NCBI GenBank assembly: GCA_964609175.1 | Contig: CAZSRR010000027.1 | Location: 21,276 to 85,275, forward strand | Source: an uncultured Bradyrhizobium sp. | Lineage (GTDB): Bacteria; Pseudomonadota; Alphaproteobacteria; Rhizobiales; Xanthobacteraceae | DNA: 64,000 nucleotides | Reading direction: 5' to 3' | In this document: one piece after another, positions 1 through 64,000 of the stretch | How the letters are laid out: every line of letters begins with the position of its first letter | Position numbering within the stretch: the first letter of the stretch is position 1 | Made by a program: the position numbers and the translations under genes | The notes under the pieces: generated by a model | Databases searched by the model: none | The model's input: only the letters and a program-made list of their open reading frames with translations | Told to the model about the DNA's origin: nothing

Positions 1-18
1 ACAATACGCCGATGTGTC

Positions 19-53
19 GTGGGCACGGCGCTTGTGCGCCTTTGCCCCTCTAT
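19..53. repeat. Partial REP-like palindromic element
   Basis: GTGGGCACGGCGCTTGTGCGCCTTTGCCC resembles the right arm of the element at 40129-40221; lies just 3' of the sulfatase stop. Confidence 0.5.
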
Positions 54-90
54 GCGCATTCGCCGTCATGGCCGGGCATTGACGCTCTGT

Positions 91-2037
91 TCAGATCGGA
101 ATGGTCCGCTTCGGTTCGACGATCTCGAACATGCGCGGAAACTCGTCCATCAGCGACATCAACTCGGCGAGCCGCATCGCATCACCCGACACCTTGATCT
201 TGCCGGCGCCGACCGCTTCCGGAAACGTCGTCAGCTTGGCAATCAATTCGTCCAATACGCTGCGCGCCAGCGTGAAGCCGGCGTCGGCGTCGGCGGCTTG
301 CGCGCCGGCGGCGTAGGTCAGCGCGCTGTTCTCCAGATTCAGGACGAAGCTTTCGCCGGTATCGGTAAAATTCCAGTTCAGCACGATGCGTTTGCCCTCG
401 GCCTTCGGGCCGTTGAGGCGAACGCCGAGCACGTCCCACAATTGTTCGGTACGCAGCGCCGCCAGCGTTTCGCGCGGCATCGTCGCGCGGGGCGGCGCCT
501 TGGGCATGCCGTGCCGGAGCTCCTGCGCGCCGAACAGATAGGCGTTGCGCCAGGTCGAACTTTCCGAGGCATAGCCGAGCTGCTCGAACGTATCGGCGAG
601 CATCGCGCGCGCCGCCTGGTTGTCCGGCTCGGCGAACACCAGGTGGCTGACGGCCTGCGCCACGAAGCGGAATTCGCCCTTGGCGAAATCCCTGGCCGCA
701 CGCGACAGGATCGCCTCCGCGCCACCCATGTACTCGACATATTTTCTGCCAGCTTCCACCGGCGGCAGCGGATCGAGGTTGACCGGGTTGGCGTCGTACC
801 AGCCGAGATACTTCTGATAGATCGCCTTCACATTGTGCCGGATGTGCCCGTAATAGCCGCGTCCATGCCAGGCGCCTTCGAGGCTTTGCGGCAGGCGGAT
901 GGTTTCCGCGATCTCGGTCGCGGTAAGCCCGTGGTTCATCAGGCGGATGGTCTGGTCGTGCGCGAATTTGTAGAGGTCGCGCTGCTGGCGGATCATGGTG
1001 TCGATCCGCTCCCGTCCCCACACCGGCCAGTGGTGCTGGCCGCACATCGCCTCCGCCTTGCCGCCCCACATCTGCAGGGCTTCGCCGAGATATTTCGACC
1101 ACGCCAGCGCGTCGCGGACGTCGGCGCCGCGGAACGGCAGCAGATTGTGGAAATTATGCGTGCAGTTTTCCGCGAGGTTCAACAGCCTGTAGCGCGGGAC
1201 GAAGAAGTGCATTTCCGCCGGCGCTTCGCTGTTCGGCGCCATCTGGAATTCGAACTCCACGCCGTCGATGGTTCGCGTATCGCCCGTTGAGATGATGAGA
1301 TCCGTCGGACGCAGCAGCGCCACCGCGCCCGCCGCCATCGACTTGCCGAGCCCGCAATCGACCTGCCCGCGCTCGCCGCGGGCGAGAAACGGCCCGAACT
1401 GATATTGCGCGCGGCGCAGCATCGCAGGCCCTGCGATGATGTTCTCGGAGACGGCGTGCTCCATGAACAGGTTGGGCGCGATGATCGGCACTCTACCGTT
1501 TGAGAGCGCCTCGTCGTCGAGCACGCCACGCGCGCCGCCCCAATGGTCGGTGTGGGTATGGGTAAAGATCACGGCGCTGACCGGCCGCTGACCCCGGTGC
1601 TGGAAGTAAAGCGCCATCGCGGCGCGCGCGCCCTCGATCGAGGTCAGCGTGTCCACCACGATGACGCCGCGGTCGCCCTCGATCAGCGTCATGTTGGCGA
1701 TGTCGAGCCCGCGCACCTGGTAGACGCCGGGCACCACCTCGAACAGGCCGTGATGCATGTTGAGCCGCGACTGCCGCCACAGGCTGGGATCGACGGTCGG
1801 CGGTGCCTGCTCGGATGCGAGAAAGCCGTAAGGCTCCAGGCTCCAGACCACCCGGCCCTGCGGCGACATGATTTTGGCGTTCTCGACCGTGCCGAGAAAG
1901 CCGCGCGCGGCGTCGTCGAAATCGCGCGTGTCGGAAAACGGCAACGCCTTCAGCGTCGCCGCGTGCTGGGCGATCACGGAGGCGGATGCCTCCTTCGGTA
2001 ATTCCTTCGAGGCTTCCACGCCGGCTGGCTGGCCCAT
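91..2037 (-). CDS. Alkyl/aryl-sulfatase, SdsA1/BDS1 family (metallo-beta-lactamase fold, dimerisation and SCP2-like C-terminal domains)
   Basis: HTHTDH metal motif, PSLWRQS, QMAPNSEAPAEM, HHWP, RGYYG, YLGWYDANP. Start moved to ATG 2037 (GGGGAG upstream; removes overlap with the BVMO). No obvious signal peptide. Confidence 0.9.
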   Translation of the reverse strand: MGQPAGVEASKELPKEASASVIAQHAATLKALPFSDTRDFDDAARGFLGTVENAKIMSPQGRVVWSLEPYGFLASEQAPPTVDPSLWRQSRLNMHHGLFEVVPGVYQVRGLDIANMTLIEGDRGVIVVDTLTSIEGARAAMALYFQHRGQRPVSAVIFTHTHTDHWGGARGVLDDEALSNGRVPIIAPNLFMEHAVSENIIAGPAMLRRAQYQFGPFLARGERGQVDCGLGKSMAAGAVALLRPTDLIISTGDTRTIDGVEFEFQMAPNSEAPAEMHFFVPRYRLLNLAENCTHNFHNLLPFRGADVRDALAWSKYLGEALQMWGGKAEAMCGQHHWPVWGRERIDTMIRQQRDLYKFAHDQTIRLMNHGLTATEIAETIRLPQSLEGAWHGRGYYGHIRHNVKAIYQKYLGWYDANPVNLDPLPPVEAGRKYVEYMGGAEAILSRAARDFAKGEFRFVAQAVSHLVFAEPDNQAARAMLADTFEQLGYASESSTWRNAYLFGAQELRHGMPKAPPRATMPRETLAALRTEQLWDVLGVRLNGPKAEGKRIVLNWNFTDTGESFVLNLENSALTYAAGAQAADADAGFTLARSVLDELIAKLTTFPEAVGAGKIKVSGDAMRLAELMSLMDEFPRMFEIVEPKRTIPI

Positions 2038-2078
2038 CTTGTACGTACTCCCCTGCGCAACAAAACTGAAAGACGACG

Positions 2079-3893
2079 TCAGCGGAACTGCAGCCCTTCG
2101 AACCGGCCATTGCTGCGCCACCCGTCGATATATTTGAAATAGGCCATCGGCCCCGCCGGATGGCCGACATTGAGCCTGGCCGCCGGCCCCGGCTCGCGTC
2201 CCTCGTTATTGTAATAGCCGGGCGTGCAGTCGGGCGAGCCGATCATGCGGCCCGCGCCGGTCAGCAGCAGTTCGACCCAGCGGTCCTCGGCTTCCTTGCT
2301 GACTTCGATTTCCTCAAAACCGTTCGCCTGCGCGTGCTGCACCAGCAGCGCAATGGTCTTCGCGGCCTCCGTGAGGTTATGCGGCACGTTGGAGATCAGG
2401 TTGGCGCCCTGCGCCGGCTGAACGAAGAAGGCGTTGGGAAAACCGTGGACGTGGATGCCGTGCTTGCTGCGCATGCCCAAAGCCCAATGCTCCGACAGCT
2501 TGACGCCGCCGCGGCCGGTCAGATCGAAACCGGCACGCCGCTTGTATTCGGTGCCGACCTCGAAGCCGGAAGCATAGATGATGCAGTCGAGCGGATACTC
2601 TTTCCCTGCGACCACCACACCTTTCTCGGTGATGCGTTCGACGCCCTTGCCGTCGGTATCGACGAGATACGTGCCCGGCGTGTTGAACGCCTGCAGATAG
2701 GCATCGTGGAAGCATGGCCGCTTGCAGAGCTGGCGGTACCAGGCCTTCAGCTTCGCGGCCGTCTCGCGGTCGCCGACGATCGCATCGACCCGGGCGCGAA
2801 TTTCCTCCATCTTCTCGAAGTCGGAGTCCTCGAACGCCGCCAGCATGTTCGCAGGCGTTCGCTGCTCGCGCGGCAGATCCAGAACCTTGGCGCGGATCCG
2901 CCGCGACAGATCGGTCCAGCCGTCCTGCACCAGATCCTCTTCGGCGTTGCCGCCGGCCTGGTTCGCGGTAAAATTCTCCAGCCAGCGCTGCTGCCAGCCG
3001 GGCGTCGCGATCCCCGCGAACCACTCCGGGTCGATCGGCGTGTTGGCGCGGACGTCGACGGAGGACGGCGTGCGCTGGAAGACGTAGAGCTCCTTGCAGG
3101 CGCGCGCCAGATGCGGCACGCATTGCACGGACGTAGCGCCGGTGCCGATGATGCCGACGCGCTTGTCGGCCAGCTTTTCCATCAGCGCGCCCGACGGATC
3201 GCCGCCGGTGTAGGCATAATCCCAGCGGCTGGTGTGGAACGAGTGCCCCTCGAACGACTCGATGCCCTCGATGCCCGGCAGTTTCGGCACGTGCAGCGGC
3301 CCGGTGCCCATGCCGATGAACTGCGCGGTAAAGGCGTCGCCGCGGCTGGTGCGGATGGTCCAGCGCGATTCTTGCTCGTCCCAGTCGAGGCTCACGACCT
3401 CGGTGTGGAACAGCGCGTTGTCGTAGAGGCCGTATTGCCGCCCGATGCGCTGGCAATGCGCGAGGATTTCCGGCGCGTGCGCATATTTTTCCGACGGCAT
3501 GTGGCCGGTTTCTTCCAGCAGCGGCATGTAGACCATCGAGGCCGTGTCGCATTGCGCGCCGGGATAGCGGTTCCAGTACCAGGTGCCGCCGAAATCGCCG
3601 CCCTTCTCTATGATGCGGACATCGCCGATGCCGGCCTCCGACAGCCGCGCGGCGGTGACGAGCCCGGCAAAGCCGCCGCCGATGAAGGCGAAGGTGACGT
3701 GGTCGGTCTTCGGATCGCGCGGCGTCACCGGCGTATAGGGGTCGTCGAGATAATGCGCGAGCTGGCCGGCGACGCGCAGATACTGGTCGTTGCCGTCGGG
3801 CCGCAGTCGCTTGTTGCGTTCCTCGAGATATTTCTGGCGCAGCTGTTCCTTGTCGATCGCACGAGCTTGCGGGGACTTCCTTTGTTCAGTCAT
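2079..3893 (-). CDS. Baeyer-Villiger type flavoprotein monooxygenase (long, PtlE/PntE-like clade)
   Basis: GGGFAG and GTGATS Rossmann motifs, GGTWYWNRYPGAQCD, BVMO fingerprint FEGHSFHTSRWD, DCIIYASGF, CTPGYYNNEG. Confidence 0.88.
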   Translation of the reverse strand: MTEQRKSPQARAIDKEQLRQKYLEERNKRLRPDGNDQYLRVAGQLAHYLDDPYTPVTPRDPKTDHVTFAFIGGGFAGLVTAARLSEAGIGDVRIIEKGGDFGGTWYWNRYPGAQCDTASMVYMPLLEETGHMPSEKYAHAPEILAHCQRIGRQYGLYDNALFHTEVVSLDWDEQESRWTIRTSRGDAFTAQFIGMGTGPLHVPKLPGIEGIESFEGHSFHTSRWDYAYTGGDPSGALMEKLADKRVGIIGTGATSVQCVPHLARACKELYVFQRTPSSVDVRANTPIDPEWFAGIATPGWQQRWLENFTANQAGGNAEEDLVQDGWTDLSRRIRAKVLDLPREQRTPANMLAAFEDSDFEKMEEIRARVDAIVGDRETAAKLKAWYRQLCKRPCFHDAYLQAFNTPGTYLVDTDGKGVERITEKGVVVAGKEYPLDCIIYASGFEVGTEYKRRAGFDLTGRGGVKLSEHWALGMRSKHGIHVHGFPNAFFVQPAQGANLISNVPHNLTEAAKTIALLVQHAQANGFEEIEVSKEAEDRWVELLLTGAGRMIGSPDCTPGYYNNEGREPGPAARLNVGHPAGPMAYFKYIDGWRSNGRFEGLQFR

Positions 3894-3939
3894 CCAATCG
3901 CCTTCAGAAAATTGCCGACCTGCCTGTCATTGACACTGC

Positions 3940-5181
3940 TCAGGACGGATGCGCGGACAGGTAGGGCGAGTTTTCGATTCCCCAGGACGGCATCGGCTCC
4001 ATGCGAAAGATCTGCCGCAGATGAACTTCATCCGGACCGTCGCCGATCCGCAGCAGGCGTCCCCAGGCCAGCGCCTGATGAATCGGCGTGTCGTCGGAGC
4101 CGCCCATGGCGCCGAACACCTGCATGGCGCGGTCGGCGATCCGCTGCAGCATCGCCGGCACCGCGACCTTGATCAGCGAGACGTCGCGCCAGGCGTCCTG
4201 GTGACCGGACTGATCGAGCCGCCAGGCACAGCGATAGGCCAGCAAGCGCGCCTGCTCGAGTTCGACGCGGGATTCGGCGATCCAGCGCTGCACGGTGTCA
4301 TACTGGATCACGGTGCGGCCGAACGCCGTACGCTCCGACGAACGCACCATCATCAGTTCGATCAGCAATTCGCACAGCCCGATCGAGCGCATGCAATGAT
4401 GGATGCGGGCCGGCCCGAGCCGGATCTGCGCGACCTTGAATCCTTCGCCCTCGGTGCCGAGCAGATTGGCGCGGGGCACGCGCACATTGTCGAAGGCGAG
4501 TTCGCCGATCGGGGCGACGTGATCCTCGCATCCCATCCAGCGCAGCCGCCGCACCAGGCGGACGCCGGGCGTCTCCATCGGCACGACGACGCATGAATGC
4601 CGGCCGGTGCGTTCGGCGCCGGGGTCGGTCACGCCCATGACGATCAAAAAGCTGCAGCGCGGATGCGCCGCGCCGGTGATGAACCACTTTCGTCCGTTGA
4701 TGACGTAGTCGTCGCCGTCGCGGTCCATGCGGGTGGCGATGTTGGTGGCATCCGATGACGCCACGTCCGGCTCGGTCATACCGAAGGCCGATCGGGTTCG
4801 GCCTTCCAGCAGCGGCCGCAGCCAGCGCGCCTTTTGCTCCGGCGTCGCGCAATTCTGCAGCGCGATCATGTTGGGCACGTCCGGCGCTTGGCAGTTGAAC
4901 ACCTCGGGCGCCCAGAACAGCCGCCCCATGATTTCGGCCAGCGGCGCATATTCGAGATTGGAAAGTCTGGTGCCGGGCTCGTCCTCGGCGAGTTCGGGAA
5001 GGCCGAGATTCCACAGCCCCGCCGCCCGCGCCTTGCGCTGCAGGTCGGCCATGAAGGGCGGGACCTCACCCTTGGCGGCATGCGCCAGCCAGGCGCGATG
5101 GCGCGGCAACACCTCGTGGTCGAAGAAGCCTTGCAGTTTCTCCAGCCACGCTTCCGACCGACCGGACAGATCGAAATCCAT
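3940..5181 (-). CDS. Acyl-CoA dehydrogenase, ACAD10/11 (FadE2/LvaC-like) subfamily
   Basis: LSNLEYAPLAEIMGR, APEVFNC-APD, FGMTEPDVASSDATNI, NGRKWFITGA, LGPARIHHCMRSIG, IGDGPDEVH. Confidence 0.88.
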   Translation of the reverse strand: MDFDLSGRSEAWLEKLQGFFDHEVLPRHRAWLAHAAKGEVPPFMADLQRKARAAGLWNLGLPELAEDEPGTRLSNLEYAPLAEIMGRLFWAPEVFNCQAPDVPNMIALQNCATPEQKARWLRPLLEGRTRSAFGMTEPDVASSDATNIATRMDRDGDDYVINGRKWFITGAAHPRCSFLIVMGVTDPGAERTGRHSCVVVPMETPGVRLVRRLRWMGCEDHVAPIGELAFDNVRVPRANLLGTEGEGFKVAQIRLGPARIHHCMRSIGLCELLIELMMVRSSERTAFGRTVIQYDTVQRWIAESRVELEQARLLAYRCAWRLDQSGHQDAWRDVSLIKVAVPAMLQRIADRAMQVFGAMGGSDDTPIHQALAWGRLLRIGDGPDEVHLRQIFRMEPMPSWGIENSPYLSAHPS

Positions 5182-5285
5182 CGCGTCCTCCCATAGCGCG
5201 CCAACTTCAACTTTTGATCGAAATCTACGCTTATGTGGACGAAATTTGCAAATTCATTTTGATATATTGACAGATTTCCGAATTC

Positions 5286-5302
5286 TGACCAATTTTTGGT
5301 CA
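5286..5302. promoter_or_regulatory. Palindrome TGACCAA-TTT-TTGGTCA, candidate IclR operator
   Basis: Perfect 7-bp arms in the AT-rich divergent intergenic region, abutting the iclR start. Confidence 0.45.
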
Positions 5303-6111
5303 TGGTAACCACCGTCGCTTCTTCCGGCAGCGTCAAGCCGTCCGAAGACCACGCCGACCCCTCCTTCGCGACCACACTGGCGCATGGGCTCGACGTGCTG
5401 GCGGCGTTCCGCAATCGCAGCGGCTCGCTGTCGAACGCCGACCTCGCGCTGCATACCGGCCTGTCGCGGCCGACGGTGTCGCGGCTGACCTACACGCTGG
5501 CGCAGCTCGGCTATCTCAAGCGCGATGCCAAAGGACGCTTCCAGCCTGGGCTCGGCATTCTCGCCGCCGCCTATCCCGTTCTGTCGGCACTGAAAGTGCG
5601 GCAACTGGCGCGGCCGCTGATGCGCGACTTCGCGGCCTACACCGGCGGCACGGTGTCGATCGCAATGCCGTTCGGGCTCGACTTCATCTATGTCGAAACG
5701 GTGCGCACCACCGATGCCGTGACGCATCTGCCCGATGTCGGCTTTGCCAGTTCGTTGGCACCGACCGCGGTCGGCCGCGCGCTGCTCTCGCTGTTCAACA
5801 AGGACGAACTCGACGCCTATGTGGCCGATGTGAAGGCCGAGCGCCCGGACGAAGCCGACTACGTGCAGGCGCGGACCCTGCCCGATGTCGAACTGTGCAA
5901 GCAGCGCGGCTTTGCGATTTCGCTCGGCGAGTGGCGCCGCGAGATTTTTGGCGTCGCCGCGCCGCTCTACCGCACCGCATCCGGCGATTGCCTTTCCGTC
6001 AATTGCGGCATCCCGTCGTTTCGCTTCAATGCCGAACAGATCGAGCGCGAATGCGGGCCGCGCATGCTGGGTCTGGCTCGCAGCATCCGTGCGCTGGTCG
6101 CCGGCGACTGA
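5302..6111 (+). CDS. IclR family transcriptional regulator
   Basis: TLAHGLDVL...TGLSRPTVSRLTYTLAQLGYL HTH; TAVGRALL; GEWRREIFGVAAP. ATG 5302 preferred over TTG 5296. Confidence 0.92.
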   Translation: MVTTVASSGSVKPSEDHADPSFATTLAHGLDVLAAFRNRSGSLSNADLALHTGLSRPTVSRLTYTLAQLGYLKRDAKGRFQPGLGILAAAYPVLSALKVRQLARPLMRDFAAYTGGTVSIAMPFGLDFIYVETVRTTDAVTHLPDVGFASSLAPTAVGRALLSLFNKDELDAYVADVKAERPDEADYVQARTLPDVELCKQRGFAISLGEWRREIFGVAAPLYRTASGDCLSVNCGIPSFRFNAEQIERECGPRMLGLARSIRALVAGD

Positions 6112-6175
6112 AATAGCCCCGACAGAGGGCAGAGGGCGCATCGCTCGACCGGTGCGCAGCACATGGGAGGGAAGA

Positions 6176-7150
6176 ATGAGCCGGATCAAATCCGCGCTGG
6201 GCGTCGCGTTGGGCGCCGCGATGCTGCTAGCCAATGCCGCGCAGGCGCAGAGCAACTACCCGAACCGTCCGATCCGCGTCATCGTGCCCTACCCGGCCGG
6301 CGGCATCGTCGACCTCGTCGCGCGCGCCGTCACCGAACAGGTCGGCCGCGACTGGAAACAAACCGTCGTCATCGAGGCAAGGCCGGGCGGCAACAGCAAC
6401 ATCGGCACAGCGGCGGTGGCGCGCAGCGAACCCGACGGCTACACGTGGCTGGTCACCGGCCCGGCGGCGCTCGTCAATCCCACGCTCTACAAGGACGCCG
6501 GCTGGGATGCGCTGAAGGATCTCAGATGCGTCGGGCTTGCGGTGTGGAACCAGAGTGTCGCGCTGGTGCATCCCTCGATGCCGGCCGGCAGCATCAAGGA
6601 ATTCGTCGAGATCGCGCGCAAGAAGCCGGGCGAGCTGAATTTCGGCAATCCCGGCACCGGCTCCTCGATCGACCTCAGCGCGCAAAAATTGTTTCAGGCC
6701 GCCGGCATCAAACTGACCAATGTCGGCTACAAAGGCCAGCCCCAGGCTCTGATCGACCTGATGACCAACCTGATGCATTTCGAGATCGTCTCACTCGAAC
6801 TGGCGCTGCCGCACATCAAGGCCGGCAGCCTCAAGCCGCTGGCCGTCATGACCGACAAGCGCGTCGCCGACCTGCCCGACGTGCCGACGATTGCCGAGGC
6901 CGGATTTCCGGAGGCCACCTATGTGCCCTGGTACGGCATCTACGTGCAGGCGGGAACGCCGGCCGCCATCGCCGAGAAAATCAACGAGGGCATCAGCAAG
7001 GCGCTGCAGAATCCGGACGTGCAGCGCCAGCTTGCGGTCGCCAATATTCCCGGCAAGCCGACGCCCCTCGCAGACCTCGCCGCGCTGATGAAGGCGGACC
7101 ACGAGAAGCTGACGAAGGTAATCGCGACGTCGGGGATGGCGCTGCAATGA
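6176..7150 (+). CDS. Tripartite tricarboxylate transporter substrate-binding protein (Bug/TctC family)
   Basis: YPNRPIRVIVPYPAGGIVD, EARPGGNSNIG, VGYKG, LPDVPTIAEAG; signal peptide; GGGAGG RBS before ATG 6176. Confidence 0.9.
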   Translation: MSRIKSALGVALGAAMLLANAAQAQSNYPNRPIRVIVPYPAGGIVDLVARAVTEQVGRDWKQTVVIEARPGGNSNIGTAAVARSEPDGYTWLVTGPAALVNPTLYKDAGWDALKDLRCVGLAVWNQSVALVHPSMPAGSIKEFVEIARKKPGELNFGNPGTGSSIDLSAQKLFQAAGIKLTNVGYKGQPQALIDLMTNLMHFEIVSLELALPHIKAGSLKPLAVMTDKRVADLPDVPTIAEAGFPEATYVPWYGIYVQAGTPAAIAEKINEGISKALQNPDVQRQLAVANIPGKPTPLADLAALMKADHEKLTKVIATSGMALQ

Positions 7151-7160
7151 TGGCCAGCTC

Positions 7161-7241
7161 GTCATTCCGGGGCGGTGCGAGTTACCGAACCCGGAGTCTC
7201 GAGATTCCAGGTCCCGGTCCTTCGGATCATCCCGCAATGAC
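7161..7241. repeat. REP-like palindromic element (GTCATTCCGG...GCAATGAC)
   Basis: Inverted termini, between two convergent binding-protein genes. Confidence 0.75.
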
Positions 7242-7246
7242 TGGCG

Positions 7247-8251
7247 TCATTTCTTCACTTTACTCGCATCCATCTTGATCGACGTATCCAGCATCCTGGT
7301 CGTGAAAGCCGTGTTGACGTCGAACGGCTTCTCCATGCCGAGATAGGTCTGCACCAGTTCGTAGTCCTTTTTCATGCGCTCGGCGTCGATCCAGCCCAGC
7401 GCCCTGGTGGTGGTGAATTCGTCGGTCATCAGAAACTTGATGCGCTCCCATTGCCGCTGCTGGTTTTCCCTGTCGAGCCCGGAGGCCTGGTCGAGCAGCG
7501 CCTTCAGGCAAGGTGCAACGTCGGCGACGCAGGCGGCATAGGCCTTCTGGCTGATCCTGACGAACTCCTCGACCAGCTTCGGGTTCTTCGCGAGATAGGC
7601 GCCGTTGACGATCAGCGAGTTGCCGTACGGGTTGAGCCCGATATCCTTCCAGTTGACATGGCCGAGCTCGGAACCGAACTCGATCACCTTGAGATCGTGT
7701 TCGTTATAAAAATCGCTGATGATGTCGACGGTGTGGGCCTTCAACGCCGCGATCTTGGCGGTTGGACCTACATTAACAAAACTTACGGCGTCGGGGGCGA
7801 TGCCGACGGCTTTGGCAAAGGCCGGCCACATCACCCGCGAAGCGTCGCCGGGCGGATTTCCGATCTTGTGATTTGGAAAATCCTTCGGCCCGTTCACGCC
7901 GTAGCTCTTCAGCCAGTAGAAGGTCTGGCCGGTATTGGCGTAGATGCTCATCAGCGCCACCGCATCGGCGCCCTTGCTCTTGGCGACGAGCATGGTTGCG
8001 AGATCGGCGATGCCGAACGGCGAGCCGCCGGAGCCGACCTTCAGCGCGGAGACGCCGGAGCCCTTGCCCACCTCGATCGTCAGGTCGATGCCGGCCTTCT
8101 CGTACCAGCCCTGCGCCTTGGCGTAGTAAAACGGTGAATGGTCCGCCGTCGGTGTCCAGTTGAGGACCAGGTTGACGGCCTCGGCCGCACTGCAGGACGC
8201 CGCCGGCAGAGCCAGTGCAACCGCTAGCCCAGCAATTCGCAACGACTTCAT
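7247..8251 (-). CDS. ABC substrate-binding protein, NMT1/THI5 family (paralogue 1)
   Basis: LNWTPTADHSPFYYAKAQGWY..AGIDL, GKGSG, YGNSLIVN; signal peptide; GAGGAGG RBS. Confidence 0.9.
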   Translation of the reverse strand: MKSLRIAGLAVALALPAASCSAAEAVNLVLNWTPTADHSPFYYAKAQGWYEKAGIDLTIEVGKGSGVSALKVGSGGSPFGIADLATMLVAKSKGADAVALMSIYANTGQTFYWLKSYGVNGPKDFPNHKIGNPPGDASRVMWPAFAKAVGIAPDAVSFVNVGPTAKIAALKAHTVDIISDFYNEHDLKVIEFGSELGHVNWKDIGLNPYGNSLIVNGAYLAKNPKLVEEFVRISQKAYAACVADVAPCLKALLDQASGLDRENQQRQWERIKFLMTDEFTTTRALGWIDAERMKKDYELVQTYLGMEKPFDVNTAFTTRMLDTSIKMDASKVKK

Positions 8252-8330
8252 CTCGACCTCCTCGTCTACAGCCGACCTTGTCGCCGAGCGTCGGTGACGC
8301 TACCAATGCAACTCGGGACTAGAAGACTTG

Positions 8331-8346
8331 TCAACTGTTCGGTTGG
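8331..8346. promoter_or_regulatory. Degenerate TetR operator candidate TCAACTGTTCGGTTGG
   Basis: 12/16 match to the core of the palindrome at 8994-9015; sits in the SBP/tetR divergent region. Confidence 0.5.
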
Positions 8347-8348
8347 AA

Positions 8349-8996
8349 ATGCCTAAAAAACGATCTGACGACAAAGCGCCACAGCGGCGCGACCCCGCCG
8401 CGACCCGCAAGAAGCTGCTGACGGCGGCGCGGCGTGAATTCGCCAGCAGCGGGCTTGCCGGCGCCCGGGTCGACGAGATCGCGGCGCGTGCGGGCGTCAA
8501 CAAGCAACTCGTCTATCATTATTTCGGCGACAAGGATGCGCTGTACCTCGCCGTTCTAGAATGGGTCTACGAGGAAATCCGCGCGCAGGAGCGCAAGCTC
8601 AACCTCGAGGGATTGCCGCCCGAGCAGGCGATCAGGAAGCTGATCGAGAGCTCTTTCGACCATCTCGCCGCGCATCCGGACTTCATCGTGCTGCTCAACG
8701 ATGAAAACCGTGGCGGCGCCCGCCATGTGCGCGGCTCCCGCAGGCTGCCGGCGATGCATTCCCCGCTGGTGAGCCTGGTTTCGACCATCCTCAAACAGGG
8801 GGTCAAGTCCGGCGTATTCCGCAAGGGCATCAACCCGGTCCATCTCTACATCTCGATTGCAGGTCTCAGCTATTTCTACTTTTCGAATACGCCGACCCTG
8901 TCGGCGATCTTCGGCAAGGACCTGTCGAGCCGGGCCGCCCGGCTGGCCCGCCGCCGGCACGTGGTCGACCTGGTGATGCATTCGCTGCGCCCATAA
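8349..8996 (+). CDS. TetR family regulator (RutR/NicS-like C-terminal domain)
   Basis: GARVDEIAARAGVNKQLVYHYFGDKDALY HTH; YISIAGLSYFYFSN..TLSAIFG. Confidence 0.92.
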   Translation: MPKKRSDDKAPQRRDPAATRKKLLTAARREFASSGLAGARVDEIAARAGVNKQLVYHYFGDKDALYLAVLEWVYEEIRAQERKLNLEGLPPEQAIRKLIESSFDHLAAHPDFIVLLNDENRGGARHVRGSRRLPAMHSPLVSLVSTILKQGVKSGVFRKGINPVHLYISIAGLSYFYFSNTPTLSAIFGKDLSSRAARLARRRHVVDLVMHSLRP

Positions 8997-9015
8997 TCAA
9001 CCGTATGGTTGATTA
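8994..9015. promoter_or_regulatory. Palindrome TAATCAACC-GTAT-GGTTGATTA, candidate TetR operator for the downstream operon
   Basis: Perfect 9-bp arms overlapping the tetR stop, 70 bp before the permease start. Confidence 0.65.
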
Positions 9016-9085
9016 GTCAGGAAGGCCGCGATAGATTGCGGTCACGCGTCCGGGAGACGGGCGCGCCGGCCTTTGGGAGCGCACG

Positions 9086-9856
9086 GTGTTCAGCGGCGAC
9101 GGCGGATCGGCACGGTCTTTCGCGATCATCCTGATCGTACATCTCGCCGTGATCGTGCTCTGGCAGGTGCTCGTCGACGCATTCCAGGTGCCGAAGTTCA
9201 TCCTGCCCTCGCCGCTTGCGACGATCAAGACGCTGGGCTCGCCGAGCTATGCCTGGCTCTCCAACCTCGCGGTGACCGCGGTCGAAATTCTCGGCGGGTT
9301 CTGCCTCGGCGCGCTGGTCGGCGTCACGCTGGCGGTGATCTTCACCTGGTCGCCGCTGGTCAGCCTGCTGCTGCTGCCGCTGTTCGTGACGTTGAACATG
9401 ATTCCCAAGGTCGCGCTCGGGCCGCTGTTCATCGTCTGGTTCTCCTACGGCATCCTGCCGAACATCCTGATCGCGTTCTCGATCTGTTTCTTCCCGATCC
9501 TGCTGACCACCGCCCGCGGACTGAGCGAGGTGGAGCCAGACCTGCTCGACCTCGTCAAATCGCTGCGCGGCTCGCGCTGGACGCTGTTCCGCAAGATCCA
9601 ACTGCCCGGCGCGCTGCCTTATGTATTTTCCGGCATGAAGGTCGGCGCGATCCTGGCGGTGGCCGGCGCCATCGTCGGCGAATTCATCGCCTCCGAGCGC
9701 GGGCTCGGCTACCTCATGATTCAGGTGCAGTCCTCGCTCGACACGCCGGCGATGGTGATGGCGGTGGTGCTCCTGACATTGCTGGGCGTGGCGCTGTACG
9801 GGCTCGTGCTCGGCCTCGAGCGGGTGTTCGTCGTTCGCGACATCCGGCTGCAATAA
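9086..9856 (+). CDS. ABC permease (SsuC/TauC/ThiX type)
   Basis: FILPSP, IPKVALGPL, FFPILLTTARGL, QLPGALPYVFSGMK, GEFIASERGLGYL; GTG start. Confidence 0.92.
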   Translation: MFSGDGGSARSFAIILIVHLAVIVLWQVLVDAFQVPKFILPSPLATIKTLGSPSYAWLSNLAVTAVEILGGFCLGALVGVTLAVIFTWSPLVSLLLLPLFVTLNMIPKVALGPLFIVWFSYGILPNILIAFSICFFPILLTTARGLSEVEPDLLDLVKSLRGSRWTLFRKIQLPGALPYVFSGMKVGAILAVAGAIVGEFIASERGLGYLMIQVQSSLDTPAMVMAVVLLTLLGVALYGLVLGLERVFVVRDIRLQ

Positions 9857-9871
9857 GAAGACAGGAAACCC

Positions 9872-10909
9872 ATGCTGCTGACGCGCGACACCCTGCCCCA
9901 GACGATTTCGGACATCGCAGCGCTCGACGAATTGCTGTGCCGGCCAAGCCAGGCGCTGATCGACGACCTGCGCAAGGTCGAGGGCGACATCATGATTCTG
10001 GGCGTCGCGGGCAAGATGGGGCCGACGCTGGCGGGCCTCGCCAAGGCCGCCGCGCCGGAGCGTCGCGTCGTCGGCGTCGCGCGTTTCTCCGATCCCGCCG
10101 TCGAGGACTGGCTGCAGGCGCGCGGCATCGAGACCATCCATTGCGACCTGCTCGACGAAGCGGCCATCAACGCGCTGCCAAAGGCACCGAACATCGTCTT
10201 CATGGCCGGGCGCAAGTTCGGCGCCGAGGGCGATTTGTCGCTGACCTGGGCGATGAACGCGCACGTCCCTGCCTTGGTCGCACAGGCCTTTGCGGCTTCG
10301 CGCATCGTCGCGTTCTCGACCGGCTGCGTCTATCCGTTCGTGCCGGTGGACGGCAAGGGCGCGCGCGAGGACATGGCGCCCAATCCGCCCGGCGAATACG
10401 CGCAATCCTGCGTCGGACGCGAGCGCATGTTCGAGTATTTCTCGAAAAAGCATTCCACGCCCGGGCGGCTGTTCCGGCTCAATTACGCCATCGACATGCG
10501 CTACGGCGTGCTGCACGACATCGCGAGCAGGGTGTTGCAGGGAGAACCGATCGACGTCAGCCTCGGCCATGTCAATTTCATCTGGCAGGGCGACGCCTCC
10601 GCGCAGGCGCTGCGCTGCCTGGCGCATTGCAACACGCCGACCTCGCCGATCAATGTCAGCGGCCATGAAATTCTCGCCGTGCGCGACCTCGCGGCAAAGT
10701 TCGGCCAGCGTTTTGGCCGCCCGCCGGTCATCATCGGCAAGGAAGAGCCGACGGCATGGCTGACCGATACCTCGCAGGCGGCAAAGCTGTTCGGCCTGCC
10801 GATCGTCGACACCGAGCAGCTGATCAGCTGGACGGCCGACTGGGTGTCGCGATCGATGCCGAACCTCGGCAAGCCCACCAAATACGAGGTGCGCGATGGC
10901 CGCTACTGA
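9872..10909 (+). CDS. NAD-dependent epimerase/dehydratase-like extended SDR with an atypical YxxxC motif
   Basis: LGVAGKMG Rossmann motif, MAGRKFG, FSTGCVY, GEYAQSCVGRE, RLNYA. Confidence 0.8.
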   Translation: MLLTRDTLPQTISDIAALDELLCRPSQALIDDLRKVEGDIMILGVAGKMGPTLAGLAKAAAPERRVVGVARFSDPAVEDWLQARGIETIHCDLLDEAAINALPKAPNIVFMAGRKFGAEGDLSLTWAMNAHVPALVAQAFAASRIVAFSTGCVYPFVPVDGKGAREDMAPNPPGEYAQSCVGRERMFEYFSKKHSTPGRLFRLNYAIDMRYGVLHDIASRVLQGEPIDVSLGHVNFIWQGDASAQALRCLAHCNTPTSPINVSGHEILAVRDLAAKFGQRFGRPPVIIGKEEPTAWLTDTSQAAKLFGLPIVDTEQLISWTADWVSRSMPNLGKPTKYEVRDGRY

Positions 10910-11720
10910 GCCGGTCGACATCGTCGAGCTCGACCCCGGCGACGCGCCGGCCGGCCTCGTCTTGTCCACCGAGGCGCGCTGGAACCAGAACGAAGCCGAC
11001 TGGAAGTTCTTCCTGAGCCGGGGCACCGTGTTCGGCGTCCGTGCCGGCGCCCGGCTGGTCGCAACGGCAGCGCTCTTGCCCTATTCGGCCGGCCAGGCCT
11101 GGATCAGCATGGTGCTGGTGACAGCCGACTTTCGCCGACGCGGCATCGCGACGCGGCTGGTTGATGCCTGCCTCGCCGCCGCAGCCGAACGCGGCCTCAC
11201 CACGTGGCTGGACGCGACCCCCGACGGTGCCACTGTCTACGGCCCGCTCGGCTTCGAGCCGACGCTGCAGTTGAGGCGGCTACGGCTGACGGCGCTGCAG
11301 GGCGCCGCGGCCGAGGATTCGCTCTCGAATGGCAGTCTGGACGTCCTCTCCGCACGCGACGCGCGCGCGACAGGTTTCGACCGCAGCCCGTTGCTTTCGG
11401 AATTTTCCGCGCGCCCGGGCTCGCGGATCGTATCCGAGGGCGAGGCCATCGCCCTCGTCCGCGATGGGCATACCGCGCGCCAGATCGGCCCGGTGCTGGC
11501 CGGCGACCCCGATCAGGCGCTCGCGCTGGTGAATGCCATCGTGTGCTCCGAGACCGGGCCCTGGCTGATCGACGCCGTCCATTCGCAGCAAGCATTTCTG
11601 GACGCCCTCGTCGCCTCGGGCTGGACCATCGAACGGCCGTTTCAGCGCATGCGCCTTGGCCCGCCAACCGCCGCGCCGGCGCAATTGCCGTTCGCCGTCG
11701 CCGGCCCGGAATTCGGATAG
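10896..11720 (+). CDS. GNAT N-acetyltransferase (two-domain, YitH-like)
   Basis: MVLVTADFRRRGIATRL acetyl-CoA motif A; LDATPDGATVYGPLGF; RQIGPV in the C-terminal domain. Confidence 0.85.
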   Translation: MAATEPVDIVELDPGDAPAGLVLSTEARWNQNEADWKFFLSRGTVFGVRAGARLVATAALLPYSAGQAWISMVLVTADFRRRGIATRLVDACLAAAAERGLTTWLDATPDGATVYGPLGFEPTLQLRRLRLTALQGAAAEDSLSNGSLDVLSARDARATGFDRSPLLSEFSARPGSRIVSEGEAIALVRDGHTARQIGPVLAGDPDQALALVNAIVCSETGPWLIDAVHSQQAFLDALVASGWTIERPFQRMRLGPPTAAPAQLPFAVAGPEFG

Positions 11721-11731
11721 GAAGCGCCACC

Positions 11732-12787
11732 ATGCACCACAGCGACATCAAGGCCGACATTCGCCAGCTGATCGCCGACGGCACGGTACTCCCCGCGCAC
11801 CCGCTGGCGCTCGATGCCGACCGCAAGCTCGATGCCAGGCATCAGCGGGCGCTGACGCGCTATTACCTCGATGCCGGCGCCGGCGGGCTTGCGGTGGGCG
11901 TCCACACTACGCAGTTTGCGATCCGCGACGTCGGGCTGTACCGCCCCGTGCTGGAACTCGCGGCGGAGACCGCAACTGCCTGGACCAAGCGACCGGTCGC
12001 GATGGTCGCGGGGCTCGCCGGCCCGACCGCGCAGGCCATCGCGGAAGCGCAGACGGCGCGCGGCATCGGTTACCACGCCGGCCTGCTCAGCCTTGCCGCG
12101 ATGAAGTCGGCGTCCGAGGACGAGATCATCGCGCATTGTGAAGCGGTGACGCGCGAGATCCCGCTGGTCGGCTTCTATCTGCAGCCGGCGGTCGGCGGCG
12201 TGATCCTCAGCACCGACTTCTGGCGGCGCTTCGCCTCGATCGACAATGTCATCGCGATCAAGATCGCGCCGTTCAACCGCTACCGGACGCTCGACGTGCT
12301 GCGCGGCGTGGCGGCGGCGGGCGCACTCGACCGCGTCGCGCTCTACACCGGCAATGACGACCACATCCTGCTCGACCTGATGCTGCCGTTCGACCTCCGC
12401 GACAAGGGCGTCACGACGCGCGCCTACTTCAAGGGCGGCCTCCTTGGCCACTGGTCGGTATGGACCGCCAGCGCAATCAGGCAGTTCGAGATGTGCAAGG
12501 CCGCGCGCGGCAAGGACACCCTGCCCGCCGACCTGCTGGCGCTCGATGCCCGCGTCACCGACTGCAACAGCGCCTTCTTCGACGTCGCCAACAATTTTCA
12601 TGGCTGCATCGCCGGCTGTCATGAAGTCCTGCGCCGGCAGGGCTTGATGCAGGGGCTGTGGTGCCTCGATCCCGCCGAAGGGCTGAGCCCCGGGCAAATG
12701 CAGCAAATCGACCGCGTCTGCCGCGAGCACGCCGATCTGTCAGACGACGCCTTCGTCAAGGACAATCTGCAGAAATGGCTGGCATGA
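11732..12787 (+). CDS. Dihydrodipicolinate synthase-family (class I aldolase fold) protein of unknown specificity
   Basis: GLAVGVHTTQF (GxxGE-equivalent loop), GFYLQPAVGG, VIAIKIAP Schiff-base Lys, LYTGNDD. Start MHHSD at 11732. Confidence 0.8.
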   Translation: MHHSDIKADIRQLIADGTVLPAHPLALDADRKLDARHQRALTRYYLDAGAGGLAVGVHTTQFAIRDVGLYRPVLELAAETATAWTKRPVAMVAGLAGPTAQAIAEAQTARGIGYHAGLLSLAAMKSASEDEIIAHCEAVTREIPLVGFYLQPAVGGVILSTDFWRRFASIDNVIAIKIAPFNRYRTLDVLRGVAAAGALDRVALYTGNDDHILLDLMLPFDLRDKGVTTRAYFKGGLLGHWSVWTASAIRQFEMCKAARGKDTLPADLLALDARVTDCNSAFFDVANNFHGCIAGCHEVLRRQGLMQGLWCLDPAEGLSPGQMQQIDRVCREHADLSDDAFVKDNLQKWLA

Positions 12788-13563
12788 GCGCCGTCGAGCC
12801 CTTCATCCGCCTGCAGAACGTCCGCAAGGTCTACCGCTCCAAGTGCGTGGAGTTTCTCGCCGTGTCCGACGTCACCATGGACGTCAACGAGGGCGAGCTG
12901 GTTTCGCTGGTCGGCCCCTCCGGCTGCGGCAAGACCACGGTGCTGAAGATTCTGGCCGGGCTGCACGATGCGGATGGCGGCACCATCAGGATCGGCAACG
13001 CCAAGACGCCGTTCGACCCGGCCCGCGACGTCGGCATGGTGTTCCAGCAGGCGCTGCTGCTGAAATGGCGGACCATTCTGGATAACGTATTGCTGCCGGC
13101 CGAGATCGTCGGCCTGCCGATGAAGGCGGCGCGCAGCCGCGCCCGCGACCTGCTCAATCTTGTCGGCCTCGCCGGCTACGAGGACAAATATCCGCAGCAA
13201 CTGTCCGGCGGCATGCAGCAGCGCACGGCCATCGCCCGCGCCTTCATCCACGATCCAAAGCTGATCCTGATGGACGAACCATTCGGCGCGCTCGACGCGC
13301 TGACCCGCGAACAGATGAACCTCGAAATGCTCAGGATCTGGCGCGAGAGCGGCAAGACCATCCTGTTCGTGACCCACTCGATCCAGGAAGCGGTGTTCCT
13401 CGCGTCGCATTGCGCGGTGCTCACCGCCGGCCCGGCGCGCATGGCGGAGTATTTTCCGATCGAACTGCCGTTCCCACGGACGCTGCCGATCAAGACAACG
13501 GACGCGTTCGGCGCCTATGCGCGGCGGATCTATGCGCGACTCGGGCTGAGCCCGAGTACATAG
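12784..13563 (+). CDS. ABC ATP-binding protein (SsuB/TauB type)
   Basis: GPSGCGKT, LSGGMQQR, LMDEPFGALD, FVTH; ATGA overlap with the DHDPS-like gene. Confidence 0.93.
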   Translation: MSAVEPFIRLQNVRKVYRSKCVEFLAVSDVTMDVNEGELVSLVGPSGCGKTTVLKILAGLHDADGGTIRIGNAKTPFDPARDVGMVFQQALLLKWRTILDNVLLPAEIVGLPMKAARSRARDLLNLVGLAGYEDKYPQQLSGGMQQRTAIARAFIHDPKLILMDEPFGALDALTREQMNLEMLRIWRESGKTILFVTHSIQEAVFLASHCAVLTAGPARMAEYFPIELPFPRTLPIKTTDAFGAYARRIYARLGLSPST

Positions 13564-13610
13564 CCGCGGACGTCATTGCTGCAGATGGGTCAGGCCCATG
13601 AGCTCTCCCC

Positions 13611-13724
13611 GTCATTGCGAGCGCAGCGAAGCAATCCATCTATCCGCCCGGAGATAGATGGATTGCTTCGTCGCTTCAGCGCAAAATTGCTTCGCAGTTT
13701 TGTCGCAGAACTCCTCGCGATGAC
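13611..13724. repeat. REP/BIME-like element (GTCATTGCGAG...GAAGCAATCCA...TGGATTGCTTC...CTCGCGATGAC)
   Basis: Nested inverted repeats between convergent genes. Confidence 0.8.
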
Positions 13725-13736
13725 GGGCGGAGAAAC

Positions 13737-14747
13737 CTATTTCGGGACCTTGCTGGCGTCCATCTTCACGGATGGATCGAGCAGCTTGCTGGTGAATGCG
13801 CTTTCGATCGCGAACGGCTTTTCGATGCCGAAATAGGTCTGGACCAGTTCGTAATCCTTGCGCATGCGGCCTTCGTCGATCCAGCCCAGCGCCTTGCTGG
13901 TGGTGAACTCATCGGCCATCAGGTATTTGATGCGGCCCCACTGCATCAGCTGTTCCTCGCGGTCGAGACCGGTGACCTGGTCGAGCAGCGCCTTCAGGCA
14001 GGGTTCGAAGTCCGCGACGCAGGCGGCATAGGCCTTTTGCGTGATACGGACGAAATCCTCGGCGAGCTTGGGATTCTTCTCGAAGAACGCGCCGTTGACG
14101 ATCAGCGAATTGCCGTAAGGATTGAGACCGATTTCCTTCCAGTTCAGCGAGCCGAGATCGCCGCCGAACTCCTTCAGCTTGATGTCGTGCGAATTGTAGA
14201 AGTCGCTGATGATTTCGACCGTCTTGCTCTTCAGCGCCGCCGATTTGGCCGTCGGGCCGACATTGACGAAGGTGACGGAGTCGGGCGCGAGGCCCGTCGC
14301 CTTGGCAAAGGCCGGCCACATCACGCGCGAGGCGTCACCCGGCGGATTGCCGATCTTGCGGCCGGCAAAATCCTTCGGTCCACCGACGCCCGAACTCTTC
14401 AGCCAGTAGAAGGTCTGGCCGGTATTGGCATAGATGCTCATCAGCGCCACCGCATCGGCGCCCTTGCTGCGGGCGACCAGCATGGTCGCGAGGTCTGAAA
14501 TGCCAAACGGCGCGCCGCCCGAACCGACTTTGAGCGACGACACGCCCGACCCCTTGCCGACCTCGATGCTGAGATCGATCCCGGCCTTTTCGTACCAGCC
14601 CTGCGACTTTGCGTAATAAATCGGCGAGTGATCGGCCGCCGGGGTCCAGTTAAGGATCAGGCTCACGCTTTGACCGGCCACGGCCGGCGCAACGGGCGCC
14701 GACAGCGCGAGCAAAAGTCCGGCAATCTTGAACGTTTTCAACGCCAT
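13737..14747 (-). CDS. ABC substrate-binding protein, NMT1/THI5 family (paralogue 2)
   Basis: Colinear with 7247-8251 throughout; start at ATG 14747 after AAAAGGAG. Confidence 0.9.
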   Translation of the reverse strand: MALKTFKIAGLLLALSAPVAPAVAGQSVSLILNWTPAADHSPIYYAKSQGWYEKAGIDLSIEVGKGSGVSSLKVGSGGAPFGISDLATMLVARSKGADAVALMSIYANTGQTFYWLKSSGVGGPKDFAGRKIGNPPGDASRVMWPAFAKATGLAPDSVTFVNVGPTAKSAALKSKTVEIISDFYNSHDIKLKEFGGDLGSLNWKEIGLNPYGNSLIVNGAFFEKNPKLAEDFVRITQKAYAACVADFEPCLKALLDQVTGLDREEQLMQWGRIKYLMADEFTTSKALGWIDEGRMRKDYELVQTYFGIEKPFAIESAFTSKLLDPSVKMDASKVPK

Positions 14748-14784
14748 CTCCTTTTCGCGAACAGGTTGAAGGATTCCGTCGGCG

Positions 14785-15888
14785 CTATTCATACGCCATG
14801 GGACCGGTATCGCGATAGGCCCAGCAACTCTCCTTGGGCAGCGAAACCTGGGTCACGACGCCCACCTGGTGCCGGGCGGCGGTGCCGAGTTCGACCACTT
14901 CCAGCCGCCTGCCGAACAGCTCGATGCCGTAAGCCGTCTGCGTGCCCTGATAGCGGCGATCGAGCACCCGGGCCGGAAAGATGTTGTCGCCGTTGTGCGG
15001 GCCGATGCTGATGTTTTCCGGCCGCAGCGCGACGCGCACCTTTTCATCCGGCCCGAGCGAATGCAGCAATGCCACCTCGCCGCGCCGTCCCTCGCCGAAA
15101 TCGACGGTGCCGAACTTGCCGTTGCGCGCCACCAGCGTGCCGGCGAGTTCGTTGGTGGCGCCGGTGAAGTTGGCGACGAACAGATCCGCCGGCCGGTTGT
15201 AGATCGCGTCGGGCGTATCCATCTGCAAGAGATTGCCGTCGCGCATCACGCCGATGCGGTCGCCGAGCACCACCGCTTCGGCCTGATCATGGGTGACGTA
15301 GAGCGCGGTCATCCCGGTCTGCTTGAGGATGACACGGAGATCGTCGCGCAGCCTTAAGCGCAGCTTGGCATCGAGGTTCGACAGCGGCTCATCGAGCAGC
15401 AGCAATTGCGGCCGGTAGACGATGCTGCGCGCCAGCGCCACGCGCTGCATCTGACCGCCCGACAACGCGACCACCGGCCGTTCGGCATATTCCGACAGGC
15501 CGACCAATTCGAGCGCTTCGTCGACCTTGTTGCGGGCGTCGCCGCGCGACAGTTTTCGATGCTTGAGCGGATAGACCACGTTCTGCCGCACCGTCATGTG
15601 CGGCCACACCGCATAGGACTGGAACACCATGCCGAGGTCGCGCAGACGCGGCGGGACCAGGATGCCGCGTCCGGGCGACGACACCACCCGGCCCGCAATG
15701 CTGATTTCGCCCGAGGTCGGATGCTCCAGCCCCGCGACGCAGCGCAGTGTCGTGGTCTTGCCGCAGCCGGAGGGGCCGAGCAGGACCACGATCTCGCCGG
15801 CCGGGATGTTGAAGCTGACGCCGTCGATCGCCGGCCGGCCGATCGCAAACTGCTTGCGCAGGTCGGTGACTTCGAGGGTTGCCGTCAT
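14785..15888 (-). CDS. ABC ATP-binding protein (FbpC/PotA type, with TOBE domain)
   Basis: GPSGCGKT, FQSYAVWPHMTV, LSGGQMQR, LDEPLSNLDAKLR. Confidence 0.93.
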   Translation of the reverse strand: MTATLEVTDLRKQFAIGRPAIDGVSFNIPAGEIVVLLGPSGCGKTTTLRCVAGLEHPTSGEISIAGRVVSSPGRGILVPPRLRDLGMVFQSYAVWPHMTVRQNVVYPLKHRKLSRGDARNKVDEALELVGLSEYAERPVVALSGGQMQRVALARSIVYRPQLLLLDEPLSNLDAKLRLRLRDDLRVILKQTGMTALYVTHDQAEAVVLGDRIGVMRDGNLLQMDTPDAIYNRPADLFVANFTGATNELAGTLVARNGKFGTVDFGEGRRGEVALLHSLGPDEKVRVALRPENISIGPHNGDNIFPARVLDRRYQGTQTAYGIELFGRRLEVVELGTAARHQVGVVTQVSLPKESCWAYRDTGPMAYE

Positions 15889-15916
15889 CGGTTCGACCGT
15901 GTTCCTGGTCCGGCGA

Positions 15917-16942
15917 TCACTGTGCGTAACCGTAGGTCTTGTTCCAGTCCGAGATCCAGGCCGCCTGGAGCTTTTCGTATTCGTCGAACTTGGGAAACCA
16001 GACCTTGACGACCTTGGGATCGAAACCTTCCGGATAGGCCGGCGGCACTTTCAGCGATGTGAGGTTGCCGAGTTCCTTGATCATGAAAGTCTGCCCCTCC
16101 TTCGAGAGGCACCAGTTCAGAAACAGCTTTGCCGCGTTCGGGTGCGCGGCGGTCTTCGGAATGCCGCTGGCATAGGGATTGACCGGCGCGCCTTCCGGCG
16201 GAAAGAAGATCTGGATCGGGGCGCCGTCCTTTTGCTTGGGATAAATCGCGTTATAGAGCAGCGGCCCCATGGCGATTTCGCCGCGCACCATCGAGTCCGA
16301 CATCGGCGCGCCCGACGGATAAAGCACCGGGCGGGTCGCTGCCTGCTTGGCCCAATAATCCTCGCCGAGCACCTGGCGTTCGAACATCACCCGCGTCCAG
16401 GTGGTGCCGCCCGACGGCGCGATCACCTGCCCCGTCAGCTTGTTGTATTCCGGCTTGGTGAGGTCCATCCAGTTCTTGGGCGGGTTCTTGACCAGTTCGG
16501 TGTTGTAGGCGATCGACCAGACCAGCGTGGCGCGCGGCCAGAGCTGCGGAGCGACCTGCGAGTCCGGGTTGTAGTCGGCCGCGTTCGGCGGCGCGTAATC
16601 CTGGAACATGTCCGCCATCGGCTTCATCAGCGCGCGGTCGGAGTGGTCGATCACGTCGGCGATCAGCTTGCCGGCGGCGGCCTCGGTCTTCACGCGGGTG
16701 ATCAACTGACCGCCCGGCGCGCGCACCATCTCGACCTTGATTTCGGGGAAGCGCTTGTTGAAGGCCTTGATGACCTGCTGCTCCACTTCGGCGAAGTTCG
16801 CGGTGTAGTACACCAGCTTGCCCTCGGCCTTGGCCGCGGCAATCAATTCGGGCGAGCCGAACTCCTGCGCCGTCGCGGCCCCCGTCAGCGCGAGGCCGGC
16901 GACGCCGGCAATCGCGGCAAGTTTGAAGATCCTTCCACGCAT
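15917..16942 (-). CDS. ABC extracellular solute-binding protein (FbpA/AfuA-like)
   Basis: LIAAAKAEGKLVYYT, AAHPNAAKLFLNWCLSKEGQ; signal peptide; GGAGGA RBS before ATG 16942. Confidence 0.85.
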   Translation of the reverse strand: MRGRIFKLAAIAGVAGLALTGAATAQEFGSPELIAAAKAEGKLVYYTANFAEVEQQVIKAFNKRFPEIKVEMVRAPGGQLITRVKTEAAAGKLIADVIDHSDRALMKPMADMFQDYAPPNAADYNPDSQVAPQLWPRATLVWSIAYNTELVKNPPKNWMDLTKPEYNKLTGQVIAPSGGTTWTRVMFERQVLGEDYWAKQAATRPVLYPSGAPMSDSMVRGEIAMGPLLYNAIYPKQKDGAPIQIFFPPEGAPVNPYASGIPKTAAHPNAAKLFLNWCLSKEGQTFMIKELGNLTSLKVPPAYPEGFDPKVVKVWFPKFDEYEKLQAAWISDWNKTYGYAQ

Positions 16943-16960
16943 AGCCAATCCTCCGTTTGA

Positions 16961-18691
16961 TTATCCGGTTCGGGCGACACTGCCCTGCGCCGCACCGCGC
17001 GACAGCCAATTGGCGCCGCCGATGAGAACGCCGAGCAGAACGGTTTGAACGAGGCTGAAGGCGGCGGTCTTGCCGAGATTGCCGCCTTCGTAATAGTCGA
17101 GCAGCAGCACCGACATCACCATGGTGTTGCTGGTGTAGAGGAACAGCGACGAGCCGAGTTCGCGGATCGCCAGCACGAACAGCAGCGTCATCGAAGCCAC
17201 CACGCCCGGCCGCGCCAGCGGCAGCACGATTGTCCGGATCGTGCCGAGCATGCCCCTGCCGCAGACCCAGGCGGCCTCTTCAAGCTCGCGATGAATCTGC
17301 ATGAACGAAGTCGACAGCGATTTCACCGTGTCCGGGATGAAGCGCGCGATGAAGGCCAGCGCCAGGATCCAGATCGTGCCGTAGAGGCCGGCCGGAATGC
17401 CGATCCACGCCCAGAGATAGGCGACGCCGACCACGAGGCCTGGGATCGCAACCGGCAGCGTCGAAATCACGTCGATCCAGCGCCGGCCCGTAACCTGGGT
17501 GCGGTGGATGGTGTAGCCGATCGCAAACGCCAGCGCGCCGCCGACCACGGCGGTGATCAGCCCGACCTCGACCGCGTTGTAGATCGAGCGCAGCGTCAGC
17601 GGATTGTCAAAGATGCTGTAGAAATGCATCAGCGAATATTGCCTGGCATCGAACAGGCTGGAGACGTCGCGGATGAACATGAATTTCCGAAACGCCGCGA
17701 CGATCAGCGCCAGCGACGGCAGCACGACGACGACCAGCAGATAGACAATGCCGAGGCCGAAGGTGAACCAGCGCCAGCGCCCGAGGTCGAGGCTGCGCGG
17801 ACGGAACGCCTTGCCCGCGACGGTAGTGTAGCTGCGGCCGCTCAAGACCTTGTTCTGCAGGAACACCAGCGCGCCGGTGACCAGCATCAGGATGATCGCA
17901 ACCGCGGCGGCCGTATTATAAAGTGGCGGCGACCAGTTGGTGAGCTTGAAGATGTAGGTGGTCAGCACCGCAAGGTTGGTCGGCGCGCCCAGCACCGCCG
18001 GAATGCCGTAGATGCCCAGCATGACGATGAACGAGAGCAGCATGCCCGAGACGATCGCGGGCATGATCAGCGGGAACGTCACCGTGAACAGCGTCGCGAA
18101 CGCGCTGGCGCCGGAAATCTCGGCCGCCTCTTCCAGGCTCGGGTCCATGTTGCGCAGCGCGGATGCCGTGAACATGTAGACGTAGGGCGCGTAGTAGATT
18201 CCGAATACGAACACCAGGCCCCACATCGAATAGAAATCGACGCGCCAGTCGAGCCCCACCCATTTGAACATGGTGTTGATCAGGCCTGTCTTCGGCGAAC
18301 CCAGAATGGCCCAGGCCACGCCAGCGACCAACGGCGGCGCAAACAGCGGCAGGATGCTCGCTGCCGCGATAAAACCCTTGAACGGCGTGTTGGTGCGGAC
18401 GACGATCCAGGAGAACAGCAAGCCGATGGCGACCGCGATCAGCGTGCCGCCGCCGCAGGCTATCAGCGTATTCGCCAGCGCCTCGCCGACATTCGGGTTC
18501 GCCAGCACGGTGAGGAAATTGGCGATCGAAAGACGGCTGAGCGAGATGCCCTCGACCACCGGATTGGTGTCGGTGAGCGCGCCGAGCAGCAGCATCAGGA
18601 TCGGGTAGATGACGAGAAAGCCGAGGACAACCAGCAGGAACGTGACCCACACGCCGCCCCACGCGCGCTGCCCCTCCCTGGCGCTACGCAT
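16961..18691 (-). CDS. Fused ABC permease (FbpB/AfuB type, two EAA loops)
   Basis: MDPSLEEAAEISGAS and IHRELEEAAWVCG; about 12 TM segments. Confidence 0.9.
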   Translation of the reverse strand: MRSAREGQRAWGGVWVTFLLVVLGFLVIYPILMLLLGALTDTNPVVEGISLSRLSIANFLTVLANPNVGEALANTLIACGGGTLIAVAIGLLFSWIVVRTNTPFKGFIAAASILPLFAPPLVAGVAWAILGSPKTGLINTMFKWVGLDWRVDFYSMWGLVFVFGIYYAPYVYMFTASALRNMDPSLEEAAEISGASAFATLFTVTFPLIMPAIVSGMLLSFIVMLGIYGIPAVLGAPTNLAVLTTYIFKLTNWSPPLYNTAAAVAIILMLVTGALVFLQNKVLSGRSYTTVAGKAFRPRSLDLGRWRWFTFGLGIVYLLVVVVLPSLALIVAAFRKFMFIRDVSSLFDARQYSLMHFYSIFDNPLTLRSIYNAVEVGLITAVVGGALAFAIGYTIHRTQVTGRRWIDVISTLPVAIPGLVVGVAYLWAWIGIPAGLYGTIWILALAFIARFIPDTVKSLSTSFMQIHRELEEAAWVCGRGMLGTIRTIVLPLARPGVVASMTLLFVLAIRELGSSLFLYTSNTMVMSVLLLDYYEGGNLGKTAAFSLVQTVLLGVLIGGANWLSRGAAQGSVARTG

Positions 18692-18975
18692 GACTTCGCT
18701 GCGCCGGCTCGTCTGTCCGTTCAACGCGCTTCCCCTCCCGTGACCGTCTTTTTATGGAATTGCGGTCGCGATGCGCGCCAAGCCTAGTCGATTGCGCGGC
18801 GAACGGGAAGCTATCCGAACGTCGGCGCGCGAATATGGCGCACGGCGTGTTTTTCTGGAGCCGCGCCATTCGTTCGCATACGCATCATGCAGCGATGTCT
18901 CTGTGGCTTGTAGCGGGTTCGTAGTACACGCCGCGGTGGGCGCAACGTCCCCTTTTGCGCAGCGAGCCCGACCAG

Positions 18976-20364
18976 ATGCCTCCAGAGCCGACTGCACAGC
19001 CATCGACCCCGGCGCCGATCGATGGCCTGCCCCCCGAACGCCGGCGCTGGGCGGTCGCGGCGATCTTCACCGCGCTGGCGATGGCTTCGCTGGATACGGC
19101 GATCGCCAACATTGCATTGCCCGCGATCGCCACCGACCTGAAGGTCAGCCCGGCCGACGCGGTCTGGGTCGTCAACATCTACCAGATCGCCCTGGTCGCG
19201 ACGCTGCTGCCGCTCGGCGCGCTCGGCGATATCGTCGGCCATCAGCGCATCTACTTCGGAGGGCTGCTGATCTTCACGCTGGCCTCGCTCGGCTGCGCGC
19301 TGGCGTGGTCGCTGCCCAGTCTGACGGCGGCCCGTGCGCTGCAGGGCCTCGGCGCCAGCGGCCTGATGAGCGTGAACGCGGCGCTGGTACGCTACGTCTA
19401 CCCGACCCACATGCTGGGCCGCGGTTTCGGTCACAACGCGCTGGTGGTCGGCACCGCCTTCACCTTCGGACCGACGATCGCGTCCGCGATCCTCGCATTC
19501 GGACCCTGGCCGTGGCTGTTCGCGGTCAATATCCCGTTCGGCATCATCGCGCTCTGGATCGGGGTGAAGACCCTGCCGAATACGCCGCGCGCCAAGCATG
19601 CGTTCGATTTCACCAGCGCGGCGCTGACCACGAGCTGCCTCGGGCTCTTCATCGTCGGCATCGGCGGGGCGGCGCACCAGGTCTCGCCTGCGCTGGTCGG
19701 CCTGATGCTGGCCGCCGCCTTGCTGCTCGGCTGGATCATGACACGCAGAGATGCGGAGCATCCCGCGCCGATGCTGCCGATCGATCTGTTCCGGCGGCCG
19801 ATGTTCGCGCTGTCGGCGGCGACCTCGGTCTGTTCGTTCGTGGTACAGGGTCTGGCCTTCGTCTCGCTGCCGTTCTACTTCGTGGACGTGCTGCACCGCT
19901 CGCAGGTGGAAACCGGCGTCTTGATGACGCCATGGCCGCTGGTGGTGGCGATCATGGCGCCGATCGGCGGGCGGCTGTCCGACCGCTATCCGGTCGGCAT
20001 CCTTGGCGGCCTCGGCCTGGTGCTGCTCGGCATCGGCATGGCGTTGCTGGCGATGCTGCCGGCCGATCCCGCCACCGCCGACATCGTCTGGCGCATGGTG
20101 GTTTGCGGGATCGGTTTCGGCTTCTTCCAGACGCCGAATTTGCGGGCGCTGATGGCAAGCGCGCCGCCGCACCGCAGTGGCAGCGCCAGCGGCATCGTCG
20201 CGACCGCCCGCCTGACCGGGCAAACGCTCGGCGCAGCACTGGCAGCGCTGTGCTTCGCCCTCGGCGGCCATGATGGCGCGACCGCGGCGCTGATGCTCGG
20301 GGCGGGGTTTGCAGCAATCGGAAGCCTGATGAGCTTCCTGCGCCTTGCCGTAGGTTCCACATGA
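18976..20364 (+). CDS. MFS transporter, DHA2 (EmrB/QacA-like, 14 TM)
   Basis: LDTAIANIALP, GALGDIVG, ARALQGLGA, GPTIASAIL, WLFAVNIPFG, GGRLSDRY. Confidence 0.9.
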   Translation: MPPEPTAQPSTPAPIDGLPPERRRWAVAAIFTALAMASLDTAIANIALPAIATDLKVSPADAVWVVNIYQIALVATLLPLGALGDIVGHQRIYFGGLLIFTLASLGCALAWSLPSLTAARALQGLGASGLMSVNAALVRYVYPTHMLGRGFGHNALVVGTAFTFGPTIASAILAFGPWPWLFAVNIPFGIIALWIGVKTLPNTPRAKHAFDFTSAALTTSCLGLFIVGIGGAAHQVSPALVGLMLAAALLLGWIMTRRDAEHPAPMLPIDLFRRPMFALSAATSVCSFVVQGLAFVSLPFYFVDVLHRSQVETGVLMTPWPLVVAIMAPIGGRLSDRYPVGILGGLGLVLLGIGMALLAMLPADPATADIVWRMVVCGIGFGFFQTPNLRALMASAPPHRSGSASGIVATARLTGQTLGAALAALCFALGGHDGATAALMLGAGFAAIGSLMSFLRLAVGST

Positions 20365-20386
20365 CAGCCATGCGAACGCATGCATC

Positions 20387-20713
20387 CGGCGCGGCGGTGA
20401 AGACCGGCAAGGTCAAGCTCGACATTCCGCCGCTGGTCGAGAACGGCAACACCGTGCCGATGACGGTCAGCGTCAACCATCCGATGGCCCCGGAGGATCA
20501 TGTCCGCAGCATTCACGTCTCAACGAAAAGAACCCGCAAGCCAACATCGTCAATTTCCACCTGGGGCCGCATAGCGGCCGCGCCCAGGTCTCGACCCGCA
20601 TTCGGCTCGCCGACAGCCAGAAGATCGTCGCGATCGCAAAACTGTCGGACGGGTCGTTCTGGTCGGCCTGCGTCGATGTCGTGGTGACACTCGCCGCCTG
20701 CACCGAGATGTGA
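20387..20713 (+). pseudogene. soxY: 5'-truncated, frameshifted soxY-like gene (AACxE-arm paralogue)
   Basis: GKVKLDIPPLVENGNTVPMTV...IHV, then a 1-nt deletion near 20520; the restored frame reads (F)NEKNPQANIVNFHLGPHSGRAQVSTRIRLADSQKIVAIAKLSDGSFWSACVDVVVTLAACTEM*. No Tat signal or N-terminus. Confidence 0.85.
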
Positions 20714-20717
20714 TCTG

Positions 20718-20830
20718 ATGGCCTCGGCACCGATCAACGTTCCGGCATAAGCCAAGCGCGGCGACATTCGTCGAGATCAAGACGCTGATGTCGCATATCA
20801 TGGAAACCGGCTATCGCCATACGGCGTCGC
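20718..20830 (+). pseudogene. soxZ: soxZ-like fragment with nonsense codon, frameshift and 3' truncation
   Basis: MASAPINVPA-TAA(20748-20750)-AKRGDI, a +1 frameshift, then VEIKTLMSHIMETGYRHTAS (SoxZ HxMETG motif); similarity ends abruptly. Confidence 0.8.
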
Positions 20831-21005
20831 GTTTTTCCGAGCGCGGCCACTCGGTTGAGGGAACGGTGCTCGGACGTGTCGCAAAGCAGATTCCAGAAAC
20901 ACCGTGAATTTGCGCGAGCGCCAAGTATTCGCGGTGAAGTCAAAAGGCCACTAAGTGACTCTCGTGACTCGCATTTTAGAGATGGAAACGGAACCGGACA
21001 CTCGT

Positions 21006-21082
21006 GGGCTTGTCCCGGCCATCCACGTCCTTCTCACCCGGGCATCAAGAACGTGGATGCCCCGCACAAGACCGCGCATGAC
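21006..21082. repeat. Degenerate REP element (GGGCTTGTCCCGGCCATCCACGT...ACGTGGATG...CATGAC family)
   Basis: Same family as 40285-40366 and 53547-53633. Confidence 0.75.
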
Positions 21083-21097
21083 GGGAGTGTGGGCGGA

Positions 21098-21871
21098 CTA
21101 CCGCTCCGCGAACGCCTTCTCGACCACGAACTGCGCGGGCTCGCCGTGGTTGCCTTCGGCAAAGCCGCGGCCGTTCAGCATCGAACGCGTATCCGTCACC
21201 AGCGCGGGGCTGCCGCAGATCATGACGCGGTCGTGGGCGGGATCGAGCGAGGCCAGTCCAATATCGGCGAACAGTTTTCCGGAATTGATCAGGTCGGTGA
21301 TGCGGCCGCGGTTGCGGAACGGGTCGCGCGTGACCGTCGGGTAATAGACGAGCTGATTGCGGACATAGTCGCCGATGAGTTCGTCGTTCGGCAGTTTTTC
21401 GGTGATCATCTCGCCATAGGCGAGTTCCTTGACGCGGCGGCAGCCGTGCAGCAGCACCACCTTCTCGAACCGCTCATAGGTTTCGGGATCCTTGATCACC
21501 GACAGGAACGGGGCCAGGCCGGTGCCGGTGCCGATCAGATAGAGGTTGCGGCCGTCCTCCAGGTTGTCGATGACCAGGGTGCCGGTCGCCTTGCGGCTGA
21601 CGATGATCTCGTCGCCCTGCTGGAGGTGCTGGAGGCGCGAGGTCAGTGGCCCGTCCGGCACCTTGATCGAGAAGAATTCGAGCCGGTCCTCGTAATTGGC
21701 GCTGGCGACCGAATAGGCACGGAGCAGCGGCTTCTCGCCGACCTTCAGCCCGATCATGGTGAACTCGCCGTTGCGGAAGCGGAACGAGGGATCGCGCGTG
21801 GTGGTGAAGCTGAACAGCGTATCGGTCCAGTGGTGGACGCTCAGCACGCTCTCCTGGTTGAAATTGCTCAT
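21098..21871 (-). CDS. fpr: Ferredoxin--NADP+ reductase, bacterial subclass I
   Basis: VLSVHHWTDTLFSFTTTRD, LLRAYS, GTGTGLAPF, YYPTVTRD, MICGSP, C-terminal VVEKAFAER. Confidence 0.95.
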   Translation of the reverse strand: MSNFNQESVLSVHHWTDTLFSFTTTRDPSFRFRNGEFTMIGLKVGEKPLLRAYSVASANYEDRLEFFSIKVPDGPLTSRLQHLQQGDEIIVSRKATGTLVIDNLEDGRNLYLIGTGTGLAPFLSVIKDPETYERFEKVVLLHGCRRVKELAYGEMITEKLPNDELIGDYVRNQLVYYPTVTRDPFRNRGRITDLINSGKLFADIGLASLDPAHDRVMICGSPALVTDTRSMLNGRGFAEGNHGEPAQFVVEKAFAER

Positions 21872-21898
21872 CGCACCGTTCCCTGACCTGCGAGCCGA

Positions 21899-21941
21899 TT
21901 GACCGGCCGCATCATTGGTATACGATCATTCGTGTACAAAT
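21899..21941. promoter_or_regulatory. Divergent fpr/enamidase promoter with tandem operator-like sites ATTGGTATACGATC (21914-21927) and ATTCGTGTACAAAT (21928-21941)
   Basis: TTGACC-N16-TACGAT on the + strand; each site is an 11/14 match to one of the palindromes at 32375 and 32526. Confidence 0.6.
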
Positions 21942-22015
21942 GAATAATCCGGCTTGATCCGATCGTCAAGCCGGGCACAATGTCCGGCGAAGGCATTGAG
22001 GCAAAAGGAAAAACC

Positions 22016-23215
22016 ATGGCCCACGACGCACCCCAGGCGACCGGTCCGAGCAAGCTGGTGATCCGAAATATCGGGCTGATGCTGTCGGGGGCGCTGGAAA
22101 AGCCGATTCTCGACGGCGACACGATCGTGGCCGAGAACGGCAAGATATCGGCCATTGGCCGATACAAGGATCTCGACACCGAGGGCGCCACCACCGTCGT
22201 CAATGCCAACGGCACCACGGTGGCCCCGGGCCTGATCGACAGCCACGTCCATCCCGTCGCCGGCGACTGGACGCCGCGGCAGAACCAGATCAACTGGATC
22301 GACAGCTATCTGCATGGCGGCGTCACCACCATGATCTCGGCCGGCGAAGTCCACATGCCCGGCCGCCCCCGCGACGTGATCGGCGTCAAGGCGATGGCGA
22401 TCTTCGCGCAGCGCGCGTTCTGGACGCTGCGTCCGGGCGGCGTGAAGGTGCACGCCGGCGCGCCGGTGATTGAATGCGAAATGGTCGAGGACGACTTCAA
22501 GGAAATGGCTGCAGCCGGCGTCAAGCTGCTCGGCGAAGTCGGCCTCGGCGGCGTCAAGGACGGGCCGACGGCGCGAAAGATGGTGGGTTGGGCGCGCAAA
22601 TACGGAATCCAGAGCACGATCCACACCGGCGGTCCCTCGATCCCGGGCTCCGGCCTGATCGACAAGGACGTGGTGCTGGAAGCCGACACCGACGTGGTCG
22701 GCCATATCAATGGTGGCCACACCGCCCTGCCCGACGACCAGATCCGCTGCATCTGCGAGGGGTGCAAGCGCGGGCTGGAGCTGGTTCACAACGGCAATGA
22801 GCGCTCGGCGCTGTTCACGCTGCGCACCGCGCGCGAGATGGGCGATCTCCATCGCGTCATCCTCGGCACCGACGCGCCCGCCGGCTCCGGCGTGCAGCCG
22901 CTCGGCATTTTGCGGATGGTCTCGATGCTGTCCTCGCTCGGCGAACTGCCTGCCGAACTCGCCTTTTGCCTCGCGACCGGCAACACCGCGCGGATGCGCC
23001 AGCTCGACTGCGGCATCATCGAGGTCGGCCGCTCCGCGGATTTCGTCCTGATGGACAAGGCGCAGCACTCGCCGGGCAGGAATATCCTCGAAAGCGTGCA
23101 GCTCGGCGACCTGCCCGGAATCGGCATGACCATCATCGACGGCATCGTCCGCACCCAGCGCAGCCGCAACACCCCGCCCGCGGGTCAGGTACCTGTGATC
23201 GTTAGCGGGCATTGA
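22016..23215 (+). CDS. ena: Enamidase (amidohydrolase acting on 1,4,5,6-tetrahydro-6-oxonicotinate)
   Basis: PGLIDSHVH, GDWTPRQ, LHGGVTTMISAG, PGRPRD, RPGGVKVH, GEVGLG, HTGGPSIPGSG, HINGG, LGTDAPAGSG, SRNTPPA match my recollection of Eubacterium barkeri enamidase; nicotinate gene context. Confidence 0.85.
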   Translation: MAHDAPQATGPSKLVIRNIGLMLSGALEKPILDGDTIVAENGKISAIGRYKDLDTEGATTVVNANGTTVAPGLIDSHVHPVAGDWTPRQNQINWIDSYLHGGVTTMISAGEVHMPGRPRDVIGVKAMAIFAQRAFWTLRPGGVKVHAGAPVIECEMVEDDFKEMAAAGVKLLGEVGLGGVKDGPTARKMVGWARKYGIQSTIHTGGPSIPGSGLIDKDVVLEADTDVVGHINGGHTALPDDQIRCICEGCKRGLELVHNGNERSALFTLRTAREMGDLHRVILGTDAPAGSGVQPLGILRMVSMLSSLGELPAELAFCLATGNTARMRQLDCGIIEVGRSADFVLMDKAQHSPGRNILESVQLGDLPGIGMTIIDGIVRTQRSRNTPPAGQVPVIVSGH

Positions 23216-23351
23216 CAGCGGCACGGTTCACGAATGCGTGCAACGGGGCGTGAAAGTCACGCCTGACCTCGAAAGCGGTGAACAAATCCGCGGCCTTCGC
23301 GACCAATGCGAGCAGGCTTGATGGACACCTGCGCTCACCACCGAGGCAGAG

Positions 23352-24032
23352 TTGGAAAATTCGCTGCAAGTCGCCGGCGGGATCGTCGGCGCTGTCATAG
23401 GCTTTGTCGCAACGCTGCTGCTGCTGGAATTGTTCGGGTTCGGCAATCTCGCCGATCCGATCATGCCCGGCATGCTGGCACTGGTGTTTGCGCCGTGCGG
23501 CGCCGTCGCCGGCCAGTTGCTGGGCACCGCGGCCACACGATGGTTGCGTGGCGGCGAAGCCGGCCTGTCCCGCAGCGGCATGACGGCGTCTGCCGTTCTG
23601 ATCGGGCTTTGTGCAGCGGCGGCGGCCTCCTATTACGTCTATGCCGTCACGACGGCGACACCCTGGCTCAATCCAAACGCACCCAACCCGCTGCTGGTCT
23701 TTGAGATTCGGCTTCCTGCCGGGTCCAGCTTGCCGGACTCGGCCAGCGACATCACGGCCAAACTGCAAACCGATCTGAACACCATGTCCGGCGAGATGCA
23801 GCCCGACCAGTTCCGGCGCGATGACGACAGGCCGGTCATCGCCGGCTATGTCGAACTCCCGTTCCGGACTGCGTCCCGGCAGTTGCAGATGAAGATCAAG
23901 GGCCAGCCCGACCGGCTCTACCTCATCGGTCTGCCGGCGACAGCGCCGCATATGGCCGAGTTCGGGCCGTGGCAGGCCAATGCCGACGGCAGCGAAATCC
24001 GCTATCGCGCCCGCTGGCCGGGGCGAAACTGA
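23352..24032 (+). CDS. Hypothetical membrane-anchored protein (N-terminal TM helices plus soluble domain)
   Basis: 226-aa ORF with TTG start filling the gap between ena and marR; three hydrophobic N-terminal segments. Confidence 0.6.
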   Translation: MENSLQVAGGIVGAVIGFVATLLLLELFGFGNLADPIMPGMLALVFAPCGAVAGQLLGTAATRWLRGGEAGLSRSGMTASAVLIGLCAAAAASYYVYAVTTATPWLNPNAPNPLLVFEIRLPAGSSLPDSASDITAKLQTDLNTMSGEMQPDQFRRDDDRPVIAGYVELPFRTASRQLQMKIKGQPDRLYLIGLPATAPHMAEFGPWQANADGSEIRYRARWPGRN

Positions 24033-24084
24033 CGCCCGGCGAGCGGGCTCCCGGTTTCTGCTCCGCTTGGGGTTGTTGTCGGAG

Positions 24085-24540
24085 TCACCGCAGCTTCTCG
24101 AGCAGCGCCATCAAGGTCTCGCGCTCCTTTGCATCGAGCGGCGCCAGCGTCTCCTTCGAAATCGCGATCGCGTTGGGCGCGGCCTTTTCCGCCAGCTGCT
24201 GGCCGGCGCGCGTCAGGCTGACCAGCAGGCGGCGGCCGTCCTCGGGATCCGGGCTGGTCTCGGTGAGGCCGCGCGCCGTCAGGCGATCGATCACGCCCTT
24301 GATCGTGGCGACGTCCATCGACGTCAGCCGTCCGAGCAGGTTTTGCGAGCACGGTCCGGTTTCGTTCAGCTTGGCGAGCGCCGCCCATTGGGTCGGCGTC
24401 AGGTTGATACCGATTCCCTGGGCGAAGATGGTGGCATGGCGCTGCGAGACCTGGCGCAGGATGAAGCCGATCTGCTCGTCGAGGATGTAGGATGGCCGCG
24501 CCGGCTTGACGGCTCGTTTCGGCGAAACACTCCTGGCCAT
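24085..24540 (-). CDS. MarR family regulator (NicR/BpsR-like)
   Basis: YILDEQIGFILRQ..QRHA.IF, LTPTQWAAL, MDVATIKGVIDRL, DPEDGRR; last gene of the hnr operon. Confidence 0.88.
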   Translation of the reverse strand: MARSVSPKRAVKPARPSYILDEQIGFILRQVSQRHATIFAQGIGINLTPTQWAALAKLNETGPCSQNLLGRLTSMDVATIKGVIDRLTARGLTETSPDPEDGRRLLVSLTRAGQQLAEKAAPNAIAISKETLAPLDAKERETLMALLEKLR

Positions 24541-24562
24541 CTTTCGTCCCCTCCCCTGCCGC

Positions 24563-25267
24563 TCACAGCGACAGATGCGCGTCGCGGATGTCGGGCCGCG
24601 CGTCGAGTTCGGCCATCGTGCCGCCGAAGCAGATCCTGCCGCGCTCGATGATGTAGGCGCGATCGGAAATCAGCCGCGCGAAATGCAGATTCTGCTCTGA
24701 AACTACGATGCTGACGCCCTCGCGTTTCATCGCGAGGATGGCGTCGACCATCTGTTCGACGATCTTGGGCGACAGTCCCTCCGAGGGTTCGTCGAGCAGC
24801 ACCAGCGACGGGTTGCCCATCAGCGTGCGGGCGATGGTCAGCATCTGCTGTTCGCCGCCGCTCATCCGTCCGCCCGGGCGGTTGCGCATTTCGCCGAGAT
24901 TGGGAAACAGCGCGAACAGCTTTTCGCGGGTCCATTGCGGCGCGTTCGGCCGTTTCGGCTGGCGGCCCACTTCGAGATTTTCGTCCACCGTCAGATCCGT
25001 GAAGATACGCCGTTCCTCCGGCACGTAGCCGAGCCCGCCACGCACGATCGCGTGCGTCGGCTCGCGCGAGACGTCCTTGCCTTCAAAGACGATTTTCCCG
25101 GAGCGGTTCTCCACGAGGCCGACGATGGAGCGGAACGTGGTCGACTTGCCGGCGCCGTTGCGGCCGAGCAGCGCCACCACCTCGCCCTCGCCGACCTCGA
25201 GCGCGATATCGAACAGGATATGCGCCGGGCCGTAGAAACTGTTGAGATCGGAAACCTGCAGCTTCAT
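24563..25267 (-). CDS. Branched-chain-type ABC ATP-binding protein (LivF-like)
   Basis: GRNGAGKST, YVPEERRIF, MSGGEQQML, LDEPSEGL, SEQN. Confidence 0.93.
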   Translation of the reverse strand: MKLQVSDLNSFYGPAHILFDIALEVGEGEVVALLGRNGAGKSTTFRSIVGLVENRSGKIVFEGKDVSREPTHAIVRGGLGYVPEERRIFTDLTVDENLEVGRQPKRPNAPQWTREKLFALFPNLGEMRNRPGGRMSGGEQQMLTIARTLMGNPSLVLLDEPSEGLSPKIVEQMVDAILAMKREGVSIVVSEQNLHFARLISDRAYIIERGRICFGGTMAELDARPDIRDAHLSL

Positions 25268-26055
25268 GCGCCGGCTCCCTCGCGGTGGCGCGCATCGTAG
25301 ACCAGGCCTTCGCCGAGATAGATCGCGCGCACCTCGGGATTGCCGCGGACCTGCTCGGGCGAGCCCTCCGCGATCAGGCTGCCGCGGTTCAGCACCAGGA
25401 TGCGGTCGGCATGCTCGAACACCACGTCCATGTCGTGCTCGGTGAACAGCACGCCGATCGACTGCTCGCGGGCGATGCGCGCGGTGAGCCGCATCAGTTC
25501 GATCCGTTCGCGCGGCGCCATGCCTGCGGTCGGCTCGTCCATCAAGAGCAGTTTCGGCTGGTTGGCGAGCGCGATCGCGAGTTCCAGCCGCTTGAGGTCG
25601 CCATAGGCCAGTTCACCGCAGGGCCGCTCCGCATAGGCGCCCATGCCGACGAGATTGAGCAGCCGGCCCGCTTCCTCGCGCGCGTAGTTCGCGGTCGAGC
25701 CCCAGACATTGAACAATTGCCTTCCATAGGACACCAGCGCGACCTGCACGTTCTCGCGCACCGTCATGGTCGGGAACGTCGCCGTGATCTGGAAGGTGCG
25801 GCCGACGCCGAGCCGCCAGACCGCACGCGGCTTGCAGCCGACGGTCTCCTCGCCGAGCAGCGTGATCCGGCCGCTGTCCGGCGTGTTCTGGCCGTTGAGC
25901 ATGTCGAAACAGGTGCTCTTGCCGGCACCGTTGGGGCCGATCAGCGCCAGAATTTCGCCGGCGCGCAGTTCGAACGAGACGCTGCGCACGGCGTGCACGC
26001 CGCCATACGACTTGCTCAAATTCTCGACCGACAGCAATGCGGGCGTCGTGCTCAT
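25264..26055 (-). CDS. Branched-chain-type ABC ATP-binding protein (LivG-like)
   Basis: GPNGAGKST, GRTFQ, LAYGDLKRLE, DEPTAG, TEHDMD; start MSTTP overlaps the permease stop. Confidence 0.92.
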   Translation of the reverse strand: MSTTPALLSVENLSKSYGGVHAVRSVSFELRAGEILALIGPNGAGKSTCFDMLNGQNTPDSGRITLLGEETVGCKPRAVWRLGVGRTFQITATFPTMTVRENVQVALVSYGRQLFNVWGSTANYAREEAGRLLNLVGMGAYAERPCGELAYGDLKRLELAIALANQPKLLLMDEPTAGMAPRERIELMRLTARIAREQSIGVLFTEHDMDVVFEHADRILVLNRGSLIAEGSPEQVRGNPEVRAIYLGEGLVYDARHREGAGA

Positions 26056-27938
26056 TCGGCGGCCTCGACGCGTGAGGTGGCGTGCGAAGATTTGTTGTCG
26101 GTCGGCCGCCAGCGATTGGAAATCGTCTCCAGCGTGCCGACGATCCCCTTCGGAAAGGCCACCACCATCAGCACGATGAAGCCGCCAAGCACCAGTTTCG
26201 ACAGATCGGTCTGGCTGACCAGCCAGATGTTCGCCGCCTTGAACACGATGGCGCCGATCACAGCACCGGACACCGTCTCGACGCCGCCGAGCAGCACCAT
26301 GACCAGCGCATCGACCGACAGGGAGATGCCGAGGCTGTCCGGAAAAACGCTCCCCTTCAAATAGGCGAACAGCGCACCGCCGATGCCGGCGACCGTGCCC
26401 GAGATCACGAAGGCGGTCCATTGCACGCGCTTGCAGTCAATGCCGATCGCCTCGCTGCGGAGCGGCGAGTCTCGCGTGGCGCGGAGGGCAAAACCGAACG
26501 GCGAGAACACGATCACCCGCAGCACGGTGACGACGACCGCGGCGATCGCCAGCGACAGCCAGTAGAAGCTCGCAGGCCCCGCCGCCCATTTGTCCGGCCA
26601 GACACCCAGAATGCCGTTGTCGCCGCCGGTCACGCCCACCCACTGGAACGCGATCGACCAGACGATCTGCGCGAAAGCCAATGTCAGCATCGCGAAGTAG
26701 ACGCCGGAAAGCTGCACGGCGAAGAAGCCGAACACCGCGGCGCCCAGCAGACCCAGCACAGGACCAAGCAGCAGCGAGACGATCATCGGCAGCCCCGCCG
26801 CCTTGGCGAGGAATGCGACGCCATAGGCGCCGAGCCCGAAATAGGCGGCGTGGCCGAACGAGGCCAGCCCGCCGACCGACATCAGGAAGTGGAGACTGGC
26901 GGCGAAGATCACGAAGATCGAGATTTCCGAACCGACGGTGAGCGCGTAATTGCCGGCGAACAGCGGCAGCACCGCCGCTATGGCCAGCGCGCCGAGCGAC
27001 ATCAGCCGCTCGCCCGCGGTCAAAGGCCGCCACGGATTGACGGTCAAACCCGGCGTGCGCCGTGCGGCGGCTTCCGGCTTGCCGAACAAGCCCCACGGCC
27101 GAACGATCAGCACCGCCGCCATTACCAGGAACACCAGGATGATGGAGATCTTCGGGAAGATGAGAATACCGAAGGCGTTCAGTTCGGAGACCAGCACGGC
27201 GGCGACGAAGGCGCCGATGATGCTGCCGAGCCCGCCGATCACCACCACCACGAACACTTCGACGATGATGCGAAGGTCCAGCGCGTGATGCACGGCATCG
27301 CGCGGAATCTGCAGCGCGCCGCCGAGCGCGGCGAGAAAGACACCGAGCGCAAACACGCTGGTGAACAGCCATTTCTGATTGACGCCGAGCGCCGCGACCA
27401 TGTCGCGGTCTTGCGTCGCGGCGCGGACGAGAATGCCCCAGCGCGTGCGCTGGAACAGCAGCCACAGCCCGCCGAGCACGATGGGGGTGATCCCGATCAG
27501 GAACAGGTCATAGCTCGGGATATTCTGACCGAAGAATTCGACCGCCCCCTTGAAGCCCGGCGCGCGGCGGCCGAGCAGATCGTCGGGTCCCCAGATCAGC
27601 ACCACGATGTCCTGCACCATCAAGGTCAGGCCGAAGGTCGCCAGCAGCTGGAACAGTTCGGGCGCATGGTAGATCCGCCGCAGCAGCACCATCTCGACCA
27701 GCACGCCGACGGCGGCAACGACCAGCGCCGCCACCACGATGCCGCCCCAGAAGCCAAGCGCGCCGGAAAAACGCTCGGTCAGCGTGAACGCGACATAGGC
27801 GCCAAGCATGTAGAACGCGCCGTGGGCAAAATTCACGATCCGCGTCACGCCGAAGATGATCGACAGCCCCGACGCGACCAGGAACAGCGACGCCGCGCTG
27901 GCGAGACCGGTCAGGAACTGAACGAAGTAGAAGGCCAT
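26052..27938 (-). CDS. Fused LivH-LivM ABC permease
   Basis: Two permease domains: IVNFAHG...GGLGS and SFGHAAYFGLGAY...TGGDNG...LLGG. Confidence 0.9.
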   Translation of the reverse strand: MAFYFVQFLTGLASAASLFLVASGLSIIFGVTRIVNFAHGAFYMLGAYVAFTLTERFSGALGFWGGIVVAALVVAAVGVLVEMVLLRRIYHAPELFQLLATFGLTLMVQDIVVLIWGPDDLLGRRAPGFKGAVEFFGQNIPSYDLFLIGITPIVLGGLWLLFQRTRWGILVRAATQDRDMVAALGVNQKWLFTSVFALGVFLAALGGALQIPRDAVHHALDLRIIVEVFVVVVIGGLGSIIGAFVAAVLVSELNAFGILIFPKISIILVFLVMAAVLIVRPWGLFGKPEAAARRTPGLTVNPWRPLTAGERLMSLGALAIAAVLPLFAGNYALTVGSEISIFVIFAASLHFLMSVGGLASFGHAAYFGLGAYGVAFLAKAAGLPMIVSLLLGPVLGLLGAAVFGFFAVQLSGVYFAMLTLAFAQIVWSIAFQWVGVTGGDNGILGVWPDKWAAGPASFYWLSLAIAAVVVTVLRVIVFSPFGFALRATRDSPLRSEAIGIDCKRVQWTAFVISGTVAGIGGALFAYLKGSVFPDSLGISLSVDALVMVLLGGVETVSGAVIGAIVFKAANIWLVSQTDLSKLVLGGFIVLMVVAFPKGIVGTLETISNRWRPTDNKSSHATSRVEAAE

Positions 27939-27960
27939 GGGCGGTCCGGGTTACGTGGTC

Positions 27961-28130
27961 CCTTACCTCGCCCCACTTGCGGGGAGAGATCGGAATTCAA
28001 GCGCGCCTGAATTCCGGGTGAGGGGTACAGATCTGTCGATAGCGCAGGACTCGTGGTGAGAGCCCCGCACCCGACGCTCCAAGAGCGAGTTTCGCTCGTC
28101 TCGACCCCGCGAAGAGCGGGGGGAGAGAGA
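27961..28130. repeat. REP/RIME-like GC-rich stem-loop element inside the operon
   Basis: CCTCGCCCCACTTGCGGGGAGAG and ACCCCGCGAAGAGCGGGG hairpins between the SBP stop and the permease start. Confidence 0.65.
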
Positions 28131-28141
28131 GGAGCAAGAAC

Positions 28142-29347
28142 TCAATTCTTCGGGCGCATCTTCTCCACTTCGGCGTCGCTCGGCAGGTAGTCGCCGCCCT
28201 TGCGATAGACCGAATTGACCATCACGCCCTTGCCGTCCTTCAGCGCGGTCTTGCCGACATAGGCGCCTAACGTCGACTGGTGGTCGATCTTGCGGAAGGT
28301 GATCTCGCCGAACGGCGACGGCATCGACAGGCCCTCGGCCGCCGCGATCAGCTTCTCCGGATCGGTGGAATTGGCCTTGGTGAGGATCGCCGCCGCGGCC
28401 TTGATGGTCTGGTAGCCGACGATCGAGCCGAGGCGCGGATAGTCGTTGAACTTGGCCTGGTAGGCTTTGAGGAATTTGTCGTGGTCCGGCGTCTTGATGT
28501 CGTACCAGGGATAGCCCGTGACGATCCAGCCCTCCGGCGTCTCTTCTTTCAACGGATCGAGATATTCGGGCTCACCGGTAAGGAAGGACACGACCGAGCG
28601 GTTCTTGAACAGGCCGCGCGTGTTGCCTTCGCGCACGAGCTTGACGAGATCGGCGCCGAAGGTGACGTTGAGGATTGCTTCCGGGTTGGCGGCGGCCACC
28701 GCCTGCACCACCGGGCCGGCGTCGATCTTGCCCTGCGGCGGCCACTGCTCGTCGACCCACTGGATGTCCGGGCGCTTTTCCGACATCAGCTTCTTGAACA
28801 CGGCAACGGCCGACTGGCCGTATTCATAGTTCGGCGCGATGGTCGCCCAGCGTTTTGCCGGCAGCTTTGCCGCCTCCTCCACCAGCATCGCCGCCTGCAT
28901 GTAGTTGGAGGGGCGCAGGCGGAAGGTGTAGCGATTGCCCTTCGACCAGGTGATGGCGTCGGTCAGAGGCTCCGCCGCGAGGAAGAACACCTTCTTCTGG
29001 TTGGCGAAGTCGGAGACGGCCAAGCCGATATTGGAGAGGAACGTGCCGGCCAGCATCGCGACGTTCTCGCTCGACACCAGTTCGTTGGCGGCGGTCGTCG
29101 CGTCCGCCGGCTTGCCGCCGTCGTCCTTGGAGATGACGACGAGCTTCTTGCCGTTGATGCCGCCGGCGGCGTTGATCTCTTCGACCGCGAGTTGCCAGCC
29201 CTTGCGATAGGGCTCGGTGAAGGCCGGCAACAGCGAATAGCTGTTGATCTCGCCGACCTTGATCTCGCCGCTCTGCGCCATGGCGTTGCCTGCCATGCCG
29301 GCGACCGCAATCGCCAGCCCCGCGCCCAGTAAGTGTCTCCGCTGCAT
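28142..29347 (-). CDS. Branched-chain-type ABC substrate-binding protein (probable nicotinate-related uptake)
   Basis: RRHLL signal peptide, EINAAGGINGKKL, DDGGKP, APNYEYG; GGAGG RBS before ATG 29347. Confidence 0.88.
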   Translation of the reverse strand: MQRRHLLGAGLAIAVAGMAGNAMAQSGEIKVGEINSYSLLPAFTEPYRKGWQLAVEEINAAGGINGKKLVVISKDDGGKPADATTAANELVSSENVAMLAGTFLSNIGLAVSDFANQKKVFFLAAEPLTDAITWSKGNRYTFRLRPSNYMQAAMLVEEAAKLPAKRWATIAPNYEYGQSAVAVFKKLMSEKRPDIQWVDEQWPPQGKIDAGPVVQAVAAANPEAILNVTFGADLVKLVREGNTRGLFKNRSVVSFLTGEPEYLDPLKEETPEGWIVTGYPWYDIKTPDHDKFLKAYQAKFNDYPRLGSIVGYQTIKAAAAILTKANSTDPEKLIAAAEGLSMPSPFGEITFRKIDHQSTLGAYVGKTALKDGKGVMVNSVYRKGGDYLPSDAEVEKMRPKN

Positions 29348-29371
29348 CCCTGCCTCCAATGTACCTGTGAA

Positions 29372-29956
29372 CTACCGCAAGCCGTCTTCGCCTTTGACTT
29401 CCGTAACCGTCAGCCCGCCGACGCGCGGCAACGGCCTGCCGCTGTCGGTCACCGCGACCGCAACCATGATCTCGTTGGCGCACGGCGCGTCGTTGATCTG
29501 CACTTCCATGCCGTCGAAATGGCTGCGCACGAAGGCCGCATCCTTGTGGCCGAGCGGAATGTCGAGCGTCGTGCCCGGGCCGCTGCGCTTCTTGGACGAC
29601 GGGATCAGCGCCGCGCCCTTGCCCAAAACTTTCCGTACCGGCGCACCCATCTTGGGATGCAGGATCGCCGCCGCATGTTCCAGCTCGCCGTTCTCGCCGA
29701 CGGCTGCGGCCTTGCCGTAGCTGTGCGCCTTGGTACCGTCGATGCCGAGCGCGGCCACCGCCCTCCTGGAAAGGAGATCGCCGAGTTCCTCGCCGATCTC
29801 GATCAGGGGCGAAAGATCCTCGACATAGCGGCCGGCAAAGGGATTTACGATCACCGCGATCGCCGCGGCCCGCCGCGTCGGCGGCGAAACCTTCTGGCCC
29901 ATTTCGAGATGGGTTTCCTCGACCACCGTGACGATCTTGCGAATGATCGCGCTCAT
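29372..29956 (-). CDS. 'Amino acid synthesis' family protein (AA_synth/DUF1185)
   Basis: IRKIVTVVEET, AVIVNPFAGRYVEDL, YGKAAAVGENGELEH, IPLGHK, DAPCANEI, GRPLPR. Confidence 0.82.
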   Translation of the reverse strand: MSAIIRKIVTVVEETHLEMGQKVSPPTRRAAAIAVIVNPFAGRYVEDLSPLIEIGEELGDLLSRRAVAALGIDGTKAHSYGKAAAVGENGELEHAAAILHPKMGAPVRKVLGKGAALIPSSKKRSGPGTTLDIPLGHKDAAFVRSHFDGMEVQINDAPCANEIMVAVAVTDSGRPLPRVGGLTVTEVKGEDGLR

Positions 29957-29975
29957 CTGTCAGCCTCGCTCCCGA

Positions 29976-30872
29976 TCAAACACGTGCCACACTCTCATCC
30001 GTCGCCGGCAACGCACTGGCTCTGACCCCTGTTGAGCCCACCAAAGCCGTCTCGCCTAGTAGACGCAAGGCCGCACCTTCGATCAACCCCGCCGCAAGCA
30101 ATTGCTGTGCCCGCTCGACCCCGGCGGCCAGAGCCTCGTCAACCTCGTCTTCGCCGAGCCGGCGAACGGCGCGCGTGACGAGGCGCGCGCCGAGGTCGCT
30201 GTCGGCCTGCAATTCGTTTGCCGGCCGACGGACAATGCCGGGATGACCGGGCAGATCGACGGCATTGGCGATCACGGTGGCGGCGGCATCGGCTTGCGAG
30301 GCCGTTTTCGCCAGCACCGTCACGGCGTCGGCGATCCCGAGCGAAAAGCTGCGGCCATGCCGCCCGCTGGTCGCGATGCCCCGTGCCTGATCGCCAGCCC
30401 CGACGCGGATGGTCTGCATCACGCCGCGGTGGTCCGGCCGGTCCAGCAGCCCGACGGCAAACTGTTCCGCACCGGTCAGATGCAACGCGATGTCGCCGCC
30501 ATTGTTGACATAGGCGCGATCGAGCCGCGCCGCGGCAAGCATCGCGCCAAGAATTTCTTCGGCCACGCTGCCGGCGACTGCTGCCATCGGCGTGATGAAC
30601 TCGCTGGCCGAAAAGGGCGCCACCGCCGTATGCATGCGCCGCGCGACGACGCCGCGGAGCGCGCTGTCGGCCGGATCGGCCGCCTTTCGAAGCTCGGTCA
30701 GTTCTTCGCAGAGTTCATCGAGCAAGCCACCGAAGCGCCGCGCCGCCGCCTCGTAGGCCGCGTGCACCTCGCTTTCGGTTCCACTCGCACCGATGACGAG
30801 ATCAATCGGGCCATCCTGCAAATGCACCCGCTTGCCGTCAGGAAGAAGCGCGATTTGCGGAAGCCGTTTCAT
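29976..30872 (-). CDS. UPF0280 family protein (ApbE/Ftp flavin-transferase superfamily)
   Basis: LQDGPIDL, TPMAAVAG, NNGGDIAL, GIATSG, SFSLGIADAVTV, ADAAAT. Confidence 0.85.
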   Translation of the reverse strand: MKRLPQIALLPDGKRVHLQDGPIDLVIGASGTESEVHAAYEAAARRFGGLLDELCEELTELRKAADPADSALRGVVARRMHTAVAPFSASEFITPMAAVAGSVAEEILGAMLAAARLDRAYVNNGGDIALHLTGAEQFAVGLLDRPDHRGVMQTIRVGAGDQARGIATSGRHGRSFSLGIADAVTVLAKTASQADAAATVIANAVDLPGHPGIVRRPANELQADSDLGARLVTRAVRRLGEDEVDEALAAGVERAQQLLAAGLIEGAALRLLGETALVGSTGVRASALPATDESVARV

Positions 30873-32314
30873 GCGCGCCGTCCGGGCAAATGAGGTAGGG
30901 AGCGAAACTCAGTATTATCGCGGAGCGACGCCAGCGGGCGCACGTGATCCACGTGGCCGCCGAGCGCGGCGTAATCGGAAAGTTTCAGCGTGAACTCGAT
31001 CGGCGCCACCAGCGCCGGCGTCGGCACATAGCCGAACGCGCCCGCCGGCATCTGCGTGACGTCGACCATGAAGGTGATGCCGCCGCCGGGCCAGACATAG
31101 ACCGGCGCACCACCGCTCGTCACCCGCGTCAGCGCCTCCTTGACCGAGCGCGTCAGCCGCACCGGATTGTCGGTGACGCCGGCGCGCAGCGAACCGCCCG
31201 CGCCGCCCATGAACAGCACCGTGCACAGCGCCGGTTCGCAATTCTCCTGGATTCGCTCGACCGACAAACGAAGATCGGCCGGCATCTGCTTCTCGACCGG
31301 CTGCAGCGCTTCGTCCAGTTCGTAATAGGCCGCGTGCTCGCCGGTCGTCGATACCATCAGCATGGTCAGCCCCGGCCGCGCCTCCTTCGGGTTGAATGGT
31401 CCGAGCACCGACAGCGGATCGGAGATATTGGTGCCACCCCAGCCGGTGCCGGGCTCGGCGACCTGAAAATAGCGGCCGGGCGTCGAGCGCCGTCCCTTCA
31501 TCTTGATCCCGGTATCGGGAATATCGAGCAGCTTGCCCGCCTGGTGCTCGCTGAGAACGCCGGTGATGTGGTCGTCCACGACGACGACTTCATCGACCTT
31601 GCCATGCCATTGCTTGGCGAACATTCCGATGGTCGCCGAACCGCACCCGACCCGCATGCGCTCTTCGGCGACCCCGTTCACGATCGGCGGGTAGCCGGCC
31701 TGCACCACGACAGTGGCGCCGCCATCGATCGTCAGCTCCACCGGCTTGCAGTTGGAGAGGTCCATCAGCGCATCGCAGGTGACGCGTCCCTCTTTCTTGG
31801 AGCCGCCGGTGAGATGATGCACGCCGCCGAGCGACAGCATCTGCGAGCCGTATTCGCTGGTCGTCACGTGACCGATCATCTCGCCTTCCGCGCGCACGGC
31901 CGCGGTTTCGGGGCCGAGATAGCGGTCGGTGTCGATCTTCACCTTGACGCCGCAATAGCTGAAAATGCCCTCGGTCACGACCGTGACCATGTCGACGCCG
32001 TCGACTTCCGAGGACACGATGAAAGGCGCAGGCTTGTAGTCGGGATAGGTGGTGCCGGCGCCGATCGCGGTCACGAAGACATCGGACTCGTGGACGATCT
32101 TGCCGTCCCAGTCGCCGCCGGCCTGGAACGGCACCAGCCGCCCGCCATGCGACACCGTCCGCTCCAGCACGATGTGCGGATCGACGCGCACCAGTTCGCC
32201 GTCGTGATTGGCGTAACGATCGCACGCGCCCGCCGCGCCCGGCTTGATGTAGCACATCACCGGACAGGCATCGCAGCGGATCTTGTCGCCACCGGCGACG
32301 GTCGCATCGGTCAT
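30869..32314 (-). CDS. hnr: 6-hydroxynicotinate reductase (Fe-S flavoprotein)
   Basis: CDACPVMC..GACDRY, IGAGTTYP, KPAPFIVS, VTVVTEG, TSEYGS, MRVGCGSATIG, SEHQAG, GGSLRAG, VWPGGGITF, VPTPALVAPIEFT match my recollection of E. barkeri Hnr. Confidence 0.85.
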   Translation of the reverse strand: MTDATVAGGDKIRCDACPVMCYIKPGAAGACDRYANHDGELVRVDPHIVLERTVSHGGRLVPFQAGGDWDGKIVHESDVFVTAIGAGTTYPDYKPAPFIVSSEVDGVDMVTVVTEGIFSYCGVKVKIDTDRYLGPETAAVRAEGEMIGHVTTSEYGSQMLSLGGVHHLTGGSKKEGRVTCDALMDLSNCKPVELTIDGGATVVVQAGYPPIVNGVAEERMRVGCGSATIGMFAKQWHGKVDEVVVVDDHITGVLSEHQAGKLLDIPDTGIKMKGRRSTPGRYFQVAEPGTGWGGTNISDPLSVLGPFNPKEARPGLTMLMVSTTGEHAAYYELDEALQPVEKQMPADLRLSVERIQENCEPALCTVLFMGGAGGSLRAGVTDNPVRLTRSVKEALTRVTSGGAPVYVWPGGGITFMVDVTQMPAGAFGYVPTPALVAPIEFTLKLSDYAALGGHVDHVRPLASLRDNTEFRSLPHLPGRRA

Positions 32315-32374
32315 GAACAAGCCTGCGATCGAGAAAGGCGGGCGACCGGGCCACGTTTCCGCAGCCGGTCAATT

Positions 32375-32388
32375 GTTCGTATACGAAC
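32375..32388. promoter_or_regulatory. Perfect palindrome GTTCGTATACGAAC, candidate MarR operator over the hnr-operon start site
   Basis: Minus-strand TTGACA (32418-32413)-N17-CACCAT places the transcription start inside the palindrome. Confidence 0.7.
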
Positions 32389-32519
32389 GATGGTGCGCGC
32401 TGACGCGAGGGCTGTCAAGCGGTCCGCGAAGCGAAAATCCTTGCCTGCCGCATAATAGCTCATTTGCCTCGCATTGCTGTACATAAAGCAAGCACAGCGC
32501 CGCAGCGCAGCCGGGGCGC

Positions 32520-32547
32520 TTGCACGTTTGTACACAAACGGTATCCT
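32520..32547 (+). promoter_or_regulatory. nicA promoter TTGCAC-N16-TATCCT with operator GTTTGTACACAAAC (32526-32539) in the spacer
   Basis: Near-perfect 14-bp palindrome related to 32375-32388, between the -35 and -10 hexamers. Confidence 0.65.
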
Positions 32548-32597
32548 TCCCAGCCATCGCATGCAGGATTTTGCAGCGCAGCGAGGGCTTGAGGGGC

Positions 32598-33068
32598 ATG
32601 ATGCGGCTGACCGTCAACGGCAAGACCAGCGAGATCGATGCCGCACCTGACACCGCACTGCTTTACGTCCTGCGCAACGACCTCGCGTTGAACGGACCGA
32701 AATACGGCTGCGGGCTCGGCGAATGCGGTGCCTGCGCGGTGCTGATCGACGGCGTCGCGGCGCGTTCCTGCGTCATTCCGATCGAGGGCTGCGAAGGGCG
32801 CGACATCGTGACGCTCGAAGGTCTCGGCACGCGCCAGCGTCCCGATCCGGTGCAGCAGGCCTTCATCCATGAACAGGCGGCGCAATGCGGCTATTGCCTC
32901 AACGGCATGATCATCGCGACCAAGGCGCTGTTGTTGCGCTCGCCTGCCCCGTCCGACGGCGAGGTGATGGAAGCGCTGCGGCATCAGCTATGCCGCTGCG
33001 GCGCGCATGTTGAAATCATGCGCGCCGCGTTTCGCGCCGCCGGACGCGCGGTGGAGGCGCCCGTGTAA
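32598..33068 (+). CDS. nicA: Nicotinate dehydrogenase small subunit, 2x[2Fe-2S] (CoxS-like)
   Basis: KYGCGLGECGAC, QCGYC, LCRCG; start ATG 32598. Confidence 0.85.
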   Translation: MMRLTVNGKTSEIDAAPDTALLYVLRNDLALNGPKYGCGLGECGACAVLIDGVAARSCVIPIEGCEGRDIVTLEGLGTRQRPDPVQQAFIHEQAAQCGYCLNGMIIATKALLLRSPAPSDGEVMEALRHQLCRCGAHVEIMRAAFRAAGRAVEAPV

Positions 33069-36000
33069 TGACAGTGCCGGGCAACAAGGATCGCGAACGA
33101 ATGTCGGGCACCCTCGCCGTCGTCCGCCCCGCCTCTTCCGTCGAAACCGTCAAGTTCGAAACGTTCATCAGGATTACCGCCGACGGATCGGTCACCGCCT
33201 ATAACGGCCATGTCGATCTCGGCACCGGCATCCGCACCGCGCTCGGACAGATCGTCGCCGAGGAACTCGACGTCTCCTTTGCGCGCGTCGTCGTCGTGCT
33301 CGGCGATACCGCGCTCGTCCCCAACCAGGGCGCGACGATCGCGAGCGAGACCATCCAGATCACCGCCGTGCCGCTGCGCAAGGCGGCAGCGCAGGCCCGG
33401 CAGTTCTTGCTCATGCGCGCGGCGGAGCGGCTGGGACTTGCAGCGGGCGATCTCGTCATCGAGGACGGCCTGGTCCGCGGGCGCGACAATCGCAGCCTCA
33501 GCTATGGCGAGCTGATCGCCGGCGAAACCATCCAGCTCGAACTGGCCGACGACGTGCCTGTGAAGTCGGCCGACCACTACACCATCGTCGGGCAATCCAT
33601 CCCCCGCGTCGACCTGCCCGCAAAGGCCACCGGCGAACTGGTCTACGTCCACGACATGCGCGTGCCTGATATGCTGCATGGCCGCGTCGTGCGTCCGCCC
33701 TATGCCGGCGTCGATGTCGGCGACTTCATCGGCAACAGCCTGATCGCGGTTGACGAGGCATCGGTCAGCCATATCCCGGGGCTGGTCGCCGTCGTGAGGA
33801 TCGGCGACTTCGTCGGCGTCGTCGCCGAGCGCGAAGAGAACGCGATCAAGGCGGCGGCGCAGCTCAAGGTGAGCTGGAAGCCGGTGCCGACGCTGCCCGA
33901 CCTGAAGGACATCGAGACCGCGCTGCGCGCCAACCCGTCCGTGCCGCGAACGCTGATCGACAAGGGCGATGTCGATGCGGCGATTGCCGGCGCCGCGAAG
34001 CCGATGCCGCGCACCTACGTCTGGCCCTACCAGATGCACGCCTCGATCGGGCCGTCCTGCGCGGTGGCCGACTATTCGGAGGATGTGACGAGGGTCTGGT
34101 CCGGTACGCAGAACCCGCATCATCTGCGCACCGAACTGGCGCAGCTGATCCAGCGCCGCGAAACCGAGATCGAAGTGATCCGGATGGAAGCCGCCGGCTG
34201 CTACGGACGGAACTGCGCCGACGACGTTTCCGCCGACGCCGTGCTGCTGTCGCGCGCCGTCGGCCGGCCGGTGCGCGTGCAGTTGACCCGCGAGCAGGAG
34301 CACGCCTGGGAGCCGAAGGGCACCGCTCAGCTGATGGACGTCAACGGCGGATTGAACGCCGACGGCAGCGTGGCCGGATACGATTTCGCCACGCGCTATC
34401 CCTCGAACGGCGCGCCGACGCTGGCGCTGCTGCTGACCGGCGCGATCCCGCATGCGCCTGCGGTCTTCGAGATGGGCGACCGCACCGCGATCCCGCCCTA
34501 TGACTACGAAAACCTGCGCGTGGTGGCCAACGACATGCCGCCGATCGTGCGCGCCGCCTGGCTGCGCGGCGTCTCGGCGCTGCCCAATACATTCGCGCAC
34601 GAATCCTGGATCGACGAATGCGCGGCCGAGGCCGGCGTCGACCCGATCGAATACCGACTGCGCTACCTCAAGGATTCGCGCGCGGTCGATCTCGTCAAGG
34701 CGGTGGCCGAACGCGCCGGGTGGCAGCCGCGGCCGGTGCGGCAGGAAAAACAGGCCGAAGGCGACATCGTGCGCGGGCGCGGCTTCGCCTACGCGCTCTA
34801 CGTCCACAGCAAGTTTCCCGGCTATGGCGCGGCGTGGTCGGCGTGGATCGCCGACGTCGCGGTCAACAAGGCGACCGGCGACGTCAGCGTGACGCGCGTC
34901 GTGGCCGGACAGGATTCCGGCCTGATGATCAATCCGGACGGCGTGCGCCACCAGATCCACGGCAACGTCATCCAGTCCACCAGCCGGGCGCTGATGGAGG
35001 AGGTTTCGTTCGACCGCAGCTCGGTGACGGCGCGCGAATGGGGCGCCTACCCGATCATCAAATTCCCGGAGGTGCCCAAGATCGACGTGCTGATGCTGCC
35101 GCGGCAGGACCAGCCGCCGCTCGGCGTCGGCGAGTCCGCGTCCGTCCCAAGTGCCGCGGCGATCGCGAACGCGATTTATGATGCGACCGGCGTGCGTTTT
35201 CGCGAATTGCCGTTCACGCCGGAACGCATTCTGCGCGGGCTGCATGGCGAGCCGCAGCCGGTGCCGCAAGCCCTGTCCGCGCCGCCGCCGGCCGTCACGC
35301 CGCGCGCGTGGCAAAATCCCCTGGCCGGACGCGGCATGCTCGCGACCGCCGCGGCCCTCTGCGCCGCAGCCATCGGCATTGGCGCGGCCGTGTTGCCCTG
35401 GCGCGCAATCCCGCCGATCGCGCGGCCGGATGCCACGGTGTTCTCGGCCGCGACCATCGCACGCGGCCAGCAGCTTGCCGCGCTCGGCGATTGCGCCGTC
35501 TGCCACACGTCGGAGAATGGCGTTCTCAACACCGGCGGCCGCGCGCTGCGAACGCCGTTCGGCATCATCCACTCCACCAACATCACCCCCGACGTCGAAA
35601 CCGGCATCGGCGCGTGGTCCTATCCCGCCTTCGAGCGCGCAATGCGCGAGGGCATCCATCGCGACGGTCGGCACCTCTATCCGGCATTCCCGTATACGCA
35701 TTTCGCCAGGACAACCGATGCCGACCTGCAGGCGCTCTACGCCTACCTGATGGCGCAGCCGGCGGTGCGCGCCGAGACGCCGCCGAACGCACTGGCGTTT
35801 CCGTTCGACCAACGTCCATTGATGGCAGGCTGGAACGCGCTGTTCCACAAGGCCGAGACGTTCAAGCCCGATCCAGCCAGGTCCGAGATATGGAATCGCG
35901 GCGCGTATCTGGTCGAAGGCCTCGGCCATTGCAGCGCCTGCCATTCGCCGCGCAATGCGCTCGGCGCGGAGGTGACCACGGCTCACCTTGCCGGTGGCTT

Positions 36001-36610
36001 TGCCGACGGCTGGGAAGCGCCGGCACTGACGTCATTGTCGCGGGCGCCGATCCCGTGGAGCGAGGACGAGCTTTACGCCTATTTGCGGACCGGCGAGTCG
36101 CGGCTTCACGGCGTCGCGGCCGGACCGATGGCGCCGGTCGTGAAGGAACTGGCGGCGTTGCCGGATGCCGATATCCGCGCCATGGCGACCTATCTTGCTT
36201 CGTTCAACAAGCCTGCAACCGATACTGCAGCGCAGCAGGCGCTGGCTGCGCGACTGGAAGCCTCGACCAGCACACGCGCGGCCGCCGCCGCCGGCATCGG
36301 CGCCCGGATCTACCAGGGCGCCTGCGCGGTGTGCCACGAGGTCGGCGGGGCGCCGCTGTTCGGCAGCCGGCCGTCGCTGGCGCTGAACAGCAATCTGCAC
36401 AGCGCCGTCCCCGACAATCTGATCCATGTGATCCTGCACGGCATCGCCAAGCCGGCCGTGACCGACCTCGGCTATATGCCGGCCTTCAAGGACAGCCTGA
36501 CCGACGGTCAGGTCGCGGAACTGGCCGCCTATCTCCGCCGGCAGTTCGCCCCGGACAAGCCGGCCTGGACCAGCATCGAGGCGGCGGTCGGCCGGATCCG
36601 GCAGGAATAG
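33068..36610 (+). CDS. nicB: Nicotinate dehydrogenase large subunit: molybdopterin domains fused to a three-heme cytochrome c domain
   Basis: [43 protein letters not shown]; TM segment, then CAVCH, CSACH and CAVCH; 1180 aa, the architecture of Pseudomonas NicB. Confidence 0.88.
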
Positions 36611-36680
36611 GGCGCCGGGCTGCCATGCCGCCGCCAAAACCCACTGGTTGGGTGGCTCCCGGCACGGTAGAGTTCCGCCC

Positions 36681-37985
36681 ATGGCAGTTACCGATATTGC
36701 GTCCCGAACCTATAATCATGGCTGGCGGCTCGATCCGATCGTCCGCAGCCTGCTCGATACCGATTTTTACAAGCTGCTGATGCTGCAGATGATCCGCGAA
36801 TTCTATCCGGATCAGCAGGTCACCTTCTCTGTCATCAACCGCACCAAGCATGTCCGCCTCGCCGAAATCATCGACGAGGGCGAACTGCGCGCGCAGCTCG
36901 ACCATGCGCGCACCATCCGCTTCACCAAGAAGGAGCTGATCTGGCTCGCCGGCAACACCTTCTACGGCAAGACCCAGATGTTCTCGCCGGACTTCATTCA
37001 CTGGCTCGCCAGCTTCCGCCTGCCCGAATACGAATTGCACAAGGTCGACGGCCAGTACGAGTTGCACTTCCACGGCCCGTGGACCCACACCACGATGTGG
37101 GAAATCCCGGCGCTCGCGATCATGAACGAGTTGCGCTCGCGCCAGGCGACCAAGGGCCAGGGCCGCTTCGTGCTCGACGTGCTGTACGCCCGCGCCAAAG
37201 CCAAGCTGTGGTCCAAGGTCGAGCGGCTGCGCAAGCTCGAAGGCCTTCGCCTTTCCGACTTCGGCACCCGCCGCCGCCACGGCCATCTCTGGCAACGCTG
37301 GTGCGTCGAGGCGGTGAAGGAAGGCCTCGGCGCCTCCTTCACCGGCACGTCCAACGTCTTGCTGGCGATGGACAACGATCTCGAGGCGATCGGCACCAAC
37401 GCGCATGAGCTGCCGATGGTCGCCGCTGCGCTGGCGAATTCCGACGAAGAACTGCGCTGGGCGCCCTACCGCATTCTCGACCAGTGGCGGCATACCTATG
37501 GCGGCAACCTGCTGATCGCCCTGCCCGATGCCTTCGGCACAAAACCATTCCTGCGGGACGCGCCGGACTGGGTCGCCGACTGGACCGGTTTTCGCCCCGA
37601 CAGCGCGCCGCCGATCACGGCCGGCGAGGACATCATCAAATGGTGGAAGCAGAAGGGCCGCGATCCCCGTGAAAAACTGCTGGTATTCTCCGACGGCATG
37701 GACGTCGGCTCGATCGAGGAAACCTACAGGCATTTCTCGGGGCGCGTCCGCATTTCCTTCGGTTGGGGCACCAACCTCACCAATGATTTCATCGGCTGCT
37801 CGCCGGATGGCTCCGCCGATCTCGATCCGATCTCGCTGGTCTGCAAGGTGACGTCGGTCGATGGACGGCCGGCGGTCAAGCTTTCGGACAATCCCGAGAA
37901 AGCGACCGGCAGCCCGGCCGAGGTCGAACGTTATCTGCGCGTGTTCGGCAATGCCGGGCGCGTCCGCACCGCCGTGCACGTCTGA
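36681..37985 (+). CDS. pncB: Nicotinate phosphoribosyltransferase
   Basis: [65 protein letters not shown]. Confidence 0.95.
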
Positions 37986-38026
37986 ACCGCTATACTCCTC
38001 CTGCCAACTGATCCGACGAGCGTCGC

Positions 38027-39322
38027 ATGCCCGCACCCAAGCCGCCTGCCTTCGAGACCCTGAGCCTGCACGCCGGCCAGCGGCCCGACCCCGCCACCGG
38101 CGCCCGCGCCGTTCCGATCTATCAGACGACGTCCTACGTATTCCAGGATTCCGATCACGCGGCCGCGCTGTTCAACCTGGAGCGCGCCGGCCACATCTAT
38201 ACCCGCATCTCCAACCCGACCACGGCGGTGCTCGAGGAGCGGCTGTCGGCGCTCGAGGCCGGCGTCGGCGCGATCTGCACCGCCAGCGGCATGGCGGCGC
38301 TGCACCTGGCGATCGCAACCATCCTCAACGCCGGCGACCACATCGTCGCGTCCGCCTCGCTGTACGGCGGCACCATCAATTTATTGGCGCATACCCTGCC
38401 GCGTTTCGGTATCACCACGACCTTCGTCAAGCCGCGCGAACTCGATGAATTCCGCGCCGCCATCAGGCCGAACACGCGGTTGATCATCGGCGAGACCATC
38501 GGCAATCCCGGACTTGAGGTACTCGATATCCCGGCCGTCGCTGAGATCGCGCATGACGCCAAAATCCCGCTGCTGATCGACAACACCTTTGCCACGCCAT
38601 TCCTGAGCCGGCCGATCGAGCTCGGCGCCGACCTCGTGATGAATTCCGCAACCAAGTGGATCGGCGGCCACGGCATCGCGATCGGCGGCGTTATTGTCGA
38701 CGGCGGCCGCTTCGACTGGCACGCGTCGGGAAAATTCCCGCAGCTGACCGAGCCGTATGCCGGCTATCACGGCATTGTCTTCGACGAGCAGTTCGGCCAG
38801 GCCGCCTTCATCATGCGCGCCCGCACCGAGGGCTTGCGCGATTTCGGCGCCTGCCTGTCGCCGACCAACGCGTTTCAGCTGCTACAGGGCGTCGAGACGC
38901 TGGGTATCCGCATGGAACGCCACATGAGCAACACGCTCGCGGTGCTGGAGGCCCTGACCGCCAACAAGGCGGTCGACTGGGTGCTGCATCCGGCGCTGGA
39001 ACATCACCCCGACCACCAGCTTGCGAAGCGGCTGTTGCCGCGCGGCGCCGGATCGATCGTCTCGTTCGGCATCAAGGGCGGGCGCGCGGCGGGCAAGAAA
39101 TTCATCGAATCGCTTCGGATGATCAGCCACCTTGCCAATGTCGGCGACGCCAAGACGCTGGTGATCCACCCCGCCAGCACCACGCATCAGCAGATGGACG
39201 CCGAACAACTGAAGGCCGCGGGCATCGGCGAAGAGCTCGTGAGGTTGTCGGTCGGCATCGAAACCGTCTCCGACATCATCGACGATCTCGGCCAGGCGCT
39301 TCGCGCATCGCAGAAGGTTTGA
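38027..39322 (+). CDS. O-acetylhomoserine/O-acylserine sulfhydrylase (MetY/MetC family, PLP)
   Basis: [55 protein letters not shown]. Confidence 0.92.
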
Positions 39323-39325
39323 GCC

Positions 39326-40108
39326 ATGCAACTTTCCGTCAATGGTGCCGATGTCTTCGTTGCGACCGGCGGCCGTCCGTTCGATCCATCGCTGCCGGCG
39401 GTGGTGATGCTGCACGGCGCAGGCTTCGATCATTCGACCTGGGCGCTGCACAGCCGCTGGTTCGCGCATCACGGCTATTCCGTGCTGGCGCCGGATCTGC
39501 CGGGCCACGGCCGCTCCGCCGGCAGGCCGCTGCCGACCATCGCCGACATGGCGGACTGGACCGCGGCGCTGATCGAGGCCGCCGGCGCATCGAAAGCCAG
39601 GCTCGTCGGCCATTCGATGGGATCGCTGATCGCGCTGGAAACATCCGCACGGCATCCCGACAGGGTTTCCGGCCTCAGCCTGATCGGCACCGCCGCGACG
39701 ATGACGGTCGGCCCCGACCTGCTGAAGGCGGCGGAAGCCAACAGCCCCGACGCCATCGACATGGTCTCGATCTGGGGCCTCGGCTTCAAGGCCGAACTCG
39801 GCGGCAGCCTCGCGCCGGGACTGTGGATGCATCAGGGCGCGCAACGCGTTCTGCAGCAGACGCGGCCGGGCGTGCTCTACAACGATCTCAACGCCTGCAA
39901 TTCCTATCAGAATGCGCTGGCGGCCGCCGCGCAGGTCAAGGTGCCCGCGACGTTCATCCTCGGCGAGCGCGACATGATGACACCGGCAAAGGCGGGCAAG
40001 ACGTTGGCGGCGGCGACCCCGAATGCGCGCACGATCGTGGTGCCGGGCGTGGGCCACATGATCATGGCCGAAGCGCCGGACGAACTGCTGACGGCACTAC
40101 GGGAGTAG
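39326..40108 (+). CDS. Alpha/beta hydrolase
   Basis: LHGAG, DLPGHG, GHSMG nucleophile, GERD, GHM. Confidence 0.88.
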   Translation: MQLSVNGADVFVATGGRPFDPSLPAVVMLHGAGFDHSTWALHSRWFAHHGYSVLAPDLPGHGRSAGRPLPTIADMADWTAALIEAAGASKARLVGHSMGSLIALETSARHPDRVSGLSLIGTAATMTVGPDLLKAAEANSPDAIDMVSIWGLGFKAELGGSLAPGLWMHQGAQRVLQQTRPGVLYNDLNACNSYQNALAAAAQVKVPATFILGERDMMTPAKAGKTLAAATPNARTIVVPGVGHMIMAEAPDELLTALRE

Positions 40109-40128
40109 CGGCGACACACTCCGCTCCC

Positions 40129-40221
40129 GTAGCGTGGGCAAAGCGTAGCGTGCCCACCATCTCGCAACCTGCTCGCGGATGGATGGTGGGCACGTCGCTA
40201 TCGCTCCTTTGCTCACCCTAC
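40129..40221. repeat. GTAG-type REP doublet
   Basis: GTAGCGTGGGCAAAGCG...GTGCCCACC...GGTGGGCAC...TTTGCTCACCCTAC. Confidence 0.8.
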
Positions 40222-40284
40222 GAGACTCCTCCTCCAGGGGAGGGCAATCGCATATGGACGAAATCGCCTTGGCGGCAACTCTCC

Positions 40285-40366
40285 GTCAGGCCGGGCTTGT
40301 CCCGGGCATCCACGTTCTGGTGCTGCAGCAAAGGACGTGGATGGCCGGGACAAGCCCGGCCATGAC
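40285..40366. repeat. REP element (GTCAGGCCGGGCTTGTCCCGG...CCGGGACAAGCCCGGCCATGAC)
   Basis: Long inverted repeat, same family as 53547-53633. Confidence 0.85.
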
Positions 40367-40389
40367 GAAAGAAAGGAGCACGCTGCCGG

Positions 40390-40839
40390 CTATTGCGCCC
40401 GCCTCAGCGTCCCCGCACGCGCCCGGACCGGATCGAGCAGCGACCAGTCGCCTTCCTTCAGCGTGTAGCCCTTCGGGAACGGCGCGCGCAGTTCGAGGCC
40501 GAGCGAGCGCAGCACGCGGTCGTCACGATAATAGCATTGCAGGACGACGCGGACGAGCGTCGCCGCCGCGGCGCCGCCGGTGGCGCGGAATTCGGACGCT
40601 ACCGCATCGCGCCTGCCCTGTTCGAGTTCGGCCAGCGGCTTTCCGGCGAGCCGCGCCAGATGGTCGAGCGCCTGCTTCACCAGCGCGGTATCGCGGCCAA
40701 GCGTCGCCAGCATGTCGGCCTGGATCGCGGGATCGTCGGCGCCGGGCACCTGATACTCGTCGCTGGCGGGAATGATCATGGCGGCGACGGTGCGGAGGTC
40801 GTCGCGCTGGGTGGATGTCAATTGAAGGGCTTCGGACAT
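40390..40839 (-). CDS. Small partner protein of the GMC oxidoreductase (gluconate 2-dehydrogenase subunit 3-like)
   Basis: IIPASDEYQVPGADDP, VVLQCYYRDDRV, PFPKGY; directly follows the GMC gene. Confidence 0.7.
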   Translation of the reverse strand: MSEALQLTSTQRDDLRTVAAMIIPASDEYQVPGADDPAIQADMLATLGRDTALVKQALDHLARLAGKPLAELEQGRRDAVASEFRATGGAAAATLVRVVLQCYYRDDRVLRSLGLELRAPFPKGYTLKEGDWSLLDPVRARAGTLRRAQ

Positions 40840-40846
40840 GGCGGTC

Positions 40847-42445
40847 TCAATCGAACAGGTTGGCAAGGCGCTGTTTCATCTGGTCGGCGATGTAGAGCGC
40901 GATCGCCTGGATGGTCGAGGTCGGGTTGACGCCGCCGGAGGTCACGAACACGCTGCCGTCGACGATGAACAGGTTCTTGACGTCGTGCGAGCGGCCCCAT
41001 TCGTTGACCACCGAGCGCGCGGGGTCGGTCCCCATCCGCGCCGTGCCGAGCAGGTGCCAGCCGCCCCACGGGATCGGGTCGTTGATGCAGATGTCGGTCG
41101 CGCCGGCGGCTTCGAGGATTTCGCGGCCGCGTGCCAGGCCGTGGTCCATCATCTTCCGGCTGTTGGCGCTGATCGTGTAGTCGATCTTCGGCGCCGGAAT
41201 GCCGTGGCTGTCCTTCAGCACGGGATCGAGCGTGACGCGGTTGTGCTCCTCCGGCAGGTCCTCGCAGATCGCCGATACCGCGAGGCGATGGCCGTTCAGC
41301 CTGCGGAACACGCGGTGATGATCCGCGCCCCACGGCAAGATGCCCTTCTGCTCGCTGGCGACCGCCTCGAACACCGGGCCCGCGCCGCGGCCGAACTGGA
41401 TGCCGTAGCCGCGGACGAAACCGCGCGACAGGTCCGTGTCGTAAAACTCCTTGCTCCACAGGCAGGTCGGCGGCGCACGGTTGCTGTCGGTCGGCTCCTT
41501 CACAAAACCGTAGATCTGCGCATAGGGATGGAACATCAGGTTCTTGCCGACCAGCCCCGACGAATTGGCGAGCCCGTTCGGGAAGCGGCCGGAGACCGAG
41601 TTCAAGAGCAGCCGCGGCGTGCCGACGCCGTTGCAGGCGATGATGACGACCTCGGCCGGCTGGAACTGCTCGACGCCGTCCTTGTCGTAATAGACCACGC
41701 CGGAGGCCATGCCGTGCTCGTTGGTCAGGATCTCGCGCACGCGGCAATGGGTCTTCAGTTCGACGCCGGCGCGGATCGCGTGCGGCCAATAGGTGATGTC
41801 GGTCGAAGCCTTCGCGCCTTGCGCGCAGGCCGGCGTGCAATGGCCGAGATTGATGCAGCGCGCCCTGCCCTCGTAGTCCATCGTCGCCACCGTCGTGTCC
41901 GACGGCCACCAGTGCCAGCCGAGCTTGTTCATGGCGTTGCCGATCAGCGGGCCTGAGAGCCCGAGCGGCTGCGGCGGCATCGGCGGATGCGTCAGCGGCG
42001 AGAGTGGATCGCCTGACAGGCCGGAGACGCCCATCATCCGGTCGTTCTCCTCGAAGAACGGCGTGAGCGCGTCGTAATCGATCGGCCAGTCGTCGGCGAC
42101 GCCGTCGAGCGTCTTCACCTTGAAATCGGAGGGATGCAGCCGCGGCCAGTGCGCGGTGTACATCACGGTCGAGCCGCCGACGGCGTTGAAGTTCACCACC
42201 TTGATCGGCGAGTTGTCGTCGTTGATCGGATAGTCCTCGGGCCGGCCGCGAATGTTCGGGCTGGTCGACCAGTCGCCATAAAACTTCGCCTCCCAATCGC
42301 GCCCGGTGCTGGGATATTCTGATGGGTTCATCCAGCCGCCCTGGTCGAGGCAAAGTATGTGCATTTTGGTGTCGGCCAGACTCCACGCCACCGCGGCACC
42401 GGATGCGCCGGCGCCGATGATCAGGACGTCAACGGGATCGTTCAT
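40847..42445 (-). CDS. GMC family FAD oxidoreductase
   Basis: IIGAGASG, VGGSTVMY, WPIDY, RCINLGHC, VGKNLMFH, CEDLPEEHNRVTLD, HLLGTARMG, TSGGVNPT. Confidence 0.92.
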   Translation of the reverse strand: MNDPVDVLIIGAGASGAAVAWSLADTKMHILCLDQGGWMNPSEYPSTGRDWEAKFYGDWSTSPNIRGRPEDYPINDDNSPIKVVNFNAVGGSTVMYTAHWPRLHPSDFKVKTLDGVADDWPIDYDALTPFFEENDRMMGVSGLSGDPLSPLTHPPMPPQPLGLSGPLIGNAMNKLGWHWWPSDTTVATMDYEGRARCINLGHCTPACAQGAKASTDITYWPHAIRAGVELKTHCRVREILTNEHGMASGVVYYDKDGVEQFQPAEVVIIACNGVGTPRLLLNSVSGRFPNGLANSSGLVGKNLMFHPYAQIYGFVKEPTDSNRAPPTCLWSKEFYDTDLSRGFVRGYGIQFGRGAGPVFEAVASEQKGILPWGADHHRVFRRLNGHRLAVSAICEDLPEEHNRVTLDPVLKDSHGIPAPKIDYTISANSRKMMDHGLARGREILEAAGATDICINDPIPWGGWHLLGTARMGTDPARSVVNEWGRSHDVKNLFIVDGSVFVTSGGVNPTSTIQAIALYIADQMKQRLANLFD

Positions 42446-42645
42446 TGTGGCTCGCTTCGCTCCCCGAACTATTGTCGCCTCGCGCGATCTGGACGCCACG
42501 ATACGGGCAGATGCGGTCGCGAGTAAAGCCAGCCGGGATTGGCTGACGGCAAACCTGCAACCCTGCCACGCGTCCATTCGGGGTTTGTCCGCCGGCGTGA
42601 GAGCGGGTAGTTTTGGGCAAATTCAGAAACAGAGGAGCGACGCCG

Positions 42646-44241
42646 ATTCCGGACCTCGACGCGATCATCATCGGCGCCGGCCTGTCCGGCATGTACCAGC
42701 TCTATCGACTGCGCGAACTGGGCCTGAAGGTACGCGTGTTCGAGGCCGGCACCGACGTCGGCGGCACCTGGTACTGGAATCGCTATCCCGGCGCGCGCTT
42801 CGATTCCGAAAGCTATTCCTACGGCTATTCCTTCTCCAAGGAATTGCTGCAGGAATGGGACTGGTCGGAGCATTTTGCCGGCCAGCCGGAAACCTTGCGC
42901 TACTGCCAGTATGTCGCCGACAAGTTCGACCTGCGCCGCGACATCCAGTTCGAAAGCCGCGTCACGGCTGCTGTCTACGACGAAGAAACCCGAAGCTGGA
43001 CCGTCACGCTGGAGGACGGCAGCCGATTCAACGCGCGCTTCCTGATTACCGCGATCGGGCCACTGTCCACGCCCACCCTGCCCCGCATCGAGGGGCGCGA
43101 CGACTTCAAGGGCGCGGCGTTTCACACCGCACGTTGGCCGAAAGAGCCGGTCGAGTTCGCCGGCAAGCGCGTCGCCGTGATCGGCACGGGCGCGACCGGC
43201 ATCCAGACCATCCAGACCATCGCGAGCAAGGTCGGGCATCTCACCGTGTTCCAGCGCACGGCGAACTGGGCCGCGCCGCTCCACAACGGCAAGATCGACG
43301 CCGAGACACAGGCGAAGATCAAGGCCGGCTATCCCGAGATTTTCGCGCGTTGTCGCGAAACCTTTGCCTGCTTCATGCACACGCCCGACCCGCGCGGCGC
43401 GTTCGAAGTATCCGACGCGGAGCGCGAGGCCAATTATGAAAGGCTCTACGGCGAGCGCGGTTTCGGCATCTGGGTCGGCAATTTCAACGACATCCTGACC
43501 GATCGCAAGGCGAACGCGACCATCTCCGATTTCGTCGCGCGGAAAATCCGCGAGCGGGTGAAGAACCAGGCGGTGGCCGAGAAGCTGATCCCGAAGAACC
43601 ATGGTTTCGGCACCCGTCGCCTGCCGCTCGAAACGTTTTATTACGAGGTCTACAATCAGGACAATGTCGAACTGGTCGACATCAAGGAAACGCCGATCGA
43701 GCGCATCACGCCTGATGGCATCAAGACCAGCGCGAAGGAATACGAGTTCGACATCATCATCTACGCCACCGGCTTTGACGCCATCACCGGCAGTTTCGAC
43801 AAGATCGATTTTCGCGGCGCCGGCGGCGCGCGGCTGAAGGACAAGTGGAAGCGCGGGCCGGAAACCTATCTCGGCATCATGGTGCATGAGTTTCCCAACA
43901 TGCTGATGCTGATGGGGCCGCACACCGCGCTCGGCAACATTCCGCGCAGCATCGAATACAGCGTCGACTGGGTCACCGGGCTGATCTCGTTTGCGATGAA
44001 AAAGGGGCAGACGCGGCTGGAGGCGACGCCGGACGGCGTGAAATCCTGGACCGACCACGTCAAGGCGCTCGGCGAAGGGTTGCTCGCCAACGAGGTCGAT
44101 TCCTGGATGACCGGCATCAACTCCAACGTCGAAGGCAAGCAGACCCGCATCGTCGCCCGCTACAGCGGCAGCGCGCCGGCCTATCGCGCGCGGTGCGACG
44201 AGGTCGCGGCGAAGGGGTATGAGGAATTAAGGCTGGGGTAG
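42646..44241 (+). CDS. Baeyer-Villiger monooxygenase (cyclohexanone/phenylacetone MO-like)
   Basis: IIGAGLSG, GGTWYWNRYPGARFDSES, FKGAAFHTARWP, GTGATG, FQRT, ATGFDA. Start uncertain: TTG 42613 or ATT 42646 after AGAGGAG. Confidence 0.9.
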   Translation: MPDLDAIIIGAGLSGMYQLYRLRELGLKVRVFEAGTDVGGTWYWNRYPGARFDSESYSYGYSFSKELLQEWDWSEHFAGQPETLRYCQYVADKFDLRRDIQFESRVTAAVYDEETRSWTVTLEDGSRFNARFLITAIGPLSTPTLPRIEGRDDFKGAAFHTARWPKEPVEFAGKRVAVIGTGATGIQTIQTIASKVGHLTVFQRTANWAAPLHNGKIDAETQAKIKAGYPEIFARCRETFACFMHTPDPRGAFEVSDAEREANYERLYGERGFGIWVGNFNDILTDRKANATISDFVARKIRERVKNQAVAEKLIPKNHGFGTRRLPLETFYYEVYNQDNVELVDIKETPIERITPDGIKTSAKEYEFDIIIYATGFDAITGSFDKIDFRGAGGARLKDKWKRGPETYLGIMVHEFPNMLMLMGPHTALGNIPRSIEYSVDWVTGLISFAMKKGQTRLEATPDGVKSWTDHVKALGEGLLANEVDSWMTGINSNVEGKQTRIVARYSGSAPAYRARCDEVAAKGYEELRLG

Positions 44242-44258
44242 CTACGGCACGTTGATTC

Positions 44259-44460
44259 ACCCGCCCCTTGAGGGGGCGGGTCGGCTCACTTTGAGCGCAG
44301 CGAAATGTGAGACGGGGCGGGGTGACAGACCATCCGCGCATTCTCGGTCGGACGTGGAAAGATGGTCGCCCCCGCCAACAGAGCATGCGCGGATAGTCTG
44401 TCACCCCACCCCGCCACGCATCTTGCGATGCGTGTCGACCCGCCCCCTCAAGGGGCGGGT
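44259..44460. repeat. 202-bp MITE/REPIN-like element with perfect 25-bp terminal inverted repeats
   Basis: 44259-44283 ACCCGCCCCTTGAGGGGGCGGGTCG is the exact reverse complement of 44436-44460; an inner GGGGTGACA/TGTCACCCC pair is also present. Confidence 0.8.
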
Positions 44461-44471
44461 AAGGGCCGACC

Positions 44472-47400
44472 TCACCACGCATCAATACATGGCCGCTTCT
44501 TCGTGGCGCGCGGGTCCGGCTTCGGCACCGAGCGCAGGCCGGACATGATCCAGTGCCGCGTATCGGCGGGATCGATCACCTCGTCGATCTCCAGCACCGA
44601 GGCGATCGAGACCGCCTTGCCGTTGGCGTAGAGCTCGGCGACCTTGGCCTTGTAGTAATCCTCGCGCTCGACCGGATCTTCGATCGCTTCCATTTCCTTG
44701 CGGAAGCCGAGCCGCACATAGCCCTCCAGCCCCATGCCGCCGAACTCGCCGGTCGGCCACGCCACGGTGAAGAACGAGGCGTGGAAGCCGCCGCCGATCA
44801 TCGACTGCGCGCCGAGGCCGTAACCCTTGCGCAGCACGATGCCGAACAGCGGCACGGTAAGGCTGGCGCCGGTCACGAACATCCGCGCGACATGGCGCAC
44901 GATCGCGGTCTTTTCGGCTTCGGGGCCGACCATGAATCCAGGCGTATCGCACAGCGACACGATCGGAATATCGAAGGCATCGCAGAGCTGCAGGAAGCGC
45001 GCGGCCTTGTCGCCGGCCGGCGCATCGATCGCGCCGCCGAGATGTTTTGGGTTGTTGGCGATCAGGCCGAACGGCTTGCCCTCGATGCGGATGAAGGCGG
45101 TGATCATGCCGACGCCGAAATCCCGGCGGATTTCCAGCACCGAGCCTTCGTCGGCCAGCAGATCGATCACGTTGCGGATATCGTAAACCCGCAGCCGGTT
45201 TTCCGGGATCGCGCGCCGCAACAGCCGCTGGTCCGGCGCCTTCCAGTCGGCGACCGCCCCCTGGAAGTACGACAAGTATCTTTTCGCCGCAGCGGTGGCT
45301 TCCGCCTCGTCCTCGACCAGGATGTCGATCACCCCGTTCGGCGACTGGAACGACACCGGTCCGACTTCGGCCGGATGATAGACGCCGAGGCCGCCGCCCT
45401 CGATCATCGCGGGCCCGCCCATGCCGATCGAGGCGTTTCGCGTCGCGATGATGACGTCGCAGCAGCCGAGCATCGCGGCGTTGCCGGCGAAGCAATAGCC
45501 GGAGACCACGCCGACCACCGGCACCAGGCCGGAGAGCTTTGCGAATTGCACGAAGGACGGCCCGTCGAGGCCCGTCATGCCGAGCCGGTCGGTGTCGCCG
45601 GGACGGCCGCCGCCGCCCTCGGCATAAAACACCAGCGGCAGCCGCCACTGCTCGGTCAGGCTGAGCATGCGGTCGATCTTCTTGTGGTTCATGTGGCCCT
45701 GGGTGCCGGCCAGCACGGTGTAGTCGTAGGAGATCACCATGCAACGCGCGGCATCCGCGCCGAATTTGTCCGCATTGACGGTGGCGACGCCCGAGATCAG
45801 GCCATCGGCAGGCGTATTGCGGATCAAATCGTCGACCGTGCGCCGCCGCCGCTGGGCGGCAATCGCGAGCGAGCCATACTCGACGAACGAACCGTCATCG
45901 ACGAGATCGGCGATGTTCTCGCGCGCCGTGCGCTGGTTGGTCTTGCGGCGGCGCTCGACCGAGGCGGGGCGGTTTTCGTCGAGCGTGATGGCGTGACGCT
46001 CGATCAGTTCGGCGAGGTCGGCGCGGATGTGGTCGAGATCGACCTCCTCTTCCTCCGCCACGTCATGGGCGTCGATCTCGGCGGGCTCCAGATAAAGGAT
46101 GGTCTCATCCTGCATCAGCGTGGCGCCGACATCGGCGGCGATCTGTATGACCCGGCCGCCATGCGGCGCGGTCACCAGATGCTCCATCTTCATGGATTCC
46201 AGCACGGCGATCTGCTGTCCGGGCCGGACGAGATCCCCTTCGGCGACGTCCACCGCCACGATCGTACCCTGCAGCGGCGCCGGCACCGCGACCGATCCGC
46301 CCGGCCCGGTTGCCGACTCCACGACCGCGAGCGCCAGCGTTTCGTCGTCCGCCGCGGTGCTGGATTCGGCCAGTTCCGTCTCCGCCGGCTCCTCCGCCGC
46401 TCGCCTGGCCTCGCCGACGAGTTCGGCAATATGGGCCTCGATGAAGCCGGTGCTGACGCGGTTCTCGATGAAGTCAGGATGAGCCAGAATGGCCGCGAGG
46501 AACGGGATGTTGGTGGCGACGCCGCCGATCCGGAACTCACGCAAGGTACGCGTGGCCTTGTGCACCACGTCGGTCCAGTCGCCGCCGGCGGAATGCACGA
46601 TCATCTTGGCGAGCAGCGAGTCGAAGGCGGCGCTGGTGCGGTAGCCGGAGTAGCCGAACGTATCGACGCGAACGCCCGGGCCTGACGGCAGGTCGAACGG
46701 CGACAGCGTTCCGCCGGTCGGTTTTGTGCCGCCGGTCTCGTCCATCACCTCCATGTTGACGCGAAGCTGCATCGCATAGCCACGCGGCTTTGGGATGTAG
46801 CCCTGCGCCAGCCCGAGCGAGCCGAGCGTGGCGCCGGCCGCCACCGCAAGCTGCGACTGCACGAGGTCGAGGCCGAGCACTTCCTCGGTGACGGTATGCT
46901 CGACCTGCAGGCGCGGATTGGCTTCGATGAAGGCAAACGCGTGCTCGCTGGTCCTGGCGTCCTTGTCGACGAGGAATTCAAACGTGCCGAGATTGTCGTA
47001 ATTGGCGGCTGCCGCGAGTTCCTTGGCGGCTTCGATGATGCGGCCGCGCAAGGCGTCGTTCAGCGACGGGCTCGGCGCGACTTCGATGAGCTTCTGGTTG
47101 CGGCGCTGGATGGTGCATTCGCGCTCCCAGAGATGGCTGATCGCGCCATAATGGTCGCAGATGATCTGCACCTCGATGTGGCGGGCATTTCGTATCAGTC
47201 GCTCGACATAGACGTCGCCGCTGCCGAAAGAACTCATCGCCTCGGACTGGCAGCGCGCATAGGCCTCCTCCAGCCGGGAGGGGTCATCCACGATGCGCAT
47301 GCCGCGGCCGCCGCCGCCGGCGATCGCCTTGATCATGACGGCGCCGCCGGCCCCCAGGGATTCCAGGAACGCCCTTGCCTCTTCCAGGCTGGTCGCCCCG

Positions 47401-47804
47401 CTGGTGCCTTCGATAACAGGCACGCCGCATCGCGTGGCCAGCGCCTTGGCTTGCGCCTTGTCGCCGAACAGTTCGAGCGAGTCCGGTGACGGCCCGACAA
47501 AGACGATGCTTTCCTCGATGCAGCGCCGTGCCAGGGCGGCGTTTTCGCTGAGGAATCCGTAGCCGGGATGGACGGCGTCGCAGCCGGTCGCCTTGGCCGC
47601 CGCGATCACCGCCTCGATATCGAGATAGGCCTTCGCGCCGCGGCCCGGGATTTCATATGCGGCATCGGCGGCGCGGGCGTGCATCGAATGCGCGTCATCG
47701 GCGGAATGGATGGCGACGGTGTCAAGGCCGGCATCTCCGGCGGCACGCGCGATGCGGATCGCGATCTCGCCGCGGTTGGCAATCAGCAGCTTGTGGAAAG
47801 ACAT
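44472..47804 (-). CDS. Single-chain acyl-CoA carboxylase (BC-BCCP-CT; long-chain acyl-CoA carboxylase-like)
   Basis: IANRGEIA, HPGYGFLSEN, GGGGRGM, RRNQK, EANPRLQVEH; biotin motif ESMKM; CT motifs AGTQG, EGGGGRPGD, GFMVG, GEFGGMG. Confidence 0.92.
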   Translation of the reverse strand: MSFHKLLIANRGEIAIRIARAAGDAGLDTVAIHSADDAHSMHARAADAAYEIPGRGAKAYLDIEAVIAAAKATGCDAVHPGYGFLSENAALARRCIEESIVFVGPSPDSLELFGDKAQAKALATRCGVPVIEGTSGATSLEEARAFLESLGAGGAVMIKAIAGGGGRGMRIVDDPSRLEEAYARCQSEAMSSFGSGDVYVERLIRNARHIEVQIICDHYGAISHLWERECTIQRRNQKLIEVAPSPSLNDALRGRIIEAAKELAAAANYDNLGTFEFLVDKDARTSEHAFAFIEANPRLQVEHTVTEEVLGLDLVQSQLAVAAGATLGSLGLAQGYIPKPRGYAMQLRVNMEVMDETGGTKPTGGTLSPFDLPSGPGVRVDTFGYSGYRTSAAFDSLLAKMIVHSAGGDWTDVVHKATRTLREFRIGGVATNIPFLAAILAHPDFIENRVSTGFIEAHIAELVGEARRAAEEPAETELAESSTAADDETLALAVVESATGPGGSVAVPAPLQGTIVAVDVAEGDLVRPGQQIAVLESMKMEHLVTAPHGGRVIQIAADVGATLMQDETILYLEPAEIDAHDVAEEEEVDLDHIRADLAELIERHAITLDENRPASVERRRKTNQRTARENIADLVDDGSFVEYGSLAIAAQRRRRTVDDLIRNTPADGLISGVATVNADKFGADAARCMVISYDYTVLAGTQGHMNHKKIDRMLSLTEQWRLPLVFYAEGGGGRPGDTDRLGMTGLDGPSFVQFAKLSGLVPVVGVVSGYCFAGNAAMLGCCDVIIATRNASIGMGGPAMIEGGGLGVYHPAEVGPVSFQSPNGVIDILVEDEAEATAAAKRYLSYFQGAVADWKAPDQRLLRRAIPENRLRVYDIRNVIDLLADEGSVLEIRRDFGVGMITAFIRIEGKPFGLIANNPKHLGGAIDAPAGDKAARFLQLCDAFDIPIVSLCDTPGFMVGPEAEKTAIVRHVARMFVTGASLTVPLFGIVLRKGYGLGAQSMIGGGFHASFFTVAWPTGEFGGMGLEGYVRLGFRKEMEAIEDPVEREDYYKAKVAELYANGKAVSIASVLEIDEVIDPADTRHWIMSGLRSVPKPDPRATKKRPCIDAW

Positions 47805-47826
47805 CTAACTACCTGTAGAATCCACT

Positions 47827-47879
47827 TTTGAGCGTGATCTTTCCCGGAAGACCGGTGCCCACGCATCCGGATCATGCCC
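47827..47879. repeat. Degenerate rhizobial RIME-like repeat (GCATGATCCGG...AAAGATCACGCTCAAA on the - strand)
   Basis: Resembles the recalled Rhizobiales 'AGCATGATCCGGAAAAGTG..ACCGGTTTTCC..AAAGATCATGCT' intergenic repeat. Confidence 0.55.
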
Positions 47880-48072
47880 GAGCGATCTTTCATGGTGGGA
47901 TCGAGCACGATGCGAAGGGATTCGCCAAGCGCGTTGAGGGGTGGAGACACAGCCAAAATGGCCGGCCGCGGCGCCTACATTTGCTCCGGCGCGACTTCCA
48001 TGTACTGGCAGACGCGGTACCGTTCCCGATTTCGACAATCCGCGGATACGACCACGCGCCCATTACGCTTCC

Positions 48073-48200
48073 TCTCGAGCGTTTCCCAGCGAAAGCCTGC
48101 CCCGGGCTCGATCCGGGGTGGGAGCCGGCTCACATCAAGAAAACGCGTCAAAACAAGAATCTAGAGCCCTATTCCGACTCAATCGGAAAGGCGCGAGCTC
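48073..48200. repeat. Rhizobial intergenic repeat (GAGCGTTT...AAGAAAACGCGTCAAAACAAGAATCTAGAG)
   Basis: Contains the AAGAAAACGCGTCAAA...CTAGAG motif I recognise from Bradyrhizobium intergenic repeats; internal CCCCGG/CCGGGG hairpin. Confidence 0.6.
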
Positions 48201-48315
48201 CATCGACGCGATGAGCCGGTCCGCTTTTTTGTTGCCGACATCAAACCTTGATGGGAATCCGATGCAAGTGGAATTTTGTTCCGCTTGATGGAATTTGTCC
48301 CGTGCGCGCGATCGC

Positions 48316-49752
48316 CTAACGGCAATCAAGATGCGCTTCGAACCAGCCCTGCAACGATGTCGATAGCTGTGGCCAGCTGCGTTGCAGGCCGGATAGCGCC
48401 TTGGCGTTCACGCGATAGATGTCGCGCAATTCCTGCTCGACGGCGGGAAGATCGACGCCGGTACAGCGGCCGTCGCTGACGATGGTGCGGCCTTCCACCA
48501 CCACGTCGCGCAGGAGCGAGGCGTTGCCGCGCGCGAACAGCAGATCGATGGCGTCGACCGGCATGATCCGGTCGCGGTCGAGGCGATCGAGATCGATGGT
48601 GACGAAGTCTGCTGGTGCGCCCGATGCCAGCGCGCCGGTGCCCGGCGCGCCGGTCGCCTTGCGGCCGTTGGCGATGGCGAGGCTGAGAAATTCGGACGTG
48701 GTCCAGATGCGCTGGAAGCCGAGCCCACCGTGCATCATCTGCACCAGGCGCATCTCGCGCAGCACGTCGTCATCCTCGTCGAGCGCCAGCCCGTCGACGC
48801 CGACCGCAATGGCGCAGCCGCATCGGTGTGCGGCTGCGATCGGCGCCAGGCCGGAACGCAGATGCATGTTGGAGGAAAAATTGGTGACGATGCGCGCGCC
48901 TGACGCGGCGATCATCTCGATCTCGTCGGGGCGGGCGTGAATGCAATGCGCCAGGGTCAGCCGCTCGGACAGGAAGCCGATATCGCGGAGATAGCGGACG
49001 ATGCCGTCAGGGAAGTGCCGGTCCGCCCAGGCCCGCTGGTAGATCGTCTCCAGCAGGTGCATATGGATGCGACGCCCGGTCTGCGCGGAGTTCTCCGCCA
49101 CGGCTTCCAATAAAGGCTTCGAGCACCACTGCACGCCGGCCGGGCCCAACTGGACATCGACCATCGGACCGCCGATGGCGGAAGCGATCGCGTCCGTGAG
49201 TTCGATATAGGCCCTCGGCGACATCGGCTCGCGGATGAACATCTGCTCGATCGTGCTGCGGTCGTCTTTGGAAAGGCCGGCGAGGACCGGCGCTTCATCG
49301 CCATAGACGATCGGATTCTGGTCGCGCACCGCAAGCGCGAACGCGATACGGATACCGACATCGGACGCCGCGCGCGCGATCGCGCTGGCTTCGTCCACCA
49401 GCGGCATCGTACCGCTCGGCCGGGTGTAATGGATCATCATCGCGGCGCAGCCCGCCCGCGCCGACCGCGCCAGCGCGGAAACCGCGGTCAGATAAGGATC
49501 CACCGGCGTGCCGAGTGCCGACCGCAGGATCCAGCTTTCCAGCGGCATGCCGAGCGCGCCGAACGAGGAGGCCGCCGGGCGGGCGTGGTCGTGGGCGTTG
49601 ACGAAGGCCGGAAGCACGAGGGAGCGCGGCCCGCTCGCGGGTGGCGCTCCCTCGAAGATGTCGGTGATGACGCCATTGTCGTGCCGCACCACGACATTTT
49701 CGCGGAGGTCAGGACCGGAGAACAGGCTGTGCGCGGCAATCTCGGTCGTCAT
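48316..49752 (-). CDS. Amidohydrolase, SsnA/TrzA/8-oxoguanine-deaminase-like
   Basis: PAFVNAHDH, MHLLET, LAHC, SNMHLRSG, GVDG, PADFV. Confidence 0.85.
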   Translation of the reverse strand: MTTEIAAHSLFSGPDLRENVVVRHDNGVITDIFEGAPPASGPRSLVLPAFVNAHDHARPAASSFGALGMPLESWILRSALGTPVDPYLTAVSALARSARAGCAAMMIHYTRPSGTMPLVDEASAIARAASDVGIRIAFALAVRDQNPIVYGDEAPVLAGLSKDDRSTIEQMFIREPMSPRAYIELTDAIASAIGGPMVDVQLGPAGVQWCSKPLLEAVAENSAQTGRRIHMHLLETIYQRAWADRHFPDGIVRYLRDIGFLSERLTLAHCIHARPDEIEMIAASGARIVTNFSSNMHLRSGLAPIAAAHRCGCAIAVGVDGLALDEDDDVLREMRLVQMMHGGLGFQRIWTTSEFLSLAIANGRKATGAPGTGALASGAPADFVTIDLDRLDRDRIMPVDAIDLLFARGNASLLRDVVVEGRTIVSDGRCTGVDLPAVEQELRDIYRVNAKALSGLQRSWPQLSTSLQGWFEAHLDCR

Positions 49753-49763
49753 TCCAGAACTCC

Positions 49764-49863
49764 GTCATTGCGGGCGCAGCGAAGTGCCGTAGCCCCGGGT
49801 GAGCGAAGCGACCCTGGGGATCGGTCCCGCATATCGCTTCGCTCATGCAGGCTACCGGGCTAC
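49764..49863. repeat. Composite REP element (GTCATTGCG.. plus GTAGCC...GGCTAC)
   Basis: GTAG/CTAC termini; lies between the SBP and amidohydrolase genes. Confidence 0.75.
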
Positions 49864-49870
49864 CCCGGGT

Positions 49871-50896
49871 TCAATTCGCCGTGTAGACCAGTTCCCGCTC
49901 GGCCTTCGGAGGCAGGAACTCGCGCGAAAAGATTTCCGCCGGCGTGGGCGTGCGGGTCAGCTGGTAGCCCTCGACGATGATGCCGATGGCGCGGGCCATG
50001 CGGTCGTCCTTGACGTCGCCAATGCCGATCTCCTTCATCTCCGGCGAGACGATCAGCTTGTCGAAGGAGTATTGCAGGCGGCGCTTTTCGACATCGACAT
50101 TGATCAGGTTGTCGTAGTTGACCGCCGCCTTCATGCCGGCGTTCTGGTCCTTGGCGATCGCCATCATGCCCTTGTTGACGGCGCGAACGAGGCCGGCGAC
50201 GGCCTTCGGGTTCGACGCCAGCAGCTTCTTCGACACCATCACGCCGTTGGAATAGAGGTCCATGCCGTATTCGCCGAACGTGAACCATCTATAATCCTTG
50301 TCGGGGTCCTGGCGGTTCAGCACGAGATTGAAGTAGCTCGTGATGTTGAACACCAGCGCGGCGTCGATGTCGCCCTTGATCAGCATCGGCTCCTGCAGGT
50401 TGGGCGCCATGTTGGAAACCTTGATCTTCTCGCCCTCGAGCTTGTTCTTGCTGACGAAGACGGGCAGCAGCCGCGTGGTCGGCGTGCCCTGCGCGCCGCC
50501 GAGCGTGCGGCCCTCGAAATCCTTGATGGTGTTGATGCCGCTGCTCTTCTTGGTGACGATGGCGAACGGCGGCCGGTTCCAGATCATGTAGACCATGACC
50601 GGGGATTCCTGCGGCTTGGTCGAGGCGTTCTGGATGATGGCGTTGACGTCGCCGAAGCCGGCGTCATAGGCGCCCGACATGATGCGCGTCACCGTGGCGC
50701 CCGAGCCCTCGCCCTGGTCGATCACGACGTTGAGGCCTTCCTCTTTGAAGAAGCCATGATCCTTGGCATAGAAGAACGCGGCGTCGGAGCCCTGCGTCTT
50801 CCAGCCGAGCGTGAATTTGATCGTGGTTTCCTGGGCGCAGGCACTGCCGGCGAACAAGGCGGCTCCTAACAGCGCGGCGCTTACTCTGGCTAACAT
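49871..50896 (-). CDS. ABC substrate-binding protein, NMT1/THI5 family
   Basis: FTLGWK, YAKDHGFFKEEGL, QGEGSG, YSNGVMVS; signal peptide. Confidence 0.9.
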   Translation of the reverse strand: MLARVSAALLGAALFAGSACAQETTIKFTLGWKTQGSDAAFFYAKDHGFFKEEGLNVVIDQGEGSGATVTRIMSGAYDAGFGDVNAIIQNASTKPQESPVMVYMIWNRPPFAIVTKKSSGINTIKDFEGRTLGGAQGTPTTRLLPVFVSKNKLEGEKIKVSNMAPNLQEPMLIKGDIDAALVFNITSYFNLVLNRQDPDKDYRWFTFGEYGMDLYSNGVMVSKKLLASNPKAVAGLVRAVNKGMMAIAKDQNAGMKAAVNYDNLINVDVEKRRLQYSFDKLIVSPEMKEIGIGDVKDDRMARAIGIIVEGYQLTRTPTPAEIFSREFLPPKAERELVYTAN

Positions 50897-50942
50897 CGTT
50901 ATCTCCTCGATGGTGGATGGGTGGCGTCGGTGAAAACCTGCT

Positions 50943-51719
50943 TCATGTCGCGATCGCGTCGCTCTTGCGGGTGGCCCAGCCGGTAACGCGCCCCTCGATC
51001 AGCGAGAAGATCACGTAGAGCGCGACGCCGAGACCGGCGAGCACGAACAGGCCGGCGAATACCAGCGGCACGTTGAAATTGGACGATGCGGTCATCATGA
51101 CGTTGCCGATGCCGCGGTTCGAGGCGACGGTCTCCGACAGCACCGCGCCGACAAAGGCGTAGGACACCGCGACCTTCAGCGAGGCGAAGAAGAACGGCAT
51201 GGTGCGCGGCAGCCCGACGTTCCAGAGGATGTCCAGCTTGCTGGCACCGAGCGCCTTCAGCACGTCCTCCAGCTCGGGCTCGGTGGTGGCAAGGCCGGTC
51301 GCGATGTTGACCACGATCGGGAAGAAGCAGATCGACAGCGCGGTCAGCACCGCCGGCACCGAGCCGGAGCCGAACCACAGCACGAAGATCGGCACCACGG
51401 CGACCTTCGGAATCGAGGAGAAGCCGACCAGCAGCGGATACGCGGTGTCATAGGCGGTCTTCGAAACGCCGATCACCGCGCCCAGCACGACGCCGAGGCC
51501 GACGCCGAGCACGAAGCCGATCATGGTGGTCGCCAGCGTCTGCAGGATATGCGGCCACAGGATCGGGAATTTTTCGAACAGCGTGACGAACACCTGCGAC
51601 GGGCGCGGCAGCACGAGGTCGGACATGCCCGTCATCAGGCAGAACAGCTCCCACGCCACGAAGAACAGCACGATCAGTCCCGCCGACCAGGCCTTCTGGC
51701 GATAATCGAAATCGGGCAT
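50943..51719 (-). CDS. ABC permease (SsuC/ThiX type)
   Basis: VLPRPS, IPKVAVVP, FFPIVVN, GLPRTMPFFFASLK, GIGNVM. Confidence 0.92.
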   Translation of the reverse strand: MPDFDYRQKAWSAGLIVLFFVAWELFCLMTGMSDLVLPRPSQVFVTLFEKFPILWPHILQTLATTMIGFVLGVGLGVVLGAVIGVSKTAYDTAYPLLVGFSSIPKVAVVPIFVLWFGSGSVPAVLTALSICFFPIVVNIATGLATTEPELEDVLKALGASKLDILWNVGLPRTMPFFFASLKVAVSYAFVGAVLSETVASNRGIGNVMMTASSNFNVPLVFAGLFVLAGLGVALYVIFSLIEGRVTGWATRKSDAIAT

Positions 51720-51720
51720 G

Positions 51721-52578
51721 TCAGGCCGCCTCCTGCGCCGACGCCGTGCGCGCATCGACGATGAAGGCGCGCAGTTTCTGGTTCAGCGCGACGAAATCGG
51801 GCTCGAACGTCATCGCGATGGTGCGCGGGCGGGCGAAGGTGACAGGGCTGTCGTCGAGGATGCGGCCGGGGCGCGCGCTCATCACGCAGATGCGGCTGCC
51901 GAGAAATGCCGCTTCGCGCAGATCGTGCGTGACCAGCAGCACGGTCGGCTTGTGCGCGATCCAGAGCTGCTGAAGGATCGACCACAATTCCTCGCGCGTG
52001 AACTGGTCGAGCGCGCCGAAGGGTTCGTCGAGCAGCAGCATGCGCGGCTCGTGGATCAGCGCGCGGCAGAGGTTGGCGCGCTGCAGCATGCCGCCGGAGA
52101 GCTGCCACGGGTAGCGGTTGCCGAACCCCTTGAGGCCGACCTGCTCCAGCAGCGCATTGGCCGTGTCGCGGAATTCGGTCTTGCGCAGCTTGCGGAATTG
52201 CGAGCGGAACGGTTCGACGATCTTGAGCGGCAGCATGATGTTCCGCTCGATCGTCATCCAGGGCAGCATGGTCGGATTCTGGAACGCCATGCCGACGCGC
52301 AGCGCGCGCGCCGCGACTTCCCGGCCGCCGACGATGACGACGCCGCTCGATGGCTGCACCAGCCCGCTGACCAGCCGCAGGATGGTCGACTTGCCGCATC
52401 CGGAAGGGCCGACGAGGGCGACGAACTCGCCGTCGGCGATCCGCAGATTTGTCTGGGCCAGCGCCGGCACGGCGCGGGCGCCGCGGCCGAACGTGACCGA
52501 AGCCGCCGACAATTCGATCGCGATCCGCGCAGCACCGGCCGAAATGGGCACACCGGCGAACTCGGAATGGGGTTGCAT
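51721..52578 (-). CDS. ABC ATP-binding protein (SsuB/TauB type)
   Basis: GPSGCGKST, LSGGMLQR, LDEPFGALD, LVTH. Confidence 0.92.
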   Translation of the reverse strand: MQPHSEFAGVPISAGAARIAIELSAASVTFGRGARAVPALAQTNLRIADGEFVALVGPSGCGKSTILRLVSGLVQPSSGVVIVGGREVAARALRVGMAFQNPTMLPWMTIERNIMLPLKIVEPFRSQFRKLRKTEFRDTANALLEQVGLKGFGNRYPWQLSGGMLQRANLCRALIHEPRMLLLDEPFGALDQFTREELWSILQQLWIAHKPTVLLVTHDLREAAFLGSRICVMSARPGRILDDSPVTFARPRTIAMTFEPDFVALNQKLRAFIVDARTASAQEAA

Positions 52579-52694
52579 GCGTATCATGGCAAGAAGTGCA
52601 TGCAAGCCGGATGCCAGCCCAACTTCGCCGGGAAATCAAGGATGCCGCCGAATGGCGGCGTTTTCGTCGGATTTCTTTTGTGCAATCCGACCGT

Positions 52695-52707
52695 CAAACT
52701 GCATGCA
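52695..52707. promoter_or_regulatory. CAAACTGCATGCA, candidate GntR operator (copy 1)
   Basis: Identical 13-mer at 54106-54118; a further TGCATGCA at 52597-52604. Confidence 0.55.
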
Positions 52708-52754
52708 ATTGAGGCGCTTCATCGCCACGCAATTGTGATAAGGGTGCGACATCG

Positions 52755-53537
52755 ATGCCACGCTCCAAGGATTCGCCGATGGCGCCCCGCGCCGCCAGCA
52801 AGACCGCTGAACCGTCCGACAAGGTCGGCGTGATCTGCCGCGCGTTGCGCCGCGCCATCATCGAACAGGCGCTCGCCCCCGGCGCCAAGCTGCCGGAGGA
52901 TTCGCTGGGCGAGCGCTTCGGCGTCAGCCGCACCATCGCGCGGCACGCGCTGGGACAACTCGCCGCGGAAGGCCTCGTCGAACTGCGCCGCAACCGCATC
53001 GCCGTGGTGGCGACGCCGAGCTGGCAGGAAGCCCGCGACGCCTTCGATATCCGGATCGAACTGGAGCGGCTGGTGGTGCGGCAGCTCGCCGGCAAGCTGA
53101 CGAAAAGCCAGATCGCCGAGCTCAACGCCCATGTCGACGCCGAGGACCGCGCCCGCGACGGCTCGGACGCGGTGTCGATCCGGCTGGCGACAGAATTCCA
53201 CATCCTGCTCGCCCACATGACGAACAGCCCGATCCTGGTGCGCTATGTCAGCGAGGTCGCCTACCGCTGCTGCCTCACGCTATCCCTGTACAGCCGTCCG
53301 CATTCGTCGGAATGCGCGATCAACGAACACCGCGCCATCATCGCGGCGCTGGTGAAGGGCGACGAAGCCAAGGTGATGGGCCTAATGCACAGCCACCTGG
53401 ACTCAGTCGCCAACCGCGCGCTGGTCGCCCCTGCCCCGCAGCGCGGCCGCGATCTGCTGGATATTCTGGCGCCCTACGCCGAGGAAGGCGACGGCGGCCG
53501 CGTGGTGAAGCTGCCGAAGGTGGTCAGGGGACGGTGA
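52755..53537 (+). CDS. GntR family regulator (FCD domain)
   Basis: PGAKLPEDSLGERFGVSRTIAR HTH; EFHILLA; EHRAII. Confidence 0.92.
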   Translation: MPRSKDSPMAPRAASKTAEPSDKVGVICRALRRAIIEQALAPGAKLPEDSLGERFGVSRTIARHALGQLAAEGLVELRRNRIAVVATPSWQEARDAFDIRIELERLVVRQLAGKLTKSQIAELNAHVDAEDRARDGSDAVSIRLATEFHILLAHMTNSPILVRYVSEVAYRCCLTLSLYSRPHSSECAINEHRAIIAALVKGDEAKVMGLMHSHLDSVANRALVAPAPQRGRDLLDILAPYAEEGDGGRVVKLPKVVRGR

Positions 53538-53546
53538 CCTTTCTCC

Positions 53547-53633
53547 GTCATGGCCGGACTTGTCCCGGCCATCCACGTCTTTGCCGCATTGAGAGCAAAG
53601 GACGTGGATGCCCGGGACAAGCCCGGGCATGAC
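53547..53633. repeat. REP element (GTCATGGCCGGACTTGTCCCGG...CCGGGACAAGCCCGGGCATGAC)
   Basis: Long inverted repeat between convergent genes. Confidence 0.85.
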
Positions 53634-53646
53634 GAGTCCAGTGATT

Positions 53647-54066
53647 CTAAGCCTCGATTCCCCGCTGCAGCAAAATTCGCTCGGCGCTGTCGTTCCACAC
53701 GTCCATCTTCACGATCAGCCCGTCCCTCACCACAAAACGATCGACATAGCGGTTGCCTTCGAACGGCGTGCCGTCGGTCCATTCGCCGTAGAGCGTGCCG
53801 ACGCTGTAGACGATCGTCTCCTCGGCGCCGGGGCAGACATCGAAACGATCCATCCGCTTCTTGACCCAGCGATAGCGTTTCGCGTTGAAGCCGGCCGGTC
53901 CGCGCGGATGGTCGAATTCGCGTCCGCCAGTGAAGGTGATGATCGTGCCCGGCTTCATATAGGCCGCAGCCGCGTCGGGATCCGGGATCATCGACGCGGT
54001 GAGATAGGCCTCGACCACCTCGGCGTCGGACATCTTCTTCGGCATGGCGTTGGCGGCGACGGACAT
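53647..54066 (-). CDS. NTF2/SnoaL-like protein
   Basis: 139 aa; GTLYGEWTDGTPFEGNRYVDRFVVRDGLIVKMDVWND. Confidence 0.8.
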   Translation of the reverse strand: MSVAANAMPKKMSDAEVVEAYLTASMIPDPDAAAAYMKPGTIITFTGGREFDHPRGPAGFNAKRYRWVKKRMDRFDVCPGAEETIVYSVGTLYGEWTDGTPFEGNRYVDRFVVRDGLIVKMDVWNDSAERILLQRGIEA

Positions 54067-54105
54067 GGCAATTTCTCCTGACAGCCAAGTCTACAATTGG
54101 CCTGC

Positions 54106-54118
54106 CAAACTGCATGCA
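54106..54118. promoter_or_regulatory. CAAACTGCATGCA, candidate GntR operator (copy 2)
   Basis: In the SnoaL/deaminase divergent region; identical to 52695-52707. Confidence 0.55.
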
Positions 54119-54216
54119 CATATTTTGGACAATCTGGCCGCCTAACTGCACACAATCTGGAGCTGCGGGCGGAGCGTCGTTCCGCTACCTTGACCGCTCC
54201 TTCAACCTGCCGCGCG

Positions 54217-55452
54217 ATGAACACTCAGACCGCCTTCGAGCTGATCTTCCGCAACGCCCGGACGCGAGCCTCGGCGACGCCGGTCGATATCGGCATCGTC
54301 GGCGGGCGCATCGCCGCCATCGAGCCCCGCCTTGCCTGCGAGGCAACGGAGATCGAGGTCGGCGGCAGGCTCGCTTTGCCCGGCTTTGTGGATACGCATA
54401 TCCATCTCGACAAGGCCTGCCTGCTCGGCCGCTGCGGGCACGATCATGGCAGCGTGTCGGAAGCCATCGCCGCGGTCGCGGCGATGAAGCGCGACTTCAC
54501 GGTCGAAGACGTTTACGCGCGGGGCGCAAAGGTCATCGAGCGGGCCATCGTGCACGGCACGACGCGGATGCGCACCCATGTGGAGATCGACCCGCGGATC
54601 GGCCTGCGCAGCTTCGAAGCGATCAAGGCGCTGAAACGCGACTATGCCTGGGCGATCGATCTCTCCCCCTGCGTGTTTCCGCAGGAGGGCCTGACCAACG
54701 ATCCCGGCGCCGAGGAATTATTGATCGCCGCCCTGCGCGACGGCGGCGAAGCGATCGGCGGCTGCCCCTACATGGACACCGACCCCAACGCGCATCTCGA
54801 AACCATCTTCAGCCTGGCGCAACAATTCGACGTCGATGTCGATCTGCATCTTGACTTCGATCTCGATCCCTCCTGGTGGCATCTCGAGGAGGTCTGCCGG
54901 CAGACCGAGCGGCGCCACTACCAGGGCCGCGTCGCGATCGGCCACGCCACCAAATTGTCGGCGCTGCCCCCGGACCGCTTGAAAGCGGCTGCCGCGCGAC
55001 TCGCCGGCGCCGGCGTCGCCGTCACCGTGCTGCCGGCGACCGACCTCTATCTGATGGGCCGCGACGCCACGCATAACGCGCCGCGCGGGCTGACGGTGGC
55101 GCACAGGCTCGTCGCAGACGGCGTGCTGTGCTCGGTTGCCACCAACAACGTGCTCAACCCCTTCACGCCGTTCGGCGACGCCTCGCTGCTGCGCATGGCG
55201 AACTTCTACGCCAACGTCGCGCATGCCGGCATCAGCGAATTCGACGCCTGCCTCGACCTCGTCACGGATCTTCCGGCGCGGCTGATGAATTTGCGCGACT
55301 ATGGCATAGCGCCGGGTAACCCGGCGGACCTGGTCATCCTCGACACCGACAGCGGCACCAACGCGATTGCCGAACTGCCCGATCTATTGATGGGCTTCAA
55401 GAACGGGCGGCAGGTGTTCGAACGGCAGACGCCCATGCTGTTTCCACCGTAG
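54217..55452 (+). CDS. CodA/AtzC-like amidohydrolase with non-canonical catalytic residues
   Basis: FVDTHIHLDKA, RTHVE, FPQEG, DLHLDF, IGH, RGLT, ATNNVLNPFTPFG, PADLV. Confidence 0.85.
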   Translation: MNTQTAFELIFRNARTRASATPVDIGIVGGRIAAIEPRLACEATEIEVGGRLALPGFVDTHIHLDKACLLGRCGHDHGSVSEAIAAVAAMKRDFTVEDVYARGAKVIERAIVHGTTRMRTHVEIDPRIGLRSFEAIKALKRDYAWAIDLSPCVFPQEGLTNDPGAEELLIAALRDGGEAIGGCPYMDTDPNAHLETIFSLAQQFDVDVDLHLDFDLDPSWWHLEEVCRQTERRHYQGRVAIGHATKLSALPPDRLKAAAARLAGAGVAVTVLPATDLYLMGRDATHNAPRGLTVAHRLVADGVLCSVATNNVLNPFTPFGDASLLRMANFYANVAHAGISEFDACLDLVTDLPARLMNLRDYGIAPGNPADLVILDTDSGTNAIAELPDLLMGFKNGRQVFERQTPMLFPP

Positions 55453-55467
55453 GCCTACAAGCTCTCC

Positions 55468-55580
55468 GTCATGCCCGGGCTTGTCCCGCCTGCGGGGCCG
55501 AAGCCCCTTCGGCGAGGCGAAGGCCCGGGCATCCGCGTTCTTGCTTTCGACGAAGCAGGAAGGACTTGGATGGCCATGAC
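55468..55580. repeat. REP element with an internal hairpin insertion
   Basis: GTCATGCCCGGGCTTGTCCC + GCCTGCGGGGCCGAAGCCCCTTCGGCGAGGCGAAGG + CCCGGGCATCC...TGGATGGCCATGAC. Confidence 0.75.
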
Positions 55581-55744
55581 GAAAAAGTGGAGCGACGACC
55601 GTCCATTCGGCCATGACGAAAGCACGGACGGGCGACCGTCCATGCAGGCCATGCTGCGCCTCATGCGTCGCCCTGCAATTGACCTGCCCGCCAATCATTG
55701 TTGTTATCGGCCCAACCAGAACAACAGCCCCGGGCAGGAAAACC

Positions 55745-56959
55745 ATGAAAAAAGCCACCCAGATCCGAAGCGTCGAAACGCTCGCCTGCGACGCCGGCTT
55801 CCGCAACTACCACTTCGTCAAGATCATGACCGAGGACGGCCTCGTCGGCTGGAGCGAGTATGACGAGGGCTTTGGCGCGCCGGGGGTGACCACGGCGATC
55901 GAACGGCTGGCGACCCGCGTGATCGGCAAGAACGCTTTCCAACACGAGCAGATCTACGCAGAGCTGTTTTCCGCCACCCGGCCGGCCGCCGGCGGCGTGG
56001 TGGCGCTGGCGCTCGGCGCCATCGAGAACGCCCTGCTCGACGTCAAGGCCAAGGCGCTCGGCGTGCCCTGCTACGACCTGCTCGGCGGCAAGATCCGCGA
56101 CCGCATCCGCGTCTACTGGTCGCACTGCGCGACCTGGCGCATCAATCACCCCGGTTACTTCAAACCGGCGATCACGAGCCTCGACGGCGTCAAATCCATC
56201 GGCCGCGAGGTGCGCGAAAAGGGTTTTACGGCGATGAAGACCAACATCTTCGTCTACACCGACGGCAAGCCGCAGGGCTGGCGTCCCGGTTTTGGTTCGC
56301 CGTTCCATCCCGAGATCAATGTCGACCGCACGGTGATCCGAAACCTGTGCATGCACCTGGAAGCGATCCGCGACGGCGCCGGGCCGGACGTGGACCTGCT
56401 GCTCGACCTCAACTTCAACGCCAAGACCGAAGGCTATTTGAAGATACTTCGGGCCATCAAGGACATGGACATGTTCTGGGTGGAGATCGACACTTTTAAT
56501 CCGCAGGCGCTGGGCTACATCCGCCGCCAGAGCCCGCATCCGATTTCGTCCTGCGAGACGCTGCTCGGCCTGCGCGAATTCCTGCCCTATTTCGGCGAAC
56601 AGGCGATGGATGTGGCGATCATCGACACGCCGTGGAACGGCGTCTGGCAGTCGATGAAGATCGCCGCCGCCGCCGAGCACTTTGAAGTCAACGTCGCCCC
56701 GCACAATTTCTACGGCCATCTCTGCACCATGATGAACGCGCACTTCTCGGCCGCGGTGCCGAACTTGCGCATCATGGAAACCGACATCGACCGGCTGGAA
56801 TGGGACCACGAGCTGTTCACGCACGTCCCCGAGATCGTCGACGGCCATCTCATCATGCCCGACCGCCCCGGCTGGGGCACCGAACCCAACGAGGAAGGCC
56901 TGCGCGCCCATCCGCCGAAGAACATGGGCGGGCTGTTGAACTACGGACTGAAGAAGTAG
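55745..56959 (+). CDS. Mandelate racemase/muconate lactonising enzyme (enolase) superfamily, acid-sugar dehydratase-like
   Basis: IENALLDVKAKALGVP.Y.LLGGK.RD, GFTAMK, metal ligands in LDLN, VEID and CETL, VAPHN, PGWG. Confidence 0.88.
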   Translation: MKKATQIRSVETLACDAGFRNYHFVKIMTEDGLVGWSEYDEGFGAPGVTTAIERLATRVIGKNAFQHEQIYAELFSATRPAAGGVVALALGAIENALLDVKAKALGVPCYDLLGGKIRDRIRVYWSHCATWRINHPGYFKPAITSLDGVKSIGREVREKGFTAMKTNIFVYTDGKPQGWRPGFGSPFHPEINVDRTVIRNLCMHLEAIRDGAGPDVDLLLDLNFNAKTEGYLKILRAIKDMDMFWVEIDTFNPQALGYIRRQSPHPISSCETLLGLREFLPYFGEQAMDVAIIDTPWNGVWQSMKIAAAAEHFEVNVAPHNFYGHLCTMMNAHFSAAVPNLRIMETDIDRLEWDHELFTHVPEIVDGHLIMPDRPGWGTEPNEEGLRAHPPKNMGGLLNYGLKK

Positions 56960-56979
56960 GTATCGGTTGGGCAGGCATC

Positions 56980-57051
56980 GTAGCCTGCATGAGCGGAGCG
57001 ACATGCAGGGGAACGAGGATTCCCGGATATCGCTGCGCTCATCCGGGCTAC
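56980..57051. repeat. GTAG-type REP doublet
   Basis: GTAGCCTGCATGAGCG...CGCTCATCCGGGCTAC. Confidence 0.8.
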
Positions 57052-57054
57052 GGA

Positions 57055-59097
57055 TCAGCGCAATTCGATATCCAGCCAGCCCAGCGCATTGACCGTGACG
57101 CGGTCGCCGGTATCGACCAGCACCGTCGTGGTCTCCGCCTCGATGATCGCCGGTCCCGCCAGCGTATGCCCCGGTTGCAGCTCGTCAAGCGCATAGACCG
57201 GGACTTCGCGCCAGCCGCCGAAGAACGCCTGTCGCTTGCTACGGGGCGCGCACGCGCTCGACGACGGCGCGGATCTGGTCTCGGAATCCAGTCGCGAGAC
57301 CTCGCCCACCGCCGCGACGCGGGCGTTGACGAACACTACCTCCTGGCCCCGCGAAGCGTAGGTGTACAATTCCTCGTGCCTCGCGTGAAAGCGGTCCTCG
57401 ATCCGGTCGACGAGATCGGCCGCGTTCATGTCGAGACCGTCGAGCGAGACGTCGATCTCGAAAATCTGTTCGCCGTAGCGCATCTCGGCGGAGCGTGCGA
57501 TCGCGATATTCCCGCTGAACCACGAGCGCAGCCGGCCGGCCGCCTGCTGCTCCAGCCCGGCAAACAGCGCGCGCACCTGATGCGCGGCAATGCGCCCGGC
57601 GCCGTAATGCGTGCGGCTGATCTCGTAGCGGAGGTCGCTGGTCAGCATGCCCCAGGCCGACAGGACGGATGCCACCGTCGGCACGATGATGCGCTTGATC
57701 TCGAGTTCGCGCGCCACTTCCGCCGCGTGCAGGCCGGCCGCGCCGCCAAAGCTCAGCAGCGCGAACTTTCGCGGGTCGACGCCGCGGCGCAGCGTCATCA
57801 GGCGGATGCCGTCGGCCATGTTCAGGTTGATCATGCGGTAGATGCCGGCCGCGGCCTCGACGCGCGGCAGGTCCATCGCCTTCGCGATGCGATCCACCGC
57901 GACTTCCGAGGCGGCGCGATCGAGCGGGCGCTTGCCGCCCATGAAGGCTGCGGCATCGAGATAGCCGAGCACGACATTGGCGTCGGTCACGGTCGCAGCC
58001 TCCCCGCCATTGCCGTAACAGGCCGGGCCCGGCACCGAGCCCGCGCTCTCCGGCCCCACGCGCAACGTGCCGCTGGCATCGACGCTCGCGATCGAGCCGC
58101 CGCCGGCCGCGATGCTCGCGATGTCGAGGCTGCGCAGCGCGATGCGCTGACCCGCGAGTGAGCCGTCGGCGGACAGCGAAGCCTGACCGCTTGCGATCAG
58201 CGAGATGTCGGTCGACGTGCCGCCCATGTCGAACGGCACGAGGTCGGGGATACCGACCAGGTCGGCGCAGCGCCGGGCGCCGGAGATGCCGCCCGCTGGG
58301 CCCGATAGCACGGTGCCCGCGGCCAGCCGCGAGGCCTCCTCGACCGGCGCCATGCCGCCATGCGACAGCACGACGAAGAGGCTGCCCTTGAAGCCCGCCT
58401 CCGCCAGCCGCGCTTCGAGGTTGGTCAGGTAGCGCCGCACGATCGGCTCGACATAGGCGTTCACGATCGTGGTCGATACGCGCTCATATTCCTTGATCTG
58501 CGGCAGCACGTCGCCGGAACGGGAGATGCTGATCCCGGGCAACACCTGCTTCAGCCGTTCGACGGCGGCAAGCTCGTGAACGGAATTGAGGTAGGAATGC
58601 AGGAAACACACGGCGACGGATGTCGCACCCGACTGCCGGATGCCGGCGATGGCGTCGTCGAGCGATGTCTCATCGAGCGGAATCATGACCTCGCCGTTGG
58701 CCCTCAGCCGCTCCCTCACGCCGAACCGCAGGTCGCGCGGCACCAGCGGCGCCGGTGGCGGCGAACGCAGATCGTAGCGGTCGGGCTTGAGACCCTCGCG
58801 CATCTCGACGATATCGCGATGGCCTTCGGTGGTCAGCAGCGCGACCTTTGCGCCCTTGCGCTCCAGCAGCGCGTTGGTCGCCACCGTGGTGCCGTGAACC
58901 AGCCGGTCGGTCGCGGCCAGCATCTCTGCGCGCGACACGTTCAGCCGCCGCGCCAGTTCTTCCAGACCGTTCATCACGCCGAGCGACCGATCCGCAGGAG
59001 TCGACGGCGATTTCGCAAACACCGTGCGCCCGCTTTCATCCGTCGCCACGAGATCGGTGTAGGTCCCGCCGACGTCAACGCCGATTCGGAAGGTCAT
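57055..59097 (-). CDS. Hydantoinase/oxoprolinase subunit A (ATP-binding)
   Basis: IGVDVGGTYTD, HGTTVATNALLE, FLHSY, SGPAGG, DMGGTSTD, AGGGS, GPESAGSVPGPACYG, VTDA, FGGAAG. Confidence 0.92.
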   Translation of the reverse strand: MTFRIGVDVGGTYTDLVATDESGRTVFAKSPSTPADRSLGVMNGLEELARRLNVSRAEMLAATDRLVHGTTVATNALLERKGAKVALLTTEGHRDIVEMREGLKPDRYDLRSPPPAPLVPRDLRFGVRERLRANGEVMIPLDETSLDDAIAGIRQSGATSVAVCFLHSYLNSVHELAAVERLKQVLPGISISRSGDVLPQIKEYERVSTTIVNAYVEPIVRRYLTNLEARLAEAGFKGSLFVVLSHGGMAPVEEASRLAAGTVLSGPAGGISGARRCADLVGIPDLVPFDMGGTSTDISLIASGQASLSADGSLAGQRIALRSLDIASIAAGGGSIASVDASGTLRVGPESAGSVPGPACYGNGGEAATVTDANVVLGYLDAAAFMGGKRPLDRAASEVAVDRIAKAMDLPRVEAAAGIYRMINLNMADGIRLMTLRRGVDPRKFALLSFGGAAGLHAAEVARELEIKRIIVPTVASVLSAWGMLTSDLRYEISRTHYGAGRIAAHQVRALFAGLEQQAAGRLRSWFSGNIAIARSAEMRYGEQIFEIDVSLDGLDMNAADLVDRIEDRFHARHEELYTYASRGQEVVFVNARVAAVGEVSRLDSETRSAPSSSACAPRSKRQAFFGGWREVPVYALDELQPGHTLAGPAIIEAETTTVLVDTGDRVTVNALGWLDIELR

Positions 59098-60761
59098 GTC
59101 GAAACCCGCTCCGCCGTGCCTTCCACAAGGCCCTGCGCGCCGTCGCATTGGCGCGCCTCCGCCGATCGCTTCTCCGGCGGCCCCCAGCCGCCGCCGCCGG
59201 AGGAGCGGATCTCGAGGCAGTCGCCGGGATGCAGTTCGATGCCGACCTCCTTGGTGCGCAGCACGCGCGGCTCGCGCCCTTCCGACAACAGGCGGTAGTG
59301 ATGCGGCTTGCCATCCGCGCCGCCGAGCATGCCGCAGGGGCCATGCCGCGCGCCGTCGCCCGCGGTGTTGCCTTTCGCGACCTTCGCCGTCTCCAGCACC
59401 AGGTCGAGCGACACGCCGAGGCCGCCGCGAAATTGGCCGTCGCCGCCAGAGCCGGCACGGAATTCGTGGGTACGGAAATGCAGGGGAAAGCGCACCTCGG
59501 CTACTTCGAGGCTGCCGAACTTCAAGCCACCGACCGAATGCCATTCGCCGATCGACGACCAGCCGTCGCCGCCCGAGGACGCGCCGCCGCCGGGCCGCGC
59601 ATGGAACATGTGCCAGATGAAATTCTTGCCCGAACGCGGGTCTTCGCCCTGGATCGCGATCCGGAAGCGGCGGCTCCAGCCGGCCATGGCGCGTTCCGGA
59701 CACGACGCCGACAGCGCCTTGACGATGGCTTCGACGATTTCGTTCGAGGGATGGCTGGTGCACAGCGTCACCGGACGCCCCGGATCGGCCCAGACGATGG
59801 TGCCCTGCCTGGCGATGACCTTCAGCGGCCTCAGCGCGCCGGTGTTCTTGGGAATCTCGGCATCGATCAGATAGGCAAAGGCCATCGCCACCGCCGCCTG
59901 CATGTTGGCGTGCGAGGAATTGACGAAACTCGTCGACTGCGGATCGGAGTCCGAGAGATCGATCTCGACGTCGCTGCCTTTCTTGGTGACTTTGGCGGCG
60001 ATCCGCAGATCGGTGCGGCCGTGGCCGTCATCGTCGAGAAACGCCTCGCCGTAAAACACGCCGTCCTTCCAGGTCGAGACCACGGCGCGGGTCTGCTGCT
60101 CGGTGGCGTCGAGGATCGCCTCCATGGCGGCCTCCACCACCTCGGCGCCGAACTCGGCGAACAGCCGCGACAGCCGCCGCTCGCCGAGATGCGCCGCGCC
60201 GAGCATCGCCGAGAGGTCGCCGCGGAATTCGCGGGGGTTACGGACATTGAGCGCCAGCATGTCGAACAGATCGTCGCGCAACCTGCCGGCTTCGTAGAGC
60301 TTGATCGGCGGAATCCGCAGCCCCTCCTGCCAGATCTCGGTCGCCGCGGGATTATAGGCGCCATGGGTGCCACCGCCGATATCGCTCTGGTGCGCGCGCA
60401 CGATGGTCCAGAGCAGCCGCCTGCCGCCGGCGAACACCGGCACGAACACGGTGACGTCGGGCAGATGGCTGCCGCCGTAATAGGGATCGTTGAGCAGGAC
60501 GACGTCGCCGGGCGTGATGTCCTTGAAGCGCTCTTCGACTGCGATCGTCGCCCAGGGCAGCGCGCCGACATGCACCGGAAGATGATCGGCCTGCGCGATC
60601 AGGCGGGCGTCGGTGTCGCAGATCGCCAGCGAAAAATCGCGGCTCGAATTGAGGATCTGCGAATAGGAGGTGCGAAGCATCGCCTCGCCCATCTCCTTGA
60701 CGATCGAACTGAGGCGATGCTGGACGACGGAGCGGGTGATGGGATCGATCTTGGCGGACAT
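59094..60761 (-). CDS. Hydantoinase/oxoprolinase subunit B
   Basis: RTSYS, DFS, LPVH, NDPYYGGSHLPD, HQSDIGG, QEG, GGGGWG. Confidence 0.92.
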   Translation of the reverse strand: MSAKIDPITRSVVQHRLSSIVKEMGEAMLRTSYSQILNSSRDFSLAICDTDARLIAQADHLPVHVGALPWATIAVEERFKDITPGDVVLLNDPYYGGSHLPDVTVFVPVFAGGRRLLWTIVRAHQSDIGGGTHGAYNPAATEIWQEGLRIPPIKLYEAGRLRDDLFDMLALNVRNPREFRGDLSAMLGAAHLGERRLSRLFAEFGAEVVEAAMEAILDATEQQTRAVVSTWKDGVFYGEAFLDDDGHGRTDLRIAAKVTKKGSDVEIDLSDSDPQSTSFVNSSHANMQAAVAMAFAYLIDAEIPKNTGALRPLKVIARQGTIVWADPGRPVTLCTSHPSNEIVEAIVKALSASCPERAMAGWSRRFRIAIQGEDPRSGKNFIWHMFHARPGGGASSGGDGWSSIGEWHSVGGLKFGSLEVAEVRFPLHFRTHEFRAGSGGDGQFRGGLGVSLDLVLETAKVAKGNTAGDGARHGPCGMLGGADGKPHHYRLLSEGREPRVLRTKEVGIELHPGDCLEIRSSGGGGWGPPEKRSAEARQCDGAQGLVEGTAERVST

Positions 60762-60785
60762 TCGTGACCGTTATTGTTTGTTTCC

Positions 60786-60870
60786 GTAGGATGGGTTGAG
60801 CCCTTCGCGAAACCCATCACGATCTTGCCGTGTCATTGATGGGTTTCGCGAAGAGCTCTACCCATCCTAC
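60786..60870. repeat. GTAG-type REP doublet (REPIN-like)
   Basis: GTAGGATGGGT..AGC.CTTCGCGAAACCCATCA / TGATGGGTTTCGCGAAG.GCT..ACCCATCCTAC. Confidence 0.85.
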
Positions 60871-60884
60871 GATTTGCATCCACT

Positions 60885-60963
60885 GTAGCCCGCATGAACA
60901 CTTGTGATATGCGGGGCCGATGCCTGCGGCGTCCCGCATGTCGCAAACGCTCATGCGGGCTAC
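60885..60963. repeat. GTAG-type REP doublet
   Basis: GTAGCCCGCATGA...TCATGCGGGCTAC, same family as 56980-57051. Confidence 0.8.
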
Positions 60964-60989
60964 AATTCCTTCTCACGCTCTACAAAGCC

Positions 60990-62306
60990 TCAACGCATTC
61001 CCGCAACTTCCTCCAACGCGCCCGATGCCGCCGCAACGATCGTATCAATATCCGCATCCGTCATCGGCGTCGACAACGCCATCAACCCGTTGCTCGCCGC
61101 CAGCACCCCGCGATTGAGAAATGCGAGGTTGAACACCGCCTGACGCCGCGCCTCTTCCTCGCTCAAATAGGCCGAGCGATAGTCGCGGACCGGCCTCTCC
61201 ACGAAGTGAACCTTGAGCAGCGAGCCCATTCCGACCGTGCCGCCGGGTACGCCATGACGCTTGAACGCGGCGTCTATGCCGGAGCGGACCGCCTGCCCCA
61301 TGGCGTCGAGGCGCGCAAAGGCCGCCTCGTCGAGCAGTCGCATCGCCGCGATGCCGGCGCGCATCGTCACGGGATTGGCCGAGAACGTGCCGCCATGCGG
61401 CAGCGCCGGCTTGCCCGGGCGCGGGTCGAATACCGCCATGACGTCGCGATGGCCGGCGATCGCGCCGACCGGAAAGCCGCCGCCGATGATCTTGCCGAGC
61501 GTGGTCAGGTCGGGATCGACATGCCAGATGCCCTGCGCACCGTGATAGCCGAGACGGAAGGTGATGACCTCGTCGAAGATCAAGAGAGCACCGACTTCGC
61601 GCGTCACCTTGCGCAGCGCCTCGAGATAGGCGCGGTCGGCCGGCGCGAGGCCGGCGCGGTTCGGCATCGGGTCGACCAGCACACAGGCCAGCTCAGACCC
61701 GTGCTCGCGGATCAGGCTGACGGCGGCTTCGGTGTCGTTGAAGGGAATGGTGACGACGTCGGCCAGCACGTTGTCGGGCGTGCCCCTGGCATAGGCGACC
61801 GATACCGGCGCATTGCGGCCCCAGGCTTCCGGCGCAGGGTCCAGGCTCACCTCGGCGTAATCATAGGAGCCGTGATAGGCGCCCTCGCATTTGGCGATCT
61901 TCGGACGGCCGGTATGCGCCCGCGCCGCCTTGAGCGCCATCATGACAGCCTCGGTGCCCGAGTTGGCGAACCGCACCTGCTCGACCGACGGCAGCCGCGC
62001 GATCAACAGTTCGGCGAGATCGACTTCGGATTCGGTCGGCAGGCCGAACGCCGAGCCGAGCGCAAGCTGCGCGGTTGCGGCCTTGATCAAGGCGGGATGG
62101 GCGTGGCCGTGAATCTGCGAGGTGAAATTGTTGATGCAGTCGATATAGACATTGCCGTCGATATCCCAGACCCGGCAGCCCTCGCCGCGCGCGGCATAGA
62201 TCGGGTACGGCTTCATGAACACCGTGGTGCGGCTATTGCCGCCGGGCAGGCTCGCCAGCGCACGGTTGTACAGCTTTTGCGACGACGAATTCGGGTCCGG
62301 GTACAT
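60990..62306 (-). CDS. Class III PLP aminotransferase (GSA-aminomutase-like / beta-amino acid transaminase-like)
   Basis: PGGNSR, FANSGTEA, GAYHG, FDEVITFR, TLGKIIGGGFPVGA, HGGTFSAN. Confidence 0.88.
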   Translation of the reverse strand: MYPDPNSSSQKLYNRALASLPGGNSRTTVFMKPYPIYAARGEGCRVWDIDGNVYIDCINNFTSQIHGHAHPALIKAATAQLALGSAFGLPTESEVDLAELLIARLPSVEQVRFANSGTEAVMMALKAARAHTGRPKIAKCEGAYHGSYDYAEVSLDPAPEAWGRNAPVSVAYARGTPDNVLADVVTIPFNDTEAAVSLIREHGSELACVLVDPMPNRAGLAPADRAYLEALRKVTREVGALLIFDEVITFRLGYHGAQGIWHVDPDLTTLGKIIGGGFPVGAIAGHRDVMAVFDPRPGKPALPHGGTFSANPVTMRAGIAAMRLLDEAAFARLDAMGQAVRSGIDAAFKRHGVPGGTVGMGSLLKVHFVERPVRDYRSAYLSEEEARRQAVFNLAFLNRGVLAASNGLMALSTPMTDADIDTIVAAASGALEEVAGMR

Positions 62307-62559
62307 GTGCGTGCATTCCAGTTTCAGGTGCACATCAAAAACGCAATCGCCCCGATGATCAAGCTGGCGGCGACGAATAGCAGCACTGCGGGCAGGCCGA
62401 ACAGCGTCGCCACGACCCCGGTCGCCGATTGCATCAGCGCGTCTCTACGGTATCGAGAGCATGCTTGATCATCCGCCTGCGCGGAACCATGATGCCACTT
62501 CAGCCGATACATCCATCGGCGCAACCGGCGGCACCGAAGACCGCGAGCGGGAGAACAGC

Positions 62560-63339
62560 ATGCAAGTCACGATGAAAGACAGGGTCGCCGTGATCACCGG
62601 CGGCAGCAAGGGCCTGGGTATCGCCATGGCAAGGCAGTTCGCGGCCTCTGGCGCCAAGGTGGCGATCCTGGCGCGCGGCGCGGCTGACCTGAAGTCGGCG
62701 CGGGAATTACTCGCCAAGGATGGCCTCACGGTTCGCGACTATGCCTGCGACGTCTCGAAGGCGGCGGACATCGCCAAGGCCCATGACAGCATCGTCAGCG
62801 ATCTCGGCCCGGTCGACATTCTCGTCAACAACGCCGGCACGGCGCGGACGATGGCGTTCGAGAACATTTCCGACGAGGCCTGGCAGGACGATCTCGACCT
62901 GAAACTGTTCGCCGCGATCCGCTTCTCCAGGCAGGTCTGGCCGGGCATGAAGGCGCGCAAATGGGGTCGCATCATCAACGTGCTCAACACCTACGCCAAG
63001 GCACCGGCCGCCGCCTCGGCGCCGACATCGGTGACGCGCGCCGCCGGCATGGCGCTGACCAAGGTGATGGCGAGCGAAGGCGGCGAGCACAACATCCTGG
63101 TCAATGCGATGCTGGTCGGCCTGATCATGAGCGATCAATGGGTGAAGCGGCACGCGGCGCAGGCGCCCGACATGGATTTTGAAGTATTCGCCAAAAACCT
63201 CGCCAAGGGCACACCGCTGGGGCGCATCGGCACCGCGGAGGAATTCGCCAACCTCGCCTGCTTCCTCGCTTCCGATCAGGGTTCGTTCATCACCGGCACC
63301 GCGATCAATGTCGACGGCGGACGGTCACCGGTGGTGTGA
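62560..63339 (+). CDS. Short-chain dehydrogenase/reductase
   Basis: ITGGSKGLG, VNNAG, GRIINV, PLGRIG, GSFITGTAINVDGG; the YxxxK position reads SVTRAA (non-canonical); GGGAGA RBS. Confidence 0.88.
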   Translation: MQVTMKDRVAVITGGSKGLGIAMARQFAASGAKVAILARGAADLKSARELLAKDGLTVRDYACDVSKAADIAKAHDSIVSDLGPVDILVNNAGTARTMAFENISDEAWQDDLDLKLFAAIRFSRQVWPGMKARKWGRIINVLNTYAKAPAAASAPTSVTRAAGMALTKVMASEGGEHNILVNAMLVGLIMSDQWVKRHAAQAPDMDFEVFAKNLAKGTPLGRIGTAEEFANLACFLASDQGSFITGTAINVDGGRSPVV

Positions 63340-63397
63340 GGCGAATTCAACTCCCGCGTCCGGGAGACGAGTTCTCGAAGGATAAGCCCGCCCATAC

Positions 63398-63425
63398 AAA
63401 AAGGCCCCCGTTGCCGGAGGCCTTT
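63398..63425 (-). terminator. Rho-independent terminator of the HU gene
   Basis: Minus strand AAAGGCC-TCCGGCAACGGG-GGCCTTTTT. Confidence 0.7.
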
Positions 63426-63460
63426 CCGTTTTCTCAAAACCGCTTTCGCGGCCCTCGATC

Positions 63461-63760
63461 TCAGACCGCGTCCTTGGCAGCCTTGACCGGGCGGGCGCGG
63501 ACGATCTTGCGGGCCGGCTTGGCCTTGAACATCATTTCCTCGCCCGTGAAGGGGTTGGTGCCCTTGCGCGCCTTGGTCGCGGGCTTCTTGACCACGACGA
63601 ACTTGGCGAAGCCGGGAACGAGGAACACCCCGTTCTTCTTGAGCTCCTTGTGGCCAACGTCGACGAGCGCTTCCATCACGCCCTTGACTTCCTTCTTCGA
63701 AACTTCGGTGGCGGTCGCGATCTTCTCGATCAGCTGCGACTTAGACATTTGGGTGGCCAT
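63461..63760 (-). CDS. hup: HU family DNA-binding protein
   Basis: MSKSQLIEKIA, PGFAKF, KARKGTNPFTGE, KAKPA; GGAG RBS before ATG 63760. Confidence 0.93.
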   Translation of the reverse strand: MATQMSKSQLIEKIATATEVSKKEVKGVMEALVDVGHKELKKNGVFLVPGFAKFVVVKKPATKARKGTNPFTGEEMMFKAKPARKIVRARPVKAAKDAV

Positions 63761-64000
63761 GATTGCTCCATTTGATTCTGGCACCGGCGACGATATGGCG
63801 AAAACAGCCTAAAAAACAGGGTTTCCGACATTCTGCACAGCTTCTCGCTAGTCGAGTTGGAGTGATTCGTCCAATTTTGGCTGGTTTTTAGGCCCTCTAA
63901 GCTGTGCGAAGCCTATTTTTAGGGGGATTCCGACGGTCCGGCAGCCTCATTTCCGGACAAACGCGGGGTCGCCGCCCGGGCCCGTGCCGCGCTTCGGATC

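Follow-up and report, generated by a model that had tools for sequence, protein, structure and literature searches.

A self-regulated importer operon of Bradyrhizobium with a widespread SDR-aldolase enzyme pair that probably degrades an amino-sugar-acid-like nutrient

In the window, i.e. the whole 64-kb stretch of Bradyrhizobium DNA that was analysed, the interval 8349-13563 holds genes for a TetR-family repressor, an ABC permease, an extended SDR, a two-domain GNAT, a DHDPS/NAL-family (aldolase-like) protein and an ABC ATPase, all on one strand, while the gene for an NMT1-type binding protein (SBP1) is transcribed away from tetR (Table 1). Tight coupling of these genes, together with a TetR of their own, had been claimed in the original prediction and is borne out by the spacing, as neighbouring genes of the operon are 11-15 nt apart or overlap by 4-14 nt. 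The gaps are found at the permease/SDR (15 nt) and GNAT/aldolase-like (11 nt) junctions; the SDR and GNAT genes overlap by 14 nt (ATGGCCGCTACTGA), and the aldolase-like and ATPase genes by ATGA, or by 13 nt should translation start at the upstream ATG (12775). The placing of enzyme genes between permease and ATPase genes is an unusual layout for an ABC importer. The Bradyrhizobium operon contains no deaminase, aminotransferase, racemase or amidase gene. About 8 kb downstream of the operon lies a nicotinate-degradation island, which adjoins the module in no other module-carrying genome among the loci compared.

Table 1. Coordinates of the genes and operator sites at the locus.
Feature	Position	Strand	Evidence
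SBP1, NMT1/THI5-type periplasmic binding protein with signal peptide	7247..8251	-	PF09084, E = 1.3e-37
Operator O1, TCAACTGTTCGGTTG, sbp1/tetR divergent promoter region	8331..8345		pattern TCAAC-N6-GTTG
TetR-family repressor	8349..8996	+	TetR_N + TetR_C_29
Operator O2, AATCAACCGTATGGTTGATT, interval between tetR stop and permease start	8995..9014		perfect 8-4-8 palindrome
ABC permease, NitT/TauT type	9086..9856	+	PF00528 (BPD_transp_1), E = 4e-27
Extended SDR, TerB-like	9872..10909	+	PF01370, 34 bits vs cut-off 20.9
Two-domain GNAT acyltransferase	10896..11720	+	Acetyltransf_1 + Acetyltransf_18
DHDPS/NAL-family protein, 351 aa	11732..12787	+	PF00701, 32.6 bits vs cut-off 22.1
ABC ATPase (alternative ATG 12775)	12784..13563	+	PF00005, E = 1e-32
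SBP2, NMT1-type binding protein	13737..14792	-	76%-identical paralogue of SBP1

All 25 closest loci have SBP1 beside the module, and an NMT1-type binding protein is present in 30 of the 55 distant ones. Among solved structures SBP1 comes closest to 4nmy, ThiY (3ix1) and THI5, yet with scores of no more than 50-61 bits. The nearest NCBIfam models of the permease are SaoP, SsuC and NtrB, each below its cut-off, and that of the ATPase is TauB-like (215 bits vs a cut-off of 357). SBP2, which had been counted as a second binding protein of the module, belongs instead to a neighbouring minus-strand operon of the Fe3+/PotD-type ABC class (18724..13737), of which it is the last gene and whose ATPase gene it overlaps by 8 nt. 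It is a lineage-specific addition, confined to close relatives, because the equivalent position is occupied only in L001, L017 and L019; the truncated locus L016 has a copy as well, 3' of its ATPase gene.

RutR is the nearest named relative of the TetR protein, which resembles it yet is not RutR, the similarity being weak (67.7 bits with model TIGR03613 vs a cut-off of 368). The operator proposed earlier is present, but as two sites rather than one, which flank tetR; O1 ends 3 nt 5' of the tetR ATG. The pattern TCAAC-N6-GTTG was defined by comparative genomics alone, and in the window it matches only O1 and O2; the pattern count is three against 0.36 expected, because the perfect palindrome is matched on both strands. 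A site in the O1 position with at most one mismatch in the arms is found in 25 of the 29 loci with the sbp(-)/tetR(+) arrangement, the arms being kept and the spacer variable. Of the 25 closest loci, 19 have a positional equivalent of O2, as do L027, L042 and L068; the O2 motif stands between tetR and the SDR gene in L036 and L050, and a related motif, GTAACC-N4-GGTTAC, occurs in L032, L061 and L073. Such operator conservation with variable spacers extends from the closest, Bradyrhizobium-type loci to distant taxa. In L073, one palindrome lies both 5' of a Gfo-DUF993-isomerase-aldolase-ABC operon and in the divergent region of SDR-GNAT and MetE-like genes, which would make these a single putative regulon. 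The module is a real, self-regulated unit of uptake and enzyme genes.

The aldolase-like protein is a divergent member of the DHDPS/NAL class I aldolase superfamily (DapA, NanA, KdgD, HOGA, KDG aldolase; PF00701). Its AlphaFold model (pLDDT 94) has the common TIM-barrel, with query-normalised Foldseek TM-scores of 0.67-0.75 to the DHDPS, NAL, HOGA and KdgD structures among the matches listed, but the solved members are only 14-22% identical to it and it carries about 60 extra residues. The Schiff-base lysine proposed earlier from the letters IKIAP is retained as Lys177 in AIKIAPF, in keeping with the (I/V)xIK motif of the superfamily; Tyr149 and Thr59/Thr60 align with the tyrosine of the YNVP (YxxP) motif and the threonines of GTTGE, and all 60 sequences compared have K177, Y149 and T60. 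On the other hand, the threonine pair is set in HTTQF rather than GTTGE, and DapA Tyr107 and Arg138 have no equivalent. The DapA, NanA and KdgD equivalog models give 18-23 bits vs cut-offs of 206-382.

The SDR shares the extended-SDR fold, GxxGxxG and the catalytic Ser (Ser149) and Tyr (Tyr176) with GalE-type enzymes and with TerB (6d2v, 6nd7), the NADP-dependent oxidoreductase of terfestatin biosynthesis. TerB is also the best Foldseek match (6nd7, TM 0.76, 23% identity) of its AlphaFold model (pLDDT 94). The protein had rightly been called atypical, but the exact feature was missed: where the catalytic Lys is expected, all sequences across the phyla sampled have a Cys (Cys180; Tyr-x3-Cys vs Tyr-x3-Lys). 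Because this Lys is lost, redox competence is uncertain. An N-terminal extension of about 35 residues is a further difference, and the context here is catabolic rather than a natural-product cluster. The GNAT gene lies between the SDR and aldolase-like genes and is translationally coupled; its product keeps the acyl-CoA motif RxxGxA (R80 and A85 in at least 90% of sequences, G83 invariant) and an invariant Tyr115. No function is assigned in the curated families, solved structures or open-access literature searched. The view that no characterised route matches the three enzymes also holds: no NCBIfam equivalog model comes near its cut-off, and their closest solved relatives reach 26-45 bits. 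All three enzymes fall in uncharacterised subfamilies.

Among the 25 closest loci (L001-L025, largely from Bradyrhizobium), 24 show the gene order seen here, which recurs in rearranged form in distant taxa. Among 151 alphaproteobacterial genera, 13 carry the aldolase-like gene and exactly the same 13 carry the SDR gene (Fisher p = 5e-19); 12 of these also have the GNAT. Where 4 kb or more is available on both sides of the aldolase-like gene, as in 35 distant loci, the SDR gene is on the same fetched locus in 33 cases. The pair is also present in Beta-proteobacteria, Actinomycetota, Bacillota, Planctomycetota, Thermoleophilia and Vulcanimicrobiota, the enzymes co-occur in six or more bacterial phyla, and the associated transporters vary (NMT1-ABC, TTT or CUT1-ABC). 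The module is neither a local oddity nor a chance assembly, and it belongs to a bigger set of genes with a wide distribution, of which the original prediction had seen only this part. That the three enzyme genes are unrelated passengers in an ABC operon, or that the module serves biosynthesis or salvage rather than catabolism, is very improbable; their unusual position within the importer genes fits such a view, but co-occurrence is phylogenetically perfect, adjacency is frequent across phyla, and a binding-protein-dependent importer with a TetR repressor is a classical catabolic layout.

In other phyla, the SDR-aldolase pair lies in ABC operons of the carbohydrate (CUT1) type, together with regulators of the ROK or AraC family, Gfo/Idh/MocA oxidoreductases and isomerases of sugar phosphates; in Streptomyces its neighbours include ROK and CUT1 genes. 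The pair is also found beside tripartite tricarboxylate (TTT) transporters. Genes for Gfo/Idh/MocA, DUF993 and xylose-isomerase-like TIM proteins are located 3' of the ATPase gene in L032 and L061, with no gap above 400 nt, and 5' of the aldolase-like gene in L073; in Alphaproteobacteria, DUF993 is present in 10 of the 13 aldolase-carrying genera vs 7 of 138 others (p = 4e-9). Further partners are a KDG-kinase-like PfkB protein (L072), a 2-hydroxyacid dehydrogenase and, recurrently, an amidase and FAD oxidases of the DAO/amine-oxidase type. An MLE-subgroup racemase-like protein adjoining the aldolase-like gene has as its best solved match 2p88, the Bacillus cereus N-succinyl-Arg/Lys racemase; it also matches L-Ala-D/L-Glu epimerase, N-acylamino acid racemase and, in NCBIfam, the DgcA model. 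Routes for D-amino acids that run through an N-acyl-amino-acid racemase (as with 2p88 or DgcN/DgcA) combine a GNAT-type acyltransferase, an MLE-type racemase and a deacylase, and GNAT, MLE-subgroup enzyme and amidase do occur together with the pair in L028, L036 and L060; however, the window encodes neither racemase nor amidase, the GNAT here has the extra Acetyltransf_18 domain, and every NCBIfam score is below the equivalog cut-off.

Several of these partners would also suit an amine-free sugar-acid, uronate or cyclitol pathway in the style of the oxidative uronate route of Agrobacterium tumefaciens, with the GNAT as a dispensable accessory. That route takes in imported carboxylates and uses Udh (extended SDR), Gci (enolase superfamily) and KdgD (DHDPS family), superfamilies that recur in extended versions of the module. 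The best NCBIfam match of the aldolase-like protein, although very weak (26 bits), is 5-dehydro-4-deoxyglucarate dehydratase, KdgD (4ur7) is among its fold matches, the Gfo/Idh/MocA, isomerase-like, kinase-like and hydroxyacid dehydrogenase partners agree, TTT transporters usually carry carboxylates, and the GNAT is missing from TTT-type loci and Gram-positive versions. This pathway is nevertheless unlikely: close sequence kinship to Udh, Gci or KdgD is lacking, a Udh of the A. tumefaciens type was not identified among the 50 best fold matches of the SDR, an enolase-superfamily gene is missing from the Bradyrhizobium operon, and the enolase-superfamily partner found elsewhere is of the MLE/N-acyl-amino-acid-racemase subgroup, not of the acid-sugar dehydratase subgroups. 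In addition, amidase and amine-oxidase-like FAD enzymes recur, and the GNAT is co-inherited with the pair in all but one of the 13 alphaproteobacterial genera that have it, its gene being translationally coupled between the two.

DHDPS-family deaminases and MLE-type epimerases (HpbD) cooperate in hydroxyproline-betaine catabolism, and a cyclic imino acid (hydroxyproline-, hydroxypipecolate- or betaine-type) could be degraded with the aldolase-like protein acting like pyrroline-4-hydroxy-2-carboxylate deaminase and the SDR as imine or ketone reductase. HpbD structures (2pmq, 4h2h) are among the matches of the racemase-like partner, a cis-3-hydroxy-L-proline dehydratase model matches enolase-superfamily partners far below cut-off, and some loci encode methyl-transfer proteins that resemble MttB and MetE. 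Such a role is quite doubtful, as neither a proline-racemase-like/D-hydroxyproline-dehydrogenase set nor an aldehyde dehydrogenase recurs with the module, and the sugar-type partners and CUT1/ROK contexts are left unexplained.

The original prediction had emphasized import and degradation of a pyrimidine- or purine-like heterocycle, to which pyridine types may be added. The SDR would reduce or oxidise the ring, the GNAT would trap a ring-opened amine like DapD, and the aldolase-like protein would perform ring or retro-aldol chemistry, in effect DapA/DapB/DapD logic reversed; the diaminopimelate pathway indeed opens with DHDPS, an NAD(P) Rossmann enzyme and an N-acyltransferase. The families agree with ThiXYZ-type importers and RutR (NMT1/THI5 binding protein, NitT/TauT permease and ATPase, RutR-like TetR ligand domain), ThiY, which binds FAMP, and THI5 bind pyrimidine precursors, RutR is a uracil sensor, and the nicotinate island is near; the likeness of SBP1 to ThiY and THI5 and of the TetR to RutR also counts against an amino-polyol substrate. 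These similarities are weak (50-68 bits), though, and the emphasis leans only on the family names NMT1 and RutR-like. Thiamine and pyrimidine-utilisation genes are absent, the island is not adjacent in the other module-carrying genomes compared, no ring-hydroxylating enzyme, amidohydrolase or heterocycle-type monooxygenase recurs with the module in the compared loci, and the pair elsewhere keeps company with CUT1, ROK/AraC, TTT and sugar-type enzymes. A heterocycle is therefore improbable; of the substrate options offered earlier, the second, an amino-sugar-like compound, or else a hydroxy-amino acid, fits the recurrent Gfo/Idh/MocA, DUF993 and xylose-isomerase-like TIM-barrel partners and the MLE racemase with amidase. 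The same partners favour a carboxylated amino-polyol over a pyrimidine- or purine-type heterocycle.

We consider it reasonably probable that the locus is a substrate-inducible uptake and catabolism operon, one version of a widespread uncharacterised pathway, with an amino-sugar acid or hydroxy-amino acid as the likeliest class of substrate; the enzymes probably degrade an amino-sugar-acid-like nutrient. TetR, bound to both flanking operators, would control the divergent binding-protein gene and the permease-SDR-GNAT-aldolase-ATPase operon. The binding protein would deliver a small carboxylated, amine-bearing polyol of that class, whose amino group may be N-acylated by the GNAT. The TerB-like SDR would then oxidise, reduce or epimerise a hydroxyl or carbonyl position in an NAD(P)-dependent step, and the resulting 2-oxo acid would form a Schiff base with Lys177 and be cleaved or dehydrated, e.g. 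to pyruvate and an aldehyde. The earlier scheme of redox step, N-acylation and Schiff-base C-C/C-O chemistry is reasonable in its general logic, but N-acylation is not universal, because about one in three distant loci and the Gram-positive versions lack the GNAT. The SDR and the aldolase-like enzyme would form the core, and the operon is a lead to an orphan pathway. Further steps would be encoded elsewhere, a candidate in the source genome being a paralogous TetR-Gfo/Idh/MocA-DUF993-isomerase cluster, in which no operator copy was found. DUF993 occurs in 21 of 25 Bradyrhizobium genomes, the source genome included, and is too common for an association with the module to be demonstrable within the genus. 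Accessory genes vary by lineage, and for this reason the compounds that enter the shared SDR-aldolase core may differ from one lineage to another.

The SDR and the aldolase-like protein form the core of a functional unit that is inherited together well beyond Bradyrhizobium. The sample comprised 151 genera of Alphaproteobacteria, chosen essentially as one per family: 13 of them have the aldolase-like gene, and the genera with the SDR gene are the identical 13 (Fisher p = 5e-19). A GNAT gene was present in 12 of these 13 genera (p = 9e-16), and a DUF993 gene (PF06187) in 10 of them as against 7 of the 138 others (p = 4e-9). Two of the 13 genomes carry the SDR and GNAT genes at one locus and the aldolase-like gene, with DUF993, at another, and all of these genes are kept. 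Where 4 kb or more was available to either side at more distant loci, the fetched locus of the aldolase-like gene also held the SDR in 33 of 35 cases and the GNAT in 25 of 35. The pair recurs together (13/13 genera; 33/35 distant loci), and such co-inheritance and sharing of loci indicate that SDR, GNAT and aldolase-like protein work as a unit. The alternative, that the genes of the module lie side by side by chance, is excluded by these co-occurrence data. Inside Bradyrhizobium the association with DUF993 is uninformative, since 21 of the 25 genomes, including that of the window, have the gene. Contigs carrying the distant members of the family were mostly short, and their contexts give little information.

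With one genome scanned for each species, relatives of the aldolase-like protein appeared in at least 594 genome records from several phyla. The best 80 of these belong to Bradyrhizobium and other Alphaproteobacteria, to Betaproteobacteria (Ramlibacter, Variovorax, Eoetvoesiella and others), and to actinomycetes, Thermoleophilia and Vulcanimicrobiota; a search of plasmids adds Streptomyces, Rhodococcus, Paenibacillus, Mesobacillus and the planctomycete Aquisphaera. The module is unevenly distributed within Bradyrhizobium: about 14 of 25 genomes have it, in one case as a pseudogene, and B. diazoefficiens strains are among its carriers (L024).

Features of the module and its surroundings in the window.
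Feature	Position	Strand	Basis or content
IclR regulator and Bug/TctC-type binding protein	5296-7150		
SBP1, NMT1/THI5-type binding protein	7247-8251	minus	Pfam/NCBIfam models
O1, predicted operator	8331-8345		ends 3 nt 5' of the tetR start
TetR (TetR_N + TetR_C_29)	8349-8996	plus	TetR_N E = 4e-15
O2, predicted operator	8995-9014		begins inside the tetR stop codon
ABC permease	9086-9856	plus	domain models
Extended SDR	9872-10909	plus	PF01370
Two-domain GNAT	10896-11720	plus	PF00583 + Acetyltransf_18
Aldolase-like protein, DHDPS/NAL family, 351 aa	11732-12787	plus	PF00701
ABC ATPase	12784-13563	plus	domain models
Inverted repeat	13575-13730		long, imperfect
SBP2, second NMT1-type binding protein	13737-14792	minus	domain models
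Fe3+/PotD-type ABC operon	13737-18724	minus	two-domain permease, SBP_bac_1 binding protein, TOBE-domain ATPase, SBP2 last
Nicotinate-degradation island	21098-37985		

The genes of the module are tightly coupled, as had been claimed: gaps of 15 nt and 11 nt separate the permease from the SDR gene and the GNAT from the aldolase-like gene, the SDR and GNAT genes overlap by 14 nt, and the aldolase-like and ATPase genes share an ATGA overlap, or 13 nt if an alternative ATG at 12775 is used. The GC content of the window is 62-70%, and the aldolase-like protein is closest to Bradyrhizobium homologues (85-95% identity). SBP2 is a paralogue of SBP1 (76% identity), and its gene shares 8 nt with the ATPase gene of the Fe3+/PotD-type operon; this placement is seen in the closest relatives only. 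It is a translationally coupled last gene acquired by that operon, an orphan binding protein of another ABC class. Between the module's ATPase gene and SBP2 lies an inverted repeat, long and imperfect (CCCGTCATTGCGAGCGCAGCGAAGCAATCCATC ... GATGGATTGCTTCGTCGC), which looks like a REP-type palindromic element. The IclR and Bug/TctC-type genes lie upstream of SBP1 in close relatives as well; they were considered as parts of the module and rejected, because the window's Bug protein shares just 26-30% identity with the TctC proteins associated with the module elsewhere, an identity below that of its own-genome paralogues, and is thus unrelated to them. Between 18771 and 20385 two frames were compared with Pfam, and their long ORFs, which lie on both strands, had no match; a third frame spans 18955-20364. 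The nicotinate-degradation island begins about 8 kb downstream of the module and does not adjoin it in other module-bearing genomes.

The aldolase-like protein belongs to PF00701 (32.6 bits against a gathering threshold of 22.1), and its predicted structure (pLDDT 94) matched many DHDPS, NAL and HOGA structures in Foldseek with a probability of 1.00 and query-normalised TM-scores of 0.67-0.75. In these model-based comparisons DHDPS, NAL, HOGA, KdgD and MosA structures match about equally, at 14-22% identity, with no characterised branch closest. In alignments with 3pud and 1xky, K177 (AIKIAPF) falls on the GIKD lysine and Y149 (FYLQP) on the tyrosine of LYNVP, and both are invariant in 60 sequences, so that the Schiff-base Lys of strand 6 and the Tyr of YxxP are retained; a TT pair also aligns with DHDPS catalytic residues. 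On the other hand, the protein differs from DapA in having HTTQF in place of GTTGE, 'AAM' at the position of Tyr107 and Val at that of the aspartate-semialdehyde-binding Arg138, with no equivalents of either residue. It fails the equivalog models for DapA (TIGR00674, 17.8 bits against a cut-off of 206), N-acetylneuraminate lyase (TIGR00683, 20 against 382) and KdgD (TIGR03249, 23 against 374), every one by a wide margin, in agreement with the earlier remark that no characterised route could be matched. No function is assigned to the SDR-aldolase pair in the curated models, solved structures or open-access literature found, and open-access searches on DUF993, PF06187, 4DNH, the combined family names and TerB returned nothing relevant.

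The SDR is a member of PF01370 (34.4 bits against 20.9) in which the Rossmann glycines G44, G47 and G50 (GxxGxxG) are invariant. Its model (pLDDT 94) places it nearest to TerB, at a TM-score of 0.76 and 23% identity, and then to GalE- and RmlB-type enzymes. S149 and Y176 of the catalytic triad are invariant, but the Lys of YxxxK is replaced by an equally invariant Cys180 (YAxSC), both in 44 proteobacterial-type sequences and in homologues from Bacillota, Actinomycetota and Vulcanimicrobiota; TerB, an NADP-dependent reductase, has YPVGK at this place. Such an invariant swap of Lys for Cys is of mechanistic interest of its own. The GNAT belongs to PF00583 (43.2 bits against 20.7) and has a second domain, Acetyltransf_18 (41.3 against 22.7). 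Its acyl-CoA motif (R/Q-x-x-G-x-G/A) reads RRRGIA; across 37 sequences G83 never varies, while R80 and A85 are each found in 90% or more, and a conserved Tyr is also kept.

Outside Bradyrhizobium two kinds of extension of the core recur. Type I loci add a Gfo/Idh/MocA protein, DUF993 and a xylose-isomerase-like TIM barrel, placed after the ATPase gene in two distant loci (L032 and L061, with no gap above 400 nt) and before the aldolase-like gene in an alphaproteobacterial MAG (L073); often they also have a CrtI/amine-oxidase-like FAD enzyme and a short MetE-like protein, whose gene adjoins that of the SDR in many of them. Type II loci add one or two xylose-isomerase-like proteins, an amidase, an MLE-subgroup enzyme of the enolase superfamily and another enolase-like protein that is highly divergent. 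The best solved match of the MLE-subgroup enzyme is 2p88, which we take to be an N-succinyl-Arg/Lys racemase, followed by L-Ala-D/L-Glu epimerase and N-acylamino acid racemases. A tripartite tricarboxylate transporter (TTT) often stands in place of the NMT1-type ABC importer in type II. Among Gram-positive bacteria the pair of SDR and aldolase-like genes is part of ABC operons of the carbohydrate type that have no GNAT, in the company of ROK or AraC regulators, Gfo/Idh/MocA, and a sugar-phosphate isomerase or 2-hydroxyacid dehydrogenase. One further distant locus (L072) carries MttB-superfamily (trimethylamine-methyltransferase-like) and KDG-kinase-like PfkB genes at 10093-11472 (minus) and 6023-7084; the MttB-superfamily and MetE-like genes hint at a methyl-transfer step in some lineages.

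The genome of the window itself has a Gfo/Idh/MocA, DUF993 and isomerase cluster behind TetR2, a paralogue of the module's TetR (51% identity), on contigs C37 and C18. The cluster occurs twice with identical scores in opposite orientation (C18 at about 89.8-95.0 kb, C37 at about 3.2-8.4 kb), and other sites 17-22 kb away are mirrored too, which suggests a large duplication or redundant assembly of one region. The 1.1-kb stretch between TetR2 and Gfo on C37 is non-coding: its 337-codon ORF was rejected as a gene, with an arginine-rich, low-complexity translation and no Pfam match. By eye, this stretch holds a fragment similar to the inverted repeat of the module. A relationship between DUF993 and the aldolase-like family was rejected likewise (hhalign profile-profile probability 0.4%), the phmmer matches of DUF993 to DHDPS being not significant (E about 0.3).

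The transporters that accompany the core vary (NMT1-ABC, TTT, CUT1-ABC), and its partners mix carbohydrate-type proteins (Gfo/Idh/MocA, xylose-isomerase-like, KDG-kinase-like, 2-hydroxyacid dehydrogenase) with amine-handling ones (GNAT, N-acyl-amino-acid-racemase-like, amidase, amine-oxidase-like FAD enzyme). For these reasons the substrate that fits best is a carboxylated amino-polyol, either an amino-sugar acid or a hydroxy-amino acid, a reading given slightly better than even chances; those of any particular compound are far lower. Gene organisation, conservation, co-inheritance, operator sites and retained catalytic residues are direct observations, whereas the chemistry is an inference from them. 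The GNAT would N-acylate the substrate, the SDR would oxidise, reduce or epimerise it, and the resulting 2-oxo acid would be cleaved or dehydrated on Lys177. The carbohydrate-type partners would also suit an amine-free sugar-acid route analogous to Udh-Gci-KdgD, which is considered unlikely, and a cyclic imino-acid route is thought very improbable. More broadly, and only tentatively, the Tyr-x3-Cys SDR, the two-domain GNAT and the HTTQF-type NAL-superfamily enzyme could constitute, with Gfo/Idh/MocA, DUF993 and xylose-isomerase-like proteins, an undescribed catabolic pathway of at least six phyla for an amino-sugar acid or hydroxy-amino acid that abounds in the environment, with a new catalytic arrangement in the SDR and a first function for DUF993. 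As a type of system, a repressor-controlled importer with catabolic enzymes is familiar and not categorically new; neither the pathway nor its enzyme subfamilies, nor the SDR with Tyr-x3-Cys, has been characterised. The module is a sound and widely distributed orphan-pathway lead. The identity of its substrate would name several gene families now annotated generically, would probably give DUF993 a first function, and would reveal a nutrient contested by soil, rhizosphere and aquatic bacteria. The system is also unusually tractable: binding proteins belong to it, its repressor has two predicted operators suited to ligand fishing or a biosensor, and the catalytic residues are clear.

The original prediction had placed its emphasis on uptake and degradation of an N-heterocycle, which the NMT1-type importer had brought to mind. 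SBP1 does resemble ThiY, THI5 and 4nmy, although weakly (50-61 bits; just 55 bits to the ThiY structure 3ix1), and no thiamine genes were found in the neighbourhood of the module. Its TetR likewise bears a weak resemblance to RutR but fails the RutR equivalog test (TIGR03613, 67.7 bits against 368; NF011584, 55 against 230). The amino-polyol context fits better, and an N-heterocyclic substrate is now regarded as improbable.

The claim of a dedicated TetR with an operator is supported, with two conserved predicted sites rather than one. O2 is a perfect palindrome, AATCAACCGTATGGTTGATT, and O1 reads TCAACTGTTCGGTTG. Their consensus, TCAAC-N6-GTTG, occurs in the 64-kb window at these two sites only, giving three listed matches, because the O2 palindrome is counted on both strands, against 0.36 expected. 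O2 stands at the equivalent position in 19 of the 25 closest loci and in Ferrovibrio, Maritimibacter and Eoetvoesiella, and in a Rhizobiaceae MAG and another distant locus (L050) a site of this type separates tetR from the SDR gene; the arms are kept and the 4-nt spacer is variable. O1 is kept in 25 of the 29 loci in which a minus-strand sbp gene faces away from a plus-strand tetR. Because O1 and O2 keep their places from locus to locus, their prediction as TetR operators is well supported by comparative genomics, and the TetR_N helix-turn-helix domain with conserved palindromes flanking tetR is what a repressor with its own putative operators would display. In a genome-wide search, further matches were met at C37:25326, C18:72899 and elsewhere, and a nearby site, C37:22333, was also inspected; C37:25326 was rejected as an operator because it falls within sequence that codes for an ABC permease motif. 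The operator search gave no copy at the TetR2-Gfo-DUF993 cluster. More distant orthologous clusters have GTAACC-N4-GGTTAC at equivalent places. In L073 this palindrome is found at 5757-5772 and, with one arm mismatched, at 16513-16528, the first site being upstream of an operon of Gfo, DUF993, isomerase, aldolase and ABC genes and the second in the divergent region between SDR-GNAT and MetE-like genes, so that the two may form one putative TetR regulon.

Follow-up and report, generated by a model that had tools for sequence, protein, structure and literature searches.

A Bradyrhizobium version of the proteobacterial nicotinate catabolic cluster, with an inferred pathway, probable MarR regulation and putative roles for its helper genes

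A 64,000-nucleotide stretch of DNA from an uncultured Bradyrhizobium sp. (GCA_964609175.1, CAZSRR010000027.1:21276-85275; hereafter the window, with positions counted from its first letter) raises the question of what a rhizobium does with nicotinate when a Pseudomonas-type hydroxylase lies beside a reductase and an enamidase of clostridial type, and of which tasks fall to the genes that accompany them. In clusters of this kind, the ring of nicotinate (vitamin B3) is hydroxylated, then reduced, then hydrolysed. The initial annotation had described positions 21098-37985 as a hybrid island, and all the genes that it listed, namely fpr, ena, a MarR-family regulator gene, a Liv-type ABC transporter, hnr, nicA, nicB and pncB, are found in this span; two further genes, encoding a DUF1185/AA_synth protein and a UPF0280 protein, were missing from its list. 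The hybrid character is real, as a NicAB-type hydroxylase with a cytochrome c joins 6-hydroxynicotinate reductase (Hnr) and enamidase, but it is not new, because the same cluster has been published for Azorhizobium/Bradyrhizobiaceae (PMC3511419; Shettigar 2012, citing Alhapel 2006). Fig. 4 and the text of that paper place it in A. caulinodans (AZC_2804-2790) and B. japonicum USDA110 (blr3818-3830), with further copies in R. palustris HaA2 (RPB_1671-1658) and strain SG-6C. The published cluster, known from the same genus, has in common with the window the nicotinate hydroxylase, Hnr, the enamidase, an ABC transporter and two conserved unknowns, together with a proposed route through 6-oxo-1,4,5,6-tetrahydronicotinate (THON) and glutarate; its description fits the Liv-type transporter, DUF1185 and UPF0280 genes seen here, and nothing essential differs apart from the strain. 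The cluster itself is already known, a standard Bradyrhizobium feature described in 2006 and 2012, and we are largely confident that the region represents its Bradyrhizobium version, with the pathway, the MarR regulation and the helper-gene roles inferred below. The term island applies only loosely: the GC content is flat across the window (0.62-0.69), and copies of the cluster occur throughout the genus. As for the accessory genes, the accessible literature yielded no experimentally assigned role, in agreement with the initial annotation.

A related-locus search that started from aligned enamidases of Bradyrhizobium and E. barkeri retrieved Bradyrhizobium-like loci only, with Ena relatives in at least 557 species loci, the best 80 of which are all from Bradyrhizobium or close MAGs; the core cluster genes are kept in 43-62 of 62 Bradyrhizobium loci. 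Distant hnr/ena clusters were reached by a genome search and an encoding-contig search. Locus L113, with an Ena 97% identical to PDB 2VUN, stands in here for the nicotinate fermentation cluster of E. barkeri. It shares with the window Hnr (40% identity), an ApbE-like UPF0280 protein (33%), Ena (47%) and an AA_synth protein (53%), as well as the adjacencies hnr-UPF0280 and ena-AA_synth. It differs by a four-subunit NdhFSLM hydroxylase devoid of cytochrome c, a LysR regulator and a PTS_EIIC_2-type transporter, and it contains hgd, mgm, mii, dml and dmd, whereas the genome of the window carries generic Hgd and Dml homologs only and no mgm or mii. The nic cluster of P. putida KT2440 (Jimenez 2008) has in common the two-subunit NicAB, the cytochrome c on NicB and a MarR-type regulator, NicR, but continues with the maleamate branch NicC/NicX/NicD/NicF by decarboxylative hydroxylation of 6-hydroxynicotinate, which the window cluster would instead reduce.

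Sequence homology places the ABC transporter among the Liv-type importers, and nicotinate import would be the first step of the pathway. Its genes lie on the minus strand and comprise a livF-type ATPase gene (24563-25267; PF00005), a livG-type ATPase gene (25264-26055, start ATG 26055; PF00005, PF12399), a fused livH/livM permease gene (26052-27938; PF02653 in two stretches, 240 bits) and the gene of a periplasmic substrate-binding protein (28142-29359; PF13458, 232 bits), a putative binder of nicotinate or 6-hydroxynicotinate. The first three are joined by ATGA overlaps (livF with livG, and livG with livHM), and orthologs of the binding protein with 55-65% identity are present in five of 10 distant hnr loci. 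The second step would be the conversion of nicotinate to 6-hydroxynicotinate by NicAB, with the electrons passing to the respiratory chain. The small subunit, with two [2Fe-2S] clusters, is encoded by nicA (32520-33068, plus strand, likely start ATG 32598; PF01799, PF00111), which overlaps nicB by a TAATG; nicB (33068-36610, plus strand; MoCoBD and cytochrome c domains PF20256, PF02738, PF00034, PF13442) encodes the molybdopterin subunit and, in fusion with it, a tri-haem cytochrome c domain; the CxxCH motifs for the three haems are at residues 809, 955 and 1086. By homology, NicAB is a Mo/Fe-S hydroxylase that brings along a three-haem cytochrome c of its own, and nicotinate is its putative substrate. 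In the third step, Hnr would reduce 6-hydroxynicotinate to THON, the ring of which would be opened in the fourth by the enamidase, giving 2-formylglutarate and ammonia. The enamidase gene, ena (21980-23215, plus strand, possible start 22016), encodes a protein with a full-length match to PDB 2VUN over residues 24-404 (E 1.3e-107; 45% identity in alignment A1).

These genes appear to share a regulator. The MarR-family (NicR-like) protein encoded at 24085-24540 on the minus strand (PF01047) belongs to a 90% cluster whose members are named by JGI as MarR family transcriptional regulators of the lower aerobic nicotinate degradation pathway, and its gene is present in nine of 10 distant hnr loci. 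A perfect palindrome TTCGTATACGAA lies between hnr and nicA (32376-32387) and two degenerate copies lie in the divergent promoter region of fpr and ena (21915-21940), all of them candidate MarR operators. With up to two mismatches allowed, the palindrome has six matches in the window against 0.52 expected. The MarR protein would probably repress both divergent promoter regions, hnr/nicA and fpr/ena, via TTCGTATACGAA. Elsewhere in the genome of 7 Mb a single perfect copy was detected, at C19:40311, and it was rejected as a regulon member, being located inside a coding region.

Hnr is encoded at 30869-32320 on the minus strand, with a probable start at ATG 32314, and is of the short, proteobacterial form; homologs at 85-96% identity carry the name 6-hydroxynicotinate reductase. 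No Pfam family matched it in the Pfam scan, Fer4 included. In alignment A4, the cysteines C16, C19, C23 and C33 and a GCGSAT motif are invariant, whereas an N-terminal 2x[4Fe-4S] ferredoxin domain is present in the L113 Hnr only and missing from the proteobacterial Hnr. How aerobes provide 6-hydroxynicotinate reductase with electrons is a testable question, and a candidate supplier is encoded at the edge of the cluster by fpr (21098-21871, minus strand; PF00970, FAD_binding_6, and PF00175, NAD_binding_1), a cluster-linked second copy of a bacterial-type ferredoxin/flavodoxin-NADP+ reductase. The members of its 90% cluster, found in Bradyrhizobium, are named ferredoxin--NADP reductase, and it scores 159 bits against NF008178, under the cut-off of that model; a paralog, 63% identical, is encoded on another contig of the genome (C2). 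The extra copy would pass electrons from NADPH to an Hnr from which the 2x[4Fe-4S] input domain of the clostridial form has been lost. Indeed, fpr adjoins ena in 55 of the 62 Bradyrhizobium loci and is also found near hnr in the loci L108 and L112, so that the linkage to the cluster occurs in three lineages; against a dedicated role for Hnr counts that fpr is close to hnr in just three of the 10 genera sampled.

The gene that overlaps hnr by an ATGA encodes a UPF0280 protein of the ApbE superfamily (29976-30872, minus strand; NF003322, 410 bits; PF27030 on its orthologs), which is probably a maturation factor of Hnr. Among 401 genomes, UPF0280 and Hnr occur in the identical 21, from 10 genera, and the two genes are adjacent every time; a PF27030 gene also directly follows hnr in two clostridial-type loci. 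The Hnr of E. barkeri is said to carry a covalent flavin, and UPF0280 would install the covalently bound flavin of Hnr, being possibly a flavin transferase. The resemblance to ApbE is remote. The AlphaFold model (pLDDT 88) retrieved with Foldseek 2O34 first, then only about 40 ApbE, Ftp and FmnB chains (E 2e-6 to 1e-2, probability ~1.0, TM-scores only 0.35-0.47), and then noise, whereas a profile search of the PDB sequences matched 2O34 alone. An hhalign comparison with E. coli Ftp gave a probability of 52% (E 1.5e-4), with the ATSG and VTV.A..ADA.AT motifs of the two proteins lined up and the His-containing HxIDPxTG loop of ApbE missing from UPF0280. The Pfam scan found no match to PF02424 at E<=0.001, and the clostridial orthologs match PF27030 and PF02424, the latter only faintly. 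In comparison with the FAD:protein FMN transferases ApbE, Ftp and FmnB (PF02424), the overall fold and, by alignment, the ATSG and VTV.A..ADA.T motifs of the metal and pyrophosphate site are held in common, but UPF0280 is cytoplasmic and shorter, and its transferase activity is putative; its presumed target, Hnr, lacks the canonical ApbE target motif [ST]GA[TS] and has GCGSAT instead (alignment A4).

The loss of the catalytic-loop His, the remoteness of the similarity to ApbE and the lack of a canonical flavinylation motif in Hnr would also suit a UPF0280 protein that is not a flavin transferase but some other obligate partner of Hnr, such as a structural subunit, an inserter of an Fe-S cluster or another cofactor, or an enzyme acting on THON. 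The translational coupling to hnr points the same way, as the ATGA overlap suggests equimolar synthesis, which is expected of subunits, and so do the fused Hnr-UPF0280 ORFs met now and then in metagenomes. We nevertheless regard such a partner as less likely: 11 diverse sequences show no change at the residues aligned with the ApbE metal/pyrophosphate site (ATSG, and the D and T of ADAAAT), and the significant structural neighbours of known function in the Foldseek search are all FMN transferases. If UPF0280 is a cytoplasmic flavin transferase, ApbE-type flavinylation reaches a new class of targets.

The second gene absent from the initial list (29372-29956, minus strand) encodes a DUF1185/AA_synth protein (PF06684, 247 bits; PDB 2QTP, E 8e-86), a family described as hexameric with a BCM-like fold (PMC2954203). 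Its model superimposes on 3BYQ and 2QTP with TM-scores of 0.86-0.95, and Foldseek found nothing convincing outside the family itself. In the family tree, the window protein falls with the Ena-linked copies in clade A (support 99/97), a clade found only where Ena is present; in clostridial loci, including the E. barkeri-type one, the AA_synth gene follows ena. One genome with Hnr, G224, lacks DUF1185 altogether, and PMC9304392 describes purified enamidase as bifunctional by itself, which makes DUF1185 no strict requirement in vitro. A relative of known context is TgnF, from the trigonelline cluster of Acinetobacter baylyi (Perchat 2018, via PMC7913881), and a passage of PMC7913881 describes the TgnE-dependent oxidation of succinic semialdehyde as stimulated by TgnF. 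Both proteins belong to PF06684 and to operons of pyridine-carboxylate catabolism, and both are placed at the conversion of a ring-opened 2-(amino/formamido)methylene dicarboxylate to an aldehyde; however, TgnF forms a separate clade (support 100/100), in which the operons encode an alpha/beta hydrolase, a flavin reductase, a luciferase-like oxygenase and an aldehyde dehydrogenase (ALDH), and its partners are the alpha/beta hydrolase and the ALDH rather than an enamidase. Since this relative helps the aldehyde dehydrogenase of the trigonelline pathway, we propose by analogy that DUF1185 would act at the enamidase step or immediately afterwards, on a 2-formyl-dicarboxylate or its enamine or enol precursor. 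TgnF acts where, in the trigonelline pathway, a 2-formyl-dicarboxylate reportedly loses CO2 to give succinate semialdehyde, and DUF1185 is the sole unassigned soluble enzyme-like protein in the operon; on these grounds the Bradyrhizobium protein could also be the missing 2-formylglutarate decarboxylase, the first lower-pathway step in proteobacteria. This is unlikely in our view, as a gene related to this clade comes after ena in the E. barkeri-type clusters, where 2-formylglutarate is reduced and not decarboxylated, and a function common to both routes is therefore favoured. Once DUF1185 has a role, its Pfam name, the misleading 'amino acid synthesis', would be corrected.

Taken jointly, the three helper genes may let an aerobe run enzyme chemistry that was originally found in a strict anaerobe, a combined reading that we put forward only tentatively. 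UPF0280 would be a new cytoplasmic, His-less branch of ApbE that flavinylates Hnr covalently at a non-canonical site; the dedicated Fpr paralog would give electrons from NADPH to an Hnr without the 2x[4Fe-4S] ferredoxin-accepting domain; and DUF1185 would be a general pyridine-carboxylate helper, an enamine/enol tautomerase or a deaminase that frees the 2-formyl-dicarboxylate, with clade A serving beside the enamidase, clade B beside Hnr and HyuAB, and TgnF beside the trigonelline hydrolase and the ALDH. The testable interest of this proposal is the function of two widespread families, UPF0280/PF27030 and DUF1185/PF06684. In addition, a recent link has been drawn, through 6-hydroxynicotinate, between plant immunity and the nicotinate turnover of root bacteria (PMC13510662), and rhizobial use of 6-hydroxynicotinate is therefore of some ecological interest.

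Genes that lie outside the cluster would serve the steps beyond 2-formylglutarate. No lower-pathway gene came up when about 50 ORFs of the window were scanned against Pfam, in line with what had been claimed from the sequence at first sight; the sole acyl-CoA dehydrogenase of the window (3940-5181) is ACAD11-like and not GcdH. The lower pathway had also been called unresolved, which holds only in part, given that the glutarate route of Azorhizobium is published and that the genome contains a GcdH ortholog. As published for A. caulinodans, the route would proceed by decarboxylation and oxidation to glutarate, and then through glutaryl-CoA to crotonyl-CoA, with a 2-formylglutarate decarboxylase, an enzyme oxidising glutarate semialdehyde and a CoA transferase among the predicted catalysts. 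The GcdH ortholog was found by an HMM search of all the genome ORFs, on another contig (C23:66428-67642), and scores 621 bits against the B. pseudomallei GcdH (3GNC) and 575 bits against human GCDH; the initial annotation had named known lower-pathway genes elsewhere that account for the flux as evidence against its reading, and such genes are present in part. No CoA transferase or pathway-specific gene is found among the neighbours of gcdH.

The search for hgd yielded only a generic homolog (36% identity), which, together with a Dml homolog (46%) and aconitase-type dehydratases, could speak for a clostridial-type branch encoded elsewhere and fed by the cluster, leading from 2-formylglutarate through 2-(hydroxymethyl)glutarate, 2-methyleneglutarate, methylitaconate and dimethylmalate to propionate and pyruvate. 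These homologs belong to large generic families, however, and in the 99.3%-complete genome no tblastn match at E<=1e-5 was obtained for mgm (2-methyleneglutarate mutase), mii (methylitaconate isomerase), hmd, the gene of the MutL-like reactivase or the 468-aa gene beside dml, which makes this branch extremely improbable. Very improbable, too, is that 6-hydroxynicotinate is mainly degraded elsewhere by the Pseudomonas-type maleamate pathway, with Hnr and Ena as a side route. In its favour, both NicAB and the MarR protein resemble those of Pseudomonas in type, but hnr and ena share a regulatory unit with nicAB. NicC, NicD and NicF are not apparent among the window ORFs, and a NicX-like gene was not detected in the genome: the only gene of the M29 family (PF02073), to which we take NicX to belong, is an aminopeptidase T ortholog (479 bits), and no NicX structure was matched.

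A few neighbours of the cluster vary between strains. The ORF at 23352-24032 (plus strand), orf226, encodes a poorly conserved hypothetical and probably membrane protein that forms a singleton 90% cluster and matched no Pfam or NCBIfam family; relatives with 51-54% identity occur in only 16 of the 62 Bradyrhizobium loci, and it lies outside the core cluster. Compared with the published proteobacterial cluster, pncB, metY and an alpha/beta hydrolase gene are lineage-specific neighbours. Of these, pncB (36648-37985, plus strand; NF003704, 507 bits) encodes a nicotinate phosphoribosyltransferase (NAPRTase) of NAD salvage, and it is a neighbour and not a part of the core cluster: it is the sole NAPRTase gene of the genome, and among related loci it follows nicB only in L138 and L139, which are the closest, and not in L136.

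The nicotinate cluster at 21098-37985 shows no compositional break from the rest of the window, which has a G+C content of 62–69%. With reading frames chosen by third-position G+C and annotated with Pfam and NCBIfam, it comprises a ferredoxin-NADP reductase gene (fpr, minus strand), an amidohydrolase gene (plus strand), a 226-aa ORF with hydrophobic N-terminal segments and no family assignment (orf226, 23352-24032, plus strand, between the amidohydrolase gene and marR), an eight-gene operon on the minus strand, and nicA, nicB and pncB on the plus strand. The operon carries hnr, a UPF0280 gene, a DUF1185 (AA_synth) gene, the genes for a periplasmic binding protein, a fused LivHM permease, LivG and LivF, and that of a MarR regulator; ATGA or TAATG overlaps occur at several gene junctions of the cluster. 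The amidohydrolase is, as judged from its full-length match to Eubacterium barkeri enamidase (PDB 2VUN, E 1.3e-107), an enamidase (Ena). In the 483-aa product of hnr no Pfam domain was recognised; homologs sharing ≥85% identity with it carry the name 6-hydroxynicotinate reductase (Hnr) at NCBI and JGI, and it shares 40% identity with the Hnr of the E. barkeri-type fermentation locus L113, whose own Ena shows 97% identity to 2VUN. Three CxxCH motifs are present in NicB. All genes listed in the initial annotation are thus present, but the list left out two conserved unknowns, UPF0280 and DUF1185. The stretch between the binding-protein and permease genes (27939-28141, 203 bp) is unusually long for this operon and contains several short G+C-rich inverted repeats, e.g. 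GGAATTCA-N8-TGAATTCC.

This cluster has been described before and is a usual feature of the genus Bradyrhizobium. It has been drawn for Azorhizobium caulinodans (AZC_2804-2790), B. japonicum USDA110 (blr3818-3830), R. palustris HaA2 and strain SG-6C (Shettigar et al. 2012, PMC3511419, citing Alhapel et al. 2006). In A. caulinodans, 6-oxo-1,4,5,6-tetrahydronicotinate (THON) is converted to glutarate, which enters the TCA cycle (PMC3511419, citing Kitts 1992; the same summary is given in PMC9304392). Since these papers describe both cluster and route, the reading as a "hybrid" island holds only in part: what was termed hybrid is the known proteobacterial (Azorhizobium/Bradyrhizobium) pathway. 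The 90%-identity protein clusters of the window genes have members from Bradyrhizobium, and the best 80 of at least 557 confirmed enamidase loci in a species-level genome collection are all from Bradyrhizobium or closely related MAGs. The interest is limited to the helper genes, whose roles are so far predicted.

Conservation was counted in 62 full-length Bradyrhizobium loci, which end 10 kb from ena, so that all counts are lower bounds: marR is found in at least 57, fpr adjoining ena in 55, the transporter genes in 49–58, DUF1185 in 49, UPF0280 in 48, hnr in 43 and orf226, a singleton at 90% identity, in 16. Downstream of nicB, pncB (the only NAPRTase gene of the genome) and genes for a Cys/Met PLP enzyme, an alpha/beta hydrolase, a GMC oxidoreductase and an FMO occur only in the two closest relatives, and are treated here as neighbours outside the pathway. 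In G304, a genome from a different class, synteny with Bradyrhizobium extends over the entire cluster, fpr beside ena included, at 51–69% protein identity (L108/L141), which suggests transfer between classes.

No known lower-pathway gene was found among the annotated ORFs of the window, as initially stated, and the search was carried out on the whole genome (7.05 Mb, 99.3% complete). There, tblastn gave no match to the E. barkeri-type 2-methyleneglutarate mutase, methylitaconate isomerase, MutL-like reactivase or 468-aa gene beside dml. The sole gene of the M29 family, which was assumed to stand for NicX, is orthologous to aminopeptidase T. A search for gcdH returned a clear glutaryl-CoA dehydrogenase ortholog on another contig (C23:66428-67642; 621 bits against B. 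pseudomallei GcdH, 575 against human GCDH), which fits the published glutarate route, and its neighbours are uninformative on the pathway. The lower pathway, initially described as unresolved, is therefore explained in outline by published biochemistry together with gcdH. Genes elsewhere in the genome would account for the flux only in part; those for 2-formylglutarate decarboxylation, glutarate semialdehyde oxidation and the CoA transferase were not pinpointed in it. Also in the window, a single 1110-aa ORF (44472-47804) fuses biotin carboxylase, biotinyl and carboxyltransferase domains.

The UPF0280 protein of the window scores 410 bits against NCBIfam NF003322 (cut-off 290). Hnr is present in 21 of 401 sampled Pseudomonadota genomes (10 genera), and NF003322 occurs in exactly the same 21, in single copy and directly adjoining hnr; the two genes overlap or abut in 10 diverse loci. 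A gene of the corresponding PF27030 family ("AbpE_bact") likewise follows hnr in both clostridial-type loci examined, L113 and that of Acetobacterium bakii (L114). The AlphaFold model of UPF0280 (pLDDT 88, pTM 0.88) retrieved 2O34 (DUF375), after which all hits were ApbE/Ftp/FmnB flavin transferases (E 2e-6 to 1e-2) until noise set in (E>0.18). When aligned to E. coli Ftp with hhalign (probability 52%, E 1.5e-4), the motifs GIATSG and VTVLA..ADAAAT correspond to GISTSG and VTVIA..EADAWDT; the His-containing loop of ApbE is absent from UPF0280 in this alignment. In E. barkeri, Hnr reportedly has a flavin attached covalently. UPF0280 is most simply read as a maturation factor for Hnr, which would probably act by flavin transfer. 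In our Hnr alignment, an MRxGCGSATxG loop is invariant and the canonical ApbE target motif is not present; no attachment site or chemistry is therefore assigned to the putative flavinylation. Five metagenome ORFs of 650–765 aa (P0077, P0164, P0167, P0080 and P0064) resemble Hnr with an additional part: P0077 joins Hnr to UPF0280, and the same PF27030 domain is present in P0164 and P0167. Such joined ORFs may have arisen naturally by fusion across the ATGA overlap, or else be frameshift/assembly artefacts.

The same alignment bears on the electron supply of Hnr. The clostridial Hnr in it has an N-terminal 2x[4Fe-4S] ferredoxin domain of ~40 residues, whereas this domain is missing from all eight proteobacterial sequences, including that of the window, which keep only CxxCxxxC(x9)C. 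An fpr gene lies in or beside the cluster in three lineages, Bradyrhizobium, G304 (68% identity) and the g8 genus (51%), and a second fpr, 63% identical, is found elsewhere in the window's genome. This supports a dedicated NADPH-driven electron input to Hnr, for which Fpr would be the candidate, although Fpr is not universal among Hnr clusters. A palindrome taken as candidate MarR operator, TTCGTATACGAA, has a perfect copy between hnr and nicA (32376) and two degenerate copies between fpr and ena (21915 and 21929); with ≤2 mismatches, six occur in the window versus 0.52 expected. Because copies are present at both regions, this putative operator ties fpr-ena and hnr/nicAB into one predicted MarR-controlled unit. 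Elsewhere in the genome a single perfect copy exists (C19:40311); it falls within what looks like a minus-strand gene and probably matches by chance. A further degenerate copy, TTCGCATACGCA (18873-18884), is followed ~70 bp downstream by an MFS transporter gene (18955-20364), which 22 of 62 related loci share.

DUF1185 is found in 49 of the 401 genomes, namely 20 of the 21 with Hnr and 29 others, and the family is wider than the Hnr pathway. Its tree has three clades. Clade A (support 99/97), which includes the window protein, occurs only where enamidase is present. Clade B (100/100) neighbours UPF0280, whether or not the cluster contains enamidase, and is also found in two loci without hnr (L131 and L135); the G304 cluster holds copies of both clades. 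In the third clade (100/100), the checked members (L116, L119 and L123) adjoin an alpha/beta hydrolase gene. Beyond it, the L123 operon contains genes for a flavin reductase, a luciferase-like oxygenase, ALDH and NIPSNAP, an arrangement as in the trigonelline (tgn) cluster; L130 belongs to this third clade as well. The DUF1185 protein TgnF stimulates TgnE-dependent succinate semialdehyde oxidation (PMC7913881). In clostridial loci AA_synth directly follows ena. "Amino acid synthesis", as PF06684 is called in Pfam, seems to be a misnomer. As E. barkeri reduces 2-formylglutarate and does not decarboxylate it, a role common to both routes is more likely than a dedicated decarboxylase: DUF1185 may handle the enamine/enol form, or the free aldehyde, of a 2-formyl-dicarboxylate.

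Among other Pseudomonadota, an enamidase homolog is missing from the entire genome in 8 of 12 carriers of hnr-UPF0280-DUF1185. Seven enamidase-less clusters were examined (L104-L107 and L110-L112), and all except L104 carry orthologous HyuA and/or HyuB (hydantoinase/oxoprolinase) within the 20-kb locus, with 61–74% identity to each other, which suggests ATP-dependent opening of the THON lactam. This variant is inapplicable to the window, since enamidase is present there. The window does contain HyuA/HyuB genes, beside a class-III aminotransferase gene (57055-62333); as they are only 33–35% identical to the hnr-linked HyuAB of other genomes, they are probably unrelated to nicotinate.

Follow-up and report, generated by a model that had tools for sequence, protein, structure and literature searches.

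A ferredoxin-NADP+ reductase joined to the nicotinate operator in Bradyrhizobium and its relatives probably supplies electrons to 6-hydroxynicotinate reductase

The fpr gene that lies beside the enamidase gene (ena) in the nicotinate cluster of an uncultured Bradyrhizobium sp. is probably a dedicated paralog of the nicotinate regulon, placed under the control of a MarR-family regulator and feeding 6-hydroxynicotinate reductase (Hnr) with electrons from NADPH via a 7Fe ferredoxin. The route through Hnr and enamidase was elucidated in an anaerobe rich in reduced ferredoxin, and the question is what powers it in aerobic soil and nodule bacteria. We analysed a stretch of 64,000 nucleotides (hereafter the window), for which an original prediction had proposed that fpr was recruited into the nicotinate regulon. 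Membership of fpr in this regulon is strongly supported, by sequence comparison, through the operator, the conservation of the promoter, the linkage to ena and a separate clade of Fpr proteins.

The G+C content is 65% across this Bradyrhizobium window, and the nearest loci are those of Bradyrhizobium species, with 94-97% identity. The nicotinate cluster it carries, of the proteobacterial hnr/ena type, is known from Azorhizobium caulinodans ORS571 (AZC_2790-2804), B. japonicum USDA110 (blr3818-3830) and R. palustris HaA2 (Shettigar et al. 2012, PMC3511419). The genes of the window between 18.9 kb and 38 kb are the following:

18955-20364, plus strand: MFS efflux-type transporter
21098-21871, minus strand: fpr, ferredoxin-NADP+ reductase of 257 aa (Pfam and PDB matches)
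22016-23215, plus strand: ena, enamidase (PDB 2VUN match)
23352-24032, plus strand: protein of no known family
24085-24540, minus strand: MarR-family regulator (Pfam MarR), candidate repressor at the operator
24563-29359, minus strand: Liv/Urt-type ABC transporter, with two ATPases, a fused permease and a binding protein (NCBIfam)
29372-29956, minus strand: AA_synth (PF06684) protein, a conserved partner of hnr
29976-30872, minus strand: UPF0280 (NF003322) protein, a conserved partner of hnr
30869-32320, minus strand: hnr, 6-hydroxynicotinate reductase homolog of 483 aa
32520-33068, plus strand: nicA, 2Fe-2S subunit of nicotinate hydroxylase (Pfam Fer2_2/Fer2, NCBIfam)
33068-36610, plus strand: nicB, molybdopterin subunit of nicotinate hydroxylase with a cytochrome c tail (Pfam MoCoBD_1/2 and Cytochrom_C; NCBIfam)
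36648-37985, plus strand: pncB

The fpr gene is divergent from a true enamidase gene, as had been predicted. The ena product matches PDB 2VUN with an E value of 1.3e-107 over residues 24-404 of the longer ORF, and the start of the gene is likely the in-frame ATG at 22016, which has an AAAGGA ribosome site, and not 21980. For nicA, the true start must lie downstream of the first TTG of the ORF, at 32520. A MarR gene accompanies ena and hnr in many genomes. Close relatives of the window's Hnr carry the name 6-hydroxynicotinate reductase at both NCBI and JGI, and a Bradyrhizobiaceae homolog is 42% identical to the Hnr of Eubacterium barkeri (PMC3511419).

The product of fpr contains an FAD_binding_6 domain (PF00970, residues 19-91) and a NAD_binding_1 domain (PF00175, residues 112-229) according to Pfam. 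It matches over residues 1-257 the solved structures 6RR3 (E 9e-115), 2QDX (E 3e-108), 1A8P (E 7e-108) and 2BGI (E 3e-89); 4B4D also matches, and 6RR3, 2QDX, 1A8P and 4B4D range from E 1e-115 to 1e-104. These full-length matches correspond to the solved reductases of Brucella ovis, Pseudomonas aeruginosa, Azotobacter vinelandii and Rhodobacter capsulatus, which identifies Fpr by similarity as a bacterial (Azotobacter/Brucella-type) ferredoxin-NADP+ reductase of the plant-type FNR superfamily. The C-terminus of all Fpr proteins encoded beside ena reads V-x-E-K-A-F-A-E-R/K, a motif read directly from the sequences.

The intergenic region between fpr and ena contains the following elements:

21899-21926, plus strand: predicted ena promoter, TTGACC, 16 nt, TACGAT (generic scan)
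21915-21926: degenerate first operator copy, TTGGTATACGAT, with two mismatches to the consensus
21929-21940: operator core, TTCGTGTACAAA, within an extended palindrome TCATT-N8-AATGA at 21926-21943
21941-21969, minus strand: predicted fpr promoter of sigma-70 type, with -35 TTGACG at 21969-21964, 17 nt and -10 TATTCA at 21946-21941
21949-21974: hairpin in the ena leader with a 9-bp stem, CCGGCTTGA ... TCAAGCCGG, containing the fpr -35 (generic scan)

Both hexamers proposed for the fpr promoter are present on the minus strand with the 17-nt spacing, and the second operator copy in which this promoter was said to begin is TTCGTGTACAAA, abutted by the -10. The predicted fpr transcript would start at about 21934, within the operator core, and a bound repressor would therefore block both fpr and ena. 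The first copy, TTGGTATACGAT, overlaps the ena -10. The tandem copy of the operator occurs in Bradyrhizobium only; the CGATC beside it does not vary among the Bradyrhizobium loci and is missing from other genera. In a generic promoter scan of positions 20700-22200, the ena promoter was the sole sigma-70-like site called and the fpr promoter was not called, because its -10 ends in A. The fpr promoter was accepted only after comparison of the divergent spacers (see later in the text). The same comparison led us to reject the hairpin at 21949-21974, a candidate terminator or attenuator, as a conserved element, because its stem is kept in Bradyrhizobium and only GTCAA persists in the other genera.

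The 12-bp operator palindrome has the pattern TTNGTRTACNAA. Exact matches occur three times in the 64 kb (at 21929, 32376 and 32527), against a chance expectation of 0.01 in shuffled sequence, and all three lie in promoter regions of the nicotinate cluster. The two sites outside the fpr-ena spacer are:

32376-32387: perfect operator, TTCGTATACGAA, 56 nt upstream of hnr
32527-32538: operator, TTTGTACACAAA, in front of nicA

Across 20 other genomes, each examined over a 20-kb locus, exact matches likewise fall in nic promoter regions only, and the operator was found upstream of fpr or of an fdxA-fpr pair in each of the 17 further clusters of the family that have fpr beside ena. The exact site was not found in the cluster of Xylophilus.

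To examine the fpr promoter, we compared 88 divergent fpr-ena spacers, drawn both from 78 loci of Bradyrhizobium and from further lineages at genus level (strains named Bradyrhizobium sp. G127, WD16 and 2TAF24, Xanthobacteraceae MAGs and Rhodoplanes). Of these spacers, 87 contain the operator core. In 83 of these 87, representing at least six genus-level lineages, the -35 stands at the same offset: GTCAA, which on the plus strand is the reverse of the TTGAC of the -35, begins 24 nt past the core, and the first hexamer past the core reads as a minus-strand -10 (TATTCA, TATTCG, TATTTG or TAATCA). The 17 bases between the two hexamers vary freely among genera. Such a fixed -35/-10 register amid a varying spacer is the signature of a real promoter tied to a repressor site. 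Where fpr and ena point in the same direction, the operator does not stay at ena but precedes fpr, or fdxA if this gene is present, by 33-72 nt. In A. caulinodans ORS571, a TTGACA-N16-TATTTT promoter precedes the operator in front of fdxA.

The original prediction called for the adjacency of fpr and ena to be checked across genomes. The two genes are neighbours in 78 of 80 Bradyrhizobium loci and in 22 of the 27 ena-positive genomes of a family sample of 121 (94 being ena-negative); in these 22 genomes, fpr is located within a few hundred bases of ena. At least five gene orders keep the pair together, either divergent or co-directional. They include fpr and ena back to back, nicA-nicB-fpr-ena-hnr on a single strand, nicA-nicB-fdxA-fpr-ena with hnr upstream on the opposite strand, and the liv genes followed by fpr and then ena. 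All Xanthobacteraceae cases may stem from one ancestral event and are therefore not independent.

The neighbourhood could accordingly reflect inherited synteny without function, a housekeeping or stress-related fpr having come to lie beside ena with an operator that serves ena only. Most cases do fall within one family, and the generic scan did miss the fpr promoter. However, the pair survives rearrangement into at least five gene orders, the operator accompanies fpr or fdxA-fpr where these are co-directional with ena, the promoter hexamers hold a fixed position relative to the operator although the bases separating them differ, Fpr proteins of the linked type are nearly absent from genomes lacking ena, and a separate linkage exists in a betaproteobacterium. 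We consider simple synteny very unlikely, and retain the reading of fpr as a member of the regulon.

The presence of fpr is not a general property of hnr/ena clusters. At least four ena-positive genomes of the family have no adjacent fpr, and in a fifth ena lies at a contig edge; in two of the unlinked genomes (G408 and G421), no Fpr of this class was found at E 1e-60. Outside the family, fpr was found within 1.5 kb of none of 26 ena orthologs (69-82% identical), and in other alphaproteobacterial families neither fpr nor fdxA was found within 10 kb in any of 20 ena-positive genomes. The constant core outside the family consists of hnr, UPF0280, AA_synth and ena, often with the MarR gene and a transporter. 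The ena-positive genomes devoid of a linked fpr indicate that the fpr module is an accessory and not a universal part of the pathway. Hnr is evidently able to work without a linked reductase, and the module probably secures or tunes the electron supply rather than being an obligatory subunit.

The genome contains a second, unlinked fpr, 63% identical to the first and located between a glutamate-synthase-like gene and unrelated genes. A maximum-likelihood tree built from 60 Fprs unites the family's 21 ena-adjacent proteins and two derived copies in one clade with moderate support (UFBoot 84, SH-aLRT 94), which is divided into two subclades with supports of 99/96 and 100/99. One of the derived copies stands beside leftover liv genes and the other is a recent duplicate. 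About 35 unlinked Fprs, the second copy of this genome included, fall outside the linked clade. Among the 94 ena-negative genomes of the family sample, a single one carries a linked-clade Fpr, and it lies there beside leftover liv genes of the cluster; this count is given without a test statistic because related genomes are not independent. No residue was found that separates the linked Fprs from the unlinked ones when conservation of at least 85% was required within each group.

We then considered the carrier that would accept the electrons of Fpr. The window contains no ferredoxin gene, in agreement with the original prediction: both a tblastn search with a 7Fe ferredoxin and a scan for cysteine motifs in the six frames were empty. 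A small ORF at 20361-20687 was considered as a ferredoxin and rejected, as it has no cysteine motif. The single fdxA homolog of this genome (69% identical) lies at 116673-116969 of another contig, the one that also holds the second fpr. In five genomes (A. caulinodans ORS571, A. doebereinerae, Aquabacter cavernae and two Xanthobacter), fdxA is located directly upstream of fpr, between nicB and fpr, and the operator lies 33-61 nt upstream of fdxA. The product of this gene has 109 aa with Fer4 and DUF3470 domains, which makes it an Azotobacter-type 7Fe ferredoxin. Since the gap between fdxA and fpr is only 28 nt in ORS571, the two genes probably form one transcript. Pairs of fdxA and fpr were also found away from nic genes, which suggests that a ready-made module moved into the nic cluster. 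The presence of fdxA within five clusters gives independent support to the proposed role of Fpr in electron supply. The reductive nicotinate route is said to have been demonstrated in ORS571, an aerobe, by Kitts et al. in 1989 and 1992 (cited in PMC3511419).

The co-location of fdxA also bears on another explanation, in which fpr is co-regulated with the pathway for maintenance: Fpr would keep or repair the oxygen-sensitive Fe-S and flavin centres of Hnr, or counter a redox stress caused by the pathway, and would provide no stoichiometric electrons. Bacterial Fprs are widely tied to oxidative stress and iron-sulfur homeostasis, as is fpr in E. coli and Pseudomonas. Hnr itself has an invariant motif of four cysteines, and the clusters of other families work without a linked fpr. 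An fdxA placed directly before fpr under the nic operator in five clusters nevertheless fits an electron-carrier chain better, and the second fpr of the genome is already available for general duties. We therefore regard maintenance as unlikely to be the main function, and keep electron supply to Hnr as the preferred role.

In the alignment of 30 Hnr sequences, the N-terminal cysteines Cys16, Cys19, Cys23 and Cys33 are invariant and could hold the cluster through which electrons enter. The predicted fold of Hnr (pLDDT 76) has no solved relative detected by Foldseek (best E 0.02) and gave no clue to the site of electron entry. The prediction of a complex between Hnr and Fpr had a score of 0.00, which counts neither for nor against direct docking. 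The enzyme class of Hnr, EC 1.3.7.1, uses ferredoxin, and this dependence is established for the enzyme of E. barkeri. Fpr can pass electrons from NADPH to ferredoxin or flavodoxin.

From these elements we infer a scheme that extends from MarR repression and nicotinate induction to each step of electron transfer. The promoters of fpr, ena, hnr and nicA are all covered by the same operator, and the MarR protein of the cluster would most likely be the single repressor, nicotinate or 6-hydroxynicotinate releasing the four promoters. Fpr would then take electrons from NADPH and deliver them to a small ferredoxin, most likely of the 7Fe FdxA type, which Azorhizobium, Aquabacter and Xanthobacter encode within the cluster and this genome encodes elsewhere. 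The reduced ferredoxin would in turn donate electrons to Hnr, an iron-sulfur flavoenzyme, for the conversion of 6-hydroxynicotinate to tetrahydro-6-oxonicotinate. The latter would be the substrate of the enamidase, whose reaction is the hydrolysis of 1,4,5,6-tetrahydro-6-oxonicotinate.

Fpr might instead serve another enzyme of the regulon, in a step coupled to ring opening or in the lower pathway, or might run in reverse and use reduced ferredoxin to form NADPH. In nearly all architectures fpr adjoins ena or hyuAB rather than hnr, and the lower pathway of these bacteria as well as the AA_synth and UPF0280 proteins are without assigned activity. On the other hand, enamidase and the hydantoinase-type enzymes catalyse hydrolysis and require no electrons, low-potential electrons are consumed in the known route by Hnr alone (EC 1.3.7.1), and in Xylophilus fpr is divergent from hnr itself. 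A different client, or a reversed flow, thus appears improbable to us, and Hnr remains the favoured acceptor of the electrons delivered by Fpr.

Two cases outside this family extend the picture. A phylum-level sample of Hnr consisted mostly of near relatives and added only one non-alphaproteobacterial case. In Xylophilus sp. Leaf220 (Betaproteobacteria), hnr is divergent from fpr-tetR-ena. Its Fpr falls outside the linked clade of the Xanthobacteraceae, in a poorly resolved part of the tree. In Mesorhizobium, hyuAB, a hydantoinase/oxoprolinase pair, is divergent from the single fpr of the genus (51% identical), and a nic-type palindrome, ATCRTTTGTATACTAATAAA, lies between hyuAB and fpr in all seven genomes examined. 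The hyuAB-fpr pair is located either 4 kb or 100 kb from hnr, the palindrome being present in both arrangements. The Mesorhizobium hnr clusters have no ena, for which no match was found at E 1e-20 in five complete genomes. The palindrome might serve hyuAB alone in this genus. We tentatively suggest, as a broader possibility that for now we would not favour over its negation, that Fpr, a 7Fe ferredoxin and Hnr constitute a three-component NADPH-driven 6-hydroxynicotinate reductase in aerobes, and that this module was recruited more than once, as the Xanthobacteraceae paralog, as the separate Fpr of Xylophilus and as the sole Fpr of Mesorhizobium with a hydantoinase-type ring opener.

The text of Shettigar et al. 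2012 (PMC3511419) on the hnr/ena cluster names neither a ferredoxin nor fpr, and in the literature searched neither gene is mentioned as part of the cluster; looking there for the USDA110 locus tags yielded no expression data. To that description, in which the cluster itself was already known, the present analysis adds an fpr promoter linked to the operator, a separate clade of Fpr proteins and the unit formed by fdxA and fpr. If true, the supply of electrons from NADPH through Fpr, with or without an FdxA of the same cluster, would offer a concrete three-protein system to the question of what reduces Hnr in aerobes, and a dedicated Fpr would account for the two fpr copies of these genomes. 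It would also allow a better annotation of hundreds of genes named 'ferredoxin--NADP reductase' and provide a compact NADPH-driven module for enzymatic pyridone reduction. The presence of dedicated electron-transfer partners in a catabolic operon is in itself a familiar idea.

One of the closest known systems is that of E. barkeri, whose 6-hydroxynicotinate reductase and its use of ferredoxin were reportedly described by Alhapel et al. in 2006 (cited in PMC3511419). The Hnr of the window belongs to the same family and is accompanied by a true enamidase, and the reduction needs a low-potential one-electron carrier. However, E. barkeri is a strict anaerobe in which ferredoxin is reduced by fermentation, whereas the present cluster has an NADPH-dependent reductase, joined in relatives by a 7Fe ferredoxin, and a cytochrome-c-linked NicAB hydroxylase. 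The FPR of A. vinelandii with its 7Fe ferredoxin I, like the enzymes of 1A8P, 6RR3, 2QDX and 2BGI, belongs to the same enzyme class (E 1e-89 to 1e-115), and its partner is a ferredoxin of the same type (Fer4 + DUF3470). Those enzymes are general or stress-linked, whereas the window's copy is a second paralog under the operator of a catabolic pathway. The same logic of a co-regulated chain from NAD(P)H through a flavoprotein to a ferredoxin is found with putidaredoxin reductase and putidaredoxin of P450cam and with the reductases of Rieske dioxygenases. The acceptors there are oxygenases and the reductases belong to other families, whereas in the present case a plant-type Fpr would drive saturation of the ring, a reduction that does not depend on oxygen. 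Finally, the control of the nic genes of P. putida by NicR, a regulator of the MarR family, is a possible parallel to the present case, with a MarR gene in a nicotinate cluster and a palindrome at several promoters; the cluster of Xylophilus has a TetR gene instead and no operator motif.

In Mesorhizobium with clusters containing hnr, the homologue of the 6-hydroxynicotinate reductase gene, enamidase was absent genome-wide in a search of five complete genomes at E 1e-20. These enamidase-less Mesorhizobium instead carry a hydantoinase/oxoprolinase gene pair, hyuA and hyuB, in divergent orientation to fpr (ferredoxin-NADP+ reductase), with a nic-type palindrome in between, as in the following loci (L-numbers designate loci extracted from other genomes, in their own coordinates):

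L195:13033-17856 (Mesorhizobium sp. NFR06): hyuA/hyuB-fpr arrangement; likewise L196 and L204-L208

An ATP-dependent lactam hydrolase may have taken over the role of enamidase in Mesorhizobium.

In the betaproteobacterium Xylophilus sp. Leaf220 (L200:9264-14214), a TetR gene (TetR_C_29) lies between fpr and ena (enamidase) as the substitute of marR, apparently reflecting a swap of a MarR for a TetR regulator, and no site of the nic operator pattern TTNGTRTACNAA was found in this cluster. In Rhodopseudomonas sp. (L157:7439-9384), a member of the Xanthobacteraceae, ena has no adjoining fpr, and the upstream position is occupied by genes for a nicotinamidase of the isochorismatase family and an IclR regulator. 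The fpr gene paired with fdxA (7Fe ferredoxin) was also found apart from nicotinate genes in other Xanthobacteraceae (L177, L178, L180 and L192), and together the two genes behave like a portable module.

Two stretches flanking fpr and ena differ in size between genomes. The interval between the MFS transporter gene and fpr is ~5 kb in most Bradyrhizobium relatives (L005, L007, L009 and many others; about 2600-9000) and codes there for a second molybdenum hydroxylase (nicA-like, 45%; nicB-like, 27%); this segment is absent from the window, where the distance is 730 bp. The ena-marR stretch (window 23216-24084) is a variable insertion point of 0.1 to 8 kb in relatives. In the window it encodes a hydrophobic 226-aa protein with no family match, whose identity is only 50-83% in relatives having one. 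Shortly 3' of the fpr stop codon lies a 39-nt imperfect inverted repeat (20994-21085, 74% complementary), possibly a terminator or else a repeat element. At 18873-18884, ~70 nt 5' of the MFS transporter gene, there is a weak palindrome resembling the operator, TTCGCATACGCA, with two mismatches.

For nicA (window 32520-32600), the earliest in-frame TTG of the ORF, at 32520, is 5' of the operator at 32527-32538; the real start of this gene must lie farther downstream. Finally, Hnr (window 30869-32320) matched no Pfam or NCBIfam model, and a Foldseek search of the PDB with its predicted structure (pLDDT 76) retrieved no structural relative (best E 0.02). This enzyme family seems to have a fold that has not been described so far.
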